A DNA stretch of 64,000 nucleotides from an uncultured Acidimicrobiia bacterium (GTDB lineage: Bacteria > Actinomycetota > Acidimicrobiia > Spongiisociales > ZC4RG35): positions 9,288-73,287 of the forward strand of contig CAWIXU010000004.1 in the NCBI GenBank assembly GCA_963840175.1, in the 5' to 3' direction. This document shows, piece by piece, positions 1 through 64,000 of this stretch; the first letter of the stretch is position 1, and each line of letters opens with the position of its first letter. The translations under genes were made by a program, and so were the position numbers. The notes under the pieces are model-generated. The model saw only the letters and a list, made by a program, of their open reading frames with translations. It searched no databases and was not told where the DNA came from.

Positions 1-34
1 ACTCGACATCTCGATTGACAATGCACCCGGCACC

Positions 35-400
35 GTGATCATCGCTATGACCCAGGCCGGCAACTCTGGTACGCCTGGTCTGTTGGATACAGGTGACATG
101 ATCCTCATCTACTTCTCTGAGGATGTCGTTGTCGCTCCCGGTGCCACGATCCAGCTTCTCGACCCTGACGGAACCACCGCCACGATCACATGTGGCGTCG
201 AGGCGACTTGCGCCTCCGGTCCTGCCGACCAACTGTTGATCACGATTACGGTTGCACTGCCCACCTCCGGCGGGACCACGCCCGGCATCGAGAATCAAGC
301 CGAGATAACAGCGGTAGGCGGCATCACCGCCTCTGACAACGGCGCTGCGGTCAACACTGCGGATTCGAGCGTTTTCGGCCGCACATTCTTCGACTTCTAG
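35..400 (+). CDS. C-terminal fragment of a secreted/surface protein with Ig-like beta-sandwich repeats; 5-prime end is outside the window
   Basis: ORF 35..400 continues from the window start. T/G/A-rich beta-strand repeats (ATITCGVEATCASGPADQLLITITVALPTSGGTTPG) resemble bacterial Ig-like surface domains. Confidence 0.35.
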   Translation: MIIAMTQAGNSGTPGLLDTGDMILIYFSEDVVVAPGATIQLLDPDGTTATITCGVEATCASGPADQLLITITVALPTSGGTTPGIENQAEITAVGGITASDNGAAVNTADSSVFGRTFFDF

Positions 401-441
401 CAGTTGACTCCAACGGGGAACGTGAGCGTCCCCGGCAACGT

Positions 442-3255
442 TTGACACCCATAGTGTCGAGGAAAATTTCGTTTGGGTTGGTGGTCGTTCTGATGGGCCT
501 TCTTGCGTCGCCGGCACAAGCTCATCCGGTTCCGATCGACACCTCGAGCGTCGTGCCCGGCGACCACCCCCAATGCGGGGTTCACCGACATTGGAACCTT
601 CGACGCCACTACTCGGACCGCCATCAACTGCCTGGCGGCCTTCGGGATCGCGCAGGGCACCACTGCTGCGACCTATTCGCCCAACGCCAACGTCGCCCGC
701 TGGCAGATGGCGCTCTTTCTCATTCGTCAGGCCGAGGACCATGGCCTGACCGTACCGGCGCCGGTCGATCAGGGTTTCACTGATATCGGCGGGCAGGCAG
801 CGGCGACGCAGAGACGCGATCAATCAGGTCGCGCAGATGGGGATCAGCAGCGGGACGACTTCGACCACCTTTTCGCCCAACGACACTGTTACTCGCTGGC
901 AGATGGCGCTTTTCCTCTATCGACTCGCCGTTCAGGCCGGGGTGACGGTCACCGACGATCCAACCAGCGATTCCTTTAGCGACATCGGCGGCTACGGCAG
1001 CGAGATTCAAACCGCGATCAACTTCCTCGCGGACGGGCACATCGCGCTCGGAACCAGCGAAGGAATCTTCTCGGGCAACGTAAATGTCACCCGCTGGCAG
1101 ATGGCTCTGTTCATCACCCGGGTGCTGGCGGCCGACGGCATCACGCAGTCGTGAGAGCGTATCATGCGCCGTTTGCTCATCGTTTCGGCAGTTCTTGCGC
1201 TGATTGCGGGCTGATGGCACTGCCCGCCGGAGCGTTGGTTTCGGAGGCCTGTCCTTCCAACCTGCCCGCCGGAGCGCTTCGGTGACCTGGCCGGTTTGAG
1301 CACGGATGCTCTGGATGCCATCGATTGCGTTGCCCATTACAAGATCGCCGCAGGGCACCTCGGCGACGACATTCAGCCCCAATTCTTCTGTGCTTCGCTG
1401 GCAGATGGCCCTGTTCCTCACCAGAACGGTGACGGCTCTGGGAGTCGCCCTTCCCAACGGAGCCGGCCAGGGGTTCACCGACATCGGATCTATGCCGGCG
1501 GCGACCCAGACCGCCATCAATCAGATCCGCCAACTCGGAATCAGCCTGGGGACCTCCGCTACCTCCTTCAATCCGTTGGGCGTGGTGCCTCGCTGGCAAA
1601 TGGCTCTGTTCCTGAGCCGGCTCCTCTCAAGCGGTCGGGGTCTCGCTTCCCAACGGCGCCAGCCAGGGCTTCACCGACATCTCGGCCATGCCGGTCGGCG
1701 ACGCAGGTCGCGATCAACCAACTTCGCCAGCTCGGCGTCGCGCTGGGGACAACCGCAACCAGACCTTCTCGCCGTTCAGCGACGTCTTGCGCTGGCAGAT
1801 GGCGCTCTTCCTGGCCCGGTCGACCGAAACCGCGGGTGGCCTTCCGTTCCGATTGGCGGCGGCGCTGCCAGTCGACCACTCCTCCGACCTCGGGCACTGT
1901 CCCCTTGACAGTCACCGTCCGCAATCCCGACGGAAGCCTGGCCAGCGAACCGGCGAGTGGACGTGTTCGTGGCGGCATCGCTCGACAGCAACGGGCGCTG
2001 CGTGCTCGACAACGATGCTCATGTCAACGGAGGCGATGCCGGCTACCAACAGCAACTGCGTGCTCGACAACAATGATCCGCTCACCAATGGCAGCGGTGT
2101 CGTTACGGTCAACCTCACCCACGATGCGACTCAGGAAGTCGACACGATTTACTCCTGGACCGGCGAGGTCGGTGAAACGTTCGATTTGCAGGACGTCCGA
2201 GGCGAAGCGGCGGTGCAGCTCACCTGGGGTGCGGCTCCAACCGGCCTGACCATTCCAGCAAACGTGAGCGCCGGATTTGCTACGTCAGCGCGCGGTCAGG
2301 GCCCAACTGATCGGGCCCGGGGGCGCGGCAGTGACCCTGTCGGGTCAGAACATCAGGTTCACGGTGCAGCGCGGCAACCAGACGATTCTCACCCAGACGG
2401 TGATGACGGGAGCCGACGGAAGCGCCACTCTGACCTATGTCGGTCCGGCCGATCCTTCGGGAGCAGACGACGCTGCGGTCATCGACAACGTCACGGCGTT
2501 CTGGGACAAGGACCGGGACAACGTCGACGACGGCGCGGCCGAGTTCGACGACAGCGGCACCGTTACTTGGGACGATCTGCTTGCCCCCGGTTACGACCGC
2601 CTCTCTCAGCCAGAGTTCCTTGACGCAATCTGCTCGGCGAGTTCGCTTCGATCTCGGTCACCGTCCGCGACAAGTTCAGTCAGCCGATCGCCAACGCCGA
2701 CGTGACGTTCCAAACCGGACAGGCCGGTCCGACCGTCGCCACCACCAACGCCTCTGGAGTGGCCACTTTCCAGTACACGGTCGTTGGCACGGGCTTGGCG
2801 GACTCCGTCGACGCCAGCGTGGATCTCAATCGAGATGGCGACACCAACGATCCCGGTGACCTGGGCTTTGGTGGCGTCACCAACCTCATTCACTACTGGG
2901 TCGCGACCGCGCCGACGCTGGCCGGGATTGACCGTCGTTCGATGTGATTGCGATCAATGCCGGCGCCAACACGGTCGACGTCGTCCAGATCGGCACCGCC
3001 AACTACTACCGGCTCACCTACGACGCGAATGACCAGTTCAATGTCAACGGGGGTGGCTCGGAGAGCCTGGACCAGTTCGAGTCGGCATTGGTCGGTATGC
3101 TGCTTCCGGATCTCGACGGTCCGGGAGGCCAGGAGCTGATCGACCAATCCCTACTCCACACCTGCCGGCGCCGCCAGCGCGTTCCTGCTGAATACCTAGA
3201 GCACGCTCTGGCTAGCGCCTCGAGCGATTTTTGGGACGCGGAGCCGTCGCCGTAG
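442..3255 (+). CDS. Large cell-surface protein with signal peptide, multiple SLH domains and bacterial Ig-like (Big) domains; reading frame interrupted by many frameshifts
   Basis: Signal peptide KISFGLVVVLMGLLASPAQA at 442. Repeated SLH signature FTDIG..AIN.LA.LGI..GTS.TTFSPN..VTRWQMALFL.R in ORFs 503..979, 837..1154, 1306..1908 and 1688..2623. Ig-like segments in 2277..2705, 2702..2947 and 2944..3255. All pieces are consecutive on the same strand in alternating frames. Confidence 0.6.
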
Positions 3256-4292
3256 GGGCTCGGGATGTCTCCGAGGTCGCTCCCATCCGACTTCGAGCAG
3301 GCGGCGCGCCTCGGCGCCGATCCCGGCACCGGCCGCGACTCGGACCGCGAACGTGCCCATGACCTCGGGGCGTTCGGTCGAGTTGCGGACCACCACCAAG
3401 GGTCGTTTCAAAACCGACACCTCTTCGGCGATCCCTCCCGAATCTGAAATCATCAACGCCGCCTCGGCCTCGAGAGCCAAGAAAGTCGCGATAGCCGATC
3501 GGTTCAACGACCATGAGCTTGTGCGAGCAGAGGCTCCGAGGCCGAACTCCTCGGCCCGGGCGACCGAGCGAGGATGCAACGGCAGCAGGACCGGCAGTGG
3601 CAGCGAGGCGAGCTCGATTCAGAATGGTCGAGTACGTGTCTCGCGTCGTCGACATTCTCGGGTCGATGAAAGGTCGAGAGGATGAAGCGGCCGCTTCCAC
3701 GCCGATACCGAGCCAGAATTTCTCCTACGATCCGTGGGAGCAAGGCGGCGACCGCTTCGACCACCGTGTTGCCTGTCAACGCCACCCGTCCGCCGCGATC
3801 CCCTCGGCGTGCGAGGTTGTCGACCGAAGTTGGCGTCGGGGCGCAACAGAGGTTGCTCAGGTGGTCGGTGACCACCCGGTTGTGCTCCTCGGGCATCCCC
3901 CAGTCGTGGCTCCGCAGCCCCGCCTCGATATGACAGAGGAAGACCGAGCGGGCGTTGGCGGCGAGGGCTCCGGCCGTCACCGAGTTGGTATCCCCTTGAA
4001 CGAGGACGGCACGAGGCTGCTGCTCGGCGAATAGTTCGTCGAGTGAAGCGATGGCCGAACCGATCTGTTGGCCGCGGCTGATCCCGCCGACTTCGAGGAA
4101 GGTGTCAGGGGTTGGGAGGCCGAGGTCGCGGAAGAAGACCTCAGAGAGGTTGGGGTCGTAGTGCTGGCCGGTATGGACGACGAAGGCGGCGTCGCCCAGC
4201 AGATGAATGATGTGGGAGAGCTTGACGATCTCGGGCCGGGTACCCAGCACGACCGCGATTGACTTGGGTGGGAATCCGTACTGGTTGGTCAT
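3196..4292 (-). CDS. wecB: UDP-N-acetylglucosamine 2-epimerase (non-hydrolysing), frameshifted near 3580-3660
   Basis: N-terminal part in ORF 3504..4292 (IAVVLGTRPEIVKL...HTGQHYDPNLS...LVQGDTNSV). C-terminal part in ORF 3196..3579 (ISDSGGIAEEVSVLKRPLVVVRNSTERPE). The two pieces are colinear on the minus strand. Confidence 0.85.
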
Positions 4293-4389
4293 AACCTCGG
4301 CCGGGCATGCTACGGGCTCTCCTCCTTGTTCTTGAGCTGGCCCTCATCGCCCTCATCGCCTACAACCTGCGTTGTCGCTCTGCTTTGGA

Positions 4390-5170
4390 TGGAGAAATCC
4401 CGTGACGAGGGCCAGCGGCAGTCGCGCAGCCACCGCTTCGTCATCGTGATCCCCGCTTACAACGAGGAGCGCGTCGTTGTCGCCCGGCCGGTCGCCGATC
4501 TGACACCACAACTAAGGGAAGGTGACGAGTTGTGGGTGCTCGCCGACCGATGCACCGACGACACGGCCGAGGTGGCGCAGGCGGCCGGAGCGCGCGTCGA
4601 CCGAACGCTCCGAGCGGGCCCGACGGAAAAGGCACCGGCACTGGCATGGTTCGTTGCCAAGCGACCGCTAGTTAGCGACGAGGCGCTCGTCGTGATCGAC
4701 GCCGACAATCGGGTCCCCGGCAAGCTCCTCGATCGGTTCGGCGCCGAACTGACCGACGGGCACTCGGTGCTGCAGGCCTACCTCGATGTGGCCAACCCCG
4801 ACGAGTCGGCGTTGGCGACCGCCTCGGCACTCTCGTATTGGGCTTCGAACCGCATGGTCCAGCTGGCGCGGGCCAACCTGGGTTGGACAGCCGATCTCGG
4901 CGGCACCGGCATGTGTCTGACTTCTCGAGGCGCTGAACGCACGCGGGCGGATTCGGGACATCGTTGGTCGAGGACCAGGACCTCGGAGTTCGCTGCTTTC
5001 TCGCCGGACACCCGGTCCGTTGGCTGCACGACGTTCGAATCGCCGATGAGAAACCTCCCACGGCCACCGTCGCTGTACGCCAACGGTCACGCTGGACAAG
5101 TGGACGTCGTCAGGTCGCTCGCCGTTGGTTGGAGAAGGTTGTCAGCCGAGCGACAGCCGGCGTCGCTTGA
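4390..5170 (+). CDS. Family 2 glycosyltransferase (GT-A fold), frameshifted near 5000
   Basis: ORF 4326..5477 contains FVIVIPAYNEE...VIDADN motifs. It continues in frame 4964..5170 (DQDLGVRCFLAG...RSRWTSG). Confidence 0.65.
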
Positions 5171-5458
5171 TCTCGCGCTTGCGTCTGGTGCAACCTTCGC
5201 GGATGGGGATGGCGTTGCTCAGCGCCGCGCTGGCCGTGGCCTCGGCTCTCGGCGCGTCCTCTGCTTGCCCTGGCCGTTGTGGACGGCGGTTGCGCTGGTC
5301 CAGTTGCTCGCCCCGATCCCGTTTCTGATCCGCGACCGGGTGCCGTCTCGCTATCTGAGGAAATATCCGCTGCTGGCGTTGCTCCCACTGCTCAAGATTC
5401 CGGGCACGCTTCGTCGCAACCGGGAGTGGTATCACACGCCCCACGGGTTATCGGACGG

Positions 5459-6375
5459 TTATCCGACTGGGCCCTGACGGCCCGGGGCGAGCGGAGTAGC
5501 CCGCGAACCAAGCCCGACGCCGTAACTCAGGTGCATGATCGCGATTGACCCAATACCTCGAGCAGCCGTCCCCGACTCGCCGAGGGCGAGCACCACGATC
5601 CAGACGACGATCAGGAGAAGCAGCGGCCACCAAATCGTGGTGAGCAGGCCGAAGGCGACCGCGACGACCAGGCCGAGAACCAGGGCTAGCGGAGCCAGCG
5701 GTCGCCATGACGGGAATTCGCCGTTGAGATAGAGCATGTCGGCCTTGCCCAGTCCGTATCGGTAGAACTGGCGCCACAGAGCTGCCGGTGTGGACCGGGG
5801 TCGATAGGTCGTACGGATACTAGGATCGATGAGGATCCGTCCTCCACGTTGGCGAAGTCGATAGAAGAAGTCGGCATCCTCGGCGACACGAGACGGCAGT
5901 GATCTCATCCCGCCGTTGGCGAGGAAAGTCTGCCCGGGTCATGGTTCCGAGATAGACGGTGTCACCTTCGGTTGGCTCCTCGGTGTGATGAAACGGCGCT
6001 GGTCCGATTCCGAACTTTCGAGCGGTAGGCCGCCGCGACCGCCCGGCCAAAAGCGTTGTCGCCTTGCGGACGCATCGGACCGCCGACCGCTGCGGCTCCC
6101 GAAGCGAGGAGTGCTTGCACCGAACGAGTTACGTAAGTCAGGGCCGTAGGTGGTGTGAGCATCGGCTCGGATCAAGACGTCGGCTGCGGTGTTGTCCGCG
6201 GCGAGGTTGAGCGCGTGCGATTGCAGGCGTCGGGGATTGTCGACGACGCGCAACCTTGGTAGGCGAACCAGCCAGCGGGCAAGATGTTCGGGAGTGGCAT
6301 CGGTGGAACCGCCGTCGGCGACAACGAGTTCCCACTCCCCGGCGTAGTCCTGTTCCTCAATGCTCTGCGAGGCAT
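5459..6375 (-). CDS. Family 2 glycosyltransferase on the minus strand, frameshifted
   Basis: C-terminal part in ORF 5459..5908 (EDADFFYRLRQRGGRI, then a TM helix). N-terminal part in ORF 5939..6253 (DAHTTYGPD...). Confidence 0.55.
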
Positions 6376-6450
6376 TCGTCGATACTCCCGGCCTCGTTGA
6401 AGACCGGAAGCAACACAGCGACCGAGGGCAGTTGATTACGTTCTATCGCA

Positions 6451-7802
6451 ATGACGGATTCGGCCTGGCGCCAGCGGTTGTTTCTGGCAATGGTGGCGGT
6501 GCTCCCGCTTCATACCGTTTATCTAAGCGCCTGGATTTCGTGGAAGCCGTTCATGGTCCTCCTGGCCGTCCTGGCCCTGTGGGACCTGGGCGACGGCATT
6601 CGGCTCCGGCAGTGGCCATGGCACAAGCGAATCACGCTCGCGTTCCTTCCCTTGATGGTGGCGGTTGCGATCGGGTTCCCAGGTCCTGAGCTATCGCGAA
6701 CGATTCATCCGGCTCGCCTTAGCGCTTGTCGTCGGGTTCGGGGTGCTGGCAGTTACCGAGCGACGACTGCGCGGCGTCAGGAATGGGAGCGCGCACCCTA
6801 CGGGTCATCTTCTGGTCCGCGGCCGCCATGGCGGTGACCGGCCTGATCTTCTCGGTGCTGCTTCTCGGCCTCGGGGGGGACGAAGGAATCGACTACCTCA
6901 CAGGGTCGCGCGGTTACGACCTTCCTCTCCTCGACAAAATTGGCAAGCCCGCCTATCTCTTGTCGGGTTTCCTCGCGCTTTCCAACTGGCATCAGGACCC
7001 GGGCTATGGAGCCGCTTGGGCGGTCCTCTGGGCGACATTGGCCCTCATCGCTTCCCTCCGCGGCCTCGGAACCAAAAGTCCTCTGATCGACGGAGCGATC
7101 ATCGGTGTTCTTTGGTCCGCAGTGGTGATGGGATTCTCCCGCACCGGGTGGGTGGCGCTGGCCGTGTCGTTGGTTCTCGTGGCCTGGAAGGTGACACGGC
7201 GAGGATTGGTCAAACGGATCGTCGCTGCAACCGTTGCCCTGATCTTGTCGATGGGGCTTCTCTTCGTCGCTGATGTCGAGAATGTCGGGGGGGAGCTGCC
7301 ACTTCAGTTCGCCTTTCGGCTCCGTCAGGGCTGGGACCTCCTGGCATCGATCACCGGGCTGTTCGAGTCATCCGCAGCCTTCGAGGACCAGTTCCAGCCA
7401 TCCGAGCAACGGGCCGACGTCTGGCCGGAGTACTGGCAACTGTTCCTCGACCACCCGGTCACCGGGGTGGGCTTCGGGGTTGGCTGGGAAACCAACTCCA
7501 TCGGCCAGGAACCGCACAACTTGTTTCTCGAGCTCGGAGCAGAAACCGGGATCATCGGTCTCGTCGCTTTTGCGTTGTTGTTGGGCTTGATCATTCGCGC
7601 CGGCAGCGGAGTTCTCGGGGCGGTGGCGCTGACCGTGTCGTTCTTGCCTGCGTTCACCCAGACAGTGCTCTTCGAACCAACCTGGTGGTTCGCCGCCGGC
7701 CTGTTCTTGGCCGCGGGAGGGAAGTTCGAGGATGCCGCGGAGATGCCTGTAGAGTCGTCTGACGAGTCAGGGGTTGTCACCCCAAAACAAGCTGCTGCCT
7801 AG
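6451..7802 (+). CDS. O-antigen ligase/polymerase family membrane protein (Wzy_C domain), frameshift near 6800
   Basis: ORF 6726..7802 has about 10 TM segments and the Wzy_C-like motif HNLFLELGAETGIIGL. The N-terminal TM segments are in ORF 6451..6837. Confidence 0.65.
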
Positions 7803-7849
7803 GGTTTTGGCGCGCCTTGCGTCTGCCTGGAAAGCTGGAAGGAGCGATT

Positions 7850-9727
7850 TTGCGCTCGCCAATCAGACAACTCCTCGCTGTGATTTTGGCCTTCGGGCTT
7901 CTCGGCGCGAACCTGCCCGTCGCCCACGCGCAGACGACCGATCCGACGTTCACCGTCACCGGATCGGGATGGGGTCACATGGTGGGAATGTCCCAATACG
8001 GAGCGAGGGCGCTCGCCGCGAATGGATCTTCGGCTGCCGATATCACCGGCTTCTATTACGCCGGAACCACCGTGCGTCAAACCACGGACGTCGTTTCCAA
8101 CTTCATGGTCACCGATCCCGATCCGCTCTGGATCGGACTGTTGCAGAACCGGTCGACCTTCAACTTCCGCGTCGACGGCGCCGGACCGGTCGGCCTTTGC
8201 AAAGCCAACGACGGCGAGGGCGAATGTCCCACCCAATTCGCCCTCTCGGGAGAAACCTGGGAGTTCCGCGCGTTGGGCGGCGGTGCCTGCCAGTACTTCA
8301 AAGCCGGGGTGGCAGTTGGCAATCCCGGAACCTGTCGCGGGGCCCTGACCTGGGACTTTGGCACGGGAACGAAGATCTTCTCACCCGATAACGGGCGGAC
8401 ATATGCCCGGGGCATCATCCGCTTCCGTCCGGCCGGAGCCGGATTCCATGTGGTTCTCGAAATCAACATGGAGGGATATCTCTATGGGCTGGGGGAGATG
8501 CCCTCGAGCTGGCCGATGGCGGCGATGCAGGCCCAGGCGATCGCGGCGCGCACCTACGCCTTGCGACAGGCATTGCGATACGGGCCGGAAGAGACGCTTG
8601 ACGCCTCCCGGCAGGCGACCTGTTGGTGTCAGCTGGTCTCCACGGTGGCCGATCAGGCGTACGTGGGTTGGGGCAAGGAGGTGGAGTCGCAAGGAAACCG
8701 GTGGGTCGAGGCAGTCAACACCAGTGCCGGCCAAGTGATCACCCACCCCCAAGCACCGGACTCGACAGTGATCGTCGCCTACTACGCCTCCTCCACGGGA
8801 GGCCACACCGATAGGAATGTCGAGGGCTTGGGCCACACCAATCCCTTGCCTTATCTGGTGGCGACGCCCGACCCCTGGTCCGTGTCAGCCGCCGCGGCTA
8901 ACCCTTTCGCGACCTGGACGCGCACGCTGACCGCAGCCGAGATCGCCACGGCCTTCGGGCTGGAATCAGTCACAGGCGTGGAGGTGACCCGACGCAATGG
9001 CTCCGGTACGGTGGCAGAGGTCACCATTGCCGGCACGCTTGGCGGACAGTCGACACTTCTTGTGCGCAGCGGCCGTAGTTTTCGTGATGCGTTTGCGATG
9101 CGTTCCACTGCCTACGCGATCAGCGGCGGGAGCGGGATCGGGACCGCCATCTGTGACGGCGTACCGCCCCCGGCGGGGTTCACCGATGTCGCGGTCGGCA
9201 ACATCCATTCCGAGGGAATCAACTGCCTGGCCGCCCTGGAGATCACCACCGGGACCACCGCCACCACGTTCTCGCCCGCCCAGGCGGTGAGCAGGTGGCA
9301 GATGGCAGTCTTCTTGATCCGCACCGCTCACGCCCTCGGGATTGCGGTGCCGGCACCCGTGCCGCAGGGATTCACGGACCTAACCGGCATGGCTCTCACC
9401 ACCGTCGATGCGATCAACCAGCTCAAACAACTCGGGGTCACCTCGGGAACGACCCCGACGACCTTTGCCCCCAACGCCAGCGTGTCCCGCTGGCAAATGG
9501 CGCATTTCCTCACCCGTCTTTTCGCGATCGCCGGCGGCGCACCGGCCGGAGCTGGCGCAAGCTTCAGTGATCTCAACGGCCTGAGCCCCGAGACGATCGC
9601 GGCGATTGGCCAGCTGGCCGGTCTGGGGATCACGCTCGGGACGGGTCCCGGGACCTTCGGCCCCAACGACGTGGTCACCCGCGAACAGATGGCGACCTTC
9701 CTCACCCGCCTGATCCGGCTCCTTTAG
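7850..9727 (+). CDS. SpoIID/LytB-domain protein (amidase enhancer family) with three C-terminal SLH domains
   Basis: Intact ORF 7817..9727. RBS GGAAGGA at 7837..7843, then in-frame TTG at 7850. Signal peptide. SpoIID motif GSGWGHMVGMSQYGA. Three SLH repeats at the C-terminus (TFSPAQAVSRWQMAVFL; TFAPNASVSRWQMAHFL; TFGPNDVVTREQMATFL). Confidence 0.85.
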   Translation: MRSPIRQLLAVILAFGLLGANLPVAHAQTTDPTFTVTGSGWGHMVGMSQYGARALAANGSSAADITGFYYAGTTVRQTTDVVSNFMVTDPDPLWIGLLQNRSTFNFRVDGAGPVGLCKANDGEGECPTQFALSGETWEFRALGGGACQYFKAGVAVGNPGTCRGALTWDFGTGTKIFSPDNGRTYARGIIRFRPAGAGFHVVLEINMEGYLYGLGEMPSSWPMAAMQAQAIAARTYALRQALRYGPEETLDASRQATCWCQLVSTVADQAYVGWGKEVESQGNRWVEAVNTSAGQVITHPQAPDSTVIVAYYASSTGGHTDRNVEGLGHTNPLPYLVATPDPWSVSAAAANPFATWTRTLTAAEIATAFGLESVTGVEVTRRNGSGTVAEVTIAGTLGGQSTLLVRSGRSFRDAFAMRSTAYAISGGSGIGTAICDGVPPPAGFTDVAVGNIHSEGINCLAALEITTGTTATTFSPAQAVSRWQMAVFLIRTAHALGIAVPAPVPQGFTDLTGMALTTVDAINQLKQLGVTSGTTPTTFAPNASVSRWQMAHFLTRLFAIAGGAPAGAGASFSDLNGLSPETIAAIGQLAGLGITLGTGPGTFGPNDVVTREQMATFLTRLIRLL

Positions 9728-9775
9728 TCCTATTTCCTCTGTAGGGAGAGTTGGGCGCGGCCGATTGATGACAGG

Positions 9776-10995
9776 ATGGCGGTTGTTGGCAATGGACCCG
9801 AAACAGAGTGCAGGCGTGACGTCGAAGAGCTGGACTCACCGCGGGGCTTCAAGGCACCGGGCACTGCTCGCATGATCGCCGGCTCGCTGGTCGGCGCGGT
9901 GGCGGCCTACCTCTTCCAGGTGCGTCGGCGTGCGCAGCGTCTGGGGACGGAAGCCTTCGCGCCGATCGCCGTCCTGTGGACCGTCTTCTTCATCGTCGCC
10001 ACTGTGATCGTCTGATTCCTCTGGAGCATTTCGTGACCCGCGAGGTGGGGCGAGGACGACGGGTGCTGCGTTCGGATCGAGCGGCGATGATCCTCTGATC
10101 CTCCTCTCACCGGCAACGCTGATCGCGGCTGTTCGTATTATCTGATGCGGGACCGCCTCTTTGCCGGCGAGTCGATCTTTGCGTTCCAGGCCTTCCTTCT
10201 GACGATCGGGTTTGGATTGATGCAGGTCGGCAAAGGCATCCTGGCCGGACATCGGCAGTTTGCTCGTTACGGGGCGCGTCCTGGGCTCGAAGGAATCATA
10301 CGGCTCTTGGCGGCCGTCATCTTCCTCGCGCTGTCGGCCAGCGCCGTCTCGCTCGGTTGGGCCATGGTGGCCGCGCCTCTCGGCGATCTTCTTCGTCACG
10401 ACCCTGGAGCCACGATCGGGAGACCGTCGCCGGAGTCGTCGCGACGCCGGCCCGCGGGTTCTTGTCTTCTTACGTTGCGGGCGCGGCAGCTTCCCAGCTT
10501 CTACTGGCCGGAGCCCCGCTCGCGGTAGCAGCTCTCGGTGGCAACGAGCATCTGCGTAGCGTCATGTTCGTCACCTTCACTCTGTATCGGGCGCCGCTGA
10601 CGCTGATTTACAACCTGCAGGGCCGAGTTCTTTCACTCCTGGTCCGCCTCGAAAACGGCGACGCGATTCGACGTCTGGATCGACCAGGGTGGCGACCTTC
10701 GGAGTCGGCATGATCGCGGTCGCCGGTCTGGTCGGATGGTTGGTCGGGCCGGCCGTCGTCGAGCTGCTTTACGGGCAGGATGCTCGTCCGATCGCACTCG
10801 TCGCAGCTTGTGCGGCGGCCGGCGTTATCGCCGCCTCGATCACGCAGATCCTTTCGCAGGCGCTGGTGGCGGGAGGATCAACCGGCGAGTTGGCCGGCGC
10901 GTGGGTCGGCGGCCTCGTCGTCGGGCTGGGGACGATGGCGCTTCTGGAACGGGCCTCCCGACGTGCGAGTGGCGGTCGGCTTCCTCGCCGGCGGA
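9776..10995 (+). CDS. Polysaccharide biosynthesis protein / Wzx-like flippase, fragmented by frameshifts
   Basis: TM-rich fragments in ORFs 9776..10015, 10145..10528, 10357..10713 and 10689..11045 (LYGQDARPIALVAACAAAGVIAASITQILSQALVAGG). These resemble the C-terminal half of MATE/Wzx-type flippases and sit inside a glycan-biosynthesis cluster. Confidence 0.4.
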
Positions 10996-11450
10996 GGTTG
11001 TTCGCCCTGGCTTTGGCGACTTGGCGCATTCTCCGTCCGCGTTGACATCCACTCGATATGCGCTCGCCGCAATGCCGGCGACATTCTCTTGATGGCCCCG
11101 TCATCGAGGGGTTGAATTCGGTCCCGAGCGATGATCACGTTCCCGTCGAGGTGAACGAGCCCGGCTGATAGCAAAGTCGAGAGGTGCAAGGGCCGCCGTA
11201 GGGAGTTGCCGCGGAAACCTGCTTGCACGATGCGCAACAGGTCAGCGATCGCTTCTACGCCCAGAACTGCGGACCAAAATCTCCGGACGTACAGATCGGT
11301 TGGGGCGAACCCGGACTCGCTTTTCATGATGGAGACGAGATAGAGCGGACGGCGGGCGACTGTCGGTCGGAGCGCCTCGTCCGGAAGCGGTGCGGCCAAT
11401 GTTGCATAGGGAGGACATGGCAACGGCTTCCGGGACGAGACACTCCTCAC
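10878..11450 (-). CDS. Hypothetical protein, possible winged-helix DNA-binding protein
   Basis: ORF 10878..11450, with likely start at MKSESGF. No family recognised. It lies next to DUF559 cassette copy 1. Confidence 0.3.
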   Translation of the reverse strand: MRSVSSRKPLPCPPYATLAAPLPDEALRPTVARRPLYLVSIMKSESGFAPTDLYVRRFWSAVLGVEAIADLLRIVQAGFRGNSLRRPLHLSTLLSAGLVHLDGNVIIARDRIQPLDDGAIKRMSPALRRAHIEWMSTRTENAPSRQSQGEQPPPARKPTATRTSGGPFQKRHRPQPDDEAADPRAGQLAG

Positions 11451-11569
11451 GCTTACGAAGTATCAAGAACCGTTAACTACCGTCAAGTCCCTTAGAAACC
11501 TTCTTTTCGCGACTTCTGGATGCTTCAGCTTCTCCCCGGAGCGGGGATAGCGCGCGATCGCGTTTTCTT

Positions 11570-12122
11570 CCCCCGGAGGGGGGAGTACCCGAGCGAAGCG
11601 AGGGGGTAGGGGGCGTTTTCTCGAGACCCAGGAGCTCAACCCTCTTCTATTCCCCTCGAAAAGGAACTACTCGTTCAACATGGCCCGACCCCGTCACACC
11701 GACCTCGCCGCGAACGAGAGCACGGGAGCTTCAGAAACGGGATGACCGTCTCAGAGGCGCGGGTGTGGCAGGTGATCCGCGGCGGACAATGCGGCGCCCG
11801 GTTCCGTCGGCAGGTTCCGATCGGACGGTGGATCGTCGACTTCGCCAGTCTGCAAGCCACGACTGGTGCTCGAAATCGATGACGAGTCACACGACTGGCG
11901 TGACGAAACGGAACGCATCGAGTACATCGAAGCGGAGGGTTTTCCGATTTTGCGGCTGACAAACAAATACGTCGCCGAGGACCTCGGCGCCGTTCAGCGA
12001 ACGGTGAGCTTGTGGGTGGCGGAGCTCAAGGCAGGGCGAAGGCCGGAGTAGGGATCGCGTCTGGAGAGAACGCCCCCCTCGTCTGCCTCCTTCGTCGGCA
12101 GACACTCCCCCCTCCGGGGGAG
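11570..12122 (+). mobile_element. DUF559 cassette copy 1 (~550 bp) bounded by 17-bp terminal inverted repeats CCCCCGGAGGGGGGAGT; degraded copy
   Basis: Left TIR at 11570..11586 and right TIR (reverse complement) at 12104..12120. About 80% nucleotide identity to 41564..42114 over the whole length, including the flanks ...GAGCGAAGCG...CTCAACCCTCTTCTAT...AAAAGGAACTA and ...AACGCCCCCCTCGTCTGCCTCCTTCGTCGGCAG. Confidence 0.6.
11680..12051 (+). pseudogene. DUF559 (Vsr-like endonuclease fold) gene with at least two frameshifts
   Basis: Aligns to the intact paralog 41675..42043. One extra A near 11715 and one extra base near 11845 break the frame. ORFs 11765..11959 and 11866..12051 carry the pieces (...LEIDDESHDWRDETERIEYIEAEGFPILRLTN). 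Confidence 0.65.
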
Positions 12123-12175
12123 AAACGGGAGATCCCCTCCGGGGGGAGAAATTCAGGTCTGGGGATGAAACGGAT

Positions 12176-14752
12176 TTAGCCCGAGGGTGGCGCAGGGGCG
12201 GCGGCCTGGCCGACGGTGATGTACACCGGGCTCTTGTACGTCATCGCCGTTCCCGGCCCGGGGGTCTGAGCGAGAACGACATCGACCTGGGCGGGGTCGG
12301 TGACCGGCACGTAGGTCGCGTACACGTCGACCCAGGTCCCAGTTGAGTAGATGAATCGGTTGATCGTTCGGTAGGCCTCGCTGATCGGTAGGCCGATCAC
12401 ACTCGGCAACGCGCCGCCAGGGACCTGGCCGTTCGAGACATATATACGAATCGGAAGCCCGGCTTCGACTTCGGCTCCCGAACCGAGCGACTGGAAAACG
12501 ACGGTGCCCGCGGCCTGCAGCGAGGGAATCGGGGTTCACGTTGGGGATGAGTTTGGCCTCGGTCGCCAACGACACTGCCTCGGCTTCGGTCTTGCCGATG
12601 AGATAGGGAACGATGGTGGTCGGGGGCTTGAGGAACGGCTGGAGCTCCTCTTCGGTCAGGCGTGGAAAGTCGAGTGCTTCGACATCGGTCAGCACCATCC
12701 GCATGAACTCGGCCCAGATCGGAGCCGGGACCGAACCACCGAAGACCCGTTCGTAATACTCACCGTGGATGCGAACGTTGCGCAGGGGAACCTGATCTCG
12801 CTCGTACCCCACCCAGACCGCAGTCGTGTACTGCGGAACGAAACCGACGTACCAGGCGTCGCGATAGTCCTGGTGGGTGCCGGTCTTTCCACCCTGGGGC
12901 CGACCGATGGCGGCTCGCTCGGCCGTTCCTTCCGCGGTCGGCACTTCGAGCAGCGGGATTCGCGCTGCCTCGGCGATCGGCGCGGCGATCACCTGCTGCT
13001 GCTCGACCTGGTGCTGGTAGAGCACCTGGCCGTCCTCGTCGAGGATGCGGTCGATCAGATAGGGCTCGGCGTAGAGGCCGTTGGTGGCGAAGGACGAATA
13101 GGCGGAAGCCATCTCCAAGGTCGAAACTGCACCGGTCCCCAGCACGATCGAAGGCACCGGCTGGCAGCGGTGAGGTGATCCCCATTCGGTGCGCGGTCTC
13201 CACTACCTTCTCCGGCCCTACCTGCAAGGAGAGCTGGGCGTAGATCACATTGATCGATCGAGAGGTGGCTTCCTGGAGGGTGATGCGGCCGGCGCTGGCC
13301 CCGGCATTCGACACGGTCCACTTGTTGGGATCGGGCCCATCCGAGCAGATCGTCGGGCAGGTCAGGATGCGAGGGCTCGACCCGTCATATGTGTTGCCGA
13401 GCGTGATGCCGTTCTCGAGCGCCGCGACCAGACCAAACGGCTTGAACGCCGAACCGGGGTTACGTCGACCCTGGACGGCGAGGTCGAACTGGCTCTGTTC
13501 GAAGGGGAGCCCCGAAGCCATCACCTCGACCGCCCCGGTCTGGTTGTTGACCATCGTCAAAGCTCCAGTTGGTGAGCAAGAGTTGGCCTCGGCGTACGAG
13601 GTCAGGTTCTCGATCGGCTCGCTGGGAAAGATTCTCGTGCAGAGTTGCAGGTTCTCTTCGTAGGAATAGAAGGGGAGCCACTCGAGCAGCATCGCATTCG
13701 CCGCTTGCTGCAAATTGAGATCGATGGTCGTTTCGATGGTCAGGCCCCCGCCACCGACGCAGTTGACATCGTCGGATGGGCAACCGAAGACCGAGATGGC
13801 GCGCTCCTCCAGGGTCTGGCCGAGAAAATCGAACTCGTGACGCGAGAGGTCGGACAGCTGCCGCATCACCTCGGTGCGCACGTGTTCCGCCTCGCCGCGG
13901 AACTCGATGTGCTCGAGCACCCCAAGGGGTCTTGACTTGGCGATCTCCGCCTGAGATTCAGTGGTCCAGTCCTGTTCGAGCATGAGGTCGATGACGTCGT
14001 TGCGCCGATCGAGAACTACCTCTGGATTGTCGCCGAGGGTCGTAGAGCGAAGGGTTGCGGATGAGCACCGCGAGGGTGGCGGCCTGATCCAGGGTCAGCT
14101 CGGACATCTCGCGGTGGAAGAACTCACGGGCCGCGGTCTTGACCCCGTAGGCGCCGGCACCGAAGTAGACCGAGTTCATGTAGAACTCGAGGATCTTGTC
14201 CTTCGAGTGGCGACGCTCGAGCTCGGCGGCGATAAACGCCTCTTTGATCTTCCGCTCGATCGTGACCTCGTCGCCGACGAAGACGTTTTTCACGACCTGC
14301 TGGGTGATGGTCGAACCGCCGCGGGTGTTGCCGCTGCGGAAGTTGTCGAGGGCAGCCGAGGCGATGGCCGGGAACGAGACGCCCTGATGGTCGTAGAAGC
14401 CTTTGTCCTCCGCCGCCAGGATCGCGTGTTGAAGGAGCAACGGCACCTCGTCGATCGGGGCCGGCTCGGAGTTGCGCCCGTCGTGGAGCTCGCCGATGAT
14501 TTCTCCGCTTGCCCATATCCGCGACACCCGTGACAGGTCGGGGAGGGTCAGAGTCAACGTCTCGACTTCAGGGACGTACTCGGCTCTTACCTTGTCGATG
14601 GCGGCATAGGCGGAGTTGGCGCCGAGGAAAGTGAAGAGGCCAACCCAGGTGCTGCCCAGGAGCGCGATCGACAGCAGTCCCGCCAGAGCCGGGAACCAGC
14701 GGCCACGACGCTCGCGCGCTTCCAGTTGGTGGATGAGGGATCGATTGGCCAT
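12176..14752 (-). CDS. Class A penicillin-binding protein with C-terminal PASTA domain, multiple frameshifts
   Basis: Transglycosylase domain (GT51) in ORF 13958..14752 (EDKGFYDHQGVS, GGSTITQQ). Transpeptidase motifs SAFKPF (SxxK), SNA and KTGT in ORFs 12760..13983 and 12153..13157. PASTA domain in ORF 12176..12409. Confidence 0.85.
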
Positions 14753-14826
14753 AAATCAACCGGAGCCAAAGTCGAATGGATAGTCCCCGGTAGCATCAAA
14801 GGTTACCTCTCGACGTCAGGTATTCC

Positions 14827-16377
14827 TTGCGCACTCCCAGCGGAATCGAAATCGAGGTTGTCTACGACCAACCCGCCGATCCCGACAAAATCGGCAGTCC
14901 GGGTGAGTATCCGTTCACCCGCGGCCCTCATCCCACGATGTATCGCGGACGGCTCTGGACGATGCGTCAGTACGCCGGCTACGGCACCGCCGACGCCACC
15001 AATCGCCGGTTTCGTGAGCTCCTCGCCGCCGGGCAGACCGGCCTATCGACTGCCTTCGACCTGCCGACGCAGATGGGACTCGACAGCGACCACCCGTTGG
15101 CCGAGGGAGAGGTCGGCAAGGTCGGAGTGGCGATCGACACCCTCGACGACATGCGCCGTCTCTTTCGGGAGATCCCTCTCTCCGAGGTGTCCACCTCGAT
15201 GACGATCAACGCCACGGCTCCGATCCTGCTCCTGCTCTATCAGCTGGTGGCGGAGGAGCAAGGCGTCGATGGCAAGGAAATCCGGGGCACCGTGCAGAAC
15301 GACATCCTCAAGGAGTACGTCGCCCGCGGCACCTACATCTACCCGCCGGGGCCGTCGATGCGGATCGTCACCGACGTCTTCTCGTACGCGGCCAAGGAGC
15401 TCCCGGCCTTCAACCCGATTTCGATCTCCGGCTATCACATCCGCGAAGCCGGCTCCACCGCCGCCCAGGAACTCGCGTTCACGATCGCCCATGGCCTCGC
15501 CTACGTGGATGCCGCCCTGAAAGCCGGCCTCGACATCGACGACTTTGCTCCCCGGCTCTCATTCTTCTGGAACAGCCACAACCTCTTCTTCGAGGAGGTA
15601 GCCAAGTTCCGTGCAGCCCGCCGATTGTGGGCCGACCTGATGCGGAATCGCTTCGGAGCCAAAGACGAGCGGTCGTGGGCGATGCGGTTCCACACCCAGA
15701 CCGCCGGTTCGACTCTGACCGCGCAGCAGACCGGAAACAACGTGGTGCGCACGACCGTCCAGGCCATGGCCGCCATCCTCGGAGGGACGCAATCGCTGCA
15801 CACCAACTCTTTCGACGAGGCCGTTGGACTGCCGACCGACGAATCGGCCCGTCTCGCCTTGCGGACCCAGCAGGTACTCGCCCACGAATCCGGCCTCGCG
15901 GATGACAGTCGATCCGCTGGCCGGCTCCTACTTCGTCGAGGAGCTCACCAACCAGCTCGAAGCCTCGGCCCGCTCACTGCTCGACGCAGATCGAAAGGAT
16001 GGGGGGCGCGGTGGCGGCAATCGAGAGCGGGGTGGACGCAACGTCAGATCGAAGAGGCGGCCTACGAAGAGGCCCGTCGCCAGGAGTCAGGCGAATCGAT
16101 CGTGCTCGGGGTGAACCGATATGTAGTCGGCGATGAGGCTGAGATTCCGGCGTTGAGAATCGACCCTGAGCTGGAGCGCGAGCAAAAGGCGCGCCTCGGC
16201 CAATGGAAGGCAGAGCGCTCGGCAACTGAAGTCGAATCCGCCCTCGACGCCGTCACCATCGCAGCCGGAGACGGGACCAATTTGCTTTATCCCATGAAGG
16301 AAGCGCTTGTCGCCGGTGCAACCTTGGGCGAGTGTTCCGAGGCGATGCGGGCCGTGTTCGGGAGCCACCGACCGTGA
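14827..16377 (+). CDS. Methylmalonyl-CoA mutase family protein, catalytic (beta/alpha)8 domain only with no B12-binding domain; frameshift near 15900
   Basis: ORF 14827..16377 (RGPHPTMYRGRLWTMRQYAGYGTADATNRRFRELLAAGQTGLSTAFDLPTQMG...). The C-terminus ...LYPMKEALVAGATLGECSEAMRAVFG ends at 16377, so the protein is about 520 aa. Confidence 0.8.
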   Translation: MRTPSGIEIEVVYDQPADPDKIGSPGEYPFTRGPHPTMYRGRLWTMRQYAGYGTADATNRRFRELLAAGQTGLSTAFDLPTQMGLDSDHPLAEGEVGKVGVAIDTLDDMRRLFREIPLSEVSTSMTINATAPILLLLYQLVAEEQGVDGKEIRGTVQNDILKEYVARGTYIYPPGPSMRIVTDVFSYAAKELPAFNPISISGYHIREAGSTAAQELAFTIAHGLAYVDAALKAGLDIDDFAPRLSFFWNSHNLFFEEVAKFRAARRLWADLMRNRFGAKDERSWAMRFHTQTAGSTLTAQQTGNNVVRTTVQAMAAILGGTQSLHTNSFDEAVGLPTDESARLALRTQQVLAHESGLADDSRSAGRLLLRRGAHQPARSLGPLTARRRSKGWGARWRQSRAGWTQRQIEEAAYEEARRQESGESIVLGVNRYVVGDEAEIPALRIDPELEREQKARLGQWKAERSATEVESALDAVTIAAGDGTNLLYPMKEALVAGATLGECSEAMRAVFGSHRP

Positions 16378-17744
16378 CCACCGACCCCAAGCGAACCCGC
16401 TTTCTGATTATCGGCGCCGGCCCGGCCGGCACCGCCGCCGCCACCAACGCGGCCGCGCTAGGCGCAAAGGTCACTCTGGTCGAGGACCAGATCGTCGGTG
16501 GCGCGGCCCATCTTTGGGATTGCATTCCCTCCAAGACCATGATCGCCACCGCCGTGCGGATCGACTCGATGCGCAACGCCCCCCGGCTCGGGGTGACCGC
16601 CGCGCCCGGGCAGCGTCGACAGCGCCCAACTAGCCGAGCGAATCTCCATCATCTCCGGCGACATCAACCGCAGCTGGGTCGACCTCCTCAGCAGCCAGGC
16701 GGTCGAGATCATCAACGGGAAGGCCCGGCTGACCGGTCCAATCAGGCGATCGTCGAGGGAGATGACGGCGAACAGCACCGATCGAGCTTTGACGTCTGCC
16801 TGCTCTCGACCGGCTCGGCTCCCGCGTGTCCCGGCCTGGGCAGTCATCGACGGAGAACGAATCCTGACGACTCGCGACGCCTACGACCTCGAGCGAGGTG
16901 CCCGAACAGTTGATCGTGATCGGTTCGGGGGTCACCGGAGTCGAGTTCGTGCACATCTTCGAGTCGCTCGGTTCGGACGTCACCCTGGTGGTCAGCCGTC
17001 AGCAGATCCTTCCCCACCGCGATCCCGAGGTCGCAGCGGTGCTGGAAGAGAACTTCCTCGAAAGCGGGAGTGCGTCTGGTCATCGGCGCTCGCGCGATCG
17101 GGATTGATCGAACCGAAGACGGAGTCAGGGTTCGCTGCGACGACGGGCGGGTGGTCGAAGGCACCCACGCCTTGCTGGCGATCGGCTCGGTCCCGAACAC
17201 CGACTGATCTCGGACTGGGCGAGCTCGGCATCAAGGAGAGCGGCGGTTTCATCCAGGTCGACGAGCATCAGCGGACCTCGGTTCCCCACATCTATGCCGC
17301 AGGAGACTGCACCGGCCAGTTGCTGCTTTCCTCGGTGGCTGCAGTGCAGGGCCGGAAGATCGCCCGTCACGCGATGGGCTTGCCGGTCACACCGATCGAC
17401 TACTCCAAGGTGAGCCAGGCGATTTTCACTGAGCCCGAGATCGCCTCGGTCGGCCTTGAGGAGGCCGAGCTGGCCGCGGGAGGTCGCAAGGTGCGCACAA
17501 CCAAAGTGCCCTTTGCCGCCAACGCTCGGGCGGTGCTGCAAGGAAATCCCCGCGGCTTCGTCAAAGTCATGTCGGATCCCGCCACCGGAGTCGTCCTGGG
17601 CGGGAGCATCGTCGGCCACCGCGCCTCGGAGCTGATCGGGATCATGGCCCTCGCGGTCAAAGCGCGGGTCACGGTCAACGTCCTCGTCGACACCCTGATG
17701 GTGCACCCCTCCTCTCGGAAGCGATCAGCGAAGCAGCGGAGTGA
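16374..17744 (+). CDS. Pyridine nucleotide-disulfide oxidoreductase, LpdA-like (single-Cys CIPSK motif like M. tuberculosis Rv3303c NAD(P)H quinone reductase); frameshifted
   Basis: GTG at 16374 overlaps the upstream stop. FAD-binding motif IIGAGPAGTAAA. Active-site region GGAAHLWDCIPSK has one Cys instead of CxxxxC. NAD-binding VIGSGVTGVEF in ORF 16898..17107. Dimerisation domain in ORF 16762..17784, ending ...SEAISEAAE at 17744. Confidence 0.7.
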
Positions 17745-17772
17745 GACGTCAGATCAGACGTCAGACATCAGA
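17743..17772. repeat. Heptad repeat arm (GACGTCA GATCA GACGTCA GACATCA) immediately after the lpdA-like stop
   Basis: Tandem GAC(G/A)TCA heptamers seen in the sequence. Inverted copy at 18623..18656 and paired copies at 45427..45505. Confidence 0.7.
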
Positions 17773-17896
17773 ATGTCGTTGTAGCCAACGTTCGTGAACT
17801 GCCGACACACGGTTCCAGAGCGCATCTACGGCGCTCGGAGGTCCGTCGGGGCGAATGGCGAAGACATCTGCCAAGGCGGCGAACCAGTCGCCCGGA

Positions 17897-18656
17897 TTAT
17901 CCAGCGTGGTTGAAGTCGACTCGTGCTCTCGACGTCGGGTGAGGACGCATCCCCGGAGAATGTCGGTCCCGTTCTCGAGTCGAAGCTGGGCGGTGACGAC
18001 TCCGGCAAAGCTCGATTCGGGGGACGTCGACAGGTGCTTGTGCCGTTCGCCGACACGCGTCCATCTCCACCTGGCCTGTCCGAAAGCTCATGCCCGAGAA
18101 GGAGCCGGTGGAATCGTGGGTGAAGTGCCAATCGCCAACCCCATCATCGGTCTCCTCGAAGCGAAAGGTCATTGGGTTCTGGGCATAAGTGCCCGAGATC
18201 ATTGGAAGCGGGTCGTATAGCCCGTCGCCAAGTCCCGCGTCCACCCACCAATCTCCATTCGGGTTCTCAGCCGTTGGGAGGTCATGGGCAACAAGCACCA
18301 GGTGATTCGACAACCACTTGACGTCGGGACCCTCGGGTCCATGTACGCCGCCGATGTGGCGGGTCACGTGATAGCCCAGCGAACCCAACACGAGGGATAA
18401 GGCTCCGTTCATCTGATAGCAGTAGCCGCCGCGGCTGTGGTTGGCGATTCGGTCCAGCGAGGCGGTCGGGTCGATGCTCCAGTTCTCGGACATATGAATC
18501 CACACGGATTCGTAAGGCACCCGTTCGACCCAAGCCCGATGGAGCCGGCTGCAGTGCCTCCGCGGAGGGAGGCTCCACCTCGACCCCGATGCGTCCTAGC
18601 GCCCGAACGACGTCCGGCTCTATCTGATGTCTGAAATCTGATGTCTGATGTCTCAC
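17897..18656 (-). CDS. nat: Arylamine N-acetyltransferase, frameshift near 18480-18520
   Basis: ORF 17897..18520 has the catalytic-Cys motif HSRGGYCYQMNG and the downstream NAT fold. The N-terminal YxxRIG-type segment (VRALGRIGVEVEPPSAEALQ) is in the frame of ORF 18282..18794. Confidence 0.7.
18623..18656. repeat. Heptad repeat arm, inverted relative to 17743..17772 (TGATGTC TGAAATC TGATGTC TGATGTC)
   Basis: Reverse complement of the 17743 arm at about 85% identity. Overlaps the nat 5-prime end and the stop codon of the upstream lipoprotein gene. Confidence 0.7.
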
Positions 18657-20154
18657 TGGTAGCTCACGTATACCGGTACGGGGTCGAGGGCTAGCACCTC
18701 CGCTGGAGTGGCTCCTCCCCGAGGGGTGTCTTCGTCGTAGAAGTTCTTCCAGCCCCAGAGGAAATTGTCGCCGTTTGCGGTTAGCGCGTCCCACGTGTCG
18801 TATTTGGTGCCGAGCGGTCCCTGTCCGTCCATCTGGATTACAGTCGCCAGCTCAGGATGAGTGACGATCTGGTCGCGGTTCTCGATCATGTCGAGACGGA
18901 ACTGATGGAGCAGGAAGAACTTCTGCGGGCAGCTTGTTCTCGCGGACGAGAGCGGCGAGCCACTCGGAAACCTGGTTGACCTCGGCGGCGTCGACCGATC
19001 CGATTTGGCGGAGATGGACCTGGTCGGGTTCCAGCCGCCACTCCGGGTCGAGGGCGAGACCGACGTGAGGCAAGCCGAGAAATTCTTCGTACGGCCTTGG
19101 CCTGGGTGAGGAAATCGGTGCGACCTGGTTGCAGATCGAGGATCACGTACACATCGTTGGCGGCGGCAACCTCGATCCACGGTCGGATGACGTCGAGGCT
19201 CATCTCTTCGGAGTAGTTGTTGTCGTCGCCCGGGAAGGCGGACGCGACGGTGGCGATGATTTCGAAGCCCAAGACGACTGGAGTCCCGTCGGCGTCATAG
19301 CCGGCGGCGATCTCAGCCGCCCTCGCGACGGCTTCCTCGGGACCCTGCTCGCCGAGGACCCCAAGCGCCGACGTGGTCGGGTTGCCATAGAGCGCCACCA
19401 ACCTTCGACCCGGGAACAGCTTGAGCCCGCCACCGGGGAGCTCTGGGGCGTTGACGAGCGCGCCGCTTTGCCATTCGATGAGCTCGGGATCAAAGCCCCC
19501 GGCGACGAACATCTCCTGCGCGGGGGTCGATCTCACCGACTCGAGCAACGCCTGGTCGCCGAGCATGTTGTGTGGATCGGCAAGGACGACCCGGTCACCC
19601 CGTAAGCCGGCGAGAGCGGTCACGGGAGCGACGAGGTCGGACCTGGTGGCGTCCGCCAGCCAGATATTTTCGCCTTCTGTGTCATCGGTTGGGTTTCTGC
19701 CGGCGGCCGCGATGGCTTCCTGTAGAGCGATCGAGTTGCTGGGAATTCCGGCCACCCCACTAGGGAGGGCGCCCCCAACGACCGAGATCGAGTGTGGTGC
19801 GAGGCGGCGTAGCTCATCTACGACCTCGGCGTCAGTCCCTGCGACCAAAAGCGGTGCCTTGATGGAGGCGGCGTAAGCGCCTGCTGCCTCGAGTTCCGGC
19901 GTCGAACCGCTCGCCACCACGACGTGGTCGGCGCACGCCAGGGTGGCCTTGGAGAGGGCGATCGAGAGCTCGACGGGGTCGGTGCTGGTGAAGATCTGCT
20001 GATCGGGTGCGATTCGACATTCCCGGGCCGTGGTTGTGGTTATCGCCTCAGTCGTGGTCGTCGCCGACGGTATTGACGAAGGCGTGCTCGTGCCACCGGC
20101 CGAAGTGCATGAAGCCAACACCAGCCAGACAATCACGGCCGATTTTTGGTTCAA
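18653..20154 (-). CDS. Lipoprotein with repeated cell-wall-binding-like modules and a C-terminal putative glycoside-hydrolase-like domain; frameshift near 19100
   Basis: Minus-strand translation (the ORF track labels 18886..20343 as plus, but it matches the reverse complement). Lipobox VIVWLVLASC. Three repeats of the type ELEAAGAYAASIKAPLLVAGTDAEVVDELRRLAPHSISVVGG. C-terminal DVYVILDLQPGRTDFLTQAKA... continues in ORF 18653..19180. Confidence 0.45.
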
Positions 20155-21909
20155 CGGATGACGGCCAGCACGGCTCCCAGCGAGACGGTGTCGCCGGCTT
20201 GCACCCGGAGGTCGACGACCTCGCCGGCGCTCGGGGAGCGCACCTCGTTCTCCATCTTCATCGCCTCGAGCACGCAGATCGGCTGGTTCGGCTTCGACCT
20301 TGTCGCCTGCCTTCACATGCACTTTGACGATCGTGCCCTGCATCGGCGCGCGTGACGACTCCGTCGTTGCGCACCCGACGCGGCGGGCCGGTCGAGCTTC
20401 GGCCGAGCTCTCCGCGTCATCCCGGGTCCAGTCGCGGGACCAGCGTCAGGTGACCAGTAGGTGACCGCAAACCGCCGTCCCACCGATCTCGACGGTCATG
20501 TCGCGGCGGGCGAGCTCCTCGTCCTCGGGCAGCGTTGGCTGCGACGAGCGGCGTGGCGTCGGGGAACTTGACCTGATCCTCGAGCCAGCGGGTGTAGTGA
20601 CGGCCTTCGAGAAAGTCGGGATGATCGAGCACAATGAGATGCGCAGGGATGGTTGTCGCCACCCCGGTGATCAGAAATTCCTCGAGGGCGCGACGGCCGC
20701 GTCGGATGGCTGGTCGCGATCGCTACCCCACACGACCAGCTTGGCCATCAGGTTGTCGTAGTACTGGCTCACCCTGGTGGTCGGGCTGGATCCAACCATC
20801 GACGCGCACGCCCGGCCCGGCCGGTTCGCGGTAGTCGGCGACCTGACCTGGCGTCGGCAGAAAGCCGCGCAGCGGATCCTCGGCGTTGATCCGGAATTCG
20901 ATGGCGTGGCCCCGCGGGCGTGACCGAGTCGAAGTCGAGCTTCTCGCCCTGCGGCGATCCGCAGCTGCCACTCCACGAGGTCGAGACCGGTGACCATCTC
21001 GGTGACCGTGTGTTCGACCTGGAGGCGGGTGTTCATCTCGAGGAAGTAGAACTCGCCCGATTCGGGATCGAAGAGAAACTCGACGGTGCCGGCGTTGACG
21101 TATCCGCACGAGCGCCCGGCGGCCAGGGCGGCTTCGCCCAAGAGCGTTGCGCTGTTCGGCGGTCATACCCGGGGACGGGGTTTCTTCGATCAGCTTCTGG
21201 TGTCGTCGTTGCACGGTGCAGTCGCGCTCGCCGAGGAAGACACCGTGGCCGGCTGGGTCGAAGAGGATCTGCGCTTCGACGTGACGCGGGCGCGGCAGGT
21301 ACTTCTCGACGTAGACCTCGGGGTTTCCGAAGTAGGCGTCGGCCTCGCGCCTGGCCCCGTCGAACGCCGCCACCGATCTCGCTCGCGCTGTTGACCACGC
21401 GCATTCCTTTGCCGCCGCCGCCGTGGGCGGCCTTGATCGCGATCGGATAGCCGAACTCTTCGGCGAGGGCGGCGACCGTCTCCACCGATTCGGCCGGTTC
21501 GGAGGTCCCTGGAACCGTCGGCAATCGCCGCCTCGGCGGCATGTCGCCGCGAGGTGATCTTGTCGCCCATCGCCTCGATGGCCGCGGGAGGAGGGCCGAC
21601 CCAGGTGATGCCGGCCCTGGTGACCGCCTCGGCGAACCCGGCGTTCTCGGCGAGAAAGCCGTAGCCGGGATGGATCGCATCGGCCCGAGCGGCCGCGGCG
21701 ACCTGGAGGATCTTTTGGGCGTTCAGATAGGACTCGGCCGCGGGCGCCGGTCCCACGTTCCAGGACTCGTCGGCCAACTGCACGTGCAGCGAGTCGCGAT
21801 CGAGGTCCGAATAGATGGCAATCGTGTGGATGCCCATCTCCTGGGCGGTGCGGATGACCCGCACCGCGATCTCTCCCCGGTTGGCGATGAGGAGGCGGGA
21901 AATGGTCAC
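20151..21909 (-). CDS. accA: Acyl-CoA carboxylase alpha subunit (biotin carboxylase plus biotin carboxyl carrier domain), several frameshifts
   Basis: GTG start at 21909 ([21 protein letters not shown]). ATP-grasp segments in ORFs 21190..21909, 21033..21680 and 20671..21141. Biotinyl domain ...[10 protein letters not shown] / ...[31 protein letters not shown]...VIR with stop at 20151. Confidence 0.85.
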
Positions 21910-21911
21910 TA

Positions 21912-23462
21912 GAGCGGCATGTTCCCATGCTTTTTCTGGGGGAGGTGCTCGCGTTTGGTGCGCAGCATCTCTAGCGCCCGGATGAGCTTGCCGCGGGTCT
22001 CGCGTGGCTCGATCACCTCATCGACCAGACCGAGTTCGGCTGCCCGATAGGGATTGTTGAATTGCTCCTCATAGTCGTGGATCAGCTCGGTTCGCTTTTC
22101 CTGGGCGATCGGTGGCCTCGGCGAGCTCGCGTCGGAAGATCACGTTGACCGCCCCCTGCGCACCCATCACGGCGATCTCGGCCGACGGCCAGGCAAAGAC
22201 CATGTCAGCACGAATGCCGCGGGCATTCATAACGAGGTAGGCCCCTCCGTAGGCCTTGCGCGTGATCACCGTCACCCGCGGCACGGTCGCTTCGCAGTAG
22301 GCGTAGAGGAGCTTGGCGCCGTGGCGAATGATGCCTCCGTGCTCCTGGCCGACGCCGGGAAGGAACCCGGGCACGTCGACGAAGGTGATCGAGAGGAATG
22401 TTGAACGAGTCGCAGAACCGCACGAAACGGGCCCCTTTCTCCGACGCCTCGATGTCGAGCGTCCCCGCCAGATGAGACGGCTGGTTGGCGACGATCCCGA
22501 CCGCCTGGCCATCGAGCCGTCCAAAACCGACGATGAGGTTGCGAGCCCAATGCTCGTGGACCTGAAAGAACTCGCCGTCGTCGACGACCAATTCGATCAG
22601 CGTGACCATGTCGTAGGGCTGGTTGGGCGAGTCGGGGATGATCGTGTCGAGGACATCTTCGAGCCGGTCGCGACTGTCGGTAGGGGGGAAGTAGGGCGGC
22701 ATCTCGAGGTTGTTCTGGGGGAAGAAGCTGAGCATGTAGCGCACCGCGTCGAGAGCGGTGCTTCCGTTCGGGAACACGAAGTGGGTCACGCCGGAAATGC
22801 TGGCGTGGGTGAAGGCACCACCGAGTTCTTCCATCGCTACCTCTTCGCCGGTGACGGCTTTGATGACATCGGGACCGGTGATGAACATGTGCGACGACCC
22901 GTCGACCTGGATGACGAAGTCCGTCATGGCCGGGGAGTACACGGCCCCGCCCGCGCACGGCCCCATGATCACCGAGATCTGCGGGATCACCCCCGAAGCG
23001 CGCACGTTGCGCTCGAAGATGCGGCCGTACCCGTCGAGGGAAGCAGACCCCCTCCTGAATGCGGGCGCCGCCGGAGTCCTTGAGACCGATGATCGGCGCT
23101 CCAACCTCCATCGCCAGATCCATCAGCTTGCAGATCTTGTCGGCCACCGCCCGGCCGAGTGATCCGCCGAAAACCGTGAAGTCCTCCGCGTAGACAAAGA
23201 CGGTCCGTCCGTCGATCGTGCCGTAGCCGGTGACCACCGCGTCCCCCGGGGGGCGCTTTTGCTCGATGCCGAACCCCGATGGACTGGTGACGGACAAACA
23301 TGTCCATCTCCTGAAAGCTGCCCTTGTCGAGCAGGTGGTCGATCCGCTCTCGAGCGGTGAGCTTGCCCTGCTCGTGCTGGCGGTCGACCGCTCGCCGGCT
23401 CCCGGCGTGATGGGCCTCATCTCGAGTTTGCGTAGTTGCTCGATGCGGGCTTCGGTGCCCAC
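21912..23462 (-). CDS. accD: Acyl-CoA carboxylase beta subunit (carboxyltransferase, PccB/AccD5-like), several frameshifts
   Basis: [19 protein letters not shown] in frame 22987..23763. [39 protein letters not shown] in ORF 22272..23462. C-terminal half in ORFs 22205..23104 and 22069..22524. Stop is 2 nt before the accA start. Confidence 0.85.
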
Positions 23463-23475
23463 CAGCCTCCTCCGT

Positions 23476-24035
23476 ATGCTCTCCAGGGCCGGGATGTCTA
23501 CACCCTATTCGTCCCACGTTTACGAGGAAGTCACCTCGACCCAGGACGTTGCCCGTTCGCTCGGGATCGACAGGTCCGATCCTGGTGATTGCCGCCCGCC
23601 AGACCGAGGGTCGCGGACGGTCGGGCGCGAGCTGGGAAACGGCTCCGCGAGCCCTGGCCGCGAGCCTCCACTTCGCGCCGCGGAGCCTCGGGTGGCCCGC
23701 TGACCGTTGGACGCTGATTCCGCTGGCGACCGGCATCGCCGTCGCACGCTCTTTGCAGCTCAAATCTGAAGTGGCCCAACGATCTCCTGGTCGCGCCGGA
23801 AGAGAAGGTCGGAGGCATCCTGGTCGAGGCGACCGGTCAGACGATGACGATCGGCGTCGGGGTCAATCTCTGGTGGCCGGACCCTCCAGCCGAACGGGCT
23901 GCGACTATGGACCGACGATCCCGGTGCCTGAGGCTCTCACCGCGCCTCGGCGAGACCGTTGGCGAGGCGGTCTGGGAAGAGCTCGGTAACGGCGCCGAGG
24001 CTGGAGCTACGACGACTACTGCCGGGCCTGCTTGA
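23476..24035 (+). CDS. birA: Biotin--[acetyl-CoA-carboxylase] ligase, frameshifted; divergent from accD
   Basis: N-terminus [29 protein letters not shown] in ORF 23230..23703. Biotin-binding motif [23 protein letters not shown] in ORF 23549..23989. C-terminus in ORF 23844..24035. Confidence 0.6.
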
Positions 24036-24112
24036 CACTCGGCAGCGAAATCACTTGGGGGCGAAAACCGAACGCGGCAACCGATCGCTTCGCGATCGAC
24101 CGCACGGATGGG

Positions 24113-24903
24113 TCACTCGTAGTCGAGGAATCCGCGTGCGCCGGCGCAAATCCGCAACTGCCGGCGAGTGTGACGCCTCAACCCGTCCGTTAGCCCAGGT
24201 CCTCGGTGACGGCTGGCGGCAGAGGTGGATCGGAAGAACTCAAGCAAACGGGCGGACATGTCGGCGCCGGCTCCACTGTCGAACTCGGGAGATTCTTCGT
24301 TCCAGAAGTCGTGTCCGGCGCCTTCATAAAGGAGCCAGGTGCCATGCCCGTTGCGATTCTGCGCCTCGTCGACGGTGTCGTTGTCGATCAGCTGGTCGCT
24401 CTCGCCGTAGAGGCCGAGGACCGCGACCGGCAGACTTCCCAGGTAGGTCGGCCACCTGATGCTCGCGCTCCTCGTCGCCCGTAAGCGGGGTGGACGACCA
24501 CGGCCACCGAACCCACCCAGGGTCGCGTGGCGGCCGCGATCAAGGCCGGCCGACCACCGACGTCGATACCGAGCAGCCCAACCTTCTCCGGCAAGCGCCC
24601 AGAAGACGTCGTCGCTCTGGAGGAACTCGTATGTCTCCTCGAGCATCACCATCACCTCTCGATCGCTCGTTTCGGAGTAGGCAGCAAGGGCGTCGTCACC
24701 GGCTACCGCGAACAGTTCCACCACGACGGCTCGCGATCCCGTTGCGGGCCAGATCGCCGGGCAAGGGATTTCTCCCCGGAGGAGAGGCCCCCGAGCCCCG
24801 GGAAAGACGAGAACGACCGGAAAACGTCCCGGCTTCGTCGGGGCGGGAAAGGTACCCCGGCCGATAGCCGCGCTCCGATCGGCACCGCGCTGGGCGCCAT
24901 ACA
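24113..24903 (-). CDS. Dienelactone hydrolase family alpha/beta hydrolase, frameshifted
   Basis: ORFs 24113..24940 and 24388..24594 (IGVDVGGRPALIAAATRPWVGSVAVVVHPAYG resembles the DLH nucleophile region). Confidence 0.5.
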
Positions 24904-25054
24904 TGATTGAAAAAGTGCCCTCGTGGGGAAGTACTGCCAAAGGTTCTCCGGGTTGGTTTGGAGGAGGCTAGCGATTGTCGAATCCCATTGTCGTGCGCTC
25001 TCCGGGTGCAGATGGAACCGGCGTACCCGTATCATGCGTTCTTAGGGGTATTCG

Positions 25055-26377
25055 ATGACCACTGATCCCGATTCCAGTCCCCGTTTCAACGCGTCCACCC
25101 GCTCCCAACGGCCGCTGGTGGAAGCGCCTGGTGATCGGACTTTCTGGTCCTCGCCAACCTGGCTGTTGGCCTGGTTCTCTTCGCCCTCCACTCGAGCCAG
25201 GCCGCATTTGTCGCCAACGCCACCCAGAACACGGACGTCACTCCCGAACTGACGTTCGGCCCACCGCCAAGTCAGAGCCGCTCACGTTTTTGGTGATCGG
25301 CTCCGACACCCGTGAGGGCCTCGACAGCCTGCAGAACTTCGGCGAGTCGGAGGGGGCGCGCGGCGACGTGATCATGCTGATCAAGCTCTACCCCGATGGC
25401 GGCCGCGCCCAGATCCTCTCGCTTCCCCGGGACCTCCTGGTCGACATTCCCGGCCAGGGCACCGATCGAATCAATGCCGCATACGCCTTCGGTGGCGCTC
25501 CGCTGATGGTCCGCACCGTCGGGCAAGCGACCGGTCTCCCCGATCCACCACTACGTCGAGATCGATTTCGTCGGCTTCCAGTCGCTGGTCGACGAGATCG
25601 GAGGCGTCTACATCGACTTTCCCTACGCGGCCCGTGACGCCAACAGCGGATTGTCCGTCGAAGCGGCCGGCAGCTGCTCGACGGCTCCCAGGCTCTCGCC
25701 TATCGCCCGGTCGCGCCACTACGAGGAATTGCAGGACGACACCTGGGTCAGGTCGACGCCGACGACATCGGCCGCACCCGGCGCCAGCAGAGCCTGATCC
25801 TGGCGATCCTCTCGGAGCGTCAAGACTCCTTCGACCCTGACCGAAGCAGGATCGATCGTGGCGTCTTTGCCCAGCACCTGACTGTCGACTCGGCATTCGC
25901 CCGATCGTCGCTGGTCGAGTTGGCCTTTCGGATGCGTTGCATCTCGGCCGCGACGATGGAGACGGCAACCTTGCCCGGTTTACATCGACGACTACGAAGG
26001 CATGTCAGTCGTGAGCATGAGCCATCCTGAGGCGGACAGCATGATCGTCGCCTTTGCCGAACGGGTCAGCCGCTGCAGCGCCGATGACCGAGGCGCTTCG
26101 TTTGCAGGTCCTCAACGGCAACGGAATCAAGGGCTCTGCCGGGCGATGGGCGACCTCCTCGAGGAACAGGGTTTCGAGGTTGCTTCGGTCGGCGATGCCG
26201 AGCGGAACGACTTCGAGACCACGACCGTCATCGTTCGTCCCGGAGGCCTTCGGCCGGCTCAAGCGCTCGTCGACGCCCTTGGGTTCGGCGAGGTTTCGAC
26301 TGGCAGTCTTGACCGACGGCATCGACGCCGTGGTCATCGTCGGATTGGATGCTGACAGGACGGCCCAGACCGGTTAG
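25055..26377 (+). CDS. LytR-CpsA-Psr (LCP) family cell-wall glycopolymer transferase with C-terminal LytR_C domain, frameshifted
   Basis: LCP core (GSDTREGLDS...GDVIMLIKLYPDGGRAQILSLPRDLLVDIPGQGTDRINAAYAFGG...VEIDFVGFQSLVDEIGGVYIDFPYAARD) in ORF 25131..25637 and shifted continuations. LytR_C domain (LRLQVLNGNGIKGSAGR...TTVIVRPGG) in ORFs 26002..26355 and 26054..26377. Confidence 0.8.
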
Positions 26378-26417
26378 CTTTTCCAAACGGGGCGGTATCG
26401 CAGGGGAGTCAATCGGA

Positions 26418-27681
26418 TGAAAATTTCTGTTATTGGGGCCGGTTACGTCGGTCTTGTGACCGCCGCCGGACTGGCCCGCCTCGGTCATGAAGTGGCTCTG
26501 GGAGAAGCCGATGCCCGATCGTGTGCGTCGTCTCGAGAACGGCGAGGTCCCGATATTCGAGAGTGGGCTTGACGAGCTGATCCACTGGGCCCGCGCGTCC
26601 CGCCGTCTCACCTTCCACGCATCCAATCGATGCAGTCAAAGGCGCCGATTTGGTCTTCCTGTGCCTTCCGACCCCGGCCGGCGAGGACGGCCGCGCCGAT
26701 CTGACGTTCGTCGAGGCGTCGTCGACGAACTGGCGCACTCGTCGAACCCGACACGGTCTTCGTCGTGAAGTCGACGGTCCCGCCGGGGACAGCCAGGTCG
26801 CTTCAGAAACGATCTCCAATCCTCGGAAGTGAGGCAGCGGTCGTCTCTCATCCGGAGTTTCTACGGGAAGGAAGTGCCGTCCGACTTCCTGGATCCGGAC
26901 CGGATCGTGATTGGAGCCGTCGATCCCACATGGCCAAGTCGGTCACCTCGCTCTACGACAGTCTCGACACCGAGGTCGTCACCACCGACCCGACGTCGGC
27001 GGAGATGATCAAATACGCCTCCAACTCCTACCTCGCCACGCGGCTGACGTTTGCCAACACGCTCGCCAATCTTTGCGAGGCGGTCGGGGCGGACATTCTC
27101 GACGTCCTCGAACGGCGTCGGTCTCGATCATCGGATCGGGCCCCACTTCCTCAAGCCCGGCCCTGGCTACGGAGGCTCGTGCTTCCCGAAGGACACGCTC
27201 GCGCTCATCGGCGTCGCCGAGGACGCCGGCTATGACTTCAAGCTCCTCAAGGCGGTAATCGACGCCGACGAGGAACAGCGTCGGCGGGTCGCCAACAAAG
27301 TCAAGGCTGCCGCCGGTGGGGTCTGCGGGGACGTCGGATCGCGATGTGGGGTGTTGCTTTCAAGGCCGGCACCGACGACGTCCGAGAATCACCCGCCACG
27401 CGGATTGCCGCTCCTGATCGAAGGAGGGGCCGAGGTCATGTCCTACGACCCTGAGGCTCACGCTCCGAACATTCGCCATGCCGACTCTGCGCTCGAGGCG
27501 GTCGACGGGGCCGATGTTCTGTTGATCGCCACGGAGTGGCCCGAGTTCGCCAAGGTCGATTTCGACGAGGTGGCAGCGCGGATGCGCGGCCACCGGATCG
27601 TCGATGCCCGCAATCTGCTCGACCCCGGCAGTGCGGGCCGCCGGTCTCGACTACTCGGGCCTGGGACGGCCCAACGCCTAG
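26418..27681 (+). CDS. ugd: UDP-glucose 6-dehydrogenase, frameshifted
   Basis: MKISVIGAGYVGLVTAAGLARLGHEV at 26418. Catalytic GYGGSCFPKD in ORF 27051..27722. C-terminus after a 1-nt correction reads ...NLLDPAVLRAAGLDYSGLGRPNA with stop near 27679. Confidence 0.85.
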
Positions 27682-27730
27682 CGAACACATATCGGCGCTT
27701 GCCGGTCGCACCAGATCGGTAGCCCGGCCA

Positions 27731-28378
27731 TCACCCCGGGGTAGGAAACGCCCTTATCAACGCGGCCGGGGTGCCAGCAGCCTTGCCGATGGCGAGTTCG
27801 GCGGCCGCGGCCAGCTCGTCGGCGATCGCTATCTCGGTGACCTCGAGCACGCGGCCGTTCATGTCGGGCGTGCCACGAAGGTCGAGGATCGGCAGCATTC
27901 CTGAGACTCCAATCGCCACGTCGACCAGGCCCATGCGCCAGGCCCGACCGAAGGTGTCGGTGACGATGACGGCGATCTCAATCCCAAATTCCCGTTCGAC
28001 GCGGATGCGGATGCGGTGCGCGGACCGGTCGGGATCGGCCGGCAGCAACACCACCTGATCATCGAGCACGTTGGAACGATCGACGCCGGCATTCGCACAG
28101 ACGAATCCGTGCCGGGTCACAGTGATCACCATGGGCGCCCCGTCGACGAAGGATGGACACCGCTTCCCGTTCGACGACGTCCCGATAGTCCTCTTCGGTG
28201 GGGGCGTCGGCCACGGCTCCTTCGGCTTTGGAGACGACCTTTTGCGTTACGACCAGGACGTCGCCGTCGGCTGGACCGAGGGGTCGCAGAGCTTCGATCA
28301 GCAAGCCGGCGCAGGTCATCGCCGGGTCGAACCTCGCCGATGCCGGTCAGCGGGTGAGATCGTGATGATCATCAAGCT
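27731..28378 (-). CDS. cofE: Coenzyme F420-0:L-glutamate ligase (CofE domain only), frameshifted
   Basis: ORF 27731..28132 (VTRHGFVCANAGVDRSN...VTDTFGRAWRMGLVDVAIG). N-terminal part in ORF 28059..28319 (GDVLVVTQKVVSKAEG). Confidence 0.7.
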
Positions 28379-28384
28379 TGGCGA

Positions 28385-29278
28385 TCTCGAGGACCCGTGG
28401 GCCAACTTGGTGGAGGCGGCGACGTCATCCATTCGGGTGTTCGCCGTGTGGATCCGCGGCCGTTTGTCGGTGTTCATCCTCGCTGTCGCTTTCGTCGATG
28501 ACGAGGTCGGTGAGGAGTCCCGAGTAGGACGGAGATCGACGCCGGCAGTATCCGCACCGTGACCCATCGACACCAAGCACTCGGTGGGCCGGTCCTTTGA
28601 GCGCGTGCCTCCGATCAGGGGCTCACGCCGATCACCTGCTCATGGCGGCAATCGTGTCGGCCACACCGGGCACGGCCAGGATCGGCCAGATCGATAGGAC
28701 CGGGTTCGAGGGGCCGATGACGACTACGTCGCTCTGCCGGCCAAGGCCTCCATGACCCCGGGCGCCGGCCGGCAGAAACCCGCTCCGCGGAAGCGCACGT
28801 CGCTCACTTCGTCGGCGTGGCGACGGAAGTACGAAATACTCCTGGAAGGAGATCCAGCCTTCACCGGCGAATCCGGACTTCGGTCCGCAGCGGGTCGTCG
28901 GTCACGGGCAGGATGGTGGCCGCGATCCCAAAGGCCGAGGCCAGCGCGGTCGTCACCCAGGTCAGCGACCACCCCGCAAGAAGACGATCCGTGCGAAACA
29001 GGTTGGTGGCAAGGTCGCTGTCTCCGATCCGGAATGTCGTGTCGATCGGCAGAGCGATCGAGGGCCTTCATCGCCGCGAAGGGATCATCGGCCAGGCCCC
29101 AACCGTGCGGCCCCTCGCGCCCCGCCATGGTGTAGATGATCGTGTCGATGTCGGGCGAGACCGCCAAGCCGTAGATGCGGTCGTCGTCGCCGACGTTGGC
29201 GATCACGGTCAATTCGTGGTCGGGCAGAGCCGCAAATCCACGGGCGAGCTTCGCCCCGCCCACTCCTCCTGAAAGCAT
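28385..29278 (-). CDS. cofD: 2-phospho-L-lactate transferase (CofD/FbiA), frameshifted
   Basis: ORF 28724..29551 contains MLSGGVGGAKLARGFAALPDHELTVIANVGDDDRIYGLAVSPDIDTIIYTMAG...EVSDVRFRGAGFCRPAPGVMEALAG. The tail continues in another frame to about 28385. Confidence 0.75.
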
Positions 29279-29440
29279 TGTCACCCGCACAGCGTGCCTC
29301 CCGACCTCGCTGAGAAGCTTGGCAGTCTCGAGAGAGATTGCAGTCGAAGTTAGGCTGCTCCACAATGATCCGGTCCATGAGCAGTCCGCCGCTTTCGTCG
29401 GCCGCTCCTTCCTCTGGCACATCGCAGGCTGTCGCCCGCG

Positions 29441-32039
29441 GTGGCCGTCGCGATCCTGGCCGCTGACGGCATCGATCCCCAGGGAACCCTGCAGGCCCTT
29501 CGCTCGCAAGTTTATGCGCCAACCCAGACTCTGGTCGTGGGCGGTGCCCACTGGTCGGAAAGGGTCGTGCGAGACAGCTCAGACGTGCTCGCGGCACTGG
29601 CACCTGACGTCTCCTTCGTGTGGTGGGTGCACGGCGATACGCGTCCGCGGCCGGACGCTCTGGGCGGGTTGGTCCGCGAGCTCGACCGCACGGAGGCCGC
29701 TGTCGCGGGGTCGAAGATTCTCATCGACGGCGGCAGCGATCGCCTGATTAGTCGGTCGGTGGGGCAACTGACGTCTACGGCGACGTCTACACCGGGCTCG
29801 ATCCCGACGAGCTCGACCTCGAGCAGTACGACGTGGTCCGTGAGGTCTCCTACGTCTCGGCTGTCTCGTTGTTGGTGCGACGCGATCTGTCTGCGCGGCC
29901 TCGGTGGATTCGACCCTGCCCTCGCTCCGCAAGCGTCGAGCATCGACTTTTGTCAGCGGGTGCGTCTCGCAGGAGGAAGAGTCGTCGTGGTTCCGTCCTC
30001 TGAGGTCTTCCACCAGTCTCCTTGCGCGGCCGAGGCTCCCGGGATGGAAGGAGCAAGGCGGTCGCAACAAGGCGATGCTGGTTGCCTATTCGCCGCTGAC
30101 CCTCGCCTGGGTGGTTCCGATCGGGCGCGCTTGTCGGCTTGCTCGATGGGCTGTCGCAACTCGTTCTCGGCAGGTTCCGACCATCTGCTGGCGACGATCG
30201 CCTCGTGGTTTTGGACCCTCGGCCAGGTGCCGTCGGTCATCGCGGCCCGGGCGCGCATGCGCCGGATCAGGGCGGTGGGAGATGAGGAGCTCTTTCGATT
30301 TCAGGTCAGCGGTTCGTCACGTCTGCGGCGCACTTTCTCCGAACTCGGTGATCGCTTCAACACGGCGATTGACGAGGAGGAGAGCGGGTCCTTGGCCGAA
30401 CGAGCTACGAGTGCTTGGCGGCGACCCATCGGCGGGTCTCTCGGCATTGTCTCCGGCCTTGGCGTCCTGGTTGCGTACTCGTTCGATCTGGTTCAGCGGT
30501 CCGCCTGAGGTGGGCTTCGCGCTGCCACCGTCGGGTTTGAGTGGGTTGGTCGCCTCCTACGGCGGCGGACCCAATCCGGCGGGTTTCGGGTCCGATTTGG
30601 TGGTCCCGCCGGTCGTCGGCCTCGGTTCGATCTGCCTATCCTCTTGCTCGGCCGCCGACCGAATCTGGCCTCCGCCCTTTTGCTTGCTGGCCGCGATCGC
30701 CCTCGCCCTCCTGGGCATGGCGCGACTGGCCCGACGGATGGGGGCAGGGTCGCTCGCGGGCGTTCGTCGCCGGCTGGGTCTACGTGGCCGGGGCGACGAC
30801 GGCCGCGGTCGATGCGACCGCCAACTGGCCCGCGCTGATGGCTGTCGGACCCTTGCCCTGGGCGATCGAGGCGATCGTTGCTCCTCCTGTCCAGGGTCGT
30901 CGACGGGTCGGCCGGTTGGCCGCGGCCGGGTTCGCCGCGGGCTTTGTGGCGATCGCTTTTCCGCCGCTTCTCTGGTCGTGGTCGCGCGAGCGGTTTGCTT
31001 TGGGCCGTCGTCGCCCGCCGTTTCGGGGCCGCTGGCCTCGGTCTCGCGGCGACTGCTCTCGGCTGCTCTCTGATCCTCCCCTATGTGTTGGGGGCCGATC
31101 TCAACGACGTGCTCTTTGCCGGCAAGCTCCGCCCCGATATCGCCAACGAGTGGCTCTGGCTGGCGGGGATCGGGCTCGGCTTCGCGGTCGCCGCCCTCTC
31201 TTCGCCGCGGACCCGGCTGCCTCGATCTGGTGGGCGGGAATCATGGCCGCGGCGGGTTATCTCGTTTCGCAGAGTCCCGACGTTGCCCCCGGGGTGGTGG
31301 TCGTGGCGTTGATGGCTGCGCGATTGGGGCCGGCGTGCTTGCGGCCAGTCTCATCGAAGTCGAGGCCGCGACCGAAGCTGCTCGGCGGTCTCGCGGCCGC
31401 GCTTCTCGCTATTGCCAGCCGTCCTCACCATCGCCCAGGGACGCTTTGGACTTCCCGGCCGATCGTTGGACCGACCGGCTCGACTTCGTGACCACGTTGA
31501 GCGCCGACGAGGCCCAGGCCGCGCCCTGCTCATCGGGCCCCGTGGATCTTTGCCTGGCCGTGCTCGGTCTCTGTTCGGGTTCGACTATCGCACGATCGAC
31601 GGGGGCCAGACAACACTGACCCAGGCGTATCTGTCGAGTCCCGGCCCCCTCGATGACGAGCTTGCTGGGTGATCAACGATCATCTACTGGCCGGAGTCGA
31701 TCTCCGACCGGGTGCCGCGCCTGGCCCGGCTCGGCATCGAGTGGCTTGTGCTCGTCCCCGGCTCCGAGTTCCCGACCGAGATCCTCAATCGGCAGATCGA
31801 TCTCGTGGCCCGACCGGTCGACACCGATCTCGCGGTTTATCAGAACCTCTCCTACCGGCCGGCGGACCTCGCTCCGGCGTGGGACGGGGTCGGAGCTGGC
31901 GCGCACGCGCCGGCTGGGGTCGGGGGCCTTGCTCGTCGTGCTCGTCGCGGTCGCCTACTGGGGACGCAACCGGGGCCGGCAAGTTCCGATCGTGGAGCCG
32001 GTCCCGAGCCAGTGGATCGGGCCGGTGAGCGTCGGATGA
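29441..32039 (+). CDS. Family 2 glycosyltransferase (WbbL-like rhamnosyltransferase-type N-domain) fused to a large polytopic membrane domain; heavily frameshifted
   Basis: GT-A domain in ORF 29441..30508 (VSFVWWVHGDTRPRPDALGGLVREL...GSKILIDGG...LGGFDPALAPQASSIDFCQRVRLAGGRVVVVPSSEV). TM-rich pieces in ORFs 29904..31073, 30541..31491, 30878..31312 and 31083..31619. Apparent C-terminal segment in ORF 31712 (IEWLVLVPGSEFPTEILNRQIDLVARPVDTDLAVYQNLSY). Confidence 0.45.
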
Positions 32040-33326
32040 GCGAGCGCGTAGCCCGCTGGGGCATCGTGTTGGTCGTCGTTCGCCGCACTGCTTTTCGGCT
32101 TCTTGCTTCCCGGCCGGCCCGGCGCCGGTCGTCGATCCAGCTGACGATCCCCGGTGACCCGCCCCTATGTGACCTGTGCCGCGGCTCTGGCCGGGTCGGG
32201 ATTCGAATCGACGGTGGGTGTGGTGACCGACTCATCCGTCAGCGGGACGCTCAGCGGGGTGGGGGTCGACAGCCCGGGCGACGACTTCGAACTGAGGGCG
32301 ACGAAAGCTTTCGCTTCGAGGTTGGGAGCGTGGCCGAGCTCGGCGTCACCCCGATCCTGGTTGAACGATTCACCGGTGGCGACCTGGGCGCGGGCGTTCT
32401 AGGGCGAGCAGGTGCGCAGGCGTCGACCGCCGGGTGCCAGCCGGCCAGTTCCGCTCCGGTCGCTTTGCTGGGCATGGCCACAAACGAGGGCGAGCAATCG
32501 ACGGTCGTGCTCGCCAATCCCTTCGCGGTCGAGGCCAGCGGCCGGTTGGTGGGGTCGTCGGAGTTTGGACTGGACATGGTCACCGAGCTCGAGTCCGTGC
32601 GGGTCCCGGCGCATTCGACGCTCACCTTGCCGCTCGGCCAGCTGATGGCCGGGCGTCAGCAGCTCGGCTTCACGCTCTACACCGACGGCGGAGCGATCGT
32701 GGCTGGCATGACCCGCTCGGGCGCAGACATCGCGACCTCGGAGGCGATCGCCGGCGCCCAGCAGTGGTTCGTTCCGCTTCCCGCCTTCGGTGTCCACGGA
32801 CAACTGATCGTTCGCAACCTCGCTTCGGTCGAGGCGACCTATCGCATCGACGCATTGAATCACGAAGGCGTGATCGAGGGCGTTGACAATGGCGCCCTTC
32901 CCCCCGACACCGAGTTCTGGCTTCAACTTCGAGGACCTTGGGGACAAGCGGCGGCTATCTCGTCACTGCCGACGAGCCGGTCGCGGTCGCGCTCGCTTAC
33001 GCGGGCGAGAACACCCGCATCGTTTCGACTGCATCTCCGACTGCCGACCGTCGCCTGGTTGGTACCCGTGTCGAGCAACGCCCCCGATTCCGAGACCGCG
33101 GTCTGGATCCTCAATCCCGAGGAGGCTGCGGTGACGGCGGAGGTGGCCGTCTTCGGCGGTGCCACCACCGAGTTCGAGGTTTCGACCGGGAACGACCTTT
33201 GGCCAGATCGTCCGCTTCAATGGCCGCGGCGGAATGATCACCGCCACCGGCGAGGTTGCGGTCTTCCACGGAGTCCTGAGCGACGGCGGCGCCGCGTCGA
33301 TGACTCTGGCTCATCCGCTCGAATGA
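32037..33326 (+). CDS. Membrane-anchored secreted protein, possibly DUF5719-like; frameshift near 33210
   Basis: Part of ORF 31712..33514, from MSERVARWGIVLVVV (TM anchor) through beta-rich segments. Ends ...VRFNGRGGMITATGEVAVFHGVLSDGGAASMTLAHPLE at 33326. The family call is from memory of the actinobacterial GT2/DUF5719 gene pair and is not checked. Confidence 0.35.
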
Positions 33327-33660
33327 GCGAGTTCACCCTTCGGCTGCTGGTCCTGGTGGCGCTCGCCGCGCTGGTTGCGGTGGCGGTGTTCTGGCAACGC
33401 CGGATGAAACGAGCGTCGCCCGTACTCCGGTTTTGCGTCCCGATCTCGGTGCCGGGATCCACTTCTTCGCCTCCGCTACCTGCCGACCGTGTCTCGACGC
33501 CCGCAAGGTGTTGACTCAGGCGTACGGCGAGCGGTTCAGTCGAGATCTCCTACGAAGACGATCCGACCCGTTTCGGCGAGCTCGGAATCTCGTCGGTCCC
33601 GACGGTCATGGTCCTTGACGGCGACGGCAACGGCCTCCTCTGGGAGGGCGTTCCCCGCGC
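33323..33660 (+). CDS. Small membrane-anchored thioredoxin-like protein (CxxC), frameshifted
   Basis: MSEFTLRLLVLVALAALVAVAVFW (TM), then GIHFFASATCRPCLDARKVL (ORF 33433..33618), then ...ISSVPTVMVLDGDGNGLLWEGVP in a further frame. Confidence 0.3.
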
Positions 33661-33731
33661 CCTCCGATCTCCCCCGCTGACCGTACGGTCGCTGGTGGAA
33701 AGGCCACAACGAATCCTCCAAGCGTTCTACC

Positions 33732-33959
33732 GTGCTCACGGTGTTCCCCAGCTGTCTCCGCTGTCCGTCACCGGCCTCGGCCGTGATGATGTACTCGTAT
33801 CCCGACCAGCACATGTGGGTCGAGGACCTCGCTGTCACCGACGTTCCTTCCTACGCCCTGTGCAGCGACCATTCCGCCCGTCTCAGCCCGCCGCGCGGTT
33901 GGACCTTGACCGATCGCCGGACCGTCGCCCGGCTCTTCGCCCCGCTCGAAGTGGCCTAG
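33732..33959 (+). CDS. DUF3499-family zinc-ribbon protein
   Basis: ORF 33732..33959 (CLRCPSPASAVMMYSYPDQHMWVEDLAVTDVPSYALCSDHSARLSPPRGWTL). Matches the pattern of the DUF3499 proteins found next to manB/pmmA in Actinobacteria (Mtb Rv3258c). Confidence 0.55.
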   Translation: MLTVFPSCLRCPSPASAVMMYSYPDQHMWVEDLAVTDVPSYALCSDHSARLSPPRGWTLTDRRTVARLFAPLEVA

Positions 33960-33965
33960 CCGGCC

Positions 33966-34236
33966 TTGGCGCTCGACCGCGACCTGCTTGACGCGGTACG
34001 CGACCTCGATGCACACGATCTGCGCCGGTTGCTGATCCTCACCCAGGCCCAGCTCGAGACGCGACGGGGTCTTCAACTCGGCCAAACGGCCCAAGATCAG
34101 AATGCGGAGCCAAATGGTCAAATGCGGCAAGGCCAGTTGCGCCGCCTGCCCCCATGGCCCCTATTGGTACGCCGTTTGGTGGGAAGACGGCGTCCGCCGA
34201 ACCCGTTACGTCGGGCGCCTGCTCCAAGACGAATAG
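33966..34236 (+). CDS. Small hypothetical protein with C-terminal zinc-ribbon-like CGKASCAACPHGPYWY motif, one frameshift
   Basis: LALDRDLLDAVRDLDAHDLRRLLILTQAQLETRRGL (frame of ORF 33966), then after a +1 shift AKRPKIRMRSQMVKCGKASCAACPHGPYWYAVWWEDGVRRTRYVGRLLQDE with stop near 34234. Confidence 0.35.
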
Positions 34237-34322
34237 AACGGCCGCCCAAGCGCACCAATCCAGGCCGGTCGCGGCAGCGAAAACCAGGTAGAAATCCGTC
34301 GTCCGATAGAATCCCCGCCTTC

Positions 34323-34535
34323 ATGGACTGCCCCCAATGTGGCGTCGTCGACGTCATCGAGATCAAGCATCGCCTGCCCGACGGCAGCGAGGTCCAGTTC
34401 TTCTCATGCCACAAGTGCGAGGAGAAGTGGTGGGACCGCTCCGGCGACCAGATCAATCTGACCCAGGTGCTCGAGCTGGTTCGCAAGGTCCCGGTCCTGA
34501 CGCACCTGATGCCGGGGAATCTGCGATGCAGCTAG
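34323..34535 (+). CDS. Small zinc-ribbon protein (CxxC...CxxC)
   Basis: MDCPQCGVVDVIEIKHRLPDGSEVQFFSCHKCEEKWWDRSGDQINLTQVLELVRK in the frame of ORF 33966..34535. Confidence 0.4.
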   Translation: MDCPQCGVVDVIEIKHRLPDGSEVQFFSCHKCEEKWWDRSGDQINLTQVLELVRKVPVLTHLMPGNLRCS

Positions 34536-34665
34536 CCGGACCACCCTCCGGTACAACGCGCCGTTTCATCCCCTTGATCGTGGGCGTGGGTTGCGCTCTT
34601 GGCGATCCTCGCGGTGCTCAACCCCCGGCTCCTCCTCGACGGCCACCACGCCGTCGGGAGGCGAC

Positions 34666-36923
34666 ATGGCTGCCCATGTGGCAGTCCCCGCCTATCTCCG
34701 CGATGTTCTGCTCCCGCAGGGCCGAATCCTCGGCTGGTCGCAGGATTGGTTCGCCGGCTATCCGGTCTTCTACTTCTACTTCCCGCTGCCTTCGCTCGTC
34801 ATCGTCCTGCTCGACGTCGTCCTGCCCTACGGCGTCGCCTTCAAAGTCGCCACGATCTCGGGCCTCCTCGCCACCCCGCCAGCCGACTTACTACCTGGCT
34901 CGCAGCCTGCGATTCGGAAGAGCCGGTGTCGACGGTGGCCGCGGCGGGCGGTGCCGCCTTCATCTTCATGGAGAGCTTCACGATCTACGGAGCCAATGTT
35001 CTCTCGACCATGGCGGGCGAGTTCTCGTTCTCGTGGTCGTTGGCCCTCTCGTCTCTTGTATCTCGCTTTTCTGATCCGCTCGATCCGCGACGACCCGAGG
35101 TACGTCCCCTGGCCGGACTCTTTCTGGCCGGCGCGGTCCTCTGCCACATCATCACGATCATCGCTTTCATGGCGGCGAGCCTCGACGGTGCTCCTCTGGA
35201 AAGGGGCCTGCGGCAGGCGCTCAAGGTGTGGGCCATCGGATTCGCCATCAGCCGGGTTCTGGGTGGTCCCGCTGCTTGCCCGTCTCGGGTTCAGCTCCGA
35301 CATGGCGTGGATACCGCTTCGCAGCTGGGATCAGCTGTTCCCGCTCGAGATCTGGCTCCTGCTGCCCGCGCGATCGGCGGAGCCATCTGGGCACTGCGGC
35401 GCACCAACCGCAGGCTTGCCGTTGATGGCGCTGACCCTGCTGCCCGATCATCTACTACCCGCTGCCAATCGTCCTCCCGGACCTGCTCCCCGGGATCTTC
35501 AACGCCCGCTGGAAGCTGTGGAACGGCCGCCTGCTCCCGTTCTGGTATTTCGGGGTCACGTTCTTTGCCGCGATCGGCATCGGCGGCGTTTGCGATGTGG
35601 CTGACGAAGCGCTTCCCCGACCGGGTCTCCGGATTGCTGCCGCGGATCCTGTTCCTCGCAGCCGGGACGGTGGCGGTGATCCTGCTCGCCCGGGAAGAGA
35701 ATGTTCCCAATCCGGTGGTTTGGGCGTGTGGCGATCTGATGCTCGGGGCCTTAGTTGCCTCGATGCTCTGGATGCGAGCCGGTCGATACCCGGTCGTTCC
35801 TGGCCCTGAGCGCAGCCGGGATCCTGGCCTTTGGCGCGCTGGCCGGGATCACGATCATGAACGGATGGGCTCGCTGGAACTACACCGGCTACGAAGGCAA
35901 AGCCAAATGGCCCGAGTACGAGGCGCTGATGACGACAGCGGCCACGACTGGAACCGGGGCGGATTCATTGGGAATACGACGAAGACGATGAACGACTTCG
36001 GCTCGCCGATGGCCCTGATGCTGTTTCCGTACTGGACTCAGGAGGCTTTCGGGTCGATGGAAGGGCTGTTCTTCGAATCGTCGCTCTCGACTCCATTCCA
36101 CTTCCTCAACCAGGCGGAGATGAGCAAGGACCCATCGAGCCCCGATTCCGGGCCTCGACTATCACCGGTTCGACTTCGAACGCGGGCATCCCCCATCTGC
36201 AGATCTTCGGGGTCGACTACTACGTGACCTTCACCCCCGAAGCCACAGGATCTGGCCGACAGCTGGCCGGAACTGACCGAGATCGCCAGCTCACCGGACC
36301 GTTCACCTTCTACGAAGTGGCCGACTCCGCCCTGGTCGAGGCTGCGACTTCCAACCCGCCGTTTACGAAGGCCCCCACAACAGCCTGCCCGGCCCGACTG
36401 GGAGGAGTCGTCGGGATCGGTCCCGGACGAACAGGCGCAACCTTCGAGGAGGTCTCACTCGAGTGGTACGGATGGATGGATCTCCTCGATCGATGGATCA
36501 CCACCGACGGCCCCGCGGATTGGCCGCGGATCACGATCGTCGACCAACTCGGAGCCGGTCTGCTCCGCTGCGGATAACCGAAGCGAAGATCACCGACGTC
36601 GTGATGACCGACGATCGGATCTCGTTCCGCACCGACGCGATCGGGGTGCCCCACCTGGTGAAGGTCTCCTACTTTCCCAACTGGCAGGCCACGGGCGCCG
36701 AAGGGCCCTTCCACGCCGGGCCTTCGCTCATGATCGTGGTTCCGACCAGTCGACGGTGACCCTGCAGTTTGGCAACACGGCCGTCGAGAACCTCGGCTGG
36801 ATTCTGACCATCGCCGGACTGGCCGCCGGCCGGGCTCTGCTGCTGGTCAGGAGCCGGGCGAGCCGCAAGCCGCTCGGACGCGGGCTACGCCGTAGCCGAC
36901 GTCCGGCGGTATCCGCCCGCTGA
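34666..36923 (+). CDS. Large polytopic membrane protein with periplasmic C-terminal domain and final TM helix (putative GT-C-type glycosyltransferase); multiple frameshifts
   Basis: RBS GGGAGG, then ATG 34666 (MAAHVAVPAYLRDVLLPQGRILGWSQDWFAGYPVFYFYFPLPSL...). About 12 TM segments across ORFs 34591..35604 and 34599..36227. Soluble domain in ORFs 36224..36577 and 36463..36759 (VSYFPNWQATGAEGPF). Terminal TM helix ...NLGWILTIAGLAAGRALLLV ends near 36921. Confidence 0.4.
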
Positions 36924-37634
36924 GCGTCCACCACCAGCAGTCGGAGCGTGTCGCGGGCCATCTGCCAGAGCATGCCGCCCCGCACCGGCGCCTGCGGAAG
37001 CGCCCGGTCCCAACTCCACCGGCAGTCTCTTTGATTGAAACCCGCCCGCTGGGCCCGAACCAGCATCTCGAGGTCGTAGGCATATCCATCGATCCGCATC
37101 TGGGGAAGACCTGATCGAGGATCGATCGCCGGAAGATCTTGAGCCCGGTCTGGGTCTCGGGCACGGGCAGCCGAAACAGACCCACCGTCGCCAGCGAAAA
37201 CAGCCGGCTCAGCACTCGCCGGATGAACGGGTAGCGGCCCGTCGCCCATCGAGTCGCGCTTGGCACCGACCAGCACGTCGGCTCGCCCATGTCTTCGAGC
37301 AAGGCCGGCAGCTGCTCGGGCGGAAGGTCGAGATCGGCGTCGAGAAAGACGATCAGGTTCGCCGCGTGGCCCGGGCGCCCGTGAACAGCGCCTGGCCTTT
37401 GCCCCGGTTGACCTCGTGACGGAGGACCCGAACTCCCTCGGCATGTCGCGGTGGCCCGCAGCGCTTCGAGCAGCGTGTTGTCGCGTGCTGCCGTCGTCGA
37501 CCACGACGATCTCCACGGGCCCCATCGCCGACAGGACGGACGCGCACCCGCTCGATGTTGGCGGCGATCACCTGCGAACCCAGGTTGGCAGGCGGCAGGA
37601 CGACGGCGACATCGGACGAGAGGACTGTAGCCAT
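36840..37634 (-). CDS. Family 2 glycosyltransferase, polyprenol-phosphate sugar synthase (DPM1-like) type, frameshifted
   Basis: ORFs 37353..37745, 36847..37914 and 36728..37525 give MATVLSSDVAVVLPP...VVDDGS...VRVLRHEVNRGKGQAL...VVFLDADLDLPPEQLPALLEDM...RLPVPETQTGLKIFRRSIL...DGYAYDLEMLVRAQRAGF. Confidence 0.7.
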
Positions 37635-37728
37635 CGAACGGCGTGGAGTGTAAGCATCGGGTCGAAGCCATACAATCACCGGCGACCTCGACCTCAATCC
37701 GCCGAGCCGCCCTGCAAGGCGGCGCACG

Positions 37729-39040
37729 ATGAGCGGAGTTTTCAAGGCCTACGACATCCGAGGGCGAACCGACATCGGTGAGCTCACCCCGGAGCTGGCC
37801 ACGGCGGTCGGAGCCGCTTTTGCCGACCTCACCGGCGCCGAACCAGATCGCGGTCGGGCGGGATTGTCGAGCGTCGTCACCGGCGATGTCGGAGGCACTG
37901 ATCGATGGGATCACCGGCCAGGGGAGCCTCGGTCCTCGCTCTCGGCGAGGTCGCGACCGACTTCGTCTACTACGTCTCCGGCAGCCGGTCGGTCCCCGGG
38001 GTGATGATCACGGCGTCGCACAACCCGGCCGAATACAACGGGATCAAGCTTTGCCGGGAAGGAGCGGCCCCGGTGGGCGAGGACACCGGCCTCAAGGAGA
38101 TCGAGAGGATGGTGGCCGAACCGTCCATGGCCGAGCGACCGTGCGGGGGCATCGGTCGAGACCCTCGATGCCCGCGAGGGCTACGTCAACCATCTGCTCG
38201 CGATCGTCGACGAAGCGGCAATGTCGCGCTGCGAGGTGGCGGTCGACGGCGGGCAACGGCATGGCCGGGGCGGTGGTCGAGGCAGTCTTCGAGCGCATTC
38301 CTCCCACCATCATCGGGCTCTATCTCGAACCCGATGGGACCTTTCCCAATCATCCCGCCGATCCGCTGCAGCCCGAGAACCTGGTCGATGTCATCGCGCT
38401 GGTCAAGCGCGGAGAATGCCGATCTCGGGGTTGCCTTCGACGGCGACGCCGATCGGGCGGTCTTCATCGACGATCAGGGCGAGCCGCTCTCGGGAAGCAC
38501 CACCACGGCCCTGATCGCCCGGTGGTTCCTGGCCCGCCAGCCCGGGGCCACGATCGTCCACAACCTCATCACCTCACGGGCCGTGCCGGAGATCGTCGAG
38601 CTCGCTCGGCGGCAAACCGGTCCGAACCCGGGTCGGTCACTCCTTCATCAAGCAGGTGATGGCCGAGACCGGAGCCGTCTTCGGTGGCGAGCACTCCGGT
38701 CACTACTACTTCGCCGACAACTTCCGGGCCGACTCCGGGATGCTGGCGATGCTGGTGCTCCTCCAGGTCATCTCCGAGTCGGGGAGGAAGCTGTCGGAGA
38801 TCCGGAGCGAAGTCGAGCCGTACTGCCGCCTCGGGCGAGATCAACATTCAGCGTGGCCGATCAGAAGGCTGCCATGGATCGGGTCGAGGAGGAGTTCGCG
38901 GACGCCGAGCTCGACGATCTCGACGGGCTGACGGTCTCGTGGCCCGACCGCTGGTTCAATCTGCGGGCTTCGAACACCGAACCGTTGCTGCGCCTCAACG
39001 TCGAAGGCCCGGACCGACACAGTCGGTCGAAGAGCTGAGC
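37729..39040 (+). CDS. manB: Phosphomannomutase/phosphoglucomutase, several frameshifts
   Basis: MSGVFKAYDIRG at 37729. Active-site TASHNPAEYNGIK in ORF 37905..39038. GEHSGHYYF and the C-terminal NTEPLLRLNVEG segments are present. Confidence 0.8.
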
Positions 39041-39073
39041 GCGAAGGTCCAAGCCGTGATCGGAGGTGAGCCG

Positions 39074-39283
39074 ATGCCGCTCATTGACCCCGTGCTTGCT
39101 GCGATCATGGTCTGCCCGTTCGATCACGGCGACCTCTTCGAGGACGAGGCCACGTCCCGGCTCGTCTGCGCGGTCTGCGGCCGTGCCTACCCGGTTGACG
39201 ACGGGATACCGATCATGCTCATCGAGGAGGCCGAGCTCCCGGGGGACGGCCCAGCAGAACGGGACGGTCCCGATGCCGGCTGA
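39074..39283 (+). CDS. Trm112-family small zinc-finger protein
   Basis: MPLIDPVLAAIMVCPFDHGDLFEDEATSRLVCAVCGRAYPVDDGIPIMLIEEAEL, within ORF 38684..39283. Confidence 0.6.
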   Translation: MPLIDPVLAAIMVCPFDHGDLFEDEATSRLVCAVCGRAYPVDDGIPIMLIEEAELPGDGPAERDGPDAG

Positions 39284-40273
39284 GGAAATGGAGAAGATGA
39301 TCGCCGGTCTTGGCGGACAGCTGCGTTGGGCTGCCGAGCCTGACGCACCGCGACCCGATCCCGGTCCCGGGCGGGTCTGATTGTGGCCGGGATGGGCGGC
39401 TCGGGCATCTCGGGCGATTTGGTCGCGGTGCTGGCGGCGGTGCCCGGTAACCGTCCACAAGAGCTACGGGTTGCCAGCTTGGGCGCGAACCGGCCCCCGG
39501 CTCGTGGTCGCGATGTCCTACACCGGCAACACCGAGGAAACGCTGAGCGCCGTCGAAGCGGCGACCGGCCTTGGGCTGACTCCCGGCGGTGGTCACGCTC
39601 GGGAGGGAAGCTCGGGGAGATGGCCGCGGCCAACGGATGGCCGATCGTCACGGTGCCCGGCGGGCTCCAGCCGCGGGCCGCCCTCGGCTACATGCTCGGG
39701 TCGTCTGCTGCACCTGGTCGAGGATGCGGTCGATCTCAAGCCCGGCGATCTGGCGGCGGCGGCCGACCTGGTCGATCGATCACCGAGCGGGCTCGGGCAC
39801 GACCTGGCAGCCGACCTCGCCGCCGGACTCCACGACCGGATCGCGATCGTCTACGGGATCGGCGGTCTCACCGCTCCGATCGCGCAGCGTTGGAAGACCC
39901 AGATCAACGAGAACGCCAAATGGCCCGCGTGGTGCAACGCGATGCCAGAGCTCGATCACAACGAGATCGTTTCCTGGACCTCGTTGTCGGCGGTGACGAG
40001 CCGCCACGTCGGGATCATCAGCCTCAGCGACGACTCCGAGAGCCCCGGATCGATGGACGCTCGATTCCGCCACACCTCCCGGCTCACCGAGCACGATGTG
40101 CCCTGGGTCGGCGAGGTGTGGTCGCAGGGGGTCAGCCGTCTGGAACGGATGGTGAGCCTCTGCGCCATGGGAGACTTGGTCTCCTCGAGCTGGCCCAGGC
40201 CGGAGGCATCGATCCGGTGCCGCGATACCCGAGCTCGAATCGCTCGAAACAGCTACTCGCCAAGGAGTCCTGA
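39273..40273 (+). CDS. Bifunctional phosphoglucose/phosphomannose isomerase (SIS domain; Mtb ManA-type), frameshifted
   Basis: MPAEEMEKMIAGLGGQLRWA at 39273 overlaps the Trm112 stop. (I)VAGMGGSGISGDLVAV in ORF 39383..40273. PRLVVAMSYTGNTEETLSAVEAA in ORF 39381..41060. Confidence 0.7.
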
Positions 40274-40274
40274 A

Positions 40275-41526
<1,252 letters not shown>

Positions 41527-41563
41527 GCCGAGGCCGGAAGACCAGAAGACCGTTTCTGTCTCT

Positions 41564-42114
41564 CCCCCGGAGGGGGGAGTACCGAAGCGAAGCGGAGGGG
41601 AGGGGGGCGTTATCTCTTAACGACGACGCTCAACCCTCTTCTATCCGGCCCGAAAAGGAACTAGTCGTGAGTGGATGCCAAGACCTGGTCACACCAACCT
41701 CGCCGCGACGAGAGCACGCGACCTTCGAAAGGAAATGACCGTCTCTGAGGCCCGGGTGTGGCAGGTGCTGAAAGGCAGGCAATGCGGGGCCCGGTTTCGC
41801 CGCCAGGTCCCGATCGGTTGTTGGATCGTGGACTTCGCCAGCCTGCGGCCTCGTCTTGTGCTCGAAATTGATGACCAATCACATGACTGGCGCGACGAAA
41901 CGGAGCGCATCGAGTACATCGAGGCGAGGGGCTTTCCGATTCTGCGCCTGACCAATGAATACGTAGCGAAGGATCTAGGTGCTGTTCAGCGAACGATCAG
42001 CTACTGGGTCGCAGACCTCAAAGCAGGACGACGACCGGAATAGGTTTCGAGCTAGAGAAAACGCCCCCCTCGTCTGCCTCCTTCGTCGGCAGCCACTCCC
42101 CCCTCCGGGGGGAG
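41564..42114 (+). mobile_element. DUF559 cassette copy 2 (~550 bp) with 17-bp terminal inverted repeats; intact copy
   Basis: Left TIR CCCCCGGAGGGGGGAGT at 41564..41580. Right TIR (reverse complement, ACTCCCCCCTCCGGGGGGAG) at 42095..42114. Paralogous to 11570..12122. Inserted between ahcY and the P450 gene. Confidence 0.6.
41675..42043 (+). CDS. DUF559 domain protein (Vsr-like / PD-(D/E)xK endonuclease fold), 122 aa, intact
   Basis: ORF 41675..42043 (...TRARDLRKEMTVSEARVWQVLKGRQCGARFRRQVPIGCWIVDFASLRPRLVLEIDDQSHDWRDETERIEYIEARGFPILRLTNEYV...) matches the DUF559 consensus (FRRQ.PIG.YIVDF...IEVDG..H...D..R...L...G..VLRF.N). Confidence 0.8.
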   Translation: MPRPGHTNLAATRARDLRKEMTVSEARVWQVLKGRQCGARFRRQVPIGCWIVDFASLRPRLVLEIDDQSHDWRDETERIEYIEARGFPILRLTNEYVAKDLGAVQRTISYWVADLKAGRRPE

Positions 42115-42421
42115 AAACCGAATTGGGAGACGTGGCCACTCCCCTGCAGGGAGAGCCGAAGGAGAGACAACTAGGCGGTCGACCAGCAGGGGTCGTATTC
42201 GCAGCCGAACTCGAACGGCGGAAGAGTTTGCGGGATCGCCAGCGCCAGCACAACCGTGATTATCGCGAGCACGAGAAAAGCGGTTAAGTCAGTTTTTCGC
42301 GAAGATTGATGGGTGAAGGCACTGAGGTCAGTGCAGACCTTGTACGAAACCAGGGTGATCGCGACCAGATAGAGAACCGTCACCGTGCCCTGCCCCGAGC
42401 CCACATGGGGCGATCATAGAA

Positions 42422-43600
42422 CTACGCCTCCCATACAGCGGGAACCGAACGCGGCTTGCGGAACACCAGACCGGTTGGTCCGTCGACTTCCTGGGCCAGG
42501 CGCAGTCCCGGCCAGTGGTCGAGGGCCGCGTCGAGAGCCGCCAGAGTTTCAAGCTTGGCGAGATGGATGCCAATGCACGCATGCGGACCTTCCGCGAACG
42601 CAAGATGAGTTCGAGCGTTGGCGCGATGAATGTCGAATCGGTCGGGATCGACAAAGACGGACGGATCGCGATTCGCGGCTGTCAAAGAAACGATCACCAA
42701 GTCACCCCGGTTGATCTCTGCCCCGGCCAGCTGCACATCTCTTGTCGCATACCGGTCGACGCGTCCTGCCGCTGGCTCCAACCGAAGCGATTCCTCCATC
42801 GCTTGACGGCCGAGCGACCGATCTTCGATGATCATTTGCAGCTGTTCGGGATGGGTGAGGACATGCCAGAAAAGGCTCGTTGTCATTCCCTCGCTGGTCT
42901 CGATGCCACCGAACATCATCACGGCGGCGTTCGAGACCACCTCTTGCTCACCCAGCTGCCCACTCACTTCGGTCAGAAGCCCGTGCTGGCGGGTAGCGCT
43001 TTCCCGAACTGCGCGCCCGAGATCGCCCATTGCCTCGTGGCCAGCTCCAGTGACGTCTTGACCGGCTGAGATTCGATCGACGTCAGCCACGATCCGCTCG
43101 TACCAGCTGAGAACCGTGTCGACGTCCTCATCGACCAGATCGAGGGCTGCAGTCACCACGGCCACTGCCAGAGGACCGGCCAGCTCACGACGAATTTCGG
43201 CTTGGCCGGTGTCCGCCAAACGTTCGGTAAGGCGGCGCGCCTCTTGATGTACTCGATCAACGAATCGCTCCTTGACTTTTGCATGGACCAGCGCTGCCGC
43301 GAAAGGATCTCGATGTCGACGATGCTCTTCCCCGTCGAGTGACAACATGCTCGGACCGACCACCTGGCCAGTCGAGAAACGAGGGTCATCAACCGTGTAG
43401 GTCTGTGCGTCGCGCATCACTTCAACACAGAGGTCACGCCGGGTCACTAACCACCCATCGAGGGCCGGAACCCAACTCACCGGCTCGTGAGCGCGCAACG
43501 CCGCCAGATGCGGATAGGGGTCACCAGCCAGCTGTTCAAGCGTGACGGCCGCGCCGAGCGGGAATGCCATGAAGCCAATCTTGTCACACCGTTCCGTCAT
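42422..43600 (-). CDS. Cytochrome P450 monooxygenase
   Basis: Heme-binding loop FAEGPHACIGIHLAKLE near the C-terminus of ORF 42422..44101, plus ExxR (ESLRLEP) and an I-helix-like MMFGGIETSEG. The real start is probably MTERCDK/MAFPLG. The first ~165 aa of the ORF are read-through antisense to comF. Confidence 0.85.
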   Translation of the reverse strand: MTERCDKIGFMAFPLGAAVTLEQLAGDPYPHLAALRAHEPVSWVPALDGWLVTRRDLCVEVMRDAQTYTVDDPRFSTGQVVGPSMLSLDGEEHRRHRDPFAAALVHAKVKERFVDRVHQEARRLTERLADTGQAEIRRELAGPLAVAVVTAALDLVDEDVDTVLSWYERIVADVDRISAGQDVTGAGHEAMGDLGRAVRESATRQHGLLTEVSGQLGEQEVVSNAAVMMFGGIETSEGMTTSLFWHVLTHPEQLQMIIEDRSLGRQAMEESLRLEPAAGRVDRYATRDVQLAGAEINRGDLVIVSLTAANRDPSVFVDPDRFDIHRANARTHLAFAEGPHACIGIHLAKLETLAALDAALDHWPGLRLAQEVDGPTGLVFRKPRSVPAVWEA

Positions 43601-43609
43601 GGTGAACCG

Positions 43610-44173
43610 ATGCTTTGTGTGGGCTGCGGAAGGTTGGGCGATGACCTCTGTCGCGCCTGCCGGCAAAATCTGGTGGAGGCGCCCGACCGTTTGCTGGCCT
43701 CCGGATTGCTGGTTCGCTCGTGCTTCGAGCACACGGGCGTCGCCAAAACAGTCGTGCACGCCTTCAAATATCAGGGAAGCGATCGCGCAGGGTGGCTGCT
43801 TGCTCGAGCCCTCGCCTGCCTGCTGCCGCCGACGTGGCACTCTGGTGCCGCTACCTCCGCGAGCTGGCGCACCGTCACTTACGGAGTCGACCCCGCTCGT
43901 GAGCTGGCCAAAAAAGTTTCGTTGCTGACCGGCAGACAGATTTGGATGGGTTTGGAGCCACCATTGCACAGCTCCGCCCAGGCCGGACGCGTACGAACCG
44001 AACGCGACCCTCCGGCGTTTACGGTCAGCGAGGAGCCTCCCACCGACTTGATCCTGATCGACGATGTTGTCACCACTGGCCGAACCCTGATGAGCGCCCA
44101 ACGTTCGCTCGGCCAGGGCGACCGTCCAAAACCGGTTCTTTTGGCCCTGTCCGCGACAGCTACCAGTGACTAG
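43610..44173 (+). CDS. ComF-family phosphoribosyltransferase
   Basis: ORF 43487..44173 has an N-terminal zinc-finger (CVGCGRLGDDLCRACRQ) and the PRTase motif LILIDDVVTTGRTL. Confidence 0.75.
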   Translation: MLCVGCGRLGDDLCRACRQNLVEAPDRLLASGLLVRSCFEHTGVAKTVVHAFKYQGSDRAGWLLARALACLLPPTWHSGAATSASWRTVTYGVDPARELAKKVSLLTGRQIWMGLEPPLHSSAQAGRVRTERDPPAFTVSEEPPTDLILIDDVVTTGRTLMSAQRSLGQGDRPKPVLLALSATATSD

Positions 44174-44228
44174 TCTTTTCTCGGGAGTGTCGATAGTCCA
44201 AGTGCCAAAAGCTCTATTGGGGGAGTGA

Positions 44229-44765
44229 ATGGAAGTTCGTGTTCATACGCGTAACACCAGCATCGACGATCGGGTCAGGGAACTAGCCGCCGAAAAGCTC
44301 GGCCACGCCGCGCGGGTGTTCGAAAGCCAGGTGGCCGACATGGATGTCGAGTTCTCCGAGGAGCACAACCCCCGCCTGGCAGCCGAGCGCTACCGCCTCG
44401 AGGTCACCACGGCGGCAGCTGGCAAGGTGATCCGGGTGGTTTCAACGGCGGCCTCGGCCGAAACGGCCGTTGATCAGGCCGTGGACCGCCTCAACCTCCA
44501 ACTACGGCGTCTTAAAGGGAAATTGATCGAAAAACACCGGAAACACGCCGTCCATGACGGTTTGGTCGAGCCTCCCACAGAACCCACGAACGAGATTGTT
44601 CGTATCAAGCAATTCGTTATGAAGCCGATGACCGTAGAGGAAGCAGTGCTGCAGATGGAGTTGCTTGGTCATGACTTTTTCTTCTTTCACAACGACGGCA
44701 CCCAGCGCCAGAGCGTGCTGTATCGCCGTCGGGACGGTCAATTGGGTTTGATCGAATCAGCGTGA
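44229..44765 (+). CDS. hpf: Ribosome hibernation promoting factor (long form)
   Basis: Intact ORF 44229..44765. RaiA-like N-domain plus C-terminal dimerisation domain (EIVRIKQFVMKPMTVEEAVLQMELLGHDFFFFHNDGTQRQSVLYRRRDGQLGLIE). Confidence 0.85.
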   Translation: MEVRVHTRNTSIDDRVRELAAEKLGHAARVFESQVADMDVEFSEEHNPRLAAERYRLEVTTAAAGKVIRVVSTAASAETAVDQAVDRLNLQLRRLKGKLIEKHRKHAVHDGLVEPPTEPTNEIVRIKQFVMKPMTVEEAVLQMELLGHDFFFFHNDGTQRQSVLYRRRDGQLGLIESA

Positions 44766-45418
44766 AGAATCCGACTGTTCTTGTTGTCGACGACGCGCCT
44801 ATTTTTCAGGCGGGTTTGGCGGCTGCCCTCAAAGTGGAGGGCTTCGACGTCGTGGCGATTGCCTCCGATGCCCTCACTGCAATTGCTGAAGCCCGCCGTC
44901 ACCGCCCGGCTCTGGTTGTTCTGGACGTGTTGATGCCGGGGATCTCGGGTCTCGATGTCGTTGACAAGATCACCGACGCCTCGCCGGGAACCAAGGTTGT
45001 GCTGCTGACGTCGAGCGACTCCGAGGAGGACTTGCTCACGGCGATCAAGGCAGGAGCTTCCGGCTACATCATCAAAGACACGCCATTCCCCAAGCTGGTG
45101 GCGGCGATGAATGAAGTCGTCAAAGGGGGAGCCGTAGTGTCGCCCAAGCTTGCGGCCCGGCTCTTTGATGTGGTGGCCCATCTGCTGCGCAATCGGGATC
45201 TCAACGCCACCCGCCGGCCCTCTCTCACCGGTCGCGAGGTGGAGATCCTGCAATGGATCGCCGATGGTCGAACCTCGCGCGAGATAGGCGAACAGCTCTA
45301 CATCTCCGAGAACACCGTCAAGAACCACGTCCGCAACATCTTGGACAAGCTGGGGATGCAGTCCCGGCACGAAGCGGTCCGCTACGCCGAACACGCGGGA
45401 CTTCTGAATCGCCGATAG
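44762..45418 (+). CDS. NarL/LuxR-family two-component response regulator
   Basis: Intact ORF 44762..45418. Receiver domain (VLVVDD...VVLDVLMPGISG...SSDSEEDLLTAIKAGASGYIIKD) plus LuxR HTH (LTGREVEILQWIADGRTSREIGEQLYISENTVKNHVRNILDKLG). Confidence 0.85.
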   Translation: MKNPTVLVVDDAPIFQAGLAAALKVEGFDVVAIASDALTAIAEARRHRPALVVLDVLMPGISGLDVVDKITDASPGTKVVLLTSSDSEEDLLTAIKAGASGYIIKDTPFPKLVAAMNEVVKGGAVVSPKLAARLFDVVAHLLRNRDLNATRRPSLTGREVEILQWIADGRTSREIGEQLYISENTVKNHVRNILDKLGMQSRHEAVRYAEHAGLLNRR

Positions 45419-45426
45419 GCGATTCA

Positions 45427-45505
45427 GAGACGTCAGACATCAGACGTCAGACATCAGACTGGGATTCCATCTGAAGTCTGAAATCTGATGTCTGATGTCT
45501 TCTCA
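45427..45505. repeat. Long imperfect inverted repeat (about 24-bp stem) built from GAC(G/A)TCA heptads, between the response regulator and secA; possible terminator/attenuator or regulator-binding array
   Basis: Left arm GAGACGTCAGACATCAGACGTCAGACATCAGAC, loop TGGGATTCCATCTGAA, right arm GTCTGAAATCTGATGTCTGATGTCTTCTC. Same repeat family as 17743..17772 and 18623..18656. Confidence 0.65.
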
Positions 45506-45528
45506 CCCCCGATACCATTCCGGCCTGA

Positions 45529-48124
45529 ATGTCCATCTTTTCCAAGCTGCTCAAGGCCGGTGAAGGCAAGACCCTGCGCGAATTCGAGCGTCTCGTCGTC
45601 GAGGTCAATGCCCTCGAACCGACCATCTCAGCGCTGGATGACGCTCAACTAGCCAACCAGACCGTCGAGTTCCGGCGCCGGCTCGACGCCGGGGAGCCGC
45701 TCGATGACCTGGCCGTCGAGGCCTTCGCCACGGTCCGGGAGGCAGCGCAACGAGTCATCGGGGAGCGTCACTTCGACGTCCAGGTGATCGGCGCTTTGGC
45801 ACTCCATCGGGGGATGGTGGCCGAGATGAAGACCGGCGAGGGCAAAACCCTGGTTTCGTCGATGCCCGCCTATCTCAACGCCCTTCCTGGCACCGGCGTG
45901 CACATCGTCACCGTCAACGACTACCTCGCCTCCCGCGACGCCGACTGGATGGGCGCCATCCATCGTTTCCTCGGGCTCAACGTCGGGCTCATCCAAACCG
46001 GTATGGAACCCGGAAAGCGGCAATCCGGCCTACGCCGCCGACATCACCTACGGAACCAACAACGAGTTCGGGTTCGACTATCTGCGTGACAACATGGCGA
46101 TGCGGGCGAGCGACCGTGTCCAGCGCGGCCACGTTTATGCGATCGTCGATGAGGTCGACTCGATCCTGATCGACGAAGCCCGCACCCCGTTGATCATTAG
46201 CGGCCGGCTGTCGGATGCGGCCAAGTGGTATCGAGACTTCGCTCGAATTGCGAACCGGTTACGACGCGATGAGCACTACGAAGTCGATGAAGCCAAGCGA
46301 CAGGTATTGACCACCGAGGAAGGCGTCGGATTCGTCGAAGAGATACTCGGAGTCGAAAACCTCTATGACCACGCCGCGGTCGACTTCGTCCACCATCTCG
46401 AGTCATCGCTGCGAGCCAAGGAGCTCTACCAGCGGGACGTGGAATATCTCGTTGACCAGGGCGAAGTCAAGATCGTTGACGAATTCACCGGGCGCGTACT
46501 CGAAGGTCGTCGTTATTCAGAAGGGCTTCACCAGGCCATCGAGGCGAAGGAAGGGGTGAAGATCAAAGAAGAGAATCAGACCCTCGCCACGATCACTCTC
46601 CAGAACTACTTCCGGCTCTACCAGAAGCTTGCCGGGATGACCGGCACCGCCGAAACCGAAGCGGCCGAGCTGGCGCAGATTTATGGACTCGAAGTGCTGG
46701 TCATCCCGCCGAACCGGACCGTGGCGCGAGCCGACCAACCCGACCTGGTCTTTAAGTCAGAGGATGCCAAGTTCCAAGCAGTCGTCGATGACATCGTCGC
46801 GCGCCATGAGGCGCAACAGCCCATCCTGCTGGGCACCGTCTCGATCGAGAAGTCCGAGCGTCTCTCGAAGATGTTGCAAAAGCGGGGCATCGAGCATGAA
46901 GTGCTCAACGCCAAGAATCATGCCCGGGAGGCTGAAATCATCGCGCAGGCGGGGCGTCCCGGCGCGGTGACCGTGGCCACCAACATGGCCGGGCGGGGAG
47001 TCGACATCAGGCTGGGTGGGAATCCCGAAGGTCTGGCGCGCGTCGAGCTCAAGCGCCAGCAGGTGCCGGAAGAGGAGTTCGAGAAAAAGCTCGCCGAAAC
47101 CACTGCCCGCTACGCCGCCGAGATCGCTCCGATCAAGGAAAAGGTGATCGAAAGCGGTGGGCTTTACGTCGTGGGCACCGAGCGTCACGAATCCCGCCGG
47201 ATCGACAATCAGCTGCGTGGTCGTTCGGGCCGCCAGGGTGATCCGGGCGAGTCCCGGTTCTATTTGTCGCTGGGAGACGACCTGATGCGTCGTTTCTCTG
47301 GGGATCGAGTTTCGTCGTTGATGGATCGGATGAAGATTCCCGACGACGTACCCATCGAGGCCGGCATGGTGACCAAGGCCATCGAACGAGCGCAGAAAAC
47401 GGTGGAAGCACAGAACTTTGAGCTTCGCAAGAACGTCCTCAAATTCGATGAGGTGATGAACAAGCAAAGAGAAGTCATCTACGACTGGCGCGTGGATTTG
47501 CTCGAGGCGTCGGGTGAGGATCTGGTCACAGAATGGATCGAGGTCGTAGTCGCCGATACCGTCGAGGCGGTTTTTCCACCCGAGCTCGCACCGTCGGAAT
47601 GGGATTGGGAATTGCTCAACAAAGAGCTAGTTCAGATTTATCCGTCAACGCTCAAAGAGCCGGGACCGGAAGGATCCTCGCTGGAGGATGTCATCGACGC
47701 GGCCGTCGAAGAGGCCAACGCGGCCTATGCAGCGAAGAGCAAGGAATTGGGGCTCGAGAACATGCGCCAGGTCGAGCGCCAGGTGATTCTGTCGGTGATC
47801 GACAACAAGTGGCGCGAGCACCTATCCGAAATGGACTACCTGCGCGCTGGAATCGGCCTGCGCGCCATGGGCCAACGCGATCCGCTGGTCGAATATCAGC
47901 GCGAGGGCTACTCGATGTTCAGCGAACTGGTCGAATCGGTGAAGCGTGACACCGTTCGCTATTTGTTCCACGTCCAATTGGCGGAGCCCGCCGCCCCGGC
48001 TGCCCCCAAAGTCGTCAACGATGATCAGTCAAAGTCAATTCGAAGCAGCGGCGCCGTGGGCCGCAACGATCCCTGCCCATGTGGCAGTGGCAAGAAATAC
48101 AAACGCTGCCACGGTGCGGCGTAA
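45529..48124 (+). CDS. secA: Preprotein translocase subunit SecA, one frameshift near 46010-46090
   Basis: N-terminal ORF 45529..46089 ([18 protein letters not shown]...[10 protein letters not shown]...[19 protein letters not shown]). ORF 46094..48124 covers the rest through the C-terminal zinc motif [14 protein letters not shown]. Confidence 0.9.
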
Positions 48125-48145
48125 CCAGGTGCTAGAAGTTCGCTC

Positions 48146-49284
48146 ATGACCGTAGAGACGACGGAACCGCACGCTTTGATCGCCGACATCCGCAACCGCC
48201 TGGCTGAGGCCCGGAGGTTTCTTTGACCTTGACCGCAAAGCCACCGAGCTCGCCGAGTTAAAGGAGCAGGCGGCCGATCCCGGCCTGTGGAACGACCCCG
48301 ACCAAGGGCGCCAGGTCACCCAGCGCCTGGCGGCGTTGGAGCGGACCATCGACAGCGTCGCCAAGCTCGAGCGAACTCTGGATGATTCGGAGGTCCTGCT
48401 CGAGCTCTCCGAAGAGGCCGCCGATCCCTCTGTGCGGGCGGAGGTCGTGTCCGAGCTGGCTGCTCTCTATCGCAGCCTGGCCGGTCTCGAACGCGAGTCG
48501 CTCTACTTCGACGAGTACGACGATCACAACGCCATCCTCTCGGTGCACGCCGGCGCCGGCGGCGTCGATGCGCAGGATTGGGCGGAGATCCTCGTCCGCA
48601 TGTACCAGCGCTTTCTCGAGGAGAACCGGTTCTCGGTAATCGTCGAGGAGATCAGCGAAGGGGAGGAGGCGGGCGTGAAGTCGGTGACCATGACGGTGCG
48701 GGGGGAACACGCCTATGGAACGCTCGAGTCCGAAAGGGGAACCCACCGCTTGGTGCGGATCAGTCCCTTCGACTCGAACTCCCGGCGGCACACCTCCTTT
48801 GCGGGTGTCGATGTGGTGCCCGAACTCGCCGACGAGGAGGGGATGGAGATCGATCCCGATGATCTCCGCATCGACACCTATCGGTCACAGGGAGCAGGCG
48901 GTCAGCATGTGAACAAGACCGACTCGGCCGTGCGGATCACCCACCTTCCCACGGGGATCGTGGTTCAGTGCCAGAACGAGCGGAGTCAACTGCAAAACCG
49001 GACCCGGGCCATGGCGATTCTGAAGGCGCGGCTCCACGAACTCGCTCGTCAGCAACGGATCACCGCAAATCGATGAGATCCGCGGTGAGCAAGGCGCAGC
49101 CGCCTGGGGCCAGCAGATTCGCAGCTATGTCATGCAGCCCTATCAAATGGTCAAAGACCTCCGCACCGATGTCGAGGTCGGCAACATCTCAGGCGTGCTC
49201 GACGGCGATCTCGACGAGTTCATCGACGGCTACCTCCGCTGGCGCCGCCTCCAGCACGAGGAATTGCGAACCCAGGGTTCGTAG
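48146..49284 (+). CDS. prfB: Peptide chain release factor 2 with programmed +1 frameshift at codon 26, plus an additional non-programmed frameshift near 49070
   Basis: ATG 48146 ([26 protein letters not shown], then UGA). +1 frame continues [12 protein letters not shown]...(ORF 48336..49076)...SPF..HTSFAGV...[32 protein letters not shown]-terminal tail [22 protein letters not shown]...LDEFIDGYL is in a third frame to about 49284. Confidence 0.85.
48213..48227 (+). promoter_or_regulatory. RF2 programmed +1 ribosomal frameshift site: internal SD-like GGAGG, 3-nt spacer, CUU UGA C
   Basis: Sequence GGAGGTTTCTTTGAC. CTT is in the zero frame from ATG 48146, followed by in-frame TGA and C. This is the canonical arrangement. 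Confidence 0.85.
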
Positions 49285-49393
49285 GTGCGTTGGACGTCTC
49301 TAACGGCCCACAGAACGGACGGAAGTTCGGTTTCGCACTCTGAGCCGGTTACCCTGAACCGGCCATCCGGGCATTCACGATGGGTCAGGACCA

Positions 49394-50111
49394 ATGATTC
49401 GGCTGCGTGACGTCACCAAGGTTTATGAGGGCGGAGTTGTGGCCGTCCGTGACATCAATCTCGACATCCAAAAAGGGCGCTTTCGTCTTCCTGGTCGGCC
49501 CCTCGGGGTCGGGCAAGTCGACGCTGATCCGGCTGTTGCTCCGTCAGGACACCGTGACCCGGGGCACGATCTGGGTCGCAGGCAAAGACATCACCCAGCT
49601 GCCCGCCTGGAAGGTGCCATTCCTCCGTCGTTCGGTCGGCACCGTCTTCCAGGACTTCAAGCTCCTGCCCAATAAGACGGTGAGTGAGAACGTCGCTTTC
49701 GCTCTCGAAGTCCTCGGCAAGCCCCGGGCAGTGATCGGTCCACAGGTCCAGCAAGTGCTCGAACTGGTCGGGCTCAAGGACAAGGCCGATCGCTATCCCC
49801 GCCAGCTGTCCGGTGGCGAACAGCAGCGAGTCTCGATTGCTCGTGCTTTCGTCAACCGGCCACCGATCCTCCTCTGCGATGAGCCCACGGGCAACCTCGA
49901 CCCGGCGACGTCGGTGGGGATCATGCGTTTGCTCGATCGGATCAACCGCTCGGGGACGACGGTCGCGATGGCGACTCATGACCACGCCATCGTCGATGCC
50001 ATGCAACGACGAGTGGTGCAGCTGGAGAACGGACGGATCATCCGCGACGAGCAGGCCGGGCGTTATGAAGAGCAGGTCGCCGAAGTCAGCGACGGGAGTG
50101 TCGCCCCGTGA
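49394..50111 (+). CDS. ftsE: Cell division ATP-binding protein FtsE, frameshift near 49480
   Basis: [28 protein letters not shown] (ORF 49394..49675), then [15 protein letters not shown]...[14 protein letters not shown]...[11 protein letters not shown] (ORF 49407..50111). Confidence 0.85.
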
Positions 50112-51050
50112 ATCGTTTCGGCTTCCTGGCGCGCGAGGCTTTCATCAACCTGCGTCGCAACCTTTTGGTGGTGATGGGAGCGGTGCTCGCGGTGTTCATC
50201 TCGCTGGCCCTTGCCTTCGGAGCCCTGGTCATCAACCAGATGCTGCGGATCAACACGCTCGCCTGGCAAGACGGAGTGCACATCATCGCCTTCCTTCATG
50301 ACGAAGGTCTGCCCGGAATCCCCACGGGCGCCCATGACGCACTTGTGGCCGAGGTTGCGAGTTGGGAGGAAGTCGCTCAACGTCAGCTACATCGACAAGG
50401 CCGAGGCTTACGTCGAGTTCCAGCAGATTTTCGCCGACCGTCCCGAGTATTTGGAGAATGTCGATCCGACTGTGTTGCCGGCGTCGGTTCGGATCGAGTT
50501 AACGGATCTCGAGCTCTACCGAGATGTTCAGTTCCGGCTGGCGAGCGAAAGCCAATTGATCTTTCGGGTAGCGACCTTCGGCGAGCAGATCGAACAACTC
50601 TCTTCACTGTCGACCGTACTCAATCTGCTCGGACTGGGTCTCGCCCTTGTGCTCGGCGTCTCGGCAGTGATCCTTATCGCCAACACCATCCGCATGGCCA
50701 TCTACGCCCGACGCGACGAGGTGGCGATCATGAAATTGGTTGGCGCCTCCAACTGGTTTGTCCGCGTCCCCTTCATCCTCGAAGGGATGATCGAAGGACT
50801 GATCGGGGCGGGTCTGGCGGTCGCCGCGGTGTGGGTGGCTTTCCGCAATCTTCGGTCCCTCGGTGACTCGATCGAGATCGTCTCGTTTGCGGTGCCCGAC
50901 CGGTTCTTCCTCACCTGGTCGATTGTGATTCTTCTCTTCGGAGCGGCAGCAGGAGTGCTGGGCAGCGTGCTGGGGCTCAGCCGATACCTGAAAGACGACG
51001 AGGGGAGCCGGCCGGTTGCGGTCGGTGCGCGGGTCTTAGAGCCGCTGTGA
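50108..51050 (+). CDS. ftsX: Cell division permease-like protein FtsX, frameshift near 50400
   Basis: ORF 50108..50866 (N-terminal [15 protein letters not shown]) and ORF 50211..51050 (extracellular domain plus 3 C-terminal TM helices). Directly follows ftsE with a 4-nt overlap. Confidence 0.8.
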
Positions 51051-52243
51051 AGTCCGCACGGCTCGCCGTGCTTTTCGTCGCCCTCGTCCTCTTCTTTGGG
51101 GCGGCTTCACCTGTGGTGGCGCAAGATCCGGCGGCCGAGCTCCGCGAGGTCCAGAACGAGCTCAACCGGGTCGAACAGGCAATCAGAGCCGCTCGCACCG
51201 AAGCCAGTTCAGTCGGCCAGCAGGTTGTCGCCGCCCAAGCCGCCATGGCTGCTGCACTCGACACCTACAACGCCGCCCAGGCCCGGGTCGAGGAACTGAT
51301 TCGCGCCGTTCAACGGACAGCGGCGCAGGTGGTTTCCCTCAAGGGACAGGTGGCGACGCTCGAACGCCTCCTGGCGAAGACTGCGGTCGAGCTCTCGAAC
51401 ACCAAGGAACGACTCGAACAGACCGCGGTCAACCTCTATATGACCGCTAGCGCCGTGCCCGGAGCCGACCTCTTTAGTCGGGCATCCGTCGCCGAGGCCG
51501 CTACTGCTCTGGCTTATTCGTCGGTGCTCTTCGATCAGGACACCGATGTCTTCACTGCGTTCGAGCTACTCCAGCGCGAAGAGGAAAGGCAACGCACACA
51601 GATCGTCGGGATGAAGACTGAAACCGAAGGCGAACTGGCGCGTCTTGGTGAGGAACGAGCGAATCTCGAGATTGAGCGCGACCTTGCCGCCGCCGCCCTG
51701 GCGGAAGCGCAAACCCAAGCCGCCAAGGTGCAGACGCTGCTCGACTCGATCCGCAACCAGATCGCCGCGGCGGAAGAACACAAGGACGGTCTCGAAGCCG
51801 ATGCAGCGGCGCTTGAAGCTGAGATCGACCGACTCGCTACCAAAGAGGGAACTGCGCCCTCGGTCTTGTCGTGGCCGGTCAACGGCGCGGTGAGCTCGCC
51901 GTTCGGCTATCGGGTTCATCCCATTCTCGGAGTGAAAAAGCTTCATACCGGCGTCGACATCAACGGCGCGAGTGGCGCGCCGATCGTCGCGTCCGGTGCA
52001 GGCACCGTGATCCTCGCTCAGACTTATGGGGGTTACGGTCGTGCCGTCGTGATCGACCACGGCGGCGGGTTGACGACTCTTTACGCCCATCAGTCGCAGA
52101 TGGCGGTGTCGGTAGGGGAGGAGGTGAGCCGGGGCGAAGTTATCGGTTACGTCGGTTGCAGTGGAAGCTGCACCGGCCCGCATCTCCATTTCGAGGTTCG
52201 GGTGAGTGGCGTTCCGGTCGATCCGCTTGGCTATCTCCGATGA
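51047..52243 (+). CDS. M23-family peptidase with N-terminal coiled-coil (EnvC-like)
   Basis: Intact ORF. Signal peptide, long coiled-coil region, and M23 motifs GVKKLHTGVDINGASGAPIVASGAGTV...HGGGLTTLYAHQSQ...GCSGSCTGPHLHFEVR. Confidence 0.8.
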   Translation: MKSARLAVLFVALVLFFGAASPVVAQDPAAELREVQNELNRVEQAIRAARTEASSVGQQVVAAQAAMAAALDTYNAAQARVEELIRAVQRTAAQVVSLKGQVATLERLLAKTAVELSNTKERLEQTAVNLYMTASAVPGADLFSRASVAEAATALAYSSVLFDQDTDVFTAFELLQREEERQRTQIVGMKTETEGELARLGEERANLEIERDLAAAALAEAQTQAAKVQTLLDSIRNQIAAAEEHKDGLEADAAALEAEIDRLATKEGTAPSVLSWPVNGAVSSPFGYRVHPILGVKKLHTGVDINGASGAPIVASGAGTVILAQTYGGYGRAVVIDHGGGLTTLYAHQSQMAVSVGEEVSRGEVIGYVGCSGSCTGPHLHFEVRVSGVPVDPLGYLR

Positions 52244-52704
52244 AGAAACCCGAAGGCGTCAAGGTCATCGCCTCGAACCGGCGGGCGCGCCACGACTACG
52301 AGATCCTCGATACTTTCGAAGCCGGCCTCGTCCTCATCGGCTCGGAGGTAAAGAGCTTGCGGGAGGGCCAAGGGCAGCTCAAGGACAGCTTCGCCCATAT
52401 TCGCGACGGCGAGATCTTTTTGGTCGGTTGTTATATCGCTCCCTACGTCTTCTCCCGGGCTGGCGGCCATGAACCGGAGCGAACCCGGAAGCTTTTGATG
52501 CACCGTCGCCAGATCGATCGCCTGGCGTCCGAGCTGGCCGAAAAGGGGCTCACCCTGGTTCCGCTTCAGCTCTACTTCAAAGAGGGCAAGGCCAAGGTTG
52601 AGCTGGGGCTGGCACGGGGAAAGCGCACCATCGACAAGCGAGAGACCGTCAAGAAGAGGGAGCAGGAGCGAGAGATGGAGCGCGCGCTCCGGCGTCGGCC
52701 CTAG
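52240..52704 (+). CDS. smpB: SsrA-binding protein SmpB
   Basis: MKKPEGVKVIASNRRARHDYEILDTFEAGLVLIGSEVKSLREGQGQLKDSFAHIRDGEIFLVGCYIAPY... in ORF 51871..52704, from ATG 52240 (ATGA overlap with the M23 gene). Confidence 0.9.
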   Translation: MKKPEGVKVIASNRRARHDYEILDTFEAGLVLIGSEVKSLREGQGQLKDSFAHIRDGEIFLVGCYIAPYVFSRAGGHEPERTRKLLMHRRQIDRLASELAEKGLTLVPLQLYFKEGKAKVELGLARGKRTIDKRETVKKREQEREMERALRRRP

Positions 52705-52742
52705 GTCTTGGCAGCGAACAGGTGTTCGACTAGGCTGTCGGA

Positions 52743-53650
52743 GTGGCGGAGTTTCGGTGGAGCCAGCTGGCGACCTCGCAGGACGGTCTCTTCGAGCAAG
52801 TCACGCCGGGTCGTCGGTCGTGGCGAGTACAAGGGACTGACCTTCCACGAGATCGAGGCTCGCTCGATCATCAGCAAAGCCCCTCCCTCGACCCCGTGGT
52901 TCGGCTACTCGATCAACGCCTACAGGGGATGCTCCCATGCTTGTGAATTACTGCTTCGCTCGGCCTACCCATGAATACCTCGGGTTCAACATGGGCGAGG
53001 ACTTCGAACAGCAGATCGTCGTCAAGACCAATGCGGTCGAGTTGTGTCGCGCCGAGACCGAGCCTGCGCGCTGGGCTGGCGATTCGATCGCGATGGGAAC
53101 GAACACCGATCCGTATCAAGCCGCCGAGGGCAAGTACAAGCTCACCAAGGGGATCATCGAGGTGCTTGGCCGAGCGTGGCAACGGATTCTCGATCCTCAC
53201 CAAGTCACCGCTGGTCCTTCGGGATCTCGACCTGATCGCAGAGGCTGCCAAGACGAGCGCAGGTCTCGGTCTCGTTTTCGGTGGCGACTCTCGACGAGGA
53301 CGTCTGGCGTCGAACCGAGCCCGGTGCACCGCATCCCCGCAAACGACTCGATGCCCTCGCCAAGCTGCGGGAGGCGGGTGTCAGCGGAGGCGTCATGGTG
53401 GCGCCGGTTCTGCCCGGCATCTCTGACAGTCCAGAGCAGGTGGCCGCCGTGAAGAAAGCGGCGCGGGAGGCTGGCGCCGAATGGGTCAACGAGGTGCAAG
53501 CTCCACCTGCGCGGTGTCCGCCCACACTTCCTGAAATGGCTGGCCCAGGACAGCCCGAATCTGGTTGCCAATTATGAGGCAAGCTATCCAGAGCGGCGGC
53601 CCACGCGAGCCCAAGCGAGCCCGACGCAGCTTCTCTCCCCGACCAACTTC
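52743..53650 (+). CDS. Radical SAM protein of the SplB-like / Rv2578c family, at least 5 frameshifts; 3-prime end uncertain
   Basis: EYKGLTFHEIEARSIISKAPPSTPWFGYSINAYRGCSHAC (ORF 52708..52974), then YCFARPTHEYLGFNMGEDFEQQIVVKTNAVEL (52937..53452), then NGFSILTKSPLVLRDLDLIAEA (52971..53426), then LDEDVWRRTEPGAPHPRKRLDALAKLREAGVSGGVMVAPVLPGISD (53281..53577). Radical SAM motif CxxxCxYC. Confidence 0.6.
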
Positions 53651-53673
53651 GGCTCGGCCGTTCTTCGTAATCG

Positions 53674-54024
53674 TGGAGGCGGCGGGAATCGGACCCGCGT
53701 CCCATGAGTCGTCAGCGCCGGCATCTCCGAGCGCAGCCGTCGGCGAGCTTGTCGGCAAGAAGGACCCCAACGGCGGGCTTCCCACTCGCTTATCCGGAGT
53801 TGATCTTTGCCCTCCGGTCCCGGATCCCGGAGGACGCATCCTGCATTGCGACGCCCGATTCCGGCGAGGCAGGCGCCCACCGGGCGGACGGGCTGCGTTA
53901 TTTAGGCAGCCAGTGCGAAGTTGTCTTCGGCACTTGTGTTTGTTTCCGGCTCTTTAACGAGGTTCCGGAGACCTCGGCTCGCTTCCGACGCATCAACACT
54001 CATGGTCGAAACCATTTCGCCCCC
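53674..54024 (-). ncRNA. ssrA: tmRNA (ssrA), about 351 nt; tag reading frame ...GCC GAA GAC AAC UUC GCA CUG GCU GCC UAA (AEDNFALAA)
   Basis: Minus-strand 5-prime end GGGGGCGAAAUGGUUUCGACC (compare M. tuberculosis GGGGCUGAACGGUUUCGAC). 3-prime tRNA-like end GGACGCGGGUCCGAUUCCCGCCGCCUCCA(+CCA). Acceptor stem GGGGGCG/CGCCUCC with G3-U70. Tag ends ALAA, then UAA UAA. Located just downstream of smpB as in other Actinobacteria. Coordinates +/-2 nt. Confidence 0.8.
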
Positions 54025-54085
54025 ATGGGCTGATCGCAATTCTACGGGTATTCAGAGAATCCGTGTTCGCCTATCTTCTGCGGAA

Positions 54086-55226
54086 ATGACGATCTACGAC
54101 AACGAGGATCTCGAGGCGATTCGCCAGCAAACCCGGCGCTTCGTCGAGGAGAAAGTCATTCCGGAGGCGGACAAATGGGAGGAGGCCGGTCGGGTCCCCC
54201 GTGAGATCCTCGACGAGATGGCCAGGATCGGCTTCTTCGGTCTGCGGGTCCCGGAGGAGTACGGGGGAGTCGGTTTCGGACCCCTCGCCACCGTCGCCTA
54301 TGCCGAGGAGCTCGGGCGTTCGACCTACGGCGGCTTCGCCATCACCGCCCTGGTCCACACCGAGCTCGCCATGCCGTACCTCTTCAACTTCGGCTCGGAA
54401 GAGCAGAAGCAGCGCTGGCTCCCGGCCATGGTCAACGGCGAGATCATCACCGCCATCGCGGTCACCGAGCCCGACGCCGGTTCGGATGTCGCCAACATTC
54501 GCACGAAGGCGGTGCGCGACGGTGACGGCTGGCGGATCAACGGCTCCAAACTCTTCATCACCAACGGGGGAATCGCCGACCTGGTCTTCGTCGCGGTCAA
54601 GACCAATCCCGAAGCGAAAGGGTCGAGGGGCATATCGATTCTCGCCGTCCCAAAGGACGCTGAGGGATTCAGTGTGAGCCGGGCGCTAACGAAGATGGGA
54701 TGGCACTCCTCGGACACAGCTGAGCTCTCGTTCAACGATTGCTGGGTTCCCGCCGACCACCTCGTCGGCGACGAGAACCGCGGCTTCTACTACATCATGA
54801 CCAACTTCCAGAACGAGCGGCTCGCCATCGCCGCGCAGGCAATCGGCGAGGCGAGCGAGAGCGATCGAGCTCACGCTCGAATACACAAAACAGCGCAAAG
54901 CGTTCGGCAAACCGCTTTTCGACAAGCAGGCCATTCGTCAGCGCCTGGCTATGGCCTCCACCGAGGTCGAGGCTGCCCGACTACTGGTCTATCACGCGGC
55001 ATGGTTGATGGAGCAGGGCGAGGATGCCGTCAAGGAAGTGTCGATGGTGAAGGCGCTAGTCGGCGAGCTCGTCAACGACGTGCTCTACGAATGCGTCCAG
55101 TTCCACGGGGGCATGGGATACATCGCTGAGACCGCGGTGGAACGCCTCTATCGCGACGTTCGCATCCACTCGATCGGCGGTGGTGCCACCGAGGTGATGC
55201 TCGACGAGGTCGCCAAGCGCCTCTAG
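54086..55226 (+). CDS. Acyl-CoA dehydrogenase, frameshift near 54860
   Basis: ATG 54086 (MTIYDNEDLEAIRQQTRRFVEEKVIPEADKWEE...). ACAD N/M/C domains in ORF 53921..55129. C-terminus in ORF 54951..55226 (LYECVQFHGGMGYIAETAVERLYRDVRIHSIGGGATEVM). Confidence 0.8.
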
Positions 55227-56077
55227 CGGATCCACTGCGTCGACTCGATGCGAGCGGCCTCGACGGCAGATCCGGACTGCCGCCTCGACATGCGTCGGAG
55301 GACCCTTGGCGCGACCGCCATACCGATGACCGCCCAGCCGGCGAGGACAGCCACCGTCTGCAGGGTGCGCCAGGACCCGCCGATCTCCAAAGCGGCCGCC
55401 GCTTCCGGTAGGAACGCCGAGCGCATACCGAGCCCCAGCCAATACATCGGAAAGACCTGGGCCACCCCCTCCAGCCAATCCCACAGATCTTGGATTGGAT
55501 AGAAGATTCCCGATATGCCGAGGAGCACCAGGATCGGCAGCATTCCCCAGGTTCCGACCTTCTGCACGCCCGGAACCGTCGCCCCGATGATGATCCCGAT
55601 CGGCAGGGTCGCAAGCAGACCGAGCACGACAACCCAGGCGAACGTGAGCCAGCCGTTGAGACCGTTGTACATGAAGTTGTCGAACAAGAAAGAAGCGGGG
55701 ATCAGAATCACGGCGAGCGAGGGGAGCAAGCCAAGTGCGTTTCCGAAGATGTGGGCCGACATGTATCCGACGATTCCGTACGGTGCCGCCTTCGATCTCA
55801 GCACGGTTCCGTCCTCACGCTCCATTGCCAATGAATACGCGGGTCCGACGACCAGGCCGAAGGCGATCATGGCCCCCAGGAGGCTCGGCATGGCCAAGGT
55901 CGGGTAGGACAGAGTGGTTCCTTCCACTTCGGTGTTTCGACGAAGGAATAGGTAGCCCAGAGTTGCCAGGGCCATGAACAGGAAGAAACCCTGGTCCTGG
56001 GGACTCTTGAGGCTCAGGACGAATTCCGTCCAGCCTCGCTTGAGGCCGTTGCGAACCGCATGCAGACGGGGATTCAT
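55223..56077 (-). CDS. ABC-2 type transporter permease
   Basis: Intact ORF, 6 TM segments. Adjacent to and co-oriented with the ATPase gene. Confidence 0.75.
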   Translation of the reverse strand: MNPRLHAVRNGLKRGWTEFVLSLKSPQDQGFFLFMALATLGYLFLRRNTEVEGTTLSYPTLAMPSLLGAMIAFGLVVGPAYSLAMEREDGTVLRSKAAPYGIVGYMSAHIFGNALGLLPSLAVILIPASFLFDNFMYNGLNGWLTFAWVVVLGLLATLPIGIIIGATVPGVQKVGTWGMLPILVLLGISGIFYPIQDLWDWLEGVAQVFPMYWLGLGMRSAFLPEAAAALEIGGSWRTLQTVAVLAGWAVIGMAVAPRVLRRMSRRQSGSAVEAARIESTQWIR

Positions 56078-56992
56078 TTCTCGACCTCCTCAAATCCGGT
56101 CGTACTCGCTTCACCAGCCACTTCGAATTGCTGGACCATCGCTAGATAGGTGTCTTCGAGAGTTGCCCGTCTTACCTCGAGTTCTTCGACCGCATCGCCA
56201 TGTTCGTTCAACAGCGACCGGACGAAACGGCGTCGCGTCCGGCGTGGTTTCGACATGGCGCTCACCGTCGAGCCGCCACCGGACCTCGGAATCGCGCGTC
56301 ACCCTTCGCGCCAGGTCCTCGACTGTGCCGTCCGCCACGATCCGGCCGCCGGCGAGGATCAGAATTCGATCGGCAAGCTTGTCGGCCTCGTCCAAATCGT
56401 GAGTGGTCAAGAGAATCGTTGTGTCCTCAAGCTGGGAGAGCTGAAGAACGAGCCCGTGAAAGTCGCGCTTGGCTTGCGGGTCGAATCCGGCGGTGGGCTC
56501 GTCGAGAAATAGCAGCTCGGGCCTTCCGACGATCCCGATGGCGACGTCGAGTCGACGTCGCTGTCCACCAGAAAGCGTGCGGATCTTCTGGTGGGCCTGC
56601 CCCTCGAGACCGATCATGGAGATCAGTTCCTCAGGCGGGTAGGGGCGGCGCCGTTCCGGTGTCGAGTAAGGCTCGTAGTAGCGGCCGAGATGCTCGAGCA
56701 AACCGAGCGGCGTCCAGCGGGCGTGGTCGCGCCAAGATTGCAGCACCACCCCCACCCGGGCTCGCCAATCCTCGGGGGCATCTTGCGGATTCGTGCCGAG
56801 CACATCGACCCGACCGGCCGAAGGAGATCGAAAACCTTCCAGGATCTCAATCGTGGTGGTCTTGCCCGCGCCATTGGGACCCAGCAACGTCACGACCTCG
56901 CCTCTGCGCACCTCGAAATCGACGCCGTTGAGTACATCGACGTCGCCGTAGCGCATCCGCAAGCCTTCGACTTCGATGACAGGCTGGTCCAT
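56074..56992 (-). CDS. ABC transporter ATP-binding protein, frameshift near 56260
   Basis: Walker A GPNGAGKTT, signature LSGGQRRRL and Walker B LLFLDEPT in ORF 56111..56992. C-terminal ...ATLEDTYLAMV in ORF 56074..56265. Confidence 0.85.
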
Positions 56993-57018
56993 GGGCGCAA
57001 ATATTCCTACGGGGCACT

Positions 57019-57420
57019 TTACGAAGCCGTTAGTCGGGACTGAGCGCGCCGGATCTCCTCCTCTTCGAGCGGGTGGACGTAGAGGTCATAAGCCATCCAC
57101 AACGACCGTGCCCAGGGGTAGAAGAACAGCGGCACCAGACCGGTGAACGAGACGACGACAATCGTGAGCCACGTCCATGGGACATCCGGCCAGGTCAAGG
57201 CGAGAAAGAGGCCGAAGGACAGAAACATCGCCAAGATGGCCAGGATCGTGTTGAAGATCACCGCGCCCACCCAGTAGCCCGGCTCGCGTTCGAAGCGATG
57301 CCCGCAGCGGGGGCAGAAATCAGCTAGCGCCCACCAGCGGAAGATTCCTCCCTGCCCGCAATGGGGGCACTGGCGGCGGAAGCCGCGGGCCAACTGAACA
57401 GTGAGCTTCGGCCGGGTCAT
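57019..57420 (-). CDS. DUF983-like small membrane protein with N-terminal zinc ribbon
   Basis: ORF 57019..57624. Likely start at MTRPKL. CPHCGQGGIF...CPRCGHRF followed by 2 TM helices. Confidence 0.5.
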   Translation of the reverse strand: MTRPKLTVQLARGFRRQCPHCGQGGIFRWWALADFCPRCGHRFEREPGYWVGAVIFNTILAILAMFLSFGLFLALTWPDVPWTWLTIVVVSFTGLVPLFFYPWARSLWMAYDLYVHPLEEEEIRRAQSRLTAS

Positions 57421-57448
57421 GTCACTCAGGCTAAGTACCGTGCTGGAC

Positions 57449-58078
57449 ATGAGGCCGCCCCGAATCGAGTACGAGAGCGCCCCGCTCGATCTGATCGACC
57501 TTGACCCCGACCCTTTCGCCCAGTTCTCCCGCTGGCTCGACGACGCCTTCGCCGCCGAAGTGCCCGAACCGGAGGCCTTCGTCCTCTCGACAGTCAGTGC
57601 AGGCGGCAGTCCTTCCTCGCGCACTGTTCTCCTGAAGCAATTCGATCAGGACGGCATCGTGTTCTACTCGAACTACCGCAGTGCCAAAGCAGTCGACCTC
57701 AGCGGCGAGCCGCGAGTGGCCGCTTTGTTCCTGTGGCTGCCAATCCACCGCCAGGTCCGGGTCGAGGGCCGGGCGGAAAAGGTCGAGGCGGAACTCTCCG
57801 ATGCATACTTTGCCACTCGCCCTCCCGAGGCCCGGCTGGCCTCGGCCGCTTCCCCGCAAAGCCAGGTGGTCGTTAGTCGGGAGGAGCTCGATGGAATGCT
57901 CGAGCTCCTAACCCGCCAATATCCCGACGGCAATGTTCCCCGCCCCGCCCATTGGGGCGGCTACCGCATCAAGCCCACGCTGTTCGAGTTCTGGCAGGGG
58001 AGGCGGGCACGATTTCACGACCGTTTCCGCTTCCGACTCGACAAGGAGCGCTGGCTGATCGATCGGTTGGCGCCATGA
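57449..58078 (+). CDS. pdxH: Pyridoxamine 5-prime-phosphate oxidase
   Basis: ORF 57401..58078 from ATG 57449 (...FVLSTVSAGGSPSSRTVLLKQFDQDGIVFYSNYRSAK...WGGYRIKPTLFEFWQGRRARFHDRFRF...). Confidence 0.8.
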   Translation: MRPPRIEYESAPLDLIDLDPDPFAQFSRWLDDAFAAEVPEPEAFVLSTVSAGGSPSSRTVLLKQFDQDGIVFYSNYRSAKAVDLSGEPRVAALFLWLPIHRQVRVEGRAEKVEAELSDAYFATRPPEARLASAASPQSQVVVSREELDGMLELLTRQYPDGNVPRPAHWGGYRIKPTLFEFWQGRRARFHDRFRFRLDKERWLIDRLAP

Positions 58079-58809
58079 AGCTGGATGTCGTCGGTTCCTC
58101 GGGCACCTATCCCACCCGTGGCCGCCCCGCCGCCGGCTATCTGATTTCTCAGGGCGAAACTCGGATCTGGTGCGACACCGGGCCTGGAACTTTCGTCACG
58201 TTGCCACTCGAGATCGACCTCGTGAGCGCGATCGTGATCTCACACGAACATCCCGATCACTGGCTCGACCTGGTCACCGCCTATCACGCGATTTGCTACG
58301 GACCGAACCCCCGCCAGGGGATCCCAGTCTTCGCTCCCCAGGCGACAATCGAGCACATGTTGAAGATCGGCGGGGAAGACGAATACGAAGGAACCTTCGA
58401 CTTCAAAGCGGTGGCAGGAGGCGACTCGATCGAGATCGGCGGGATCGACGTCACTTTCGCCTGGTCGGATCACTCGGTTCCCACCGTCGCTTCGCGCTGG
58501 GAAGCCAACGGTCGGGTCCTCGCCTACAGCGCTGACACCGGCCCCGGCGGTGACTGGGAGAAAGTGGCCGCGGAAGCTGACCTTTTTCTCTGCGAGGCGA
58601 GCTATCAGGGCGACATCGCCGACTATGCCTATCAGCACCATCTCACCGCGTCTCTCGCCGGATCGATTGCCCGCCGCCAGGGAGCCAAAAAGCTGATGCT
58701 CACTCACATCCCCCCACATCTCGATCCGACGCTTTCCATCAATGAAGCCGAGACTTCCTTCGATCGACCGGTGGAGCTTGCCGTCCCCGGGCTGAGCCGG
58801 AAGATCTAG
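58075..58809 (+). CDS. MBL-fold metallo-hydrolase
   Basis: MKLDVVGSSGTYPTRGRPAAGYLI...ISHEHPDHWLDL (HxHxDH) in ORF 57952..58809, from ATG 58075 overlapping the pdxH stop. Confidence 0.75.
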   Translation: MKLDVVGSSGTYPTRGRPAAGYLISQGETRIWCDTGPGTFVTLPLEIDLVSAIVISHEHPDHWLDLVTAYHAICYGPNPRQGIPVFAPQATIEHMLKIGGEDEYEGTFDFKAVAGGDSIEIGGIDVTFAWSDHSVPTVASRWEANGRVLAYSADTGPGGDWEKVAAEADLFLCEASYQGDIADYAYQHHLTASLAGSIARRQGAKKLMLTHIPPHLDPTLSINEAETSFDRPVELAVPGLSRKI

Positions 58810-58814
58810 CGCGC

Positions 58815-59519
58815 ATGCCCCGGGCCCGGCCGTTCGACGAGATCCGTCCCCTGCGGATGCATCTGGGGTTCACCGACATGACCCCGGGGTCGGTGCTGAT
58901 CGAGATGGGCCGCACCCGGGTCCTTTGCACCGCGGTCATCGAGCTCGAGGTTCCGCGCTGGATGCGCGACAGCGGCAAAGGCTGGGTGACCGCCGAGTAC
59001 GGGATGCTGCCCGGATCGTCATCCGAAAGAATCGGGCGCGACCAGTACCAGAAAGGTCGCGCGCTCGAAATCTCCCGCCTCATCGGGCGAGCTTTGCGCT
59101 CGGTCGTCGACCCCACGGCGATGGGGGAGCTGATGGTGCGAGTCGATTGCGATGTCATCCAGGCTGACGGCGGCACCCGCACCGCGGCGATCACGGGTGC
59201 CTGGGTCGCTCTCCACCAGGCTTTCAGCGAGGCAATCGCCAAGGGTCGACTGGCCAGGAATCCGATCGTCGATCAAGTTGCCGCCATCTCGGTGGGGCTG
59301 GTCGAGGGGGAACTGTTGCTCGACCTCGAATACGAGGATGACGCCCGCGCCGAGGTCGATTTCAACGTGGTGATGTCGGGCCGGGGACTCCTCGTCGAAG
59401 TGCAGGGTTCCGCCGAAGGCGCCCCCTACACGCGGGAGGATCTCGACCGCATCCTCGATCTCTCCACTCTCGGCATCAACGTGTTGCTCGATGCCCAGAA
59501 ACAGGCGGTTGCCGAATAG
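58815..59519 (+). CDS. rph: Ribonuclease PH
   Basis: Intact ORF 58815..59519 (GSVLIEMGRTRVLCTA...VDCDVIQADGGTRTAAITGAWVAL). Confidence 0.9.
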   Translation: MPRARPFDEIRPLRMHLGFTDMTPGSVLIEMGRTRVLCTAVIELEVPRWMRDSGKGWVTAEYGMLPGSSSERIGRDQYQKGRALEISRLIGRALRSVVDPTAMGELMVRVDCDVIQADGGTRTAAITGAWVALHQAFSEAIAKGRLARNPIVDQVAAISVGLVEGELLLDLEYEDDARAEVDFNVVMSGRGLLVEVQGSAEGAPYTREDLDRILDLSTLGINVLLDAQKQAVAE

Positions 59520-59529
59520 GGATCGACCA

Positions 59530-60112
59530 GTGATCGAGCGGCTCAAAATCGATCGAGCTGGTCGTCGCTTCGAAGAACCCCGACAAGATCGCCGAGATCG
59601 AAGCCGTGCTGGTTGCCACTGGCGCGGTGGGCGAGATCGTGCAGGGTCTCGACTGGCCCGACGTCGAGGAGACCGAGGACACTCTCGAAGGCAATGCGCG
59701 CCTGAAGGCACAAGCGGTCTACGACGCGACCGGCTTGCCGGCGTTGGCCGACGACACCGGTCTTTTCGTCGACGCCCTCGGCGGTCTGCCCGGAGTGAAC
59801 ACCGCTCGTTACGCCGGTCCCCACGCGAGCTATACCGACAACGTCGCCCTCCTGCTCCAGACTTTGGGCGACCGGGACGACCGTCAAGCAGTCTTTCGCA
59901 CGGTGATGGTGATAGTCGGAGCCGGCAGGAGCCTGGTCGCCACCGGCGAGCTCAACGGCCAGATTGCGTTCGGACCGAGAGGCGCCAACGGGTTTGGCTA
60001 CGACCCGATCTTCGAAGTCGAGGGCCGCACCCTCGCCGAGATGTCCGAAGATGAGAAGAACGAGATGTCGCACCGCGCCCGCGCTATTCGGGCACTGGTC
60101 GCGCTGCTCTAG
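59530..60112 (+). CDS. rdgB: Non-canonical purine NTP pyrophosphatase (RdgB/Ham1), one frameshift near 59555
   Basis: GTG 59530 (MIERLKI), then after a shift ELVVASKNPDKIAEIEAVL, then ORF 59606..60112 (...ALADDTGLFVDALGGLPGVNTARYAG...ANGFGYDPIFEVEGRTLAEMSEDEKNEMSHRA). Immediately downstream of rph, as in most bacteria. Confidence 0.8.
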
Positions 60113-61039
60113 CCCTTGGTCGCTCCGGCGGTGAGGGCGCCGATGATCTGTTTCTGGGCGATCAGGAACACCGCCACGATCGGGAGCGCACCCAGCAGCG
60201 CCGTCGCCGCCAGCAGACCCCACTTGGCGTTGTAGCCCTCACCGAGGAAGGCCTGCAGGCCGACCGGGAGCGTGAACTGCTCGGTTCCCTGCAAGAGGAA
60301 CGACGCCAGGATGAACTCGTTGAAGATTCCGACGAAGCTGATGATGAAGATCACCGCGAGCATCGGGCGAGCCAGGGGCAGGATGATGCGCGAGAAGATT
60401 CCGAACTCGGTCGCACCGTCGATCACCGCCGCCTCGTCGAGGGAGGCCGGGATCGAGTCCAGGTAACCCTTGATCAAGAAGGCGTTGAAGCCGGCCGCGC
60501 CACCGAGATAGACCAGGATCAGGTAAAGGTGGGTGTTGAGCCCGACGGCGGGGACGATGCCGCCGATCTGCTGCGCCAGACACAAAGAAGGCGATGAATC
60601 CCAGGAATTGCGGGAAGATCTGCAGCACCAGGAGCAACGTCAGCAATCCCCGCCGTCCTCGGAACCGAAGGCGAGAGAAGGCGTACGCGGCGAACGACGC
60701 GATGATCACGTTGAGCCCGGCCGCGACCAGCGCCACCTTGAAGCTGTTGAAGAGCCACGTCGGGACTGGGGCGACCGTGCTGCGGAAGAGCTGGACGAAG
60801 TTGTCGAGCGTGACCTGCTGGGGGATGAGCCGCGAGGCACCCAGGTTGTCGACGGCGTTGAACGAGGCCGAGATGATCCACACCACCGGAAACAGCGCGA
60901 ACAGGGCGGCAATGATGGCGACCAGGTGCCGCCAGCCGCGCAGCTGGAACCCGCGCTTGTAGTGCGCCCAGCGAGCCTCCCGGGTTGTCTCCGCTGGCCT
61001 GGAGGCGGTGCCGACGACAACGCTCGAATCACCCGCCAT
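60109..61039 (-). CDS. Carbohydrate ABC transporter permease (MalG-like), frameshift near 60560
   Basis: ORFs 60239..61039 (N-terminal) and 60109..60585 (EAAVIDGATEFGIFSRIILPLARPMLAV... EAA-loop region). Confidence 0.75.
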
Positions 61040-62700
61040 AGATCTCCTCCAGTCGCTTGGTGAGTCGGAAGCTCGTGGCCGACGAGACGGCGAGGATCAC
61101 GAAGATGATCACGATGACCGCCGAGGCGAGGGCGAATTGATTGCCGCGTCCCGCTCCTTGGGCCAGGTTGAAGGTGAAGGAGATCAGCAGGTCCGACGCC
61201 CCCACCGGGACGTCGTAGCCGCTCAGAGGCGGCCCACCTCCGGAGAGCAAGAAGATCAGGACGAAGTTGTTGAAGTTGAAGGCGAAGGCCCCGATCAGAA
61301 GCGGCGCAGTCGACACCAGCAGAAGCGGCAACGTGACCGATCGAAACACCTTGAACGGGTTGGCACCGTCCACCCGAGCTGCTTCCTGCAATTCGACCGG
61401 AACTGAGGTCAGAGCGCCGGATGAGATCAAGAACATATAGGGGAAACCGAGCCACAAGTTGACAATGAAGATGGCAACGAGGACCCACCATGGGTTCCCG
61501 AGCCAGTCGACTCCCGGTATCCCGAACGTTTCGAGGATGCCGTTGACCTTTCCAAACCGATCATTGAGCAAGCCGCGCCAGATCAGGATCGAGAGGAAAC
61601 CCTGGGATGGCATAGGGGATGATGTAGATCGACCGGTAAAACGCCCGGCCCTTCATCGCCTTCGTCTTGGAGGGCAATGGCCAGGACAAGACCCAAACGC
61701 GAAGTTGAGGATCACCGAGCCGAATGCGAAGACGATGTTCCACGTAAAGACTCGTAGAAAGGGGCCGCGGATTCGTTCGTTGGTGAGAATGTTGGCGTAG
61801 TTGTCAAAGCCAACCACCGAGCGCCAGCCGATGAAGCGGCTCTCGATCGCCGAGGTGGGAACCTGATTGCACACCCCACCAGAACAGGTGATGCTCGTCT
61901 CCGTTGCCGCGATCGCGGTTCGGGCAACGTCCTCTTCGGGCACTCCGTCGCAGAGGAAGTTGCCCGTGCCGGCCACACAGACGCGTTGGGTCTGGTTATC
62001 GGTGAGGGTGTCGGTGGCCGGGTCATAGCTAAAGCGCTGCCCGACGTTGCGGACATTGACGCTGGAAAGCGTCTCGAGAGCTGCCTGCCGGCCATCGGGC
62101 AAGTCGAGGATCAGGTCCTGCAAGGTCCCTGACATCCCGGCCAGACGCAAACGGGGAATCAACGTGTAATCGCCCAGCGTTTCGGGGGGAGCGGCAGGAT
62201 CGATCGCGGCGTCCCCGGTGTTGAGGTGCGAATCGGTTATCGGATCAGAATCGCTCGGCCGCGGAGTGCCAAAGAACGGCTCGGCTTCGCCGCCACCGAT
62301 CAGGAAGGCGAGCTGGCCGTCGTCAGTGGTGTAGACGGACAGCGGCAGAGTTTGATCGGTGCCGTCGCTTGCCATCGGGATCGCCTCGAGGGCGCTGATG
62401 GCCTGCGGCTTGGAGAGGAAGTTGCCAGTTCGCCAGTTGGTCAGCGAAACGTAGAAGGTATAGAAGACCGGGTAGACGACGAAGATCGCCATCAGGATCA
62501 GGCCGGGAGTCAACCAACGCGAAGCCGAGGCTCGCGGGCTCAGATAGGCCCAGTTGACGAGCACCGCGGCCCCAATCAGAAATCCGAACAAGGGTCCAGG
62601 ATTGATTGGCAACGAGCTGGGGGATCGCAAAGATGATCAGCGCGTCGAAGATCGCGACCGCGATGGTGCGAATCCACATTCCTTTCGCGGTTCGCTGCAA
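61029..62700 (-). CDS. Carbohydrate ABC transporter permease (MalF-like, with large periplasmic loop), frameshifts
   Basis: C-terminal ORF 61029..61613 (EAARVDGANPFKVFRSVTLPLL). N-terminal and periplasmic-loop part in ORF 61653..62630. First TM (MWIRTIAVAIFDALIIFAIPQLVANQSW) in the frame of ORF 62323..63909. Confidence 0.7.
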
Positions 62701-62794
62701 ACCGCGGTCCCACGCCACCTGTTCCTCCTCCCACCAGGCGTTCGAGTTGTGGAGCGAGCCCACCACCGAAGTGGTGGGCTCACTCGGATGGATC

Positions 62795-64000
62795 AGCCTC
62801 CGGCGATAGCCGAGCGGACTGCTTCGGCCGCCGTCGTCATCGCTTCGTCCGCGGCGATTTCGCCGTTGCGAATCAGCAGCATGTTGTCGCCAAGGGGACC
62901 CCACACCGAGGCCATCTCGGGCACGTTGGGCATCGGAATCCCGTTGCCTGCCGCCTCGGCGAAGGTCTGCGACTTGTGGATCGGAGCTCAAGCCGTCCTG
63001 CACCGCCTGCCAGGCCGTCCCGCGGGGATCGGCGTCGTACATTGCCTGCATGACTTCATCGGTGGCGATGAAATCGAGCAGGAAGGTCTGGGCCAGGAGC
63101 TTCTGCTCGGAGAAGGCCGAGATGAAGAAACCCTGTGCTCCCACGAACGGCTGGGTCGGCTGGTCACCGATCTGGGGAATCACCGCCACATCCCAGTTGA
63201 CCGTGGTCTGCTCGCGCAGGGCGCCGAGTTCCCAGGGCCCGGTGATCCAGAACGCCGAGGACCCCTCGAGGAAGAGGTTCTTGGCGGTGTCATAGTCGGT
63301 CGACGCAACAACTCCCGCCGACACCTGGTCGGCCAGATATTGCGCTCCCTGGATCGCCTCGGGAGTGTCGAGACGGACTTCGCTCGGGTCGTAGCTCCCG
63401 GTCTCAGGGTCGTAGGCGAAGATCGAGCCGCCATAGGCGGAGACGAACGGGTAGTTGTGGTAGGCGTCGGTGGCTGCGCCGCCGCCGGGGATGCCGAGGC
63501 AGGTATCGACCGCGGCGGCTTCGCAGGCTGCCGCCACCTCGTCGAAGGTCGCCGGGGCCGTGGGGACCAGGTCGGTGTTGTAGTAGAGGGCGATGGTTTC
63601 GGTGACATAGGGCACCGCATAGGTCTGACCCTCGAAACCGAAGGCATTGACCGCAACGGGTACGAAGCTGTCGGCCTTGGCGCCGAGATCGATCGGATCG
63701 ATGACGCCGTTGGCGACGAGCTCGCCGGTCCAGTCGTGGGCACCGACGAAGATGTCCGGACCCTCACCGGCGGGGCCGGCGGTCGAGACCTGGTCACGGA
63801 TCTCGCCGAACGGCACCAACTCGACGATTACCTCGACTCCGGTCGCCTCGGTGAAGGCGGGAGCGATGGCCTGGAGCGGCTCGACCCGCCGTTCGTCCGC
63901 CCAGATCACCAGCGCTTCACCGGCCGCGGCCGCGGTGGTTTCGGCGGCCGCAGAGGTAGTCGTTTCCTCGACCCCGGCGGTAGTGGTCGTTGCCAGATCG
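62795..64000 (-). CDS. Sugar ABC transporter substrate-binding protein (MalE-like), 5-prime partial (start beyond window end), frameshift near 62950
   Basis: ORF 62323..63909 (...IFVGAHDWTGELVANGVIDPIDLG...AFWITGPWELGAL...). Corrected C-terminus ...PNVPEMASVWGPLGDNMLLIRNGEIAADEAMTTAAEAVRSAIAGG. Upstream of the MalF/MalG-like permeases on the same strand. Confidence 0.75.

Follow-up and report, generated by a model that had tools for sequence, protein, structure and literature searches.

Frameshifts throughout a 64 kb Acidimicrobiia metagenome contig very probably reflect uncorrected long-read consensus errors rather than genome decay

A bacterial contig in which most housekeeping genes appear to be broken raises the question of whether the organism is losing its genes or whether the deposited sequence is wrong. 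The window considered here, that is, the whole stretch of 64,000 nt that was analyzed, belongs to a 73,689-nt contig from an uncultured Acidimicrobiia metagenome-assembled genome (MAG), with ORFs recorded from NCBI and ENA. On the basis of comparative evidence, we infer that the frameshifts in this window are very probably consensus errors left uncorrected in a long-read metagenome assembly of low quality, and not genome decay, and that the real genes of the organism are almost certainly intact.

Frameshifts were located with a frameshift-allowing protein-to-DNA aligner written for this analysis, using as queries intact orthologues from five related contigs; the reference contigs were the Illumina contigs L001/L083, L013 and L003, and the nearest relative, contig_4077 (L002/L164/L082). 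Over the 51.6 kb aligned in this way, at least one frameshift was found in 36 of 50 comparable protein genes, and the 226 frameshifts comprise 169 events of net +1, 48 of net −1 and 9 of net −2. Event positions are concordant across independent reference proteins: placements in the class A penicillin-binding protein (PBP) gene from L013 and L003 lie at most 3 nt apart, and those in the methylmalonyl-CoA mutase gene are the same from L013 and L003, with the middle one 3 nt off when L002 is used (15986 vs 15989). When the identical reference proteins were aligned to contig_4077 as a control, most genes gave no frameshifts, with 28 calls in total, several of them double-counted from two references; this near-clean result indicates that the aligner does not over-call. 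At this codon bias, neither GC3 frame plots nor position-specific GC scoring could map the frames, both being too noisy. The SLH genes at 440..2100 and the ABC permease genes at 60112..62636 lie outside the region covered by close relatives, and in regions without relatives (SLH, wecB) Pfam was run on X-masked translated frames. By Pfam or by eye, wecB, the SLH proteins, rdgB and the two ABC permeases are also broken, giving about 41 of 57 genes, in agreement with the estimate in the preliminary description that at least 40 of about 55 genes need frame correction. The features covered by these comparisons are as follows.

440..2100, + strand: SLH-domain protein gene(s) with a Pfam SLH match, whose six SLH motifs are scattered across the three forward frames; in the six-frame translation, RWQMALF(L/I) occurs twice per forward frame, the third copy being RWQMALFI, and the repeat spacing is 196/198 nt
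3250..4298, − strand: wecB (UDP-GlcNAc 2-epimerase), at least one frameshift near 3600-3640; Pfam Epimerase_2 positions 13-199 and 216-317 fall into different frames
4295..5496, + strand: GT2 glycosyltransferase (named from the Pfam match of the orthologue), 13 frameshifts
5467..6509, − strand: GT2 glycosyltransferase, 8 frameshifts, all +1
6436..7799, + strand: Wzy_C/O-antigen-ligase-like gene, 2 frameshifts
7803..9724, + strand: SpoIID/SLH protein gene, 2 frameshifts near the 5' end (7821, 7852)
9737..11450: two hypothetical genes, one of 444 aa on the + strand (8 frameshifts) and one of 190 aa on the − strand (3)
12179..14752, − strand: class A PBP, 3 frameshifts at about 14023, 13155 and 12533
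14794..16374, + strand: methylmalonyl-CoA mutase, 3 frameshifts (15904, 15989, 16029) within one long ORF
16404..20154: Pyr_redox dehydrogenase (7 frameshifts), N-acetyltransferase (2) and a 500-aa hypothetical (2)
20154..23462, − strand: acyl-CoA carboxylase alpha BC-BCCP (12 frameshifts) and carboxyltransferase beta (5), by Pfam labels
23476..26374: biotin protein ligase (5 frameshifts), dienelactone hydrolase (10) and LCP protein (13)
26417..29278: ugd (10 frameshifts, mostly deletions), cofE (3) and cofD (11)
29377..34233, + strand: 877-aa hypothetical (21 frameshifts), DUF5719 (9), 130-aa hypothetical (4), DUF3499 (0) and DUF6788 (1)
35083..41523: 789-aa hypothetical (at least 19 frameshifts), GT2 (12), manB (10), Trm112 (0), PGI (9) and ahcY (6)
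45529..48121, + strand: secA, disrupted by a single net +1 insertion at about 46024 (range 46020-46027)
49394..51047, + strand: ftsE (inserted G at 49475) and ftsX (inserted G at 50375)
53671..54024, − strand: tmRNA gene, free of indels when compared with contig_4077
54086..56992: acyl-CoA dehydrogenase (inserted G at 54855), ABC-2 permease (0) and ABC ATPase (inserted G at 56229)
59531..60109, + strand: rdgB (Ham1), with a GTG start codon and, just downstream, a 16-nt quasi-duplication after codon 5 that shifts the frame; the remainder is full length
60112..62636, − strand: two ABC sugar-transporter permease genes, the second with three frame changes within 200 nt, near 61600-61720

All the genes listed by name in the preliminary description do carry frameshifts (secA, "accA", "accD", PBP, ahcY, ftsE, ftsX, manB, ugd, cofD and rdgB), where "accA" corresponds to the BC-BCCP alpha subunit and "accD" to carboxyltransferase beta. 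Its wording that nearly every coding sequence is broken holds for 36 of the 50 aligned genes and is too broad for the other 14, which are intact (p450, HPF, a response regulator, an M23 peptidase, SmpB, the ABC-2 permease, DUF983, PNPOx, an MBL-fold protein, RNase PH, Trm112, DUF3499 and two small hypotheticals), as well as for the undisturbed tmRNA gene.

The indels bear a consistent signature. About 75% of the frameshifts are single extra bases (net +1), with insertions outnumbering deletions by about 3:1, and across the 50 aligned genes there are no in-frame stops, against 226 frameshifts. Single-nucleotide insertions fall after codon positions 1, 2 and 3 in 91, 97 and 94 cases, that is, without phase preference, and the intergenic share of these insertions (7%, for 5.4% of the sequence) means that they are not scarcer between genes than inside them. 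The frameshifts exist, are blind to coding, and come without any other sign of decay. The preliminary description had pointed to homopolymer runs as a place to look for such errors, and here the expectation fails: 117 of the 157 insertions that could be located to the base have no adjacent identical base (chance expectation 80), no deletions were found within runs of at least 3 nt, and only 4 of 103 homopolymers of at least 5 nt lie near a frameshift. Homopolymer-driven error was accordingly rejected, as was a methylation-like or slippery motif, no sequence motif being found around the 157 located insertions. A strand-specific bias toward inserted G, hinted at by 42-58 kb, was likewise rejected, with G equal to C overall. 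This insertion-dominated, non-homopolymer signature departs from that of textbook Nanopore data.

Error density is patchy at the kilobase scale, ranging from about 0.07% (roughly one event per 1.5 kb) to about 1% (roughly one per 100 nt), with 0-2 events per 2 kb at 42-60 kb versus 9-23 at 20-42 kb, and it tracks the true third-position divergence between the window and its nearest relative (rho 0.79). In indel-rich genes, mismatches relative to contig_4077 amount to 25.1% at third, 6.9% at first and 3.6% at second codon positions, and in indel-poor genes to 12.0%, 2.0% and 1.5%, respectively. We considered whether substitution errors underlie the higher mismatch rate of the indel-rich genes, and rejected this, since mismatches biased to the third position reflect real divergence and not error. 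In a relative-rate test on low-error genes, 26 amino acid changes are unique to the window versus 21 to the relative; for ahcY, despite its frameshifts, the corresponding values are 10 and 11. Furthermore, downstream of each frameshift, identity to the orthologue is still 96-100%. Taken at the level of sequence comparison, these values indicate that purifying selection is normal and that amino acid change in this lineage is not accelerated.

The nearest relatives of the window are contig_4077 of MFD09206.bin.1.94 and contig_49612 of ERZ25039588. A relative about 95% identical to the window at the nucleotide level does not contain the window's insertions, and proteins of the window and of contig_4077 fall into shared clusters with shared NCBI and ENA source tags. 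The genes that are broken in the window have unbroken orthologues in three Illumina contigs and, for the most part, in contig_4077, which carries frameshifts of its own that are also +1-dominated and sit at different positions (13 in the 444-aa gene, 3 in the PBP gene). Overall, the sister contigs from the Nanopore-based Microflora Danica project have about 10 times fewer frameshifts with the same signature, and the two sister assemblies differ from each other by only 7 gap openings (8 gapped bases) over 18.6 kb. This long-read project used Flye with --meta --nano-hq followed by one round of Medaka, and it reports a drop in coding density for those of its MAGs that combine lower coverage with a reduced GC content, most of which are archaeal and rich in long homopolymers (PMC12313526). 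A depth of about 40x is needed for a near-finished Nanopore-only consensus (PMC9262707).

Four further features call for separate treatment.

48146..49281, + strand: prfB, with a programmed +1 site (CTT TGA C, 48221-48226) and an artefactual insertion at about 49062-49068
11569..12120, + strand: DUF559 element copy 1, with an ORF divided between two frames; contig_4077 lacks the element at this site
41563..42111, + strand: DUF559 element copy 2, with an intact ORF at 41675-42040
52937..53669, + strand: radical SAM gene remnant, 5 frameshifts

The prfB site (CGGAGG TTT CTT TGA C, at 48221, after codon 26) is kept in two relatives and fits the programmed +1 frameshift of RF2 autoregulation; it is, as judged from its sequence, the sole biological frameshift found in the window, and the other 226 sites differ from it in lacking such a motif and in being unconserved. 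The preliminary description had left undecided whether a two-copy DUF559 decay and the five-fold broken radical SAM gene were real. The former does not stand, as copy 2 is intact and copy 1 alone is split. For the radical SAM gene, the five breaks are there, and decay and error can be separated in part: the contig_4077 copy, too, can be aligned to the intact 374-aa orthologue of an Illumina assembly over residues 64-363 only. As the copy is partial in the sister assembly too, at least one real pseudogene is plausible, and some genuine decay of this gene is possible.

Taken together, the lack of stop codons, the phase-blind insertions, the maintained selection, the symmetric rates, the patchiness and the assembly-specific positions all support the earlier suggestion of an indel-prone assembly. 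The events also strike essential single-copy genes (secA, prfB, ftsEX, PBP and acyl-CoA carboxylase), and a living cell could not tolerate the breakage of all of these, which again argues for an artefact. The contig would then be a consensus with hundreds of unfixed base-calling and assembly errors, mainly single extra bases with fewer single-base losses, probably from a Nanopore-only, Flye- and Medaka-type soil metagenome assembly like those of its Microflora Danica relatives. The patches may reflect low effective read depth, mixed strains, or both. The link between indel density and true divergence can be accounted for by hypothesis alone, in that stretches near-identical to co-occurring relatives would gather more reads and polish better.

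It is possible, albeit not our favored account, that the proximate cause of the artefact is a collapsed or chimeric consensus of at least two co-occurring strains and not plain low depth, in which divergent reads aligned to one draft produce spurious insertion columns, and the assembly path may switch strain at repeats. The rise of indel density with third-position divergence would follow, and DUF559 copy 2, which contig_4077 lacks, lies at the sharpest change-point (41.5-42.2 kb), where indel-rich sequence gives way to clean sequence; moreover, apparent frameshifts in long-read assemblies are known to arise from collapsed haplotypes (PMC8445201). However, two strains' alleles would differ at wobble positions, where the insertions show no preference, such that retention of both alleles at these positions was rejected, and density also varies inside repeat-free blocks. 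We consider it unlikely that the errors come from another insertion-prone platform or unpolished draft (PacBio CLR or early Nanopore chemistry) outside the Microflora Danica pipeline. Raw-read errors of PacBio CLR do show a similar insertion-dominated, homopolymer-independent pattern, but +1-dominated patches of this kind also occur in a contig from the same species group that was assembled from Nanopore reads with Flye and Medaka, and the proteins of that contig share the tags and clusters noted above with those of the window.

Readings in which the extra bases are real fare far worse. Decaying genomes such as that of Mycobacterium leprae, which resembles the window in being from a high-GC actinobacterium with many interrupted genes, keep their essential genes while accruing nonsense codons, deletions and relaxed substitutions; none of these marks was found in the window. 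Very recent decay, with most genes being pseudogenes, is therefore highly improbable: the frameshifts are indeed present in the deposited sequence, and the radical SAM gene is partial in the sister assembly too, but nonsense codons are absent, third-position bias is preserved, essential single-copy genes are struck repeatedly, density changes by a factor of more than ten over kilobases, and the close relative lacks the insertions. Barely conceivable is that the extra bases are removed or skipped in expression through widespread programmed +1 frameshifting, bypassing or RNA editing. The bias to single extra bases and the one true programmed site in prfB are what such recoding would share with the data, against which stand the absence of a slippery site, stop codon or motif at insertion sites, the uniform codon phase, the same density between genes, 57 events of net −1 or −2, and sites unconserved in close relatives. 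That the extra bases are truly in the DNA, with the genes still expressed through genome-wide recoding (single-base skipping, deletion editing) or with the cell caught just after a catastrophic burst of insertions, strikes us as equally far-fetched.

Uncorrected consensus error in turn has a known counterpart in the gene-fragmenting indels of Nanopore and PacBio assemblies, for which the IDEEL test of full-length proteins exists, and with which the window shares split, truncated and fused housekeeping ORFs; published accounts describe this fragmentation as depth-dependent and absent from accurate assemblies of relatives (PMC9262707; PMC12007338; PMC12313526). The window differs in that the literature mainly blames homopolymers for Nanopore consensus indels whereas its own errors are mostly single extra bases outside them, and in that its density, locally about 1%, is far above that of typical polished assemblies. 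As the extra bases lie outside homopolymers, most of the errors would escape polishing or filtering that targets homopolymers, and reference-guided or short-read polishing is needed instead.

Truncated, split and fused ORFs appear in the gene calls because the deposited sequence is, on this reading, wrong, and they are already in public protein collections, with a risk of false pseudogenes, false "novel" families and wrong domain architectures. The deposited SecA product (P0001), for example, is shortened to 676 aa, and the 600-aa ORF at 31712-33514, deposited as P0122 and labeled "DUF5719", is evidently an artefactual fusion, a chimeric protein; a protein search with this ORF did not return the orthologue from the nearest relative. 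For the biology of the organism itself the frameshifts have no significance: it is an ordinary member of the Acidimicrobiia with housekeeping genes that are almost certainly intact.

We compared each orthologue to hand with the window (64% G+C) using a purpose-written program for local alignment of protein to DNA, in which a frameshift is allowed at a penalty of 15 and stop codons are scored; the count for each gene comes from its best reference. The relatives were an Illumina JGI contig (L001/L083), two Illumina MAG contigs (L013 and L003), and contig_4077 of the Microflora Danica MAG "MFD09206.bin.1.94", of which L002, L164, and L082 jointly span 53 kb (L163 is a sister contig). Positions 4165–58154 are collinear with contig_4077 at 83–95% nucleotide identity. 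The long ORFs of the window encode SecA, RF2, methylmalonyl-CoA mutase, a transglycosylase, and similar products, and several ORFs start or stop in the middle of a Pfam model (SecA_DEAD from 147, RF-1 to 76/116, AdoHcyase from 182). In a protein search, the SecA fragment was up to 89% identical to full-length SecA (~865 aa) of Acidimicrobiia MAGs and 100% identical to a deposited "SecA" of 676 aa, encoded on a contig of 73,689 nt in NCBI and ENA; the latter is the window's own record, with the truncation already present.

At least one frame correction was required in 36 of 50 genes, giving 226 frameshifts (169 net +1, 48 net −1, and 9 net −2) over 51.6 kb aligned. Positions obtained from independent references agree to within a few bases, with three PBP and three mutase events each recovered with L013, L003, and L002. 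As a control, identical Illumina-derived proteins aligned to contig_4077 gave zero frameshifts in most genes, and the counts in the window are therefore not produced by divergence. At the two ends of the window, beyond the reach of the relatives, wecB is spread over two frames, six SLH motifs are distributed across three frames, and one permease changes frame three times within 200 nt. With these end genes and rdgB the total comes to roughly 41 of 57 genes affected, in agreement with the at least 40 of about 55 in the preliminary description; its wording that nearly every CDS is frameshifted holds for 36 of the 50 aligned genes and fails for the other 14, which are intact. Every gene that it named (secA, accA/accD, PBP, ahcY, ftsEX, manB, ugd, cofD, rdgB, and radical SAM) is affected, as listed here.

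Lesions in individual genes of the window
secA: 1 frameshift
acyl-CoA carboxylase alpha: 12 frameshifts
acyl-CoA carboxylase beta: 5 frameshifts
class A PBP: 3 frameshifts
ahcY: 6 frameshifts
ftsE: 1 frameshift
ftsX: 1 frameshift
manB: 10 frameshifts
ugd: 10 frameshifts
cofD: 11 frameshifts
radical SAM: 5 frameshifts
rdgB, 59546–59561: 16-nt quasi-duplication (GATCGAGCGGCTC / GATCGAGCTGGTC) after the fifth codon, just past the start

We note that the rdgB quasi-duplication is another type of lesion than the single-base insertions.

The observation is thus confirmed, and five comparative lines (spectrum, coding-blindness, selection, patchiness, and assembly-specific errors) support its attribution to an indel-prone assembly, that is, to a sequence-quality artefact and no biological feature. 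No in-frame stop codon was found in the 50 genes by the same frameshift-aware alignment, and a lesion spectrum of 226 frameshifts versus 0 nonsense codons points to error. In the DNA alignment to contig_4077, 1-nt insertions number 91, 97, and 94 by preceding codon position 1, 2, and 3, and 7% are intergenic versus 5.4% of the sequence; the insertions are blind to coding. Selection on the genes is intact: mismatch to contig_4077 at third positions is 25.1% in indel-rich genes (6.9% and 3.6% at the others) and 12.0% in indel-poor genes (2.0% and 1.5%). With L001 as outgroup, amino acid changes unique to the window are as frequent as those unique to the relative, both in low-error genes (26 versus 21) and in ahcY with its six frameshifts (10 versus 11), and SecA past its frameshift is 96% identical to its orthologue over 700 residues.

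The errors are also patchy, with 9–23 events per 2 kb at 20–42 kb and 0–2 (one bin 5) at 42–60 kb, where the tmRNA gene (53671–54024; tag peptide AEDNFALAA) is undisturbed. Indel density per gene follows true substitution divergence from contig_4077 (Spearman 0.79), and its steepest transition, at 41.5–42.2 kb, is located on a DUF559 repeat copy absent from contig_4077. This pattern fits better polishing where stretches common to co-occurring strains draw more reads, as well as a contig that is a strain-mixing consensus or path, although the absence of any wobble-position preference speaks against simple retention of both alleles. Third-codon-position divergence from contig_4077 itself varies ~3-fold among genes of 4165–58154 (~9% in the response regulator, ~32% in ahcY), which suggests a recombination mosaic or strain-mixing assembly.

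The DUF559 (Vsr-like endonuclease) element occurs in two copies of ~550 nt, 81–95% identical, at 11569–12120 and 41563–42111, with one transition in divergence and error density at each. Because both are missing from the matching contig_4077 sites, the element is probably mobile. The suggested decay of both copies finds no support, as copy 2 holds a complete ORF (41675–42040, model positions 4–105/109) and the split is confined to copy 1.

Comparing indels with homopolymer runs, a check proposed earlier, gave a negative result: of 157 net +1 events (among 169) assignable to one specific inserted base, 117 have no adjacent identical base, versus 80 expected under random insertion, and only 4 of 103 homopolymers ≥5 nt lie near a frameshift. 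None of the located deletions falls in a run ≥3 nt, G and C, in equal shares, make up 78% of inserted bases, and no sequence motif was found around them.

Contig_4077 has a few frameshifts of its own, mostly +1 as in the window and at other positions (13 in g5, a hypothetical 444-aa gene; 3 in PBP, 2 in manB, and 1 in SmpB), and the sister contigs differ by just 7 gap openings (8 gapped bases) over 18.6 kb; the errors are assembly-specific, every assembly having its own set. In this species-representative MAG, manB, SmpB, and PBP are split and the hypothetical gene is hit 13 times (L082 3618–3944 and 16709–17174; L002 5538–6663 and 7385–9961), gene calls disagree between the two sister assemblies (L163 vs L164), and a called 109-aa "gene" antisense to the tmRNA gene (L082 18160–18489) is almost certainly spurious. 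The project pipeline was Flye (--meta --nano-hq) with one Medaka round, and coding density was reduced in lower-coverage, reduced-GC MAGs, mostly archaeal with many long homopolymers (PMC12313526); the same group found that R10.4 consensus requires about 40x depth before it is near-finished (PMC9262707). Since +1-dominated patches are common to the window and the Nanopore-only contig_4077, we infer that the window came out of this pipeline or one much like it, with a low effective depth.

In prfB (48146–48226), a 26-codon ORF0 leads into a classical programmed +1 site, CGGAGG TTT CTT TGA C (48221–48226), in which a GGAGG Shine-Dalgarno-like element precedes CTT TGA C; conserved in L001 and L082, it is the sole biological frameshift found in the window, the other in prfB (~49062–49068) being an error. 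Decay and error in the radical SAM gene, described as not yet separable, are partly disentangled: the five frameshifts stand, and the contig_4077 copy also aligns only partially (residues 64–363/374 of the intact L001 orthologue), so some real decay is possible. The radical SAM and tmRNA segment is inverted in the window (52740–54050) and contig_4077 relative to L001 17154–19021. The window and contig_4077 also share, between acyl-CoA dehydrogenase and PNPOx, an ABC-2 transporter pair and a DUF983 gene (55226–57420) absent in L001. The deposited 600-aa "DUF5719" ORF P0122 (31712–33514) joins out-of-frame pieces of two genes and is an artefactual fusion; the true orthologue has 427 aa and needs nine frame corrections across 32036–33323.

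It is very improbable that the inserted bases are genuine, be it through decay or through recoding. Joint loss of housekeeping genes had been judged implausible from the outset, and multiply broken secA, prfB, ftsEX, PBP, and acyl-CoA carboxylase would be incompatible with a living cell.

Follow-up and report, generated by a model that had tools for sequence, protein, structure and literature searches.

A conserved cell-envelope locus of uncultured soil Acidimicrobiia with SLH surface proteins beside sugar-polymer genes

The 64,000-nucleotide stretch of DNA analysed here (the window) begins with an ordinary cell-envelope locus of uncultured soil Acidimicrobiia, in which genes for SLH surface proteins lie beside sugar-polymer genes. 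Pfam families were scored on stitched products, in which reading frames are joined across breaks. L001, L003 and L004 denote relatives used for comparison. The features are the following.

35..400 (span 1..400), plus strand: 3' end of an upstream open reading frame from the ORF list, outside the conserved locus and with no Pfam match
442..1154, plus strand: SLH-A, a small secreted protein with a signal peptide and three SLH repeats (Pfam SLH, 65 bits, stitched)
about 1164..3199, plus strand: SLH-B, secreted, with three SLH repeats at the N-terminus and an Ig-like domain in the C-terminal part (Pfam Big_1, 39.5 bits, and SLH)
about 3210..4292, minus strand: wecB, a non-hydrolysing UDP-GlcNAc 2-epimerase (Pfam Epimerase_2, 254 bits, stitched)
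4305..5477, plus strand: GT2a, a membrane-anchored family-2 glycosyltransferase (Pfam Glyco_tranf_2_3 and Glycos_transf_2)
5459..about 6440, minus strand: GT2b, a family-2 glycosyltransferase whose membrane segments lie at the C-terminus (Pfam Glyco_trans_2_3; tblastn)
6449..7802, plus strand: Wzy_C-family membrane protein of the O-antigen ligase, polymerase or O-oligosaccharyltransferase type (Pfam Wzy_C, 72 bits)
7817..9727, plus strand: protein that joins a SpoIID/LytB domain to a triple SLH module at the C-terminus (Pfam SpoIID, and SLH at 81 bits in three stretches)
9776..11045, plus strand: candidate Wzx-type flippase of the MOP superfamily (tblastn with the intact L001 protein; ortholog model)
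10878..11450, minus strand: conserved 189-aa protein (ORF of 190 aa), read in one frame and sharing 64% identity with L001 by tblastn
12125..14752, minus strand: PBP1A, a class A penicillin-binding protein with PASTA (L001 annotation Transgly/Transpeptidase/PASTA)
about 25136-26290, plus strand: LCP-family protein (Pfam LytR_cpsA_psr, 98 bits, and LytR_C), frame-broken
about 26300-27719, plus strand: ugd, a UDP-glucose/GDP-mannose dehydrogenase family gene (Pfam UDPG_MGDP_dh, 121 bits, and UDPG_MGDP_dh_C), frame-broken

The nearest genome, L003, is an uncultured Acidimicrobiia metagenome-assembled genome (MAG) with about 92% nucleotide identity, and the best matches of the SpoIID-SLH protein and the flippase all come from Acidimicrobiia MAGs. 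These matches bear out the placement in a non-mycolate, deep-branching actinobacterial class proposed by an earlier, sequence-only reading. The flanking context it named is also present (fbiA/fbiB, pmmA, accD/accA-birA and hpf-secA), and F420_ligase and CofD are found by Pfam. All the families that it listed (SLH, Ig-like, WecB, two GT2, Wzy_C, SpoIID-SLH, LCP and Ugd) occur with solid statistics, and several SLH proteins do cluster with wecB, GT2, Wzy_C and Wzx genes. The genes are not co-oriented as it stated, for wecB (4292..about 3210) and GT2b (about 6440..5459) lie on the minus strand. The interval 442..3255, described as one SLH and Ig-like gene, holds those families but not a single gene: SLH-A and SLH-B are separate open reading frames in relatives. 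In L003, nothing upstream of the locus corresponds to positions 1-415 of the window.

Three secreted proteins of the locus each carry a triple SLH module: one of SLH repeats only, one that adds an Ig-like domain, and a SpoIID/LytB peptidoglycan-remodelling enzyme. The intact ortholog of SLH-A has 236 aa (L003 2516..3226). SLH-A contains two frame-breaking insertions in the window, at about 547 and 811; once indels are removed, it has zero stops and a dN/dS of 0.145. SLH-B, roughly 680-750 aa long, contains at least 14 frame-breaking indels. Its ortholog is one 746-aa open frame in the short-read MAG L004 (stop to stop, start codon not imposed) and has one frame break in L003; the dN/dS of its C-terminal part is 0.046. 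The SpoIID-SLH gene is the sole large gene in 1-11045 that reads through in a single frame, and its true start is probably 7850. The L003 ortholog scores 145.9 against a TIGR02669 cut-off of 83.3. PDB matches of the protein are SpoIID (4RWR) and the Sap SLH structure (3PYW), and its 697 homologs include many named Acidimicrobiia.

The window contains nine SLH repeats, confined to these three proteins. All nine keep an Arg-containing xRWQ or TREQ motif where Sap has its TRAE motif. The repeats are genuine SLH repeats, as had been assumed; the alignment of the three-repeat module with 3PYW spans its full length.

The SLH genes are interleaved with genes for a UDP-GlcNAc 2-epimerase (UDP-ManNAc supply), two GT2 enzymes, a Wzy_C protein and a Wzx flippase, and the set abuts a class A PBP gene. 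The L003 ortholog of wecB exceeds the TIGR00236 equivalog cut-off (260.7 versus 210.15); in the window the gene has about five frame-breaking indels and needs three frames. GT2a is open over 383 aa, yet differs from L003 by 13 frame-breaking indels (dN/dS 0.23). Its best NCBIfam match is EpsU, with a score far under the EpsU cut-off. GT2b carries seven frame-breaking indels, and an apparent in-frame stop at 5939-5941 vanishes on indel correction; its intact L003 ortholog matches Glycos_transf_2.

Two insertions, at about 6691 and 6773, break the frame of the Wzy_C gene, which needs three frames. The best NCBIfam match of its product is the O-linking oligosaccharyltransferase TfpM, with a score of just 29 bits where the cut-off is 600, so its subfamily is not assigned. 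No sequence match is found to solved WaaL or PglL-type proteins. The flippase gene contains at least two frame changes, and in tblastn the intact 417-aa L001 protein is recovered over three frames. The product matches nothing in Pfam or NCBIfam, though its designation as a Wzx-like flippase is backed by the AF2 model of an intact ortholog (pLDDT 89), whose best match in the PDB is WzxE, a lipid III flippase (9G9P, TM 0.71). The JGI name for the family is 'O-antigen/teichoic acid export membrane protein'. The 189-aa protein belongs to no Pfam or NCBIfam family; in relatives its gene always sits between the flippase gene and PBP1A. PBP1A lies outside 1-11045 but is part of the conserved block. 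It has three frameshifts, and its four tblastn segments (74-88% identity) fall in frames -1, -2, -3 and -1.

The order (SLH-B)-wecB(-)-GT2a(+)-GT2b(-)-Wzy_C(+)-SpoIID-SLH(+)-Wzx(+)-189aa(-)-PBP1A(-)-MCM(+) is kept in at least nine Acidimicrobiia MAGs (L001, L003, L004, L014, L019, L021, L024, L028 and L040). The genes are intact there, and these nine loci come from independent projects, with SpoIID identity down to about 53%. The locus is a conserved feature of a clade of uncultured Acidimicrobiia from soil and sediment. More distant relatives encode further SLH fusions at the same locus, with an M12-like peptidase, Amidase_2 or GH26. The L002/L008 lineage keeps Wzy_C, SpoIID-SLH and Wzx, and upstream of them a Polysacc_synt_2 dehydratase and a DegT aminotransferase replace wecB and GT2a. 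The sugar part is thus variable.

Several functions expected of an SLH system were not found in the window. No coding segment across the 64 kb yielded PS_pyruv_trans (CsaB), Glyco_tran_WecG (TagA) or an initiating transferase of the TagO type (Glycos_transf_4 or Bac_transf). A scan for CsaB-like motifs over 680 kb (the window plus related loci), a weak test, found nothing. On its own the locus does not suffice: an initiating transferase, a TagA-type ManNAc transferase and CsaB must, if they exist, be encoded elsewhere.

Taken together, the data are probably best explained by a conserved envelope locus that combines SLH proteins with ManNAc-glycan genes and whose frame breaks are artefactual. 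On the cytoplasmic face, the sugar genes would direct synthesis of a ManNAc-containing glycan linked to undecaprenyl. Wzx would flip this glycan, and the Wzy_C protein would polymerise or ligate it. An LCP enzyme encoded elsewhere may then attach it to peptidoglycan, and the SLH modules may hold one or more surface proteins and wall hydrolases non-covalently on the polymer. In this reading, the glycan of the locus would be the SLH ligand.

The sugar genes might instead form an O-glycosylation cluster for S-layer-type surface proteins, with the SLH ligand made elsewhere, a reading to which we give perhaps one chance in a handful. WecB and the GT2 enzymes would build a lipid-linked glycan, Wzx would flip it, and the Wzy_C protein, as an O-oligosaccharyl:protein transferase, would transfer it onto the neighbouring SLH proteins. 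The candidate targets are encoded next door, and TfpM is the best, if far sub-threshold, match of the Wzy_C protein. In Paenibacillus and Geobacillus, the loci for S-layer glycosylation employ transferases with a Wzy_C domain. In addition, the sugar-nucleotide genes vary by lineage while Wzy_C and Wzx stay, as is typical of variable surface glycans; this pattern suits such a glycan better than it suits an SLH ligand that is conserved. The very low TfpM score and the lack of a match to solved WaaL or PglL-type proteins argue against this assignment.

The sequence-only reading had proposed a complete, self-contained module for a putative S-layer and pyruvylated secondary cell wall polymer, comprising ManNAc supply, GT2 enzymes, flippase, ligase and LCP attachment. 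All the named components exist, and wecB adjoins the SLH genes, in keeping with the need of the canonical SLH ligand for ManNAc (PMC6030368). However, the canonical locus consists of csaB-tagA-tagO plus mnaA (PMC6030368), of which only the epimerase is found in the window. LCP and ugd lie 14 kb from the SLH locus, inside a separate conserved fbiB/fbiA-pmmA block; PBP1A, methylmalonyl-CoA mutase, Lpd and carboxylase genes lie between. The claim of completeness does not hold, and such a module is improbable.

Frame-breaking indels spare two of the ten genes in 1-11045, SpoIID-SLH and the 189-aa minus-strand gene; the rest, GT2a with its open ORF aside, need 2-13 frame corrections. About 100 indels separate 20 kb of the window from L003, with 74 one- or two-base insertions and 22 deletions. 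The secA, PBP1A, acyl-CoA carboxylase, pmmA and sahH genes are also frame-broken. The sequence-only reading had passed over the breaks in the locus. The orthologs are intact in the 92%-identical L003, a few breaks aside, as they are in L004 and L001, both short-read MAGs. With indels removed, the nine genes or gene parts tested contain no in-frame stop and have dN/dS values of 0.05-0.23. Since the genes have evolved under purifying selection, the frame breaks are assembly errors and not gene decay. The stretch 7848-9819 (1.97 kb) is indel-free amid about one indel per 190 nt elsewhere, an oddity that sequence error leaves over.

Homopolymers are the usual sites of long-read errors, and bacterial pseudogenes show a deletion bias. 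That the breaks are real, making the locus and much of the window a pseudogene field in a genome under reductive decay, is very unlikely: the indels are unevenly spread and spare the SpoIID-SLH gene, and the inserted bases lie outside homopolymers (only 13 of 64 are the same as an adjacent base, where 45% would be expected), but the lack of stops and the low dN/dS hold for genes with 0 and with 13 indels alike, the indispensable SecA, although split at about 46006, aligns unbroken to M. tuberculosis SecA1, PBP1A keeps its identity in all four frame pieces, and the insertion excess runs opposite to the pseudogene bias. The assemblies of the nearest relatives are Nanopore-only with a single Medaka polishing round (PMC12313526), and a few such breaks occur in L003 as well.

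The SpoIID-SLH protein shares the catalytic core and the GHGVGMSQYGA segment of SpoIID/LytB lytic enzymes such as Bacillus SpoIID (4RWR), but its segment order is permuted and it is fused to a C-terminal SLH anchor. Sporulation is not known for the window's organism. The glycan genes resemble Wzx/Wzy assembly of O-antigen and enterobacterial common antigen in the MOP fold of the flippase ortholog, with WzxE as best structural match, and in the presence of a Wzy_C-domain protein; in the enterobacterial common antigen, ManNAc is likewise supplied by WecB. Unlike those systems, the envelope here is monoderm, the flippase fails Pfam and NCBIfam models, and no initiating WecA or WbaP-type enzyme or chain-length regulator is found here.

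SLH proteins in actinobacteria, and SLH with CsaB in Candidatus Microthrix parvicella, are already on record. A presence/absence survey of SLH/CsaB in Actinobacteria, which describes no locus, reports many SLH proteins and a PS_pyruv_trans homolog in this member of the Acidimicrobiia (10.1101/2021.05.31.446380, supplementary sheet 1A). The pair is absent from Acidimicrobium and Ilumatobacter, of the same class, in that survey (10.1101/2021.05.31.446380). The window's clade shares the class of Ca. Microthrix but is made of uncultured MAGs.

[quoted passage not shown] The present host belongs to an actinobacterial class, not Bacillota. The csaB-tagA-tagO genes of P. alvei have no counterpart in the locus or the 64-kb window, and the polymer genes are of the Wzx, Wzy_C and GT2 type. 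The locus shares with both systems three tandem SLH repeats that align with Sap over the whole module, the Arg-containing TRAE-like motif within them, a UDP-GlcNAc 2-epimerase gene beside the SLH genes, and several different enzymes on the same SLH anchor.

The G+C content of the window is 62–68%. A plain ORF list of the first 12.5 kb shows no long ORF at 442..3255, where the sequence-only reading had placed one protein with SLH and Ig-like parts, and consists of a ladder of 100–300-aa ORFs in all three forward frames. Across much of the window, the coding signal followed by a codon-usage Viterbi frame tracker switches frame every few hundred bases. The traced segments were translated, stitched, and searched with Pfam. 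The stitched products of 1–11045 match all families named there by that reading (SLH, Ig-like, WecB, two GT2, Wzy_C, and SpoIID). The supposed protein at 442..3255 is two genes, SLH-A and SLH-B, which are separate ORFs in relatives. The set, described as co-oriented, includes wecB and the second GT2 gene on the minus strand. The families of the earlier gene map are thus retained, and its coordinates, strands, and claim of intact genes are revised as follows.

Features of the SLH locus and of the LCP region
442..1154, plus strand: SLH-A, signal peptide and three SLH repeats
about 1164..3199, plus strand: SLH-B, three SLH repeats and an Ig-like C-terminal part (Big_1 39.5 bits plus SLH)
4292..about 3210, minus strand: wecB, Epimerase_2 (254 bits)
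about 6440..5459, minus strand: GT2b, the second GT2, by Pfam
7817..9727, plus strand: SpoIID-SLH, SpoIID and SLH (81.4 bits with three SLH stretches)
9776..11045, plus strand: candidate flippase (417-aa ortholog), by fold match of the ortholog
10878..11450, minus strand: 189-aa protein, reads in one frame
25.1–27.7 kb: LytR_cpsA_psr and LytR_C, then a UDP-glucose/GDP-mannose dehydrogenase, by Pfam
after the genes at 25.1–27.7 kb: F420 ligase (fbiB), CofD (fbiA), and DUF5719, by Pfam

The nearest related locus, L003, lies in the uncultured Acidimicrobiia MAG MFD09206.bin.1.94 (contig CAVXIT010000007.1) and shares ~92% DNA identity with the window over 416–20064. That project assembled its MAGs with Flye from Nanopore reads alone and polished them once with Medaka (PMC12313526). 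Each of SLH-A, wecB, the two GT2 genes, Wzy_C, and SpoIID-SLH is one uninterrupted ORF in L003, and the same is true of the related loci L004 and L001, which come from short-read MAGs. The window requires 2–13 frame corrections per gene. Within 1–11045, SpoIID-SLH and the 189-aa gene alone stay in a single frame and are free of frame-breaking indels; the 383-aa ORF of GT2a is open, yet carries 13 such indels relative to L003. One- or two-base indels of the window against L003 comprise 74 insertions and 22 deletions. Once these are removed, no in-frame stop is left in the nine genes or gene parts tested in frame, and dN/dS is 0.05–0.23 (0.06 for the indel-free SpoIID-SLH and 0.23 for GT2a).

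Frame-breaking insertions of one or two bases occur over most of the window and are far denser at 0.4–7 kb and 16–42 kb than at 42–64 kb. The secA gene is split at ~46006, and its joined product aligns unbroken with residues 31–537 of M. tuberculosis SecA1. PBP1A is found in four frame pieces of 74–88% identity (breaks at 12531, 13159, and 14023). The carboxylase genes (20.1–23.3 kb), pmmA (37.9–39.2 kb), and sahH are also broken. From the lack of stops after indel removal, the low dN/dS, and the involvement of genes that cannot be dispensable, we conclude that the frame breaks are, as judged by sequence comparison, probably assembly errors. Real pseudogenisation is rejected on the same three grounds, the last being that essential genes are affected.

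Two features do not fall readily under this explanation. The inserted bases avoid homopolymers, with 13 of 64 matching a neighbouring base versus 45% expected. No single 4-mer clearly stands out beside the insertions as a methylation-like motif. A segment of 1.97 kb in the SpoIID-SLH gene (7848–9819) contains zero indels relative to L003, whereas its surroundings contain about one per 190 nt. The SpoIID-SLH protein is 98% identical to its L003 counterpart, compared with ~92% DNA identity elsewhere. Our guess is that the segment may be a conserved one with extra read depth from co-occurring relatives.

PF00395 scores 81.4 bits in the gene at 7817..9727, 65 bits in SLH-A, and 24.5 bits in the stitched SLH-B (cut-off 20.8); SLH-A of L003 scores 68.3 bits. 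SLH-A, SLH-B, and SpoIID-SLH each contain three tandem SLH stretches. With a profile built from these nine repeats, SLH repeats in the window are confined to the three genes. Residues 6–182 of the C-terminal region of SpoIID-SLH align with residues 5–173 of Sap, a solved SLH structure (PDB 3PYW, E = 2e-7), covering the whole triple module. An Arg-containing xRWQ or TREQ sequence is present in all nine repeats, at the alignment position where Sap has TRAE, DRVS, and TKAE, and constitutes a putative ligand-binding motif of the TRAE type.

The L003 ortholog of SpoIID-SLH scores 145.9 bits against TIGR02669 (cut-off 83.3), and Bacillus SpoIID (PDB 4RWR) is matched at E = 1.5e-21. Relative to 4RWR, the SpoIID domain is circularly permuted (residues 45–98 versus 216–431). 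The GHxVGMSQYGA segment lies at the N terminus, ahead of the catalytic core, whereas it is C-terminal in Bacillus SpoIID. The N-terminal position of this motif is common to the whole family of SpoIID-SLH homologs. The family comprises 697 homologs, the best of which have 91–64% identity, a length of ~625 aa, and names that assign them to Acidimicrobiia MAGs. Together with the affiliation of L003, these matches agree with the lineage suggested from the sequence alone.

A scan of species-representative genomes recovered 46 related loci. The gene order is (SLH-A, SLH-B)-wecB(-)-GT2a(+)-GT2b(-)-Wzy_C(+)-SpoIID-SLH(+)-417-aa membrane protein(+)-189-aa protein(-)-PBP1A/PASTA(-)-methylmalonyl-CoA mutase(+). 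Nine or more MAGs obtained in independent studies share this order, even where SpoIID identity drops to ~53%. In L002 and L008, two of the related loci, a Polysacc_synt_2 dehydratase and a DegT aminotransferase replace wecB and GT2a. More distant Acidimicrobiia relatives have further genes inserted between GT2b and SpoIID-SLH, for an ECF sigma factor and for two SLH proteins, one an M12-like metallopeptidase and the other an N-acetylmuramoyl-L-alanine amidase (Amidase_2).

Insertions in four distantly related loci
L014: 3808–5013 and 5381–7126
L019: 4971–5573 and 8666–10771
L021: 6087–6767 and 6781–8502
L024: 5255–7069

In addition, a GH26-SLH protein is encoded upstream of the locus in L003. 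Genes for M12-like peptidase-SLH, Amidase_2-SLH, and GH26-SLH proteins are thus found at or near the locus in relatives, which makes it a hot-spot of SLH-anchored exoproteins within the clade.

The 189-aa gene (10878–11450, minus strand) and the flippase gene (9776–11045, plus strand) are convergent and overlap by ~165 nt at the 3' end of the latter, as they do in L001 (7310–7879 versus 6221–7474). The window has two copies of a ~550-nt element with a gene for a DUF559 protein, in direct orientation at 11569–12120 and 41563–42111, 30 kb apart and 81–95% identical. L001 and L003 lack the first copy at the same site, so the element resembles a small dispersed or mobile cassette in its behaviour.

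Among the glycan genes, the wecB ortholog exceeds the TIGR00236 equivalog cut-off, and the MnaA/WecB component of the canonical secondary cell wall polymer (SCWP) locus is thereby present. The 417-aa membrane protein, which had been called Wzx-like, was modeled with AlphaFold (AF2) from a 47-sequence alignment. The intact L001 ortholog, 62–88% identical to the window pieces, was used. The model (pLDDT 89, pTM 0.88) has a MOP fold of about 12 transmembrane helices and best matches the lipid III flippase WzxE (PDB 9G9P, TM 0.71), with MATE and MurJ next. At E ≤ 1, the protein matches nothing in Pfam or NCBIfam, including the Wzx and Polysacc_synt profiles. PF01943 is found in one of 120 homologs among the matches listed, and the JGI name for the family is O-antigen/teichoic acid export protein. 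The predicted fold thus supports the Wzx-like label.

The Wzy_C protein scores 72.2 bits against PF04932 (cut-off 31.7), 29 bits against TfpM (cut-off 600), and 14 bits against RfaL; a PDB sequence search gave no usable match. It is not assignable to the ligase, polymerase, or O-oligosaccharyltransferase subfamily.

The LCP and ugd genes proposed to serve this locus are indeed present at 25.1–27.7 kb, and the LCP protein contains a LytR_cpsA_psr domain (98.4 bits) with LytR_C. Their link to the SLH locus is unsupported: both belong to the fbiB/fbiA-pmmA block, at a distance of 14 kb. No LCP gene is found within ±10 kb of the locus in L001 and L002.

The other genes of the window encode pmmA, a Trm112-like protein, a SIS isomerase, AdoHcy hydrolase, a carboxyltransferase and a biotin carboxylase, hpf, a response regulator, secA, prfB, ftsE, ftsX, an M23 peptidase, and smpB. 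A fragmented birA, seen by eye in translations only, adjoins the carboxylase genes, and DUF3499 was not found. A tmRNA gene (53671–54024, minus strand; tag peptide AEDNFALAA) directly downstream of smpB is the sole RNA gene detected in the window. Between the Lpd and carboxylase genes, the gene at 18054–20026 (minus strand) encodes a C-terminal arylamine N-acetyltransferase domain (Acetyltransf_2) behind a long N-terminal part without known family. A second glycan-looking region lies between fbiA and pmmA (29381–31500, 31673–33511, and 34309–36843). It contains frame-broken ORFs without Pfam match, the DUF5719 protein, a ~730-aa polytopic membrane protein without family, and a minus-strand GT2 gene at 36.8–38.0 kb.

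Pfam detected no CsaB-type pyruvyl transferase (PF04230, PS_pyruv_trans) in the coding segments of the 64-kb window, nor any match to Glycos_transf_4, Bac_transf, or Glyco_tran_WecG. A rough regex scan for CsaB-like motifs, which gives no more than a lead, found none in 680 kb of window and related loci. TagO/WecA-type and TagA (WecG) genes are absent among the annotated genes of L001 and L002. The ORFs at 29.4–31.5 kb and 34.3–38 kb yielded no new family by Pfam, and the frame-corrupted stretches at 29.4–31.5 kb and 34.3–36.8 kb could in principle hide something. Of the canonical csaB-tagA-tagO plus mnaA set, only the epimerase is in the window, and the LCP and ugd genes are 14 kb away; the claim of a complete synthesis-and-anchoring module therefore fails. 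The earlier interpretation holds for lineage and SLH display, and not for completeness or the LCP link.

The locus most likely directs a Wzx/Wzy_C-type pathway that, fed by UDP-ManNAc, makes a surface glycan, and three or more secreted proteins are probably kept on the wall by their SLH modules. Its position beside PBP1A hints at a connection with wall growth. The glycan may be the SLH ligand or a protein O-glycan. The difference in sugar-nucleotide genes in L002 and L008 somewhat favours a variable surface glycan. A broader reading, which we consider improbable, envisages SLH modules as the general means by which a whole clade of soil Acidimicrobiia displays a candidate S-layer protein and its enzymes for remodelling the wall and for degradation (SpoIID, amidase, M12-like peptidase, and GH26), from a hot-spot physically coupled to the Wzx/Wzy_C genes and PBP1A. 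The ligand would then be made without linked CsaB, TagA, or TagO, implying a different, possibly non-pyruvylated, ManNAc-containing polymer.

The locus provides a concrete conserved gene set for starting envelope studies of uncultured soil Acidimicrobiia. In an assembly this error-prone, naive gene calls would yield a string of pseudogenes or truncated proteins. The contig thus needs indel correction before pathway inference, and claims of complete or missing pathways for the bin should be made only on indel-corrected sequence.

Each family is well known by itself, and the proteins already carry correct labels from public annotation pipelines. No dedicated study of this locus, or of SLH in Acidimicrobiia or Acidimicrobiales, was found in the literature searched. 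SLH domains are reported to be widespread in Firmicutes, Cyanobacteria, and Actinobacteria (PMC6030368). A phylum-wide survey reports the SLH/CsaB pair as kept in 'a few examples within Actinobacteria' (10.1101/2021.05.31.446380). In its supplementary table, the acidimicrobiian Candidatus Microthrix parvicella has many SLH proteins, in a column filled only if SLH and CsaB are both present, and Acidimicrobium ferrooxidans and Ilumatobacter coccineus have neither. The canonical SCWP pathway consists of csaB-tagA-tagO plus mnaA (PMC6030368). Compared with that locus, TagO/WecA-type and TagA genes were not found linked to the SLH genes, and the component shared by the window is the UDP-GlcNAc 2-epimerase.

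Follow-up and report, generated by a model that had tools for sequence, protein, structure and literature searches.

The arylamine N-acetyltransferase gene (nat) that lies between two inverted arrays of the heptad GACRTCA in an uncultured Acidimicrobiia bacterium appears, from its conservation among relatives, to be an old, vertically inherited chromosomal resident between genes for an lpdA-like flavoprotein and a conserved lipoprotein, and the arrays are not the transposition ends of a terminal inverted repeat (TIR)-bounded element. We consider it probable that the two arms are separate members of a GACRTCA heptanucleotide simple sequence repeat (SSR) family, usually of about four units, which are anchored in the sense orientation on the stop codons of the conserved convergent lpdA-like and lipoprotein genes. 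Throughout, the window denotes the whole stretch of 64,000 nucleotides that was analysed.

The left arm (A', 17745..17772, + strand, sense to the lpdA-like gene) consists of the units GACGTCA, GA(--)TCA, GACGTCA and GACATCA followed by GA, and its first base lies directly 3' of the TGA of the lpdA-like gene. The right arm (B', 18623..18652, − strand, sense to both the lipoprotein gene and nat) consists of GACATCA, GACATCA, GATTTCA and GACATCA followed by GA, and its first base on that strand comes directly after the lipoprotein TGA. Six matches to GACRTCAGACRTCA with at most one mismatch occur in the 64 kb against an expectation of 0.10 (none of 100 shuffles yielded six), and loose period-7 arrays of at least four units number three in the 64 kb versus 0.25 in shuffled sequence. 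TRF reports a period of 7 with 4.4-4.6 copies in exactly four places, namely the two nat arms and the two arms of a hairpin upstream of secA, while a repeat search returns the nat arms as inverted repeats of 17-20 nt, 90-94% complementary and 850-864 nt apart. Direct reading, the pattern count and TRF thus bear out the inverted arms around nat that had been described in a sequence-only reading of this DNA, although its outer coordinates (17743 and 18656) were off by 2-4 nt. The only doubtful piece of the arrays is the 5-nt unit GATCA of arm A', which might be an indel error of the assembly.

The lpdA-like gene (16332..17744, + strand) codes for a protein of the NAD(P)H-quinone/dihydrolipoamide dehydrogenase family (Pfam: Pyr_redox_dim, Pyr_redox_2). 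Three-frame translation reveals several 1-nt frame changes in the assembly, with the stop of the true frame at 17742-17744; the protein shows 98% identity to LpdA of the relative L121 (tblastn) and ends, as do its orthologues, in LSEAISEAAE. The lipoprotein gene (18653..20343, − strand, where 20343 is the upper limit of a mechanical ORF and not a fixed start) contains one frame change and matches no Pfam family; its orthologues have a lipobox-like N-terminus, and its product ends in DPVPVYVSYQ at the stop at 18655-18653. Between them, nat (17761..18656, − strand) comprises 297 codons once two 1-nt insertions are removed and, as had been claimed, is the sole gene between the arms. No entry was found for P0051, the broken NAT fragment from the window. 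Its largest intact frame matches Acetyltransf_2 (PF00797, E = 1.8e-22), its homologues exceed 1000, many of them named arylamine N-acetyltransferase, and alignment to the solved NAT 3d9w shows conservation of the RGGYCY motif that holds the catalytic Cys. The catalytic His and Asp are presumably those of NHLVL and VDAGLGD, as assigned by reading against known NAT motifs.

Judging from the reading frames, both arrays appear to have been absorbed into the nat ORF, with the array on the start side donating codons and the left array donating the stop. The GTG start (18656-18654) overlaps the lipoprotein stop as GTGA, and nat is predicted to be translationally coupled to the upstream lipoprotein gene. 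Codons 2-11 (RHQTSDFRHQ) are the right arm itself, giving a predicted N-terminus of MRHQTSDFRHQ, and the TGA stop (17763-17761) lies inside the left arm, the opposite strand of which supplies the last codons H, S, D and V. Hence, the overlap of the right arm with the 5' end of nat had been correctly recognized, but that of the left arm with the same ORF had been missed. The underlying property is one of the unit: GACRTCA is free of stop codons in every frame, which allows nat to start at the GTG, read through the right array and gain 10 extra N-terminal codons, whereas in the reverse orientation (TCTGAYG) each of the three frames meets a TGA within 21 nt, and it is because all frames are closed there, with nat ending inside the left array, that the gene appears exactly bracketed. 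Such arrays can therefore be co-opted as coding sequence, the open orientation giving N-terminal codons and a predicted coupling, and the closed one a stop. The short-read contig L122 encodes an intact 297-aa NAT orthologue (P0002) that starts at an ATGA overlap, reads MRHQTSDFRHQIEPD as in the window, and likewise ends in SDV (QSDV), with its TGA within a TCTGACG array. Both L121 and L122 retain arm B', and the two changes in it are silent in the nat frame. The window nat has no other in-frame start, with ATA where L121 has ATG; that this ATA after the array might be a sequencing error of ATG was rejected, as L122 also has ATA.

The order lipoprotein-nat-lpdA is shared by four genomes (the window, L121, L122 and L123). 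The NATs of the three relatives are 92% (L121), 84% and 69% identical to that of the window, a divergence that runs parallel to that of the flanking genes, and all four form one clade in a neighbour-joining tree with no bootstrap support. A further NAT (P0003), 76% identical, has the N-terminus MSDFRDQISDQ and may reflect an intermediate array state. A foreign composition of nat, which had been proposed as a check, is not seen: its GC3 is 0.75 against 0.76-0.77 for its neighbours in L121, and 0.69 against 0.70-0.73 in L123. The same comparison suggests that the arms vary independently of the presence of nat: L122 possesses both arms; L121 possesses the B arm, just a single A unit and, in addition, a TIR element of 175 bp that is unrelated; and L123 lacks the B arm and retains only a degenerate remnant on the A side. 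Counted in units, the A arm at nat ranges from 1 in L121 through 4 in the window to about 5 in L122.

The gene-free pair of adjacent arms that had been placed at 45427..45505 is likewise genuine and forms an intact hairpin between a NarL/LuxR-type response-regulator gene and secA. Its A arm (45429..45458, + strand; GACGTCA, GACATCA, GACGTCA, GACATCA and GA) and B arm (45470..45499, − strand; GACATCA, GACATCA, GATTTCA, GACTTCA and GA) are separated by a near-palindromic 11-nt loop (45459..45469, CTGGGATTCCA; CTGGGATCCCA in the orthologous hairpins). An 11-bp stem-loop predicted by folding (45403..45428, + strand), whose sequence is conserved in relatives, directly precedes it and holds the TAG stop (45416-45418) of the response-regulator gene in its loop; all arms in the window accordingly start at a stop codon or 10 nt after one. 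The region containing both structures (45395-45525) folds at -72.5 kcal/mol (z = -10.8). In the orthologous hairpins the loop is conserved, and the numbers of left and right units are 3/4 in L214 and L215, 4/4 in the window and 5/3 in L216-219; the hairpin is absent in L222. The nat arms repeat the A-type and B-type unit order of this hairpin almost exactly, with B' and the secA B arm agreeing at 29 of 30 positions, including the odd third unit GATTTCA. Independent slippage at two stops does not predict such a match, and either gene conversion or a common origin from one hairpin is needed to account for it.

Tail-less terminators are known in Actinobacteria, and transcripts of the upstream gene would carry adjacent arrays of this kind at their 3' end as a very stable stem-loop, which may serve as a tail-less terminator or as a structure protecting the 3' end. 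No U-tract or T-run follows the secA heptad hairpin, consensus terminator and promoter scans returned nothing at either array locus, and Rfam at the gathering threshold detected a tmRNA only, with no match at the arrays. As a test of an RNA-level role through G-U as against A-C pairing, folding energies showed no consistent strand preference over ten hairpins across genomes. Moreover, the arrays are rare in this lineage, which argues against a general terminator. Two observations had been named in advance as speaking against an arm-bounded nat unit: the synteny of nat in relatives without the arms was indeed found, but a high frequency of the arrays was not (two loci in 64 kb).

The GACRTCA unit itself is found in many phyla. 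From a pattern scan of a genome collection, in which a part of the matches listed is at the level of chance (about 1000 estimated from the pattern length) and which is not a per-genome census, 25 of the 107 arrays listed start between -8 and +3 nt from the stop that ends a sense frame 80 codons or more in length, compared with 2.3% of random positions. An antisense ORF ends inside the array in 36 of these 107, and 17 of the arrays listed have an inverted partner within 250 nt. At L004, L051 and L059 long open frames converge on the hairpin, each arm abutting the end of one of them; the A/B arm architecture recurs in other Acidimicrobiia genomes at sites that are not orthologous, and Gemmatimonadota have similar heptad hairpins anchored on stops. 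A search of 515 kb of more distant metagenomic loci found no arrays, and a scan of viral contigs found nine plain direct arrays, with no hairpins and no link to the lineage of the window. The arrays display the hallmarks of heptanucleotide SSRs, i.e., head-to-tail 7-nt tandem organization, whole-unit changes between close relatives and a location near or overlapping stops with inverted pairs. They appear, from the unit counts in relatives, to grow and shrink by whole 7-nt units, steps that would reflect replication slippage, while the likeness of the arms to one another and to the intact secA hairpin may be maintained by template switching or gene conversion.

A second account, which we regard as possible and hold only tentatively, is that an ancestral heptad hairpin stood between lpdA and the lipoprotein gene, that nat was inserted once, long ago, in or beside its loop, and that slippage afterwards changed the length of the two halves, which some descendants lost. 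The informative empty sites were found through lpdA homologues, and they supply the junctions without nat that had been proposed as a check: lpdA and the lipoprotein gene are directly convergent in two outgroup lineages (L210/L211 and L212/213). The L210/L211 junction bears a heptad hairpin with the unit GACGCCA whose arms abut both stop codons (after the lpdA TAG, the units ACGCCAG, ACGCTGG, ACGCAAG and ACGCCAG; a 36-nt spacer; then CTGGCGT, CTGCCGT, CTGGCGT and CTCA up to the lipoprotein stop) and which in L210 folds at -52 kcal/mol (z = -4.1), suggesting that the arms may predate nat. The junction is also variable, being occupied by nat, by a hydrolase and a permease gene in the sister lineage L205-209, or by neither. 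Further, the A and B arm types of the secA hairpin recur in the nat arms, and nat, which has no stop of its own, terminates within the A array in L122 and L123 as it does in the window (SDV or SDL before the stop), from which it follows that the A array was already present when L123 split off. A weak likeness on the B' side between the 5' flank of nat in L121 (GATGGATTC) and half of the secA loop (GATGGAATC), at 6-7 of 11 positions, is not relied upon. Conversely, the units differ (GACGCCA in L210, GACRTCA here), and the absence of arrays at L212/213, in L205-209 and on the B side of L123 implies several losses as opposed to two gains. The window nat retains no flanking loop remnant, and its arms are too close in sequence to the genome's own secA hairpin for an event older than 30% protein divergence, unless homogenization continues. 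The earlier suggestion of a cargo gene in a pre-existing hairpin site gains some support from the empty junctions, one of which has a hairpin, and from the other genes that the sister lineage carries there. An ancient insertion of nat into such a hairpin is possible, and any insertion is old, preceding roughly 30% NAT divergence. The junction in its empty, nat and hydrolase-permease states offers a small natural test case of whether 3'-end hairpins mark permissive sites of gene gain. A metagenome scan anchored on the lipoprotein yielded 80 loci at 35-70% identity; each lies in a different gene neighbourhood with neither nat nor lpdA close by, and they are of no use as empty sites.

Two further proposals seem to us unlikely. 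In the first, which is doubtful, the heptad hairpin would be a palindromic element in its own right, spreading by copy-and-paste, marking the 3' junctions of genes and serving as a landing pad for gene insertion, with nat and the hydrolase-permease pair of the sister lineage having integrated into its loop. The other, compatible with either origin and also improbable, is that the arms pair at long range in RNA, with a stem of about 30 bp closing the whole nat ORF including its start codon and regulating its translation or stability. The minimum-energy fold of the 951-nt nat transcript does pair both arms, and the calculated energy of the arm-arm duplex is -47.4 kcal/mol for the window and -49.1 kcal/mol for L122, whereas shuffled sequences give -13 to -17 kcal/mol. 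However, nat is kept in L121 (92% NAT identity) without the 3' arm and in L123 without both, the G/A differences on the nat-sense strand yield A-C mismatches instead of G-U pairs, and there is no covariation between the arms.

That nat rides on a TIR-bounded mini-element (MITE- or cassette-like), mobile now or recently, is highly improbable, even though inverted arms of 28-30 nt exactly bracket a single accessory-type gene and heptad-containing TIRs do surround a unit of roughly 250 bp in an Acutalibacteraceae genome (L048, L086, L093). The same neighbours flank nat in four genomes despite variable or absent arms, including L121 without one and L123 without both; the NATs are monophyletic with the composition of the host genome; and the arms lie within an ORF that is predicted to be translationally coupled to the upstream gene. 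The outer flanks GCGGAGT and ACTGGTA show no target-site duplication: GCGGAGT(GA) and (TC)ACTGGTAGC are not direct repeats but the surroundings of the stop codons with which the neighbouring genes end. Annotation of roughly 41 kb of syntenic sequence revealed neither a transposase nor an integrase, NAT homologues encoded elsewhere (L124, P0008) are free of arrays, and no unit of nat plus arms was found outside the syntenic locus among the NAT homologues examined. The nat unit thus shares with MITEs the terminal inverted repeats, but differs from them in that a target-site duplication is missing, the internal sequence is not repeated, the unit as a whole shows no presence/absence polymorphism, and what the arms bracket is a vertically inherited gene; neither multiple non-syntenic copies nor precise empty sites were seen, with L210 keeping a complete heptad hairpin and L212 none. 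As in an integron cassette, a single promoterless accessory-type gene is bounded by hairpin-capable sequences; however, a cassette has one complete attC hairpin at one end, whereas nat has half a hairpin at each end and is predicted to be co-translated with a core gene. None of the genes annotated in the syntenic 41 kb is an integrase gene, and no GTTRRRY core site was found on reading the arms by eye. Rickettsia palindromic elements can insert in frame and be translated within host proteins, and the B' array in frame within the nat ORF resembles them in this respect. The tempting view of nat as a mobile cassette encoding an enzyme that modifies xenobiotics or drugs is thereby removed as a false lead. 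Finally, the many 1-nt indels in housekeeping genes of the window and the single 5-nt arm unit might be taken to mean that the arrays are artefacts of an error-prone long-read assembly, but the same arrays at matching positions in independent short-read assemblies (L122; L216-219) render this a negligible prospect.

Our preferred reading of the arms as stop-anchored members of an SSR family places them among known bacterial repeats. Tandem heptanucleotides of cyanobacteria such as Calothrix are called STRR. Among the long simple repeats of many bacteria, heptanucleotide repeats are cited as the most abundant class (Mrazek, 2007, cited in PMC4679880); those of Calothrix PCC7601 (cited in PMC4692102) and the TAACTGA repeats of Beggiatoaceae, Cyanobacteria and Bacteroidetes (MacGregor, 2015, PMC4679880) resemble GACRTCA in their period of 7, mostly intergenic location, 7-nt indel steps between strains and the scatter of one unit over distant phyla with no evident transfer mechanism. 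TAACTGA differs in forming direct repeats mainly just upstream of start codons, whereas GACRTCA arrays start at stops and are commonly inverted pairs. REP/BIME elements are comparable as imperfect palindromes at the 3' ends of genes, which are often convergent, as 3' stem-loops of mRNA and in the similarity of copies within a genome, but they are not tandem heptads and are high-copy and RAYT-associated; no RAYT occurs among the annotated syntenic genes here, and the 64 kb holds two array loci. A literature search for the literal repeat strings returned only unrelated primer matches. Heptad arrays as inverted pairs at stop codons are nevertheless of an already described kind (PMC4692102), typified by the heptameric intergenic repeats GGGAATC of Xanthomonas and GGGGAYT of Nostoc (Rehm et al., 2015, PMC4692102). 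The Xanthomonas arrays mostly have four units, number about 185 per genome with 70-75 inverted-pair cases, and lie 0-50 bp from stop codons or overlap them, at positions conserved between species with varying lengths (PMC4692102). GACRTCA agrees with both in its tandem 7-nt units, the preference for about four, convergent array pairs able to form stem-loops, and positions kept in related genomes at differing lengths, but it is not G-rich, which makes a G-quadruplex impossible. It further differs from the Xanthomonas repeats in its low density (two loci in 64 kb against about 185 per genome) and in one inverted pair here being split by a whole gene, with both arrays recruited into its ORF. In its units of about four, inverted pairs and stop anchoring, the GACRTCA family is a clear example behaving like Xanthomonas GGGAATC.

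The arms flanking the arylamine N-acetyltransferase gene (nat) are a known kind of repeat, namely heptameric simple-sequence arrays that occur as inverted pairs at stop codons. The left arm (GACGTCA GATCA GACGTCA GACATCA GA; 17745-17772, plus strand) starts at the first base after the TGA (17742-17744, plus strand) that ends the true frame of the lpdA-like gene (C-terminus ...LSEAISEAAE), and the right arm (GACATCA GACATCA GATTTCA GACATCA GA; 18652-18623, minus strand) at the first base after the TGA (18655-18653, minus strand) of the convergent lipoprotein gene (C-terminus ...VYVSYQ). Reading of the window sequence thereby confirms that nat lies within inverted heptad arms next to these two stops, as the sequence-only reading had claimed, and in the interval from the response-regulator gene to secA the same two arm types do indeed face each other with no gene in between, an 11-nt loop separating them (45429-45458 and 45470-45499). 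The window holds 6 matches to the heptad pattern versus 0.10 expected, TRF reports a period of 7 at these array sites only, and the inverted arms are 90-94% complementary. Assembly artefacts are ruled out by the presence of the arrays in relatives' independent short-read assemblies. The GGGAATC heptamer repeats of Xanthomonas prefer four units, form inverted pairs in 70-75 cases, overlap or lie 0-50 bp from a stop codon, and are conserved in position between species while varying in length (PMC4692102); the GACRTCA arrays match this description in stop anchoring, inverted pairing, unit number (~4) and variable length. They are also consistent with the broader excess of heptanucleotide repeats across bacteria, for which polymerase slippage has been given as the cause (Mrazek 2007, summarized in PMC4679880).

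Many 1-nt frame changes occur in the lpdA-like gene (16300-17750; about five in the source assembly), nat (17760-18660; two insertions) and secA (45529-48124). Short-read-contig orthologues of these housekeeping genes are intact, and the changes resemble indel errors of long-read sequencing more than signs of pseudogenes; the 5-nt GATCA unit of the left arm (17752-17756) may be such an error too.

The nat product (PF00797, with more than 1000 homologues) is similar to solved NATs, with which its RGGYCY cysteine motif aligns. Its gene model was fixed by the intact orthologue P0002 (297 aa, 84% identical) from the short-read contig L122. In this model nat begins on bases shared with the lipoprotein stop (GTGA in the window, ATGA in L122), continues in frame across the right arm (MRHQTSDFRHQ-IEPD...) and closes, after the C-terminus ...QSDV, at a TGA within the left array; hence both arms belong to the nat ORF. 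The internal ATG of nat in the related locus L121 is ATA in the window and L122, leaving the upstream overlapping start as the sole canonical one. This arrangement is possible because (GACRTCA)n is stop-free in all frames, while 21 nt of its complement (TCTGAYG)n suffice to bring a TGA into each of the three frames. Comparison of the right arm in the window (18623-18652), L121 (9949-9978) and L122 (132-161) reveals two differences only (ACA/ACG, GAT/GAC); both are synonymous in the nat frame, which is weak evidence for coding constraint on the array. A modest new point is the recruitment of the arrays as N-terminal codons and stop codon of nat.

Among NAT-homologue neighbourhoods, the order biotin carboxylase, lipoprotein, nat, convergent lpdA and methylmalonyl-CoA mutase is common to L121, L122 and L123 (NAT identity to the window 92%, 84% and 69%), and NAT has diverged in step with the flanking genes. 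Both arms are present in L122; L123 is without the right arm and shows, at the lpdA stop, no more than a degenerate trace of heptads; L121 keeps the right arm, with one unit (TGAGACGTCAG) on the lpdA side. There, between the nat and lpdA stops and at the exact left-array position of the window and L122, lies an unrelated ~175 bp element (10863-11035) bounded by imperfect inverted ends of its own, 20-43 nt long (GTTTCTCCCCCCGGAGGGGG...); it could be a small MITE that took the place of most of the array. No arrays accompany the NAT homologues seen in other contexts.

The lpdA/lipoprotein junction is NEVERTHELESS variable, and that a junction marked by arrays varies in gene content is a second modest new point. 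Empty junctions, for which a check had been proposed, were reached through lpdA homologues: in L210/L211 (lpdA 78%) and L212/L213 (77%) lpdA and the lipoprotein gene are directly convergent, whereas L205-L209 (lpdA 92%), nested between the window clade and L123, carry alpha/beta hydrolase and amino-acid permease genes in place of nat. In these loci (L205 4001-8945) the hydrolase has a GC3 of 0.68 versus 0.76-0.80 for its neighbours. We infer from these empty or otherwise-filled junctions that a single entry of nat took place before L123 split off, and that the L205 lineage later exchanged nat for other genes. Arrays anchored on the two stops are seen with and without an intervening gene. The last codons of nat in the window, L122 and L123 (SDV*/SDL*) derive from an array, so the lpdA-side array, at least, is as old as the nat-lpdA junction. 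It is possible that a complete heptad hairpin came first and nat was inserted into it as an ancient event. This idea of cargo at a pre-existing hairpin gains from the empty site of L210, where each arm of a heptad hairpin abuts a stop (TAG, then ACGCCAG ACGCTGG ACGCAAG ACGCCAG, 36 nt, and CTGGCGT CTGCCGT CTGGCGT CTCA; -52 kcal/mol, z = -4.1), but L212, which shows no repeat and has 3 nt between the two stops, and L205, with an unrelated 22-bp perfect palindrome after the lpdA stop, lack a heptad array; this order also calls for several losses together with a concerted C-to-T change in the unit. If the two arrays instead grew independently at the junction, both arms must have converged on the A/B arm pattern seen in the secA hairpin. 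Mobile cargo is rejected, and the suggested TIR-bounded nat mini-element is not supported: synteny is kept while the arms vary, the five NATs group into a single clade (neighbour-joining, without bootstrap support), the proposed comparison of nat with its neighbours gives equal GC and GC3, the arms show no target-site duplication, and ~41 kb of annotated syntenic sequence holds no transposase or integrase.

Folding of the secA-upstream region (45395-45525; -72.5 kcal/mol, z = -10.8, for the heptad hairpin together with the small stop-codon stem) shows that adjacent arms, as RNA or DNA, fold into a stem-loop of very high stability right after a gene end. This small stem, directly 5' of the heptad hairpin, is an 11-bp stem-loop (45403-45428), its sequence kept in relatives, with the response regulator's TAG in the loop. 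The secA hairpin is not followed by a U-tract, the arrays have no Rfam match, and hairpin folding energies show no consistent strand bias; the stem-loop may serve as a tail-less terminator or a structure protecting the 3' end. A long-range stem between the separated nat arms, closing the nat ORF, is predicted at -47 kcal/mol, but we give it low weight because L121 and L123 retain nat without arm-arm pairing and the arms show no covariation.

The secA hairpin is orthologous in close relatives, with a conserved loop (CTGGGATYCCA) and 3/4, 3/4, 4/4 and 5/3 units in the left/right arms, and is absent in a relative with an 89% identical response regulator; the whole-unit differences are microsatellite-like behaviour. 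Further intergenic arrays, of AGACGGA and GACGTGA units, occur in the L210 and L212 lineages. In these outgroup lineages the biotin carboxylase gene has long arrays (AGACGGA; GACGTGA; GTGGGTG/GAGTGGT) on its upstream side (L210 8984-9220, L212 8873-9083), and such Acidimicrobiia-like genomes commonly carry heptad repeats with a range of unit types. Among the matches listed, a GACRTCA scan of one genome per species recovers arrays in many phyla. Of the 107 evaluable arrays among these matches, 23% begin at a stop codon that closes a long sense ORF (random positions, 2.3%) and 34% have an antisense ORF ending inside the array. In three loci from Gemmatimonadota and Acidimicrobiia (L004, L051, L059) two long open frames converge on a hairpin, and each ends against one of its arms. 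In another Acidimicrobiia MAG a GACRTCA array directly follows the 3' CCA of a putative tRNA gene, identified by reading the sequence (L074 6640-6700); arrays therefore follow RNA gene ends besides protein stops. A ~250 bp unit whose TIRs contain GACRTCA heptads (CATAGAGCTGGAGACATCAGACGATCAGACGTCAGAC...) recurs on several contigs of an Acutalibacteraceae genome, with a similar one in an Oscillospiraceae genome (loci L048 1752-1999, L086 32-60, L093 340-400, L031 and L081), and may be a true MITE having TIRs built from heptads. Unrelated to the arrays, the window also carries an ordinary tmRNA gene (53671-54024; tag AEDNFALAA), upstream of whose site smpB is located in the annotated syntenic relatives L214 and L215.

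What the first reader, a model, noticed from the sequence alone, without database searches (positions are those of the whole stretch)
41564..42114. ~550-bp cassette with 17-bp terminal inverted repeats carrying a DUF559 endonuclease-fold gene, present twice in the window
Copy 2 at 41564..42114 is intact (122-aa DUF559 protein). Copy 1 at 11570..12122 is about 80% identical at the nucleotide level, and the similarity covers the non-coding flanks as well as the ORF. Both copies start with CCCCCGGAGGGGGGAGT and end with its reverse complement, and each TIR is itself a C5/G5 mini-hairpin. Each copy also has a conserved internal hairpin CTGCCTCCTTCGTCGGCAG just before the right TIR. The two copies sit in unrelated intergenic contexts: PBP/hypothetical protein versus ahcY/P450. 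Conserved non-coding ends plus different insertion contexts point to a mobile or selfish unit. That would explain why DUF559 genes are multi-copy in actinobacterial genomes, something I do not know to have been described at the element level. DUF559 has a Vsr/PD-(D/E)xK fold, so the protein could itself be the nicking or homing activity.
Basis: partly seen in the sequence, partly recalled or inferred. Interest (0 to 1): 0.75.

Follow-up and report, generated by a model that had tools for sequence, protein, structure and literature searches.

The report
DUF559 nuclease gene inside triplex-type repeats
A small nuclease gene sits between two mirror-image copies of a foldable DNA repeat that is scattered, mostly without the gene, through many bacterial genomes; this suggests the DUF559/YcjD nucleases are the missing partner of the 'BoxC / intrastrand-triplex' repeats known since 1992.

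Summary
Two ~565-bp units (11562-12126 and 41552-42117) each carry a DUF559 gene between inverted arms. The 17-nt core occurs exactly 4 times (0.06 expected). The arms are longer than reported, about 60 nt. They are far better conserved between the copies (right arm 96.5%) than third codon positions (61%), so they are under selection. They are not private transposon ends. They fit the sequence design of a known dispersed repeat class (BoxC / PIT / triplex motifs): C-rich block, complementary G-rich block, mirror G-rich block, here with an extra mini-hairpin. In metagenomes, 125 of 129 arm occurrences lack the gene, and gene-less versions of this very element exist. DUF559 was the only cargo found between paired arms. 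Across 80 DUF559 loci from many phyla, 74 have such a motif within 300 nt (38-fold enrichment), including E. coli ycjD. The searchable literature does not report this link. My best reading is a REPIN/RAYT-like system built on a Vsr-fold nuclease. Cleavage of the arms and mobility are inferred, not shown. I found no target-site duplications, and the two copies are old paralogs. Copy 1 is broken by three single-A insertions that may be assembly errors.

The parts
41552..41612 (+). Left arm of copy 2. It reads GTTTCT, then the outer hairpin CTCCCCC-GGAG-GGGGGAG (41562-41579), a linker and weak second hairpin TACCGAAGCGAAGCGGA, and the inner purine block GAGGGGG(G) (41600-41607), which mirrors the purine strand of the hairpin.
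   Evidence: Sequence. Inverted-repeat alignment to the right arm. Hit of the triplex-motif finder at 41562-41606. DNA fold.
41613..41674 (+). Leader between the left arm and the start codon. The motif CTCAACCC...CGAAAAGGAAC is conserved between the two copies and partly kept in the gene-less unit L090.
   Evidence: Alignments.
41675..42043 (+). Intact DUF559 ORF of 122 aa, a Vsr-fold PD-(D/E)XK nuclease. The family-invariant residues D53, E64, D66, H70, R78 and R91 are all present.
   Evidence: Pfam 87 bits. Invariant columns. PDB 3HRL at E = 2e-32 and I-Bth0305I at E = 0.0035. AF2 model with pLDDT 89 and Foldseek TM 0.92 to 3HRL and 0.69-0.72 to I-Bth0305I.
42059..42117 (-). Right arm of copy 2, the reverse complement of the arm design. 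On the + strand it reads AACG, CCCCCCTC (inner block), the second hairpin CTGCC-N9-GGCAG (42073-42091), the outer hairpin CTCCCCCC-TCC-GGGGGGAG (42095-42113), and AAAC.
   Evidence: Triplex-motif finder hit at 42064-42114 on the - strand.
42139..42153 (+). Degenerate extra outer-type hairpin CTCCC-CTGCA-GGGAG just outside the right arm of copy 2.
   Evidence: Read. Similar tandem partial modules flank homologous loci.
11562..11617 (+). Left arm of copy 1 (GTTTTCT, TTCCCCC-GGAG-GGGGGAG, linker, GGGGGTAGGGGGCGTT). It is 87% identical to the left arm of copy 2 over 54 nt.
11680..12051 (+). DUF559 reading frame of copy 1, interrupted by three single-A insertions. They sit opposite copy-2 positions 41707, 41726 and 41846, and the frame is restored after the third. 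This is either a pseudogene or an assembly error.
   Evidence: Translation. Indel map, repaired translation (86% identical) and codon-position mismatches 15/5/48.
12069..12126 (-). Right arm of copy 1. It is 96.5% identical to the right arm of copy 2 over 57 nt.
   Evidence: family D7; finder hit 12074-12122 on the - strand.
12133..12152 (-). Second, partial copy of the outer hairpin (TCCCCTCCGGGGGGAGAAAT), 6 nt beyond the right arm of copy 1.
11530..11547 (+). Degenerate outer-type hairpin (TTCTCCCCGGAGCGGGGA), 15 nt before the left arm of copy 1.

Best explanation
Each unit is a gene-bearing member of a dispersed family of foldable palindromic repeats. The DUF559 protein is that family's own nuclease. 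The arrangement parallels REP/REPIN sequences and their RAYT gene, but it uses a Vsr-fold PD-(D/E)XK nuclease and repeats of the BoxC / PIT / intrastrand-triplex design.

Shown here:

- An arm consists of an outer 7-8-bp C/G hairpin, a variable mini-hairpin with GNA-type loops, and an inner purine run that mirrors the purine strand of the hairpin.
- Two arms face each other around the gene.
- The arms are under much stronger constraint than synonymous sites.
- The same arms occur about 30 times more often without the gene, either as solo arms or as 100-260-nt paired units.
- DUF559 is the only gene found between paired arms.
- Most short DUF559 genes sampled across bacterial phyla are flanked in this way.

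Inferred, not shown:

- When an arm becomes single-stranded (lagging-strand template, transcription, cruciform extrusion) it folds.
- The nuclease recognises the fold and nicks it. It cannot rejoin DNA itself.
- Host recombination and repair then use other arm copies as homology. That would copy arms, or the gene-bearing unit, into new places, invert the cassette between its arms, and make neighbouring DNA unstable.
For: - Arm constraint: the right arm has 2 mismatches in 57 nt against 39% at third codon positions (P = 4e-10).
- Specificity in the window: my triplex-motif finder gives 3 hits in 64 kb, all at the DUF559 arms.
- Dispersal: the 20-nt arm core has 129 occurrences in 736 kb of metagenome contigs. 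Only 4 are next to a DUF559 gene, yet all 4 DUF559 genes in those contigs have an arm beside them.
- Only cargo: a right-type partner lies within 300 nt for 26 arms and at 481-700 nt for 2 arms, both of which carry DUF559. None lies at 301-480 or 700-3000 nt.
- Gene-less versions of this element exist (L090, L139), with a compensatory T:A to C:G change in the second hairpin.
- The second hairpin keeps its pairing with different stems (CCGCC/GGCGG, CCGGC/GCCGG, CCTCAC/GTGAGG and others). 49% of distinct segments have at least 5 bp perfect, against 4% of shuffles.
- Family-wide inverted repeats: 40 of 71 loci have a flanking inverted-repeat score of at least 35, against 0 of 395 control positions in the same loci.
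- Family-wide motifs: 74 of 80 loci have a triplex-type motif within 300 nt and 45 of 80 have one on both sides. Density is 4.31 per kb near the gene and 0.113 per kb far from it, and orientation is mostly inward-facing.
- Within one genome, motif copies near and far from the gene share the same sequence type.
- The third block is more often a mirror than a direct copy of the purine block: 138 vs 52 and 164 vs 79.
- The cassette is inverted between two species relative to the same flanks.
- E. coli: ycjD has TMECO no. 9 of Holder et al. 167 nt away. TMECO counts per strain are 13-30 in strains I assign to phylogroups A, B1 and C, plus 15 in the ST69 strain UMN026 (PMC4666352 Table S7). PMC12817139 reports ycjD in A, B1, C, ST69 and ST182. 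Counts are 1-2 in B2 and 6-13 in D, E and F. The phylogroup assignments rest on my own knowledge.
- Holder et al. found these loci hypervariable, with the mechanism described as unclear.
- Fold: 3HRL and the homing endonuclease I-Bth0305I are the best structural matches.
- A DUF559 protein (Caulobacter VsrA) causes DNA damage in vivo (PMC12907096).
Against: - No biochemical link between the protein and the arms has been shown.
- A PD-(D/E)XK nuclease makes breaks but cannot ligate, so spread must rely on host functions. That step is pure inference.
- The 64-kb window holds no solo arm, so this genome may carry few gene-less copies.
- 6 of 80 DUF559 loci show no motif within 300 nt.
- E. coli lineages reported to lack ycjD still keep 6-13 repeats, and that correlation is confounded by phylogeny.
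- The preference for a mirror over a direct third block is only about 2-2.6 to 1, with many ties. Triplex formation by these arms is untested.
- The association could arise the other way round, with the gene preferring to lodge in the repeats without serving them.
Confidence: 0.55

Rival explanations
1. Free-standing homing-endonuclease gene. Palindromic repeat units pre-exist and spread by some other means. The DUF559 gene is a selfish ORF that cuts gene-less units between their arms and is copied in by repair from a filled unit, with the arms serving as homology.
For: - L090 and L139 look like empty alleles. They have both arms plus the leader, and the ORF is missing to within about 20 nt of its ends.
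- The nearest characterised structural relative, apart from an uncharacterised family member, is a true homing endonuclease, I-Bth0305I.
- DUF559 is the only cargo found between arms.
- No target-site duplication was seen, as expected for homing.
Against: - Gene-bearing units are rare (4 of 129), although a homing gene should sweep through its targets.
- The two window copies are old (Jukes-Cantor 0.55 at third positions).
- The cassette has persisted at one locus through speciation.
- The 122-aa protein has no separate DNA-binding domain, unlike I-Bth0305I (my own knowledge of that enzyme).
- This reading does not explain how solo arms spread.
Confidence: 0.2
2. Autonomous TIR transposon with MITE derivatives. 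The 565-bp unit moves as a whole by cut-and-paste, DUF559 acts as its transposase on the terminal inverted repeats, and the gene-less units are deletion derivatives mobilised in trans.
For: - The ends are precise and shared by two copies in unrelated contexts.
- Paired gene-less units of 97-256 nt exist.
- Close relatives lack the unit at the ahcY site.
Against: - There is no target-site duplication at either window copy or at the gene-less units I read.
- Most arms are solo, not paired (101 of 129).
- The copies are old paralogs.
- No PD-(D/E)XK nuclease is known to act alone as a transposase. TnsA works together with TnsB (established knowledge).
- Tandem and partial arm modules cluster around the genes, more like REP/BIME clusters than transposon ends.
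Confidence: 0.12
3. Ordinary host gene. DUF559 is a solitary Vsr-like repair nuclease or methylation-linked nuclease. The arms are REP-like intergenic repeats acting as insulators, mRNA stabilisers or an invertible on/off switch. They would not be substrates of the protein.
For: - Caulobacter VsrA, a DUF559 protein, is functionally linked to a cytosine methylase and is SOS-induced.
- The cassette is retained at the same locus in three species.
- DUF559 is 14-fold enriched among predicted programmed-inversion targets (PMC9881135).
- Orientation flips between L005 and L006.
Against: - This does not explain why this one small gene family, in phyla from Actinomycetota to Elusimicrobiota, is flanked by repeats of the same unusual design.
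- It does not explain why DUF559 is the only gene found between paired arms.
- The arms are not intrinsic terminators (0 found).
- No methylase gene is evident beside either window copy in the ORF lists.
- The protein has no Pfam Vsr hit.
Confidence: 0.12
4. Plain gene duplication or assembly artefact.
For: Two copies lie 30 kb apart in the same orientation.
Against: - The copies are 18% diverged and have unrelated flanks.
- Similarity extends through the non-coding arms and is highest there.
- The same arms occur in over 100 unrelated metagenome contigs.
Confidence: 0.01

Closest known systems
BoxC / PIT elements / TMECO intrastrand-triplex motifs (Bergler 1992; Hoyne and Maher 2000; Holder et al. 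2015, PMC4666352)
   Same: Both have three blocks: a pyrimidine block, a complementary purine block and a mirror purine block. Both are G/C-rich, intergenic and dispersed, often occur as inverted pairs, and are associated with variable DNA. TMECO no. 9 of E. coli K-12 lies 167 nt from ycjD, the E. coli homologue of the window protein.
   Different: The arms also carry the outer GTTTCT/AGAAAC ends. Holder et al. state that they never found mobility functions near the motifs and do not mention any nuclease. The gene link is what is new here.
REP/REPIN sequences with their RAYT gene (Nunvar 2010; Bertels and Rainey 2011, PMC3116915)
   Same: In both, a short palindromic repeat is dispersed in intergenic DNA as singlets and inverted doublets. 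A low-copy gene is flanked by the repeats in inverted orientation, and the repeats greatly outnumber the gene. Both show vertical persistence at a locus and no target-site duplication.
   Different: RAYT is a Y1 HUH transposase that cuts and rejoins single-stranded DNA. DUF559 is a Vsr-fold PD-(D/E)XK hydrolase with no rejoining chemistry. The repeats here have the three-block design rather than a simple REP hairpin.
I-Bth0305I, the EDxHD homing endonuclease (PDB 3R3P)
   Same: It has the same Vsr-like catalytic fold (Foldseek TM 0.69-0.72, E = 1e-3; profile E = 0.0035) and is a selfish-DNA nuclease.
   Different: I-Bth0305I is encoded in a phage group I intron and has an added DNA-binding region. 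The window protein is free-standing, is the nuclease domain only, and lies between repeats.
E. coli YcjD and N. gonorrhoeae NGO0050 (PDB 3HRL), the short DUF559 proteins
   Same: They belong to the same family (NCBIfam YcjD model E = 2e-16; 3HRL E = 2e-32, TM 0.92). ycjD is also next to a repeat of this design and shows presence/absence polymorphism (3378 of 5426 genomes).
   Different: Function is unknown for both. ycjD has the motif clearly on one side only, plus a relic 3' gene fragment. The window protein scores below the YcjD equivalog cut-off.
Vsr (very-short-patch repair endonuclease) and Caulobacter VsrA
   Same: They share the PD-(D/E)XK Vsr-like fold. VsrA carries a DUF559 domain and damages DNA in vivo.
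   Different: Vsr is linked to a cytosine methylase and nicks T:G mismatches. There is no Pfam Vsr hit here, only a weak structural match to 1CW0, and no methylase beside either copy.
MITEs and their parent TIR transposons
   Same: Both have terminal inverted repeats and short gene-less derivatives with the same ends.
   Different: Here there is no target-site duplication and no known transposase family. Most copies are single arms, and arm modules occur in tandem clusters.

Membership tests
Pfam DUF559 (PF04480) | Score above the family's gathering cut-off | tested here: met
   87 bits against a cut-off of 20.6, E = 1e-24, covering residues 11-109.
Pfam DUF559 (PF04480) | Conserved acidic and histidine residues of the Vsr-like active site | tested here: met
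   E64, D66, H70, R78 and R91 are invariant and D53 nearly invariant in 41 homologues, and all are present in the window protein.
NCBIfam YcjD equivalog (NF007294) | Score above the curated cut-off of 218 bits | tested here: not met
   59.9 bits, E = 2e-16. The protein is a homologue, not an equivalog.
Vsr mismatch endonuclease proper | Match to the Vsr family model | tested here: not met
   Only DUF559 was reported at E <= 0.01. Foldseek to 1CW0 gives E = 0.25 and TM 0.4-0.5.
Vsr mismatch endonuclease proper | Genetic link to a cytosine-5 methyltransferase | tested here: not met
   The neighbours are ahcY and a P450 for copy 2, and a hypothetical gene and a PBP for copy 1. A distant methylase cannot be excluded from 64 kb.
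EDxHD homing endonucleases (I-Bth0305I) | Vsr-like catalytic fold | tested here: met
   Foldseek E = 1e-3, TM 0.69-0.72; profile E = 0.0035.
EDxHD homing endonucleases (I-Bth0305I) | Encoded within an intron or intein, with a defined empty allele as target | tested here: not met
   The gene is free-standing in intergenic DNA. Gene-less paired arms (L090, L139) could be targets, but cleavage is untested.
BoxC / PIT / intrastrand-triplex motif repeats | Pyrimidine block, complementary purine block, and a third purine block that mirrors the second | tested here: met
   CTCCCCC-GGAG-GGGGGAG-...-GAGGGGG. The finder gives 3 hits in the window, all at the arms. The mirror copy is preferred over a direct copy 138:52 and 164:79 in related loci.
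BoxC / PIT / intrastrand-triplex motif repeats | Short loops (1-6 nt in the ITxF definition) | tested here: not met
   The second loop is 17-20 nt and contains a hairpin. The ITxF criteria are quoted.
BoxC / PIT / intrastrand-triplex motif repeats | Dispersed, intergenic and multi-copy | tested here: met
   129 occurrences of the 20-nt core in 120 metagenome stretches, and the scan stopped at its limit. Within the window itself the arms occur only at the two genes.
BoxC / PIT / intrastrand-triplex motif repeats | Actual formation of an intramolecular triplex | not testable with these tools
   The fold tool models Watson-Crick pairs only. Holder et al. showed triplex formation for the E. coli motif by CD and NMR (PMC4666352 abstract).
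REPIN-RAYT systems | Gene flanked by the repeats in inverted orientation, with repeats far outnumbering the gene | tested here: met
REPIN-RAYT systems | The gene encodes a Y1 HUH (IS200/IS605-like) transposase | tested here: not met
   The protein is a PD-(D/E)XK / DUF559 nuclease.
TIR transposon / MITE | Terminal inverted repeats and gene-less derivatives with the same ends | tested here: met
TIR transposon / MITE | Target-site duplication | tested here: not met
   No direct repeat abuts the ends of either copy or of the gene-less units read. This was checked by eye only.
TIR transposon / MITE | Transposase of a known family | tested here: not met
   The only ORF with a family match is DUF559.
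Programmed-inversion cassette | Flanking inverted repeats and both orientations observed | tested here: inconclusive
   Orientation differs between two species at the same locus, and DUF559 is enriched among predicted inversion targets. Within-population switching cannot be seen without reads, and no recombinase gene was noted nearby.

The most novel reading that the evidence does not exclude
Short DUF559/YcjD nucleases are the cognate enzymes of the BoxC / PIT / intrastrand-triplex repeats throughout Bacteria. This would be a second, independent REPIN-RAYT-like partnership, in which a Vsr-fold nuclease recognises a folded, possibly triple-helical, DNA repeat. Its breaks would drive the spread of the repeats and the known instability of their loci.
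Probability: 0.45. Interest if true: 0.85.

Novelty: new variant of a known kind. Interest (0 to 1): 0.78.

Why it matters
BoxC repeats were described next to E. coli fabI (envM) in 1992 and re-described as PIT elements in 2000 and as triplex motifs in 2015. Their origin, their means of spread and the cause of the instability around them remain open. The 2015 study states that no mobility function was ever found near them. DUF559 is a very large family of unknown function that includes E. coli K-12 ycjD. If the link holds, it gives both orphans a function at once. It would add a second example of a domesticated nuclease with its own repeat population, built on different chemistry from RAYT. 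It would also supply a natural protein that reads an unusual DNA fold. The idea is directly testable in E. coli K-12, which has one ycjD gene and 23 repeats.

Tried and rejected
- **Rfam:** a gathering-threshold scan of the whole window found only a tmRNA and nothing at the arms.
- **Terminators and promoters:** the scan found no intrinsic terminator at the arms.
- **Defence and phage links:** PADLOC gave no defence-system match. The arm core has no match in viral contigs.
- **Exact-protein look-ups:** the window protein is not on record, so the source contig could not be fetched.
- **Empty-site search through AhcY homologues:** relatives lack the element, but they are too diverged (80% nt) and the window also has a P450 insertion there. 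No base-exact empty site could be defined.
- **Target-site duplications:** none seen by eye.
- **Failed scripts:** a hairpin test anchored at fixed segment ends was mis-registered and was replaced. A strict regular expression for arm pairs was too narrow and was replaced.
- **Mirror versus direct control:** the first version used sliding 7-mers and discriminated poorly (181 vs 117). The version using maximal stems was clearer.
- **Folding energies:** z-scores for the arms are only -1.2 to -2.4, and +1.0 for the left arm of copy 1, because G/C-rich shuffles also fold well. Energy alone is not evidence.
- **E. coli cross-tabulation:** I could not tabulate repeat counts against ycjD genome by genome with the tools, so I relied on two papers.
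- **Ordinary duplication and assembly artefact:** both rejected.
Full report
**1. What is in the window**

Two units of about 565 bp lie at 11562-12126 and 41552-42117.

- The 17-mer CCCCCGGAGGGGGGAGT occurs exactly four times in 64 kb, at the four unit ends in inverted orientation. Shuffles give 0.06 expected.
- The two units align from GTTTCT to AGAAAC, and the sequences outside those points are unrelated.
- The copy-2 ORF (41675-42043, 122 aa) is a clear DUF559 protein at 87 bits.
About 55-70 nt of each end pair imperfectly with the other end.
- Copy 1 is interrupted by three single-A insertions. Once they are removed it encodes a protein 86% identical to copy 2.
- The 68 substitutions between the copies fall 15/5/48 on codon positions 1/2/3, so both copies evolved as coding genes.
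- ahcY, and apparently other genes of the window, also carry frameshifts. I therefore cannot tell whether copy 1 is a recent pseudogene or an assembly error.

**2. The ends are under selection**

Third codon positions differ at 39% (Jukes-Cantor 0.55), so the copies are old. Yet the right arm differs at 2 of 57 positions and the left arm at 7 of 54. Under the third-position rate these have P = 4e-10 and P = 2e-5. This excludes a plain duplication and shows the arms are functional or homogenised.

**3. Anatomy of an arm**

Reading inward, an arm consists of:

- GTTTCT.
- An outer hairpin, CTCCCCC-GGAG-GGGGGAG.
- The linker AGTA.
- A second hairpin of variable sequence.
- A purine run, GAGGGGG(G), which is the mirror image of the purine strand of the outer hairpin.

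In 129 related arms from metagenomes the second hairpin keeps its pairing while its stem changes: CCGCC/GGCGG, CCGGC/GCCGG, CCTCAC/GTGAGG, GGAACCC/GGGTTCC and others. Its loops are mostly GNA, and many contain GCGAAGC. 49% of distinct segments have a perfect stem of at least 5 bp, against 4% of shuffles. That GCGAAGC is a very stable DNA mini-hairpin is my own knowledge.

The arms are not intrinsic terminators and match no Rfam family.

**4. The arms are a dispersed repeat, mostly without the gene**

- In those 736 kb there are 129 occurrences. Only 4 lie beside a DUF559 gene, while every one of the 4 DUF559 genes present has an arm beside it.
- Most arms are solo. 26 have a right-type partner within 300 nt, forming paired units of about 100-260 nt.
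- Only 2 have a partner at 481-700 nt, and both enclose DUF559. None has a partner at 301-480 or 700-3000 nt. DUF559 is therefore the only cargo found.
- L090 and L139 are gene-less versions of the window element itself. They have both arms, part of the leader and no ORF, with a compensatory T:A to C:G change in the second hairpin of the right arm.
- Homologous loci carry such gene-less units and tandem partial modules right next to the gene. The window copies also have partial modules just outside their ends.
- Inside the 64-kb window the arms occur only at the two genes.
- I saw no target-site duplication anywhere.

**5. The arms match a known repeat class**

The three-block design is that of E. 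coli BoxC, later called PIT elements and TMECO intrastrand-triplex motifs (PMC4666352).

- A simple finder for this design gives 3 hits in the whole window, all at the DUF559 arms. The fourth arm misses by one mismatch.
- With maximal stems, the third block is more often a mirror than a direct copy of the purine block: 138 vs 52 and 164 vs 79. A cruder control was less clear.
- The window variant differs from the published definition in having a long second loop that holds a hairpin.
- Triplex formation itself cannot be tested here.

**6. The gene-repeat link holds across the sampled DUF559 loci**

Eighty loci encoding relatives of the protein were fetched from genomes of many phyla. They include Acidimicrobiia, Chloroflexota, Acidobacteriota, Alpha-, Beta- and Gammaproteobacteria, Bacteroidota, Planctomycetota, Spirochaetota, Elusimicrobiota and Melainabacteria. 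Selection was on protein sequence alone.

- 40 of 71 testable loci have flanking inverted repeats scoring at least 35, against 0 of 395 control positions in the same loci.
- 74 of 80 have a three-block motif within 300 nt of the gene, and 45 of 80 have one on both sides.
- Motif density is 4.31 per kb near the gene and 0.113 per kb further away.
- Orientation is mostly inward-facing.
- Sequences differ between lineages, but near and far copies within one genome share one type. An Elusimicrobia genome has the same AGTACC-GGCGTAGCC-GG layout as the Acidimicrobiia arms.

E. coli K-12 fits the pattern. ycjD is the homologue of the window protein. TMECO no. 9 of Holder et al. lies 167 nt downstream of ycjD, next to a relic of a second ycjD 3' end.

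**7. What the literature says**

- Holder et al. found these motifs in over 260 genomes and found their loci hypervariable, with the mechanism unclear.
[quoted passage not shown] The word 'nuclease' does not occur in the paper, and ycjD appears only as a flanking gene in a supplementary table.
- Their Table S7 lists 1-2 motifs in the strains I recognise as phylogroup B2, 13-30 in A, B1 and C, 15 in the ST69 strain UMN026, and 6-13 in D, E and F. The phylogroup assignments rest on my own knowledge.
- A 2026 paper reports ycjD in A, B1 and C, plus ST69 and ST182, sitting where other lineages have eefRABCD.
- ycjD is present in 3378 of 5426 complete genomes.
- This correlation fits the hypothesis but is confounded by phylogeny.
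- DUF559 is 14-fold enriched among predicted programmed-inversion targets.
- A Caulobacter DUF559 protein, VsrA, causes SOS-inducing damage in a methylase mutant.
- None of ten full-text searches found a paper linking DUF559 to these repeats. Subscription-only papers were not searchable.

**8. Signs of rearrangement**

- Relatives with 87-88% identical AhcY have ahcY followed directly by comF and hpf. The window has the DUF559 unit plus a P450 gene, about 2 kb in all, in between.
- In three other Acidimicrobiia genomes the cassette lies between the same two genes, whose flanks are 87-88% identical. In one of them the ~550-bp cassette is inverted relative to those flanks, with breakpoints at the arm ends.
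- The unit therefore persists vertically at a locus, can flip, and is present at different loci in different genomes.

**9. The protein**

- A profile of 41 homologues hits the N. gonorrhoeae DUF559 structure 3HRL (E = 2e-32) and the homing endonuclease I-Bth0305I (E = 0.0035).
- The AF2 model (pLDDT 89) matches 3HRL at TM 0.92 and I-Bth0305I at TM 0.69-0.72. It matches Vsr only weakly.
- E64, D66, H70, R78 and R91 are invariant and D53 is nearly invariant, and all are present.
- The protein is the nuclease domain alone.
- It has no defence-system match, and the arm core has no viral copies.

**10. Interpretation**

The best-supported reading is a REPIN/RAYT-like partnership. A dispersed population of foldable repeats is paired with a low-copy gene for a nuclease that recognises them, and that gene sits between two inward-facing repeats. 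The association, the selection on the arms, the gene-less derivatives and the orientation flip are shown. Recognition, cleavage and the repair-driven copying are inferred.

The main rivals are:

- A homing-type selfish ORF that lodges in pre-existing palindromic units.
Against it are the absence of target duplications, the predominance of solo arms, the age of the copies and the chemistry of the enzyme.
- A host repair gene with unrelated REP-like flanks. This does not explain the family-wide, design-specific association.

**11. Verdict**

The unit is not a self-contained transposon. Its ends fit the design of a known repeat class whose partner gene had not been recognised. I rate it a new variant of a known kind, with high interest, because the idea can be tested directly in E. 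coli K-12.

Noticed in passing
window 39381-41526, 12153-13983: ahcY (about 40270-41526) needs at least five frame changes to be read through. Two were mapped exactly, a 1-nt deletion at 40938 and a 1-nt insertion at 41055, relative to a relative's gene. The upstream sugar-isomerase-like gene and the PBP gene also look frameshifted, while the P450 gene (42422-43620, - strand) is intact. This suggests either local assembly indel errors or real decay. It matters for whether DUF559 copy 1 is a true pseudogene.
   Followed up: partly
window 41527-43620 versus L085 751-865: Relatives have ahcY followed directly by comF-like and hpf genes. The window has about 2 kb extra there: the DUF559 unit, a 77-aa ORF and a P450 gene on the opposite strand. 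The DUF559 unit thus sits at the edge of an indel. This resembles E. coli ycjD, which occupies the place of eefRABCD between sapF and fabI (PMC12817139).
   Followed up: partly
window 41536-41550, 18619-18654, 45427-45500; L011, L085, L087, L094, L127, L128, L131: Short tandem repeats of 6-8-nt units occur in intergenic DNA. GAAGACC x2 lies directly left of the copy-2 arm. TCTGATG-type arrays lie at 18.6 kb and as a palindromic pair at 45.4 kb. Similar heptamer arrays sit beside arms in several related loci. Their nature is unknown.
   Followed up: no
L207 (E. coli K-12 NC_000913.3 1351204-1351420): Between ycjD and TMECO no. 9 there is a diverged duplicate of the last ~60 nt of ycjD (ggagacggtgctggagaatattc...), apparently a relic of a second DUF559 copy. 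The ycjD stop codon overlaps a CCCTCTCCC...GAGGGGG hairpin.
   Followed up: partly
L012 2775-2940 and 3343-3510: In a gammaproteobacterial MAG the DUF559 gene is flanked by direct repeats of a whole ~165-nt gene-less paired unit (left arm, spacer, right arm, partial arm) rather than by one arm on each side. This is a different arrangement from the window.
   Followed up: no
L079 (Parelusimicrobium proximum chromosome) 2744-3495, 4445-4537: A low-GC Elusimicrobia genome carries arms with the same layout and nearly the same second hairpin as the Acidimicrobiia arms (TTTCTCCCC-TTTTAA-GGGGAG-TACCGGCGTAGCCGG-GGTAGGG). This suggests either horizontal spread of the whole system or strong constraint on that segment.
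   Followed up: no
window 666-1813 and 9261-9703: A nine-copy family of ~56-nt direct repeats spaced about 196 nt apart encodes an RWQMALFL-type motif. These are probably tandem SLH-like domains in two cell-surface protein genes.
   Followed up: no
window 53671-54024 (-): A tmRNA gene (Rfam RF00023, 157.7 bits).
   Followed up: no
PMC4666352 Table S7 with PMC12817139: Published TMECO counts per E. coli strain split sharply by lineage: 1-2 in B2, 6-13 in D, E and F, and 13-30 in A, B1 and C, with 15 in the ST69 strain UMN026. The lineages with high counts are those reported to carry ycjD. The correlation has not been corrected for phylogeny.
   Followed up: partly
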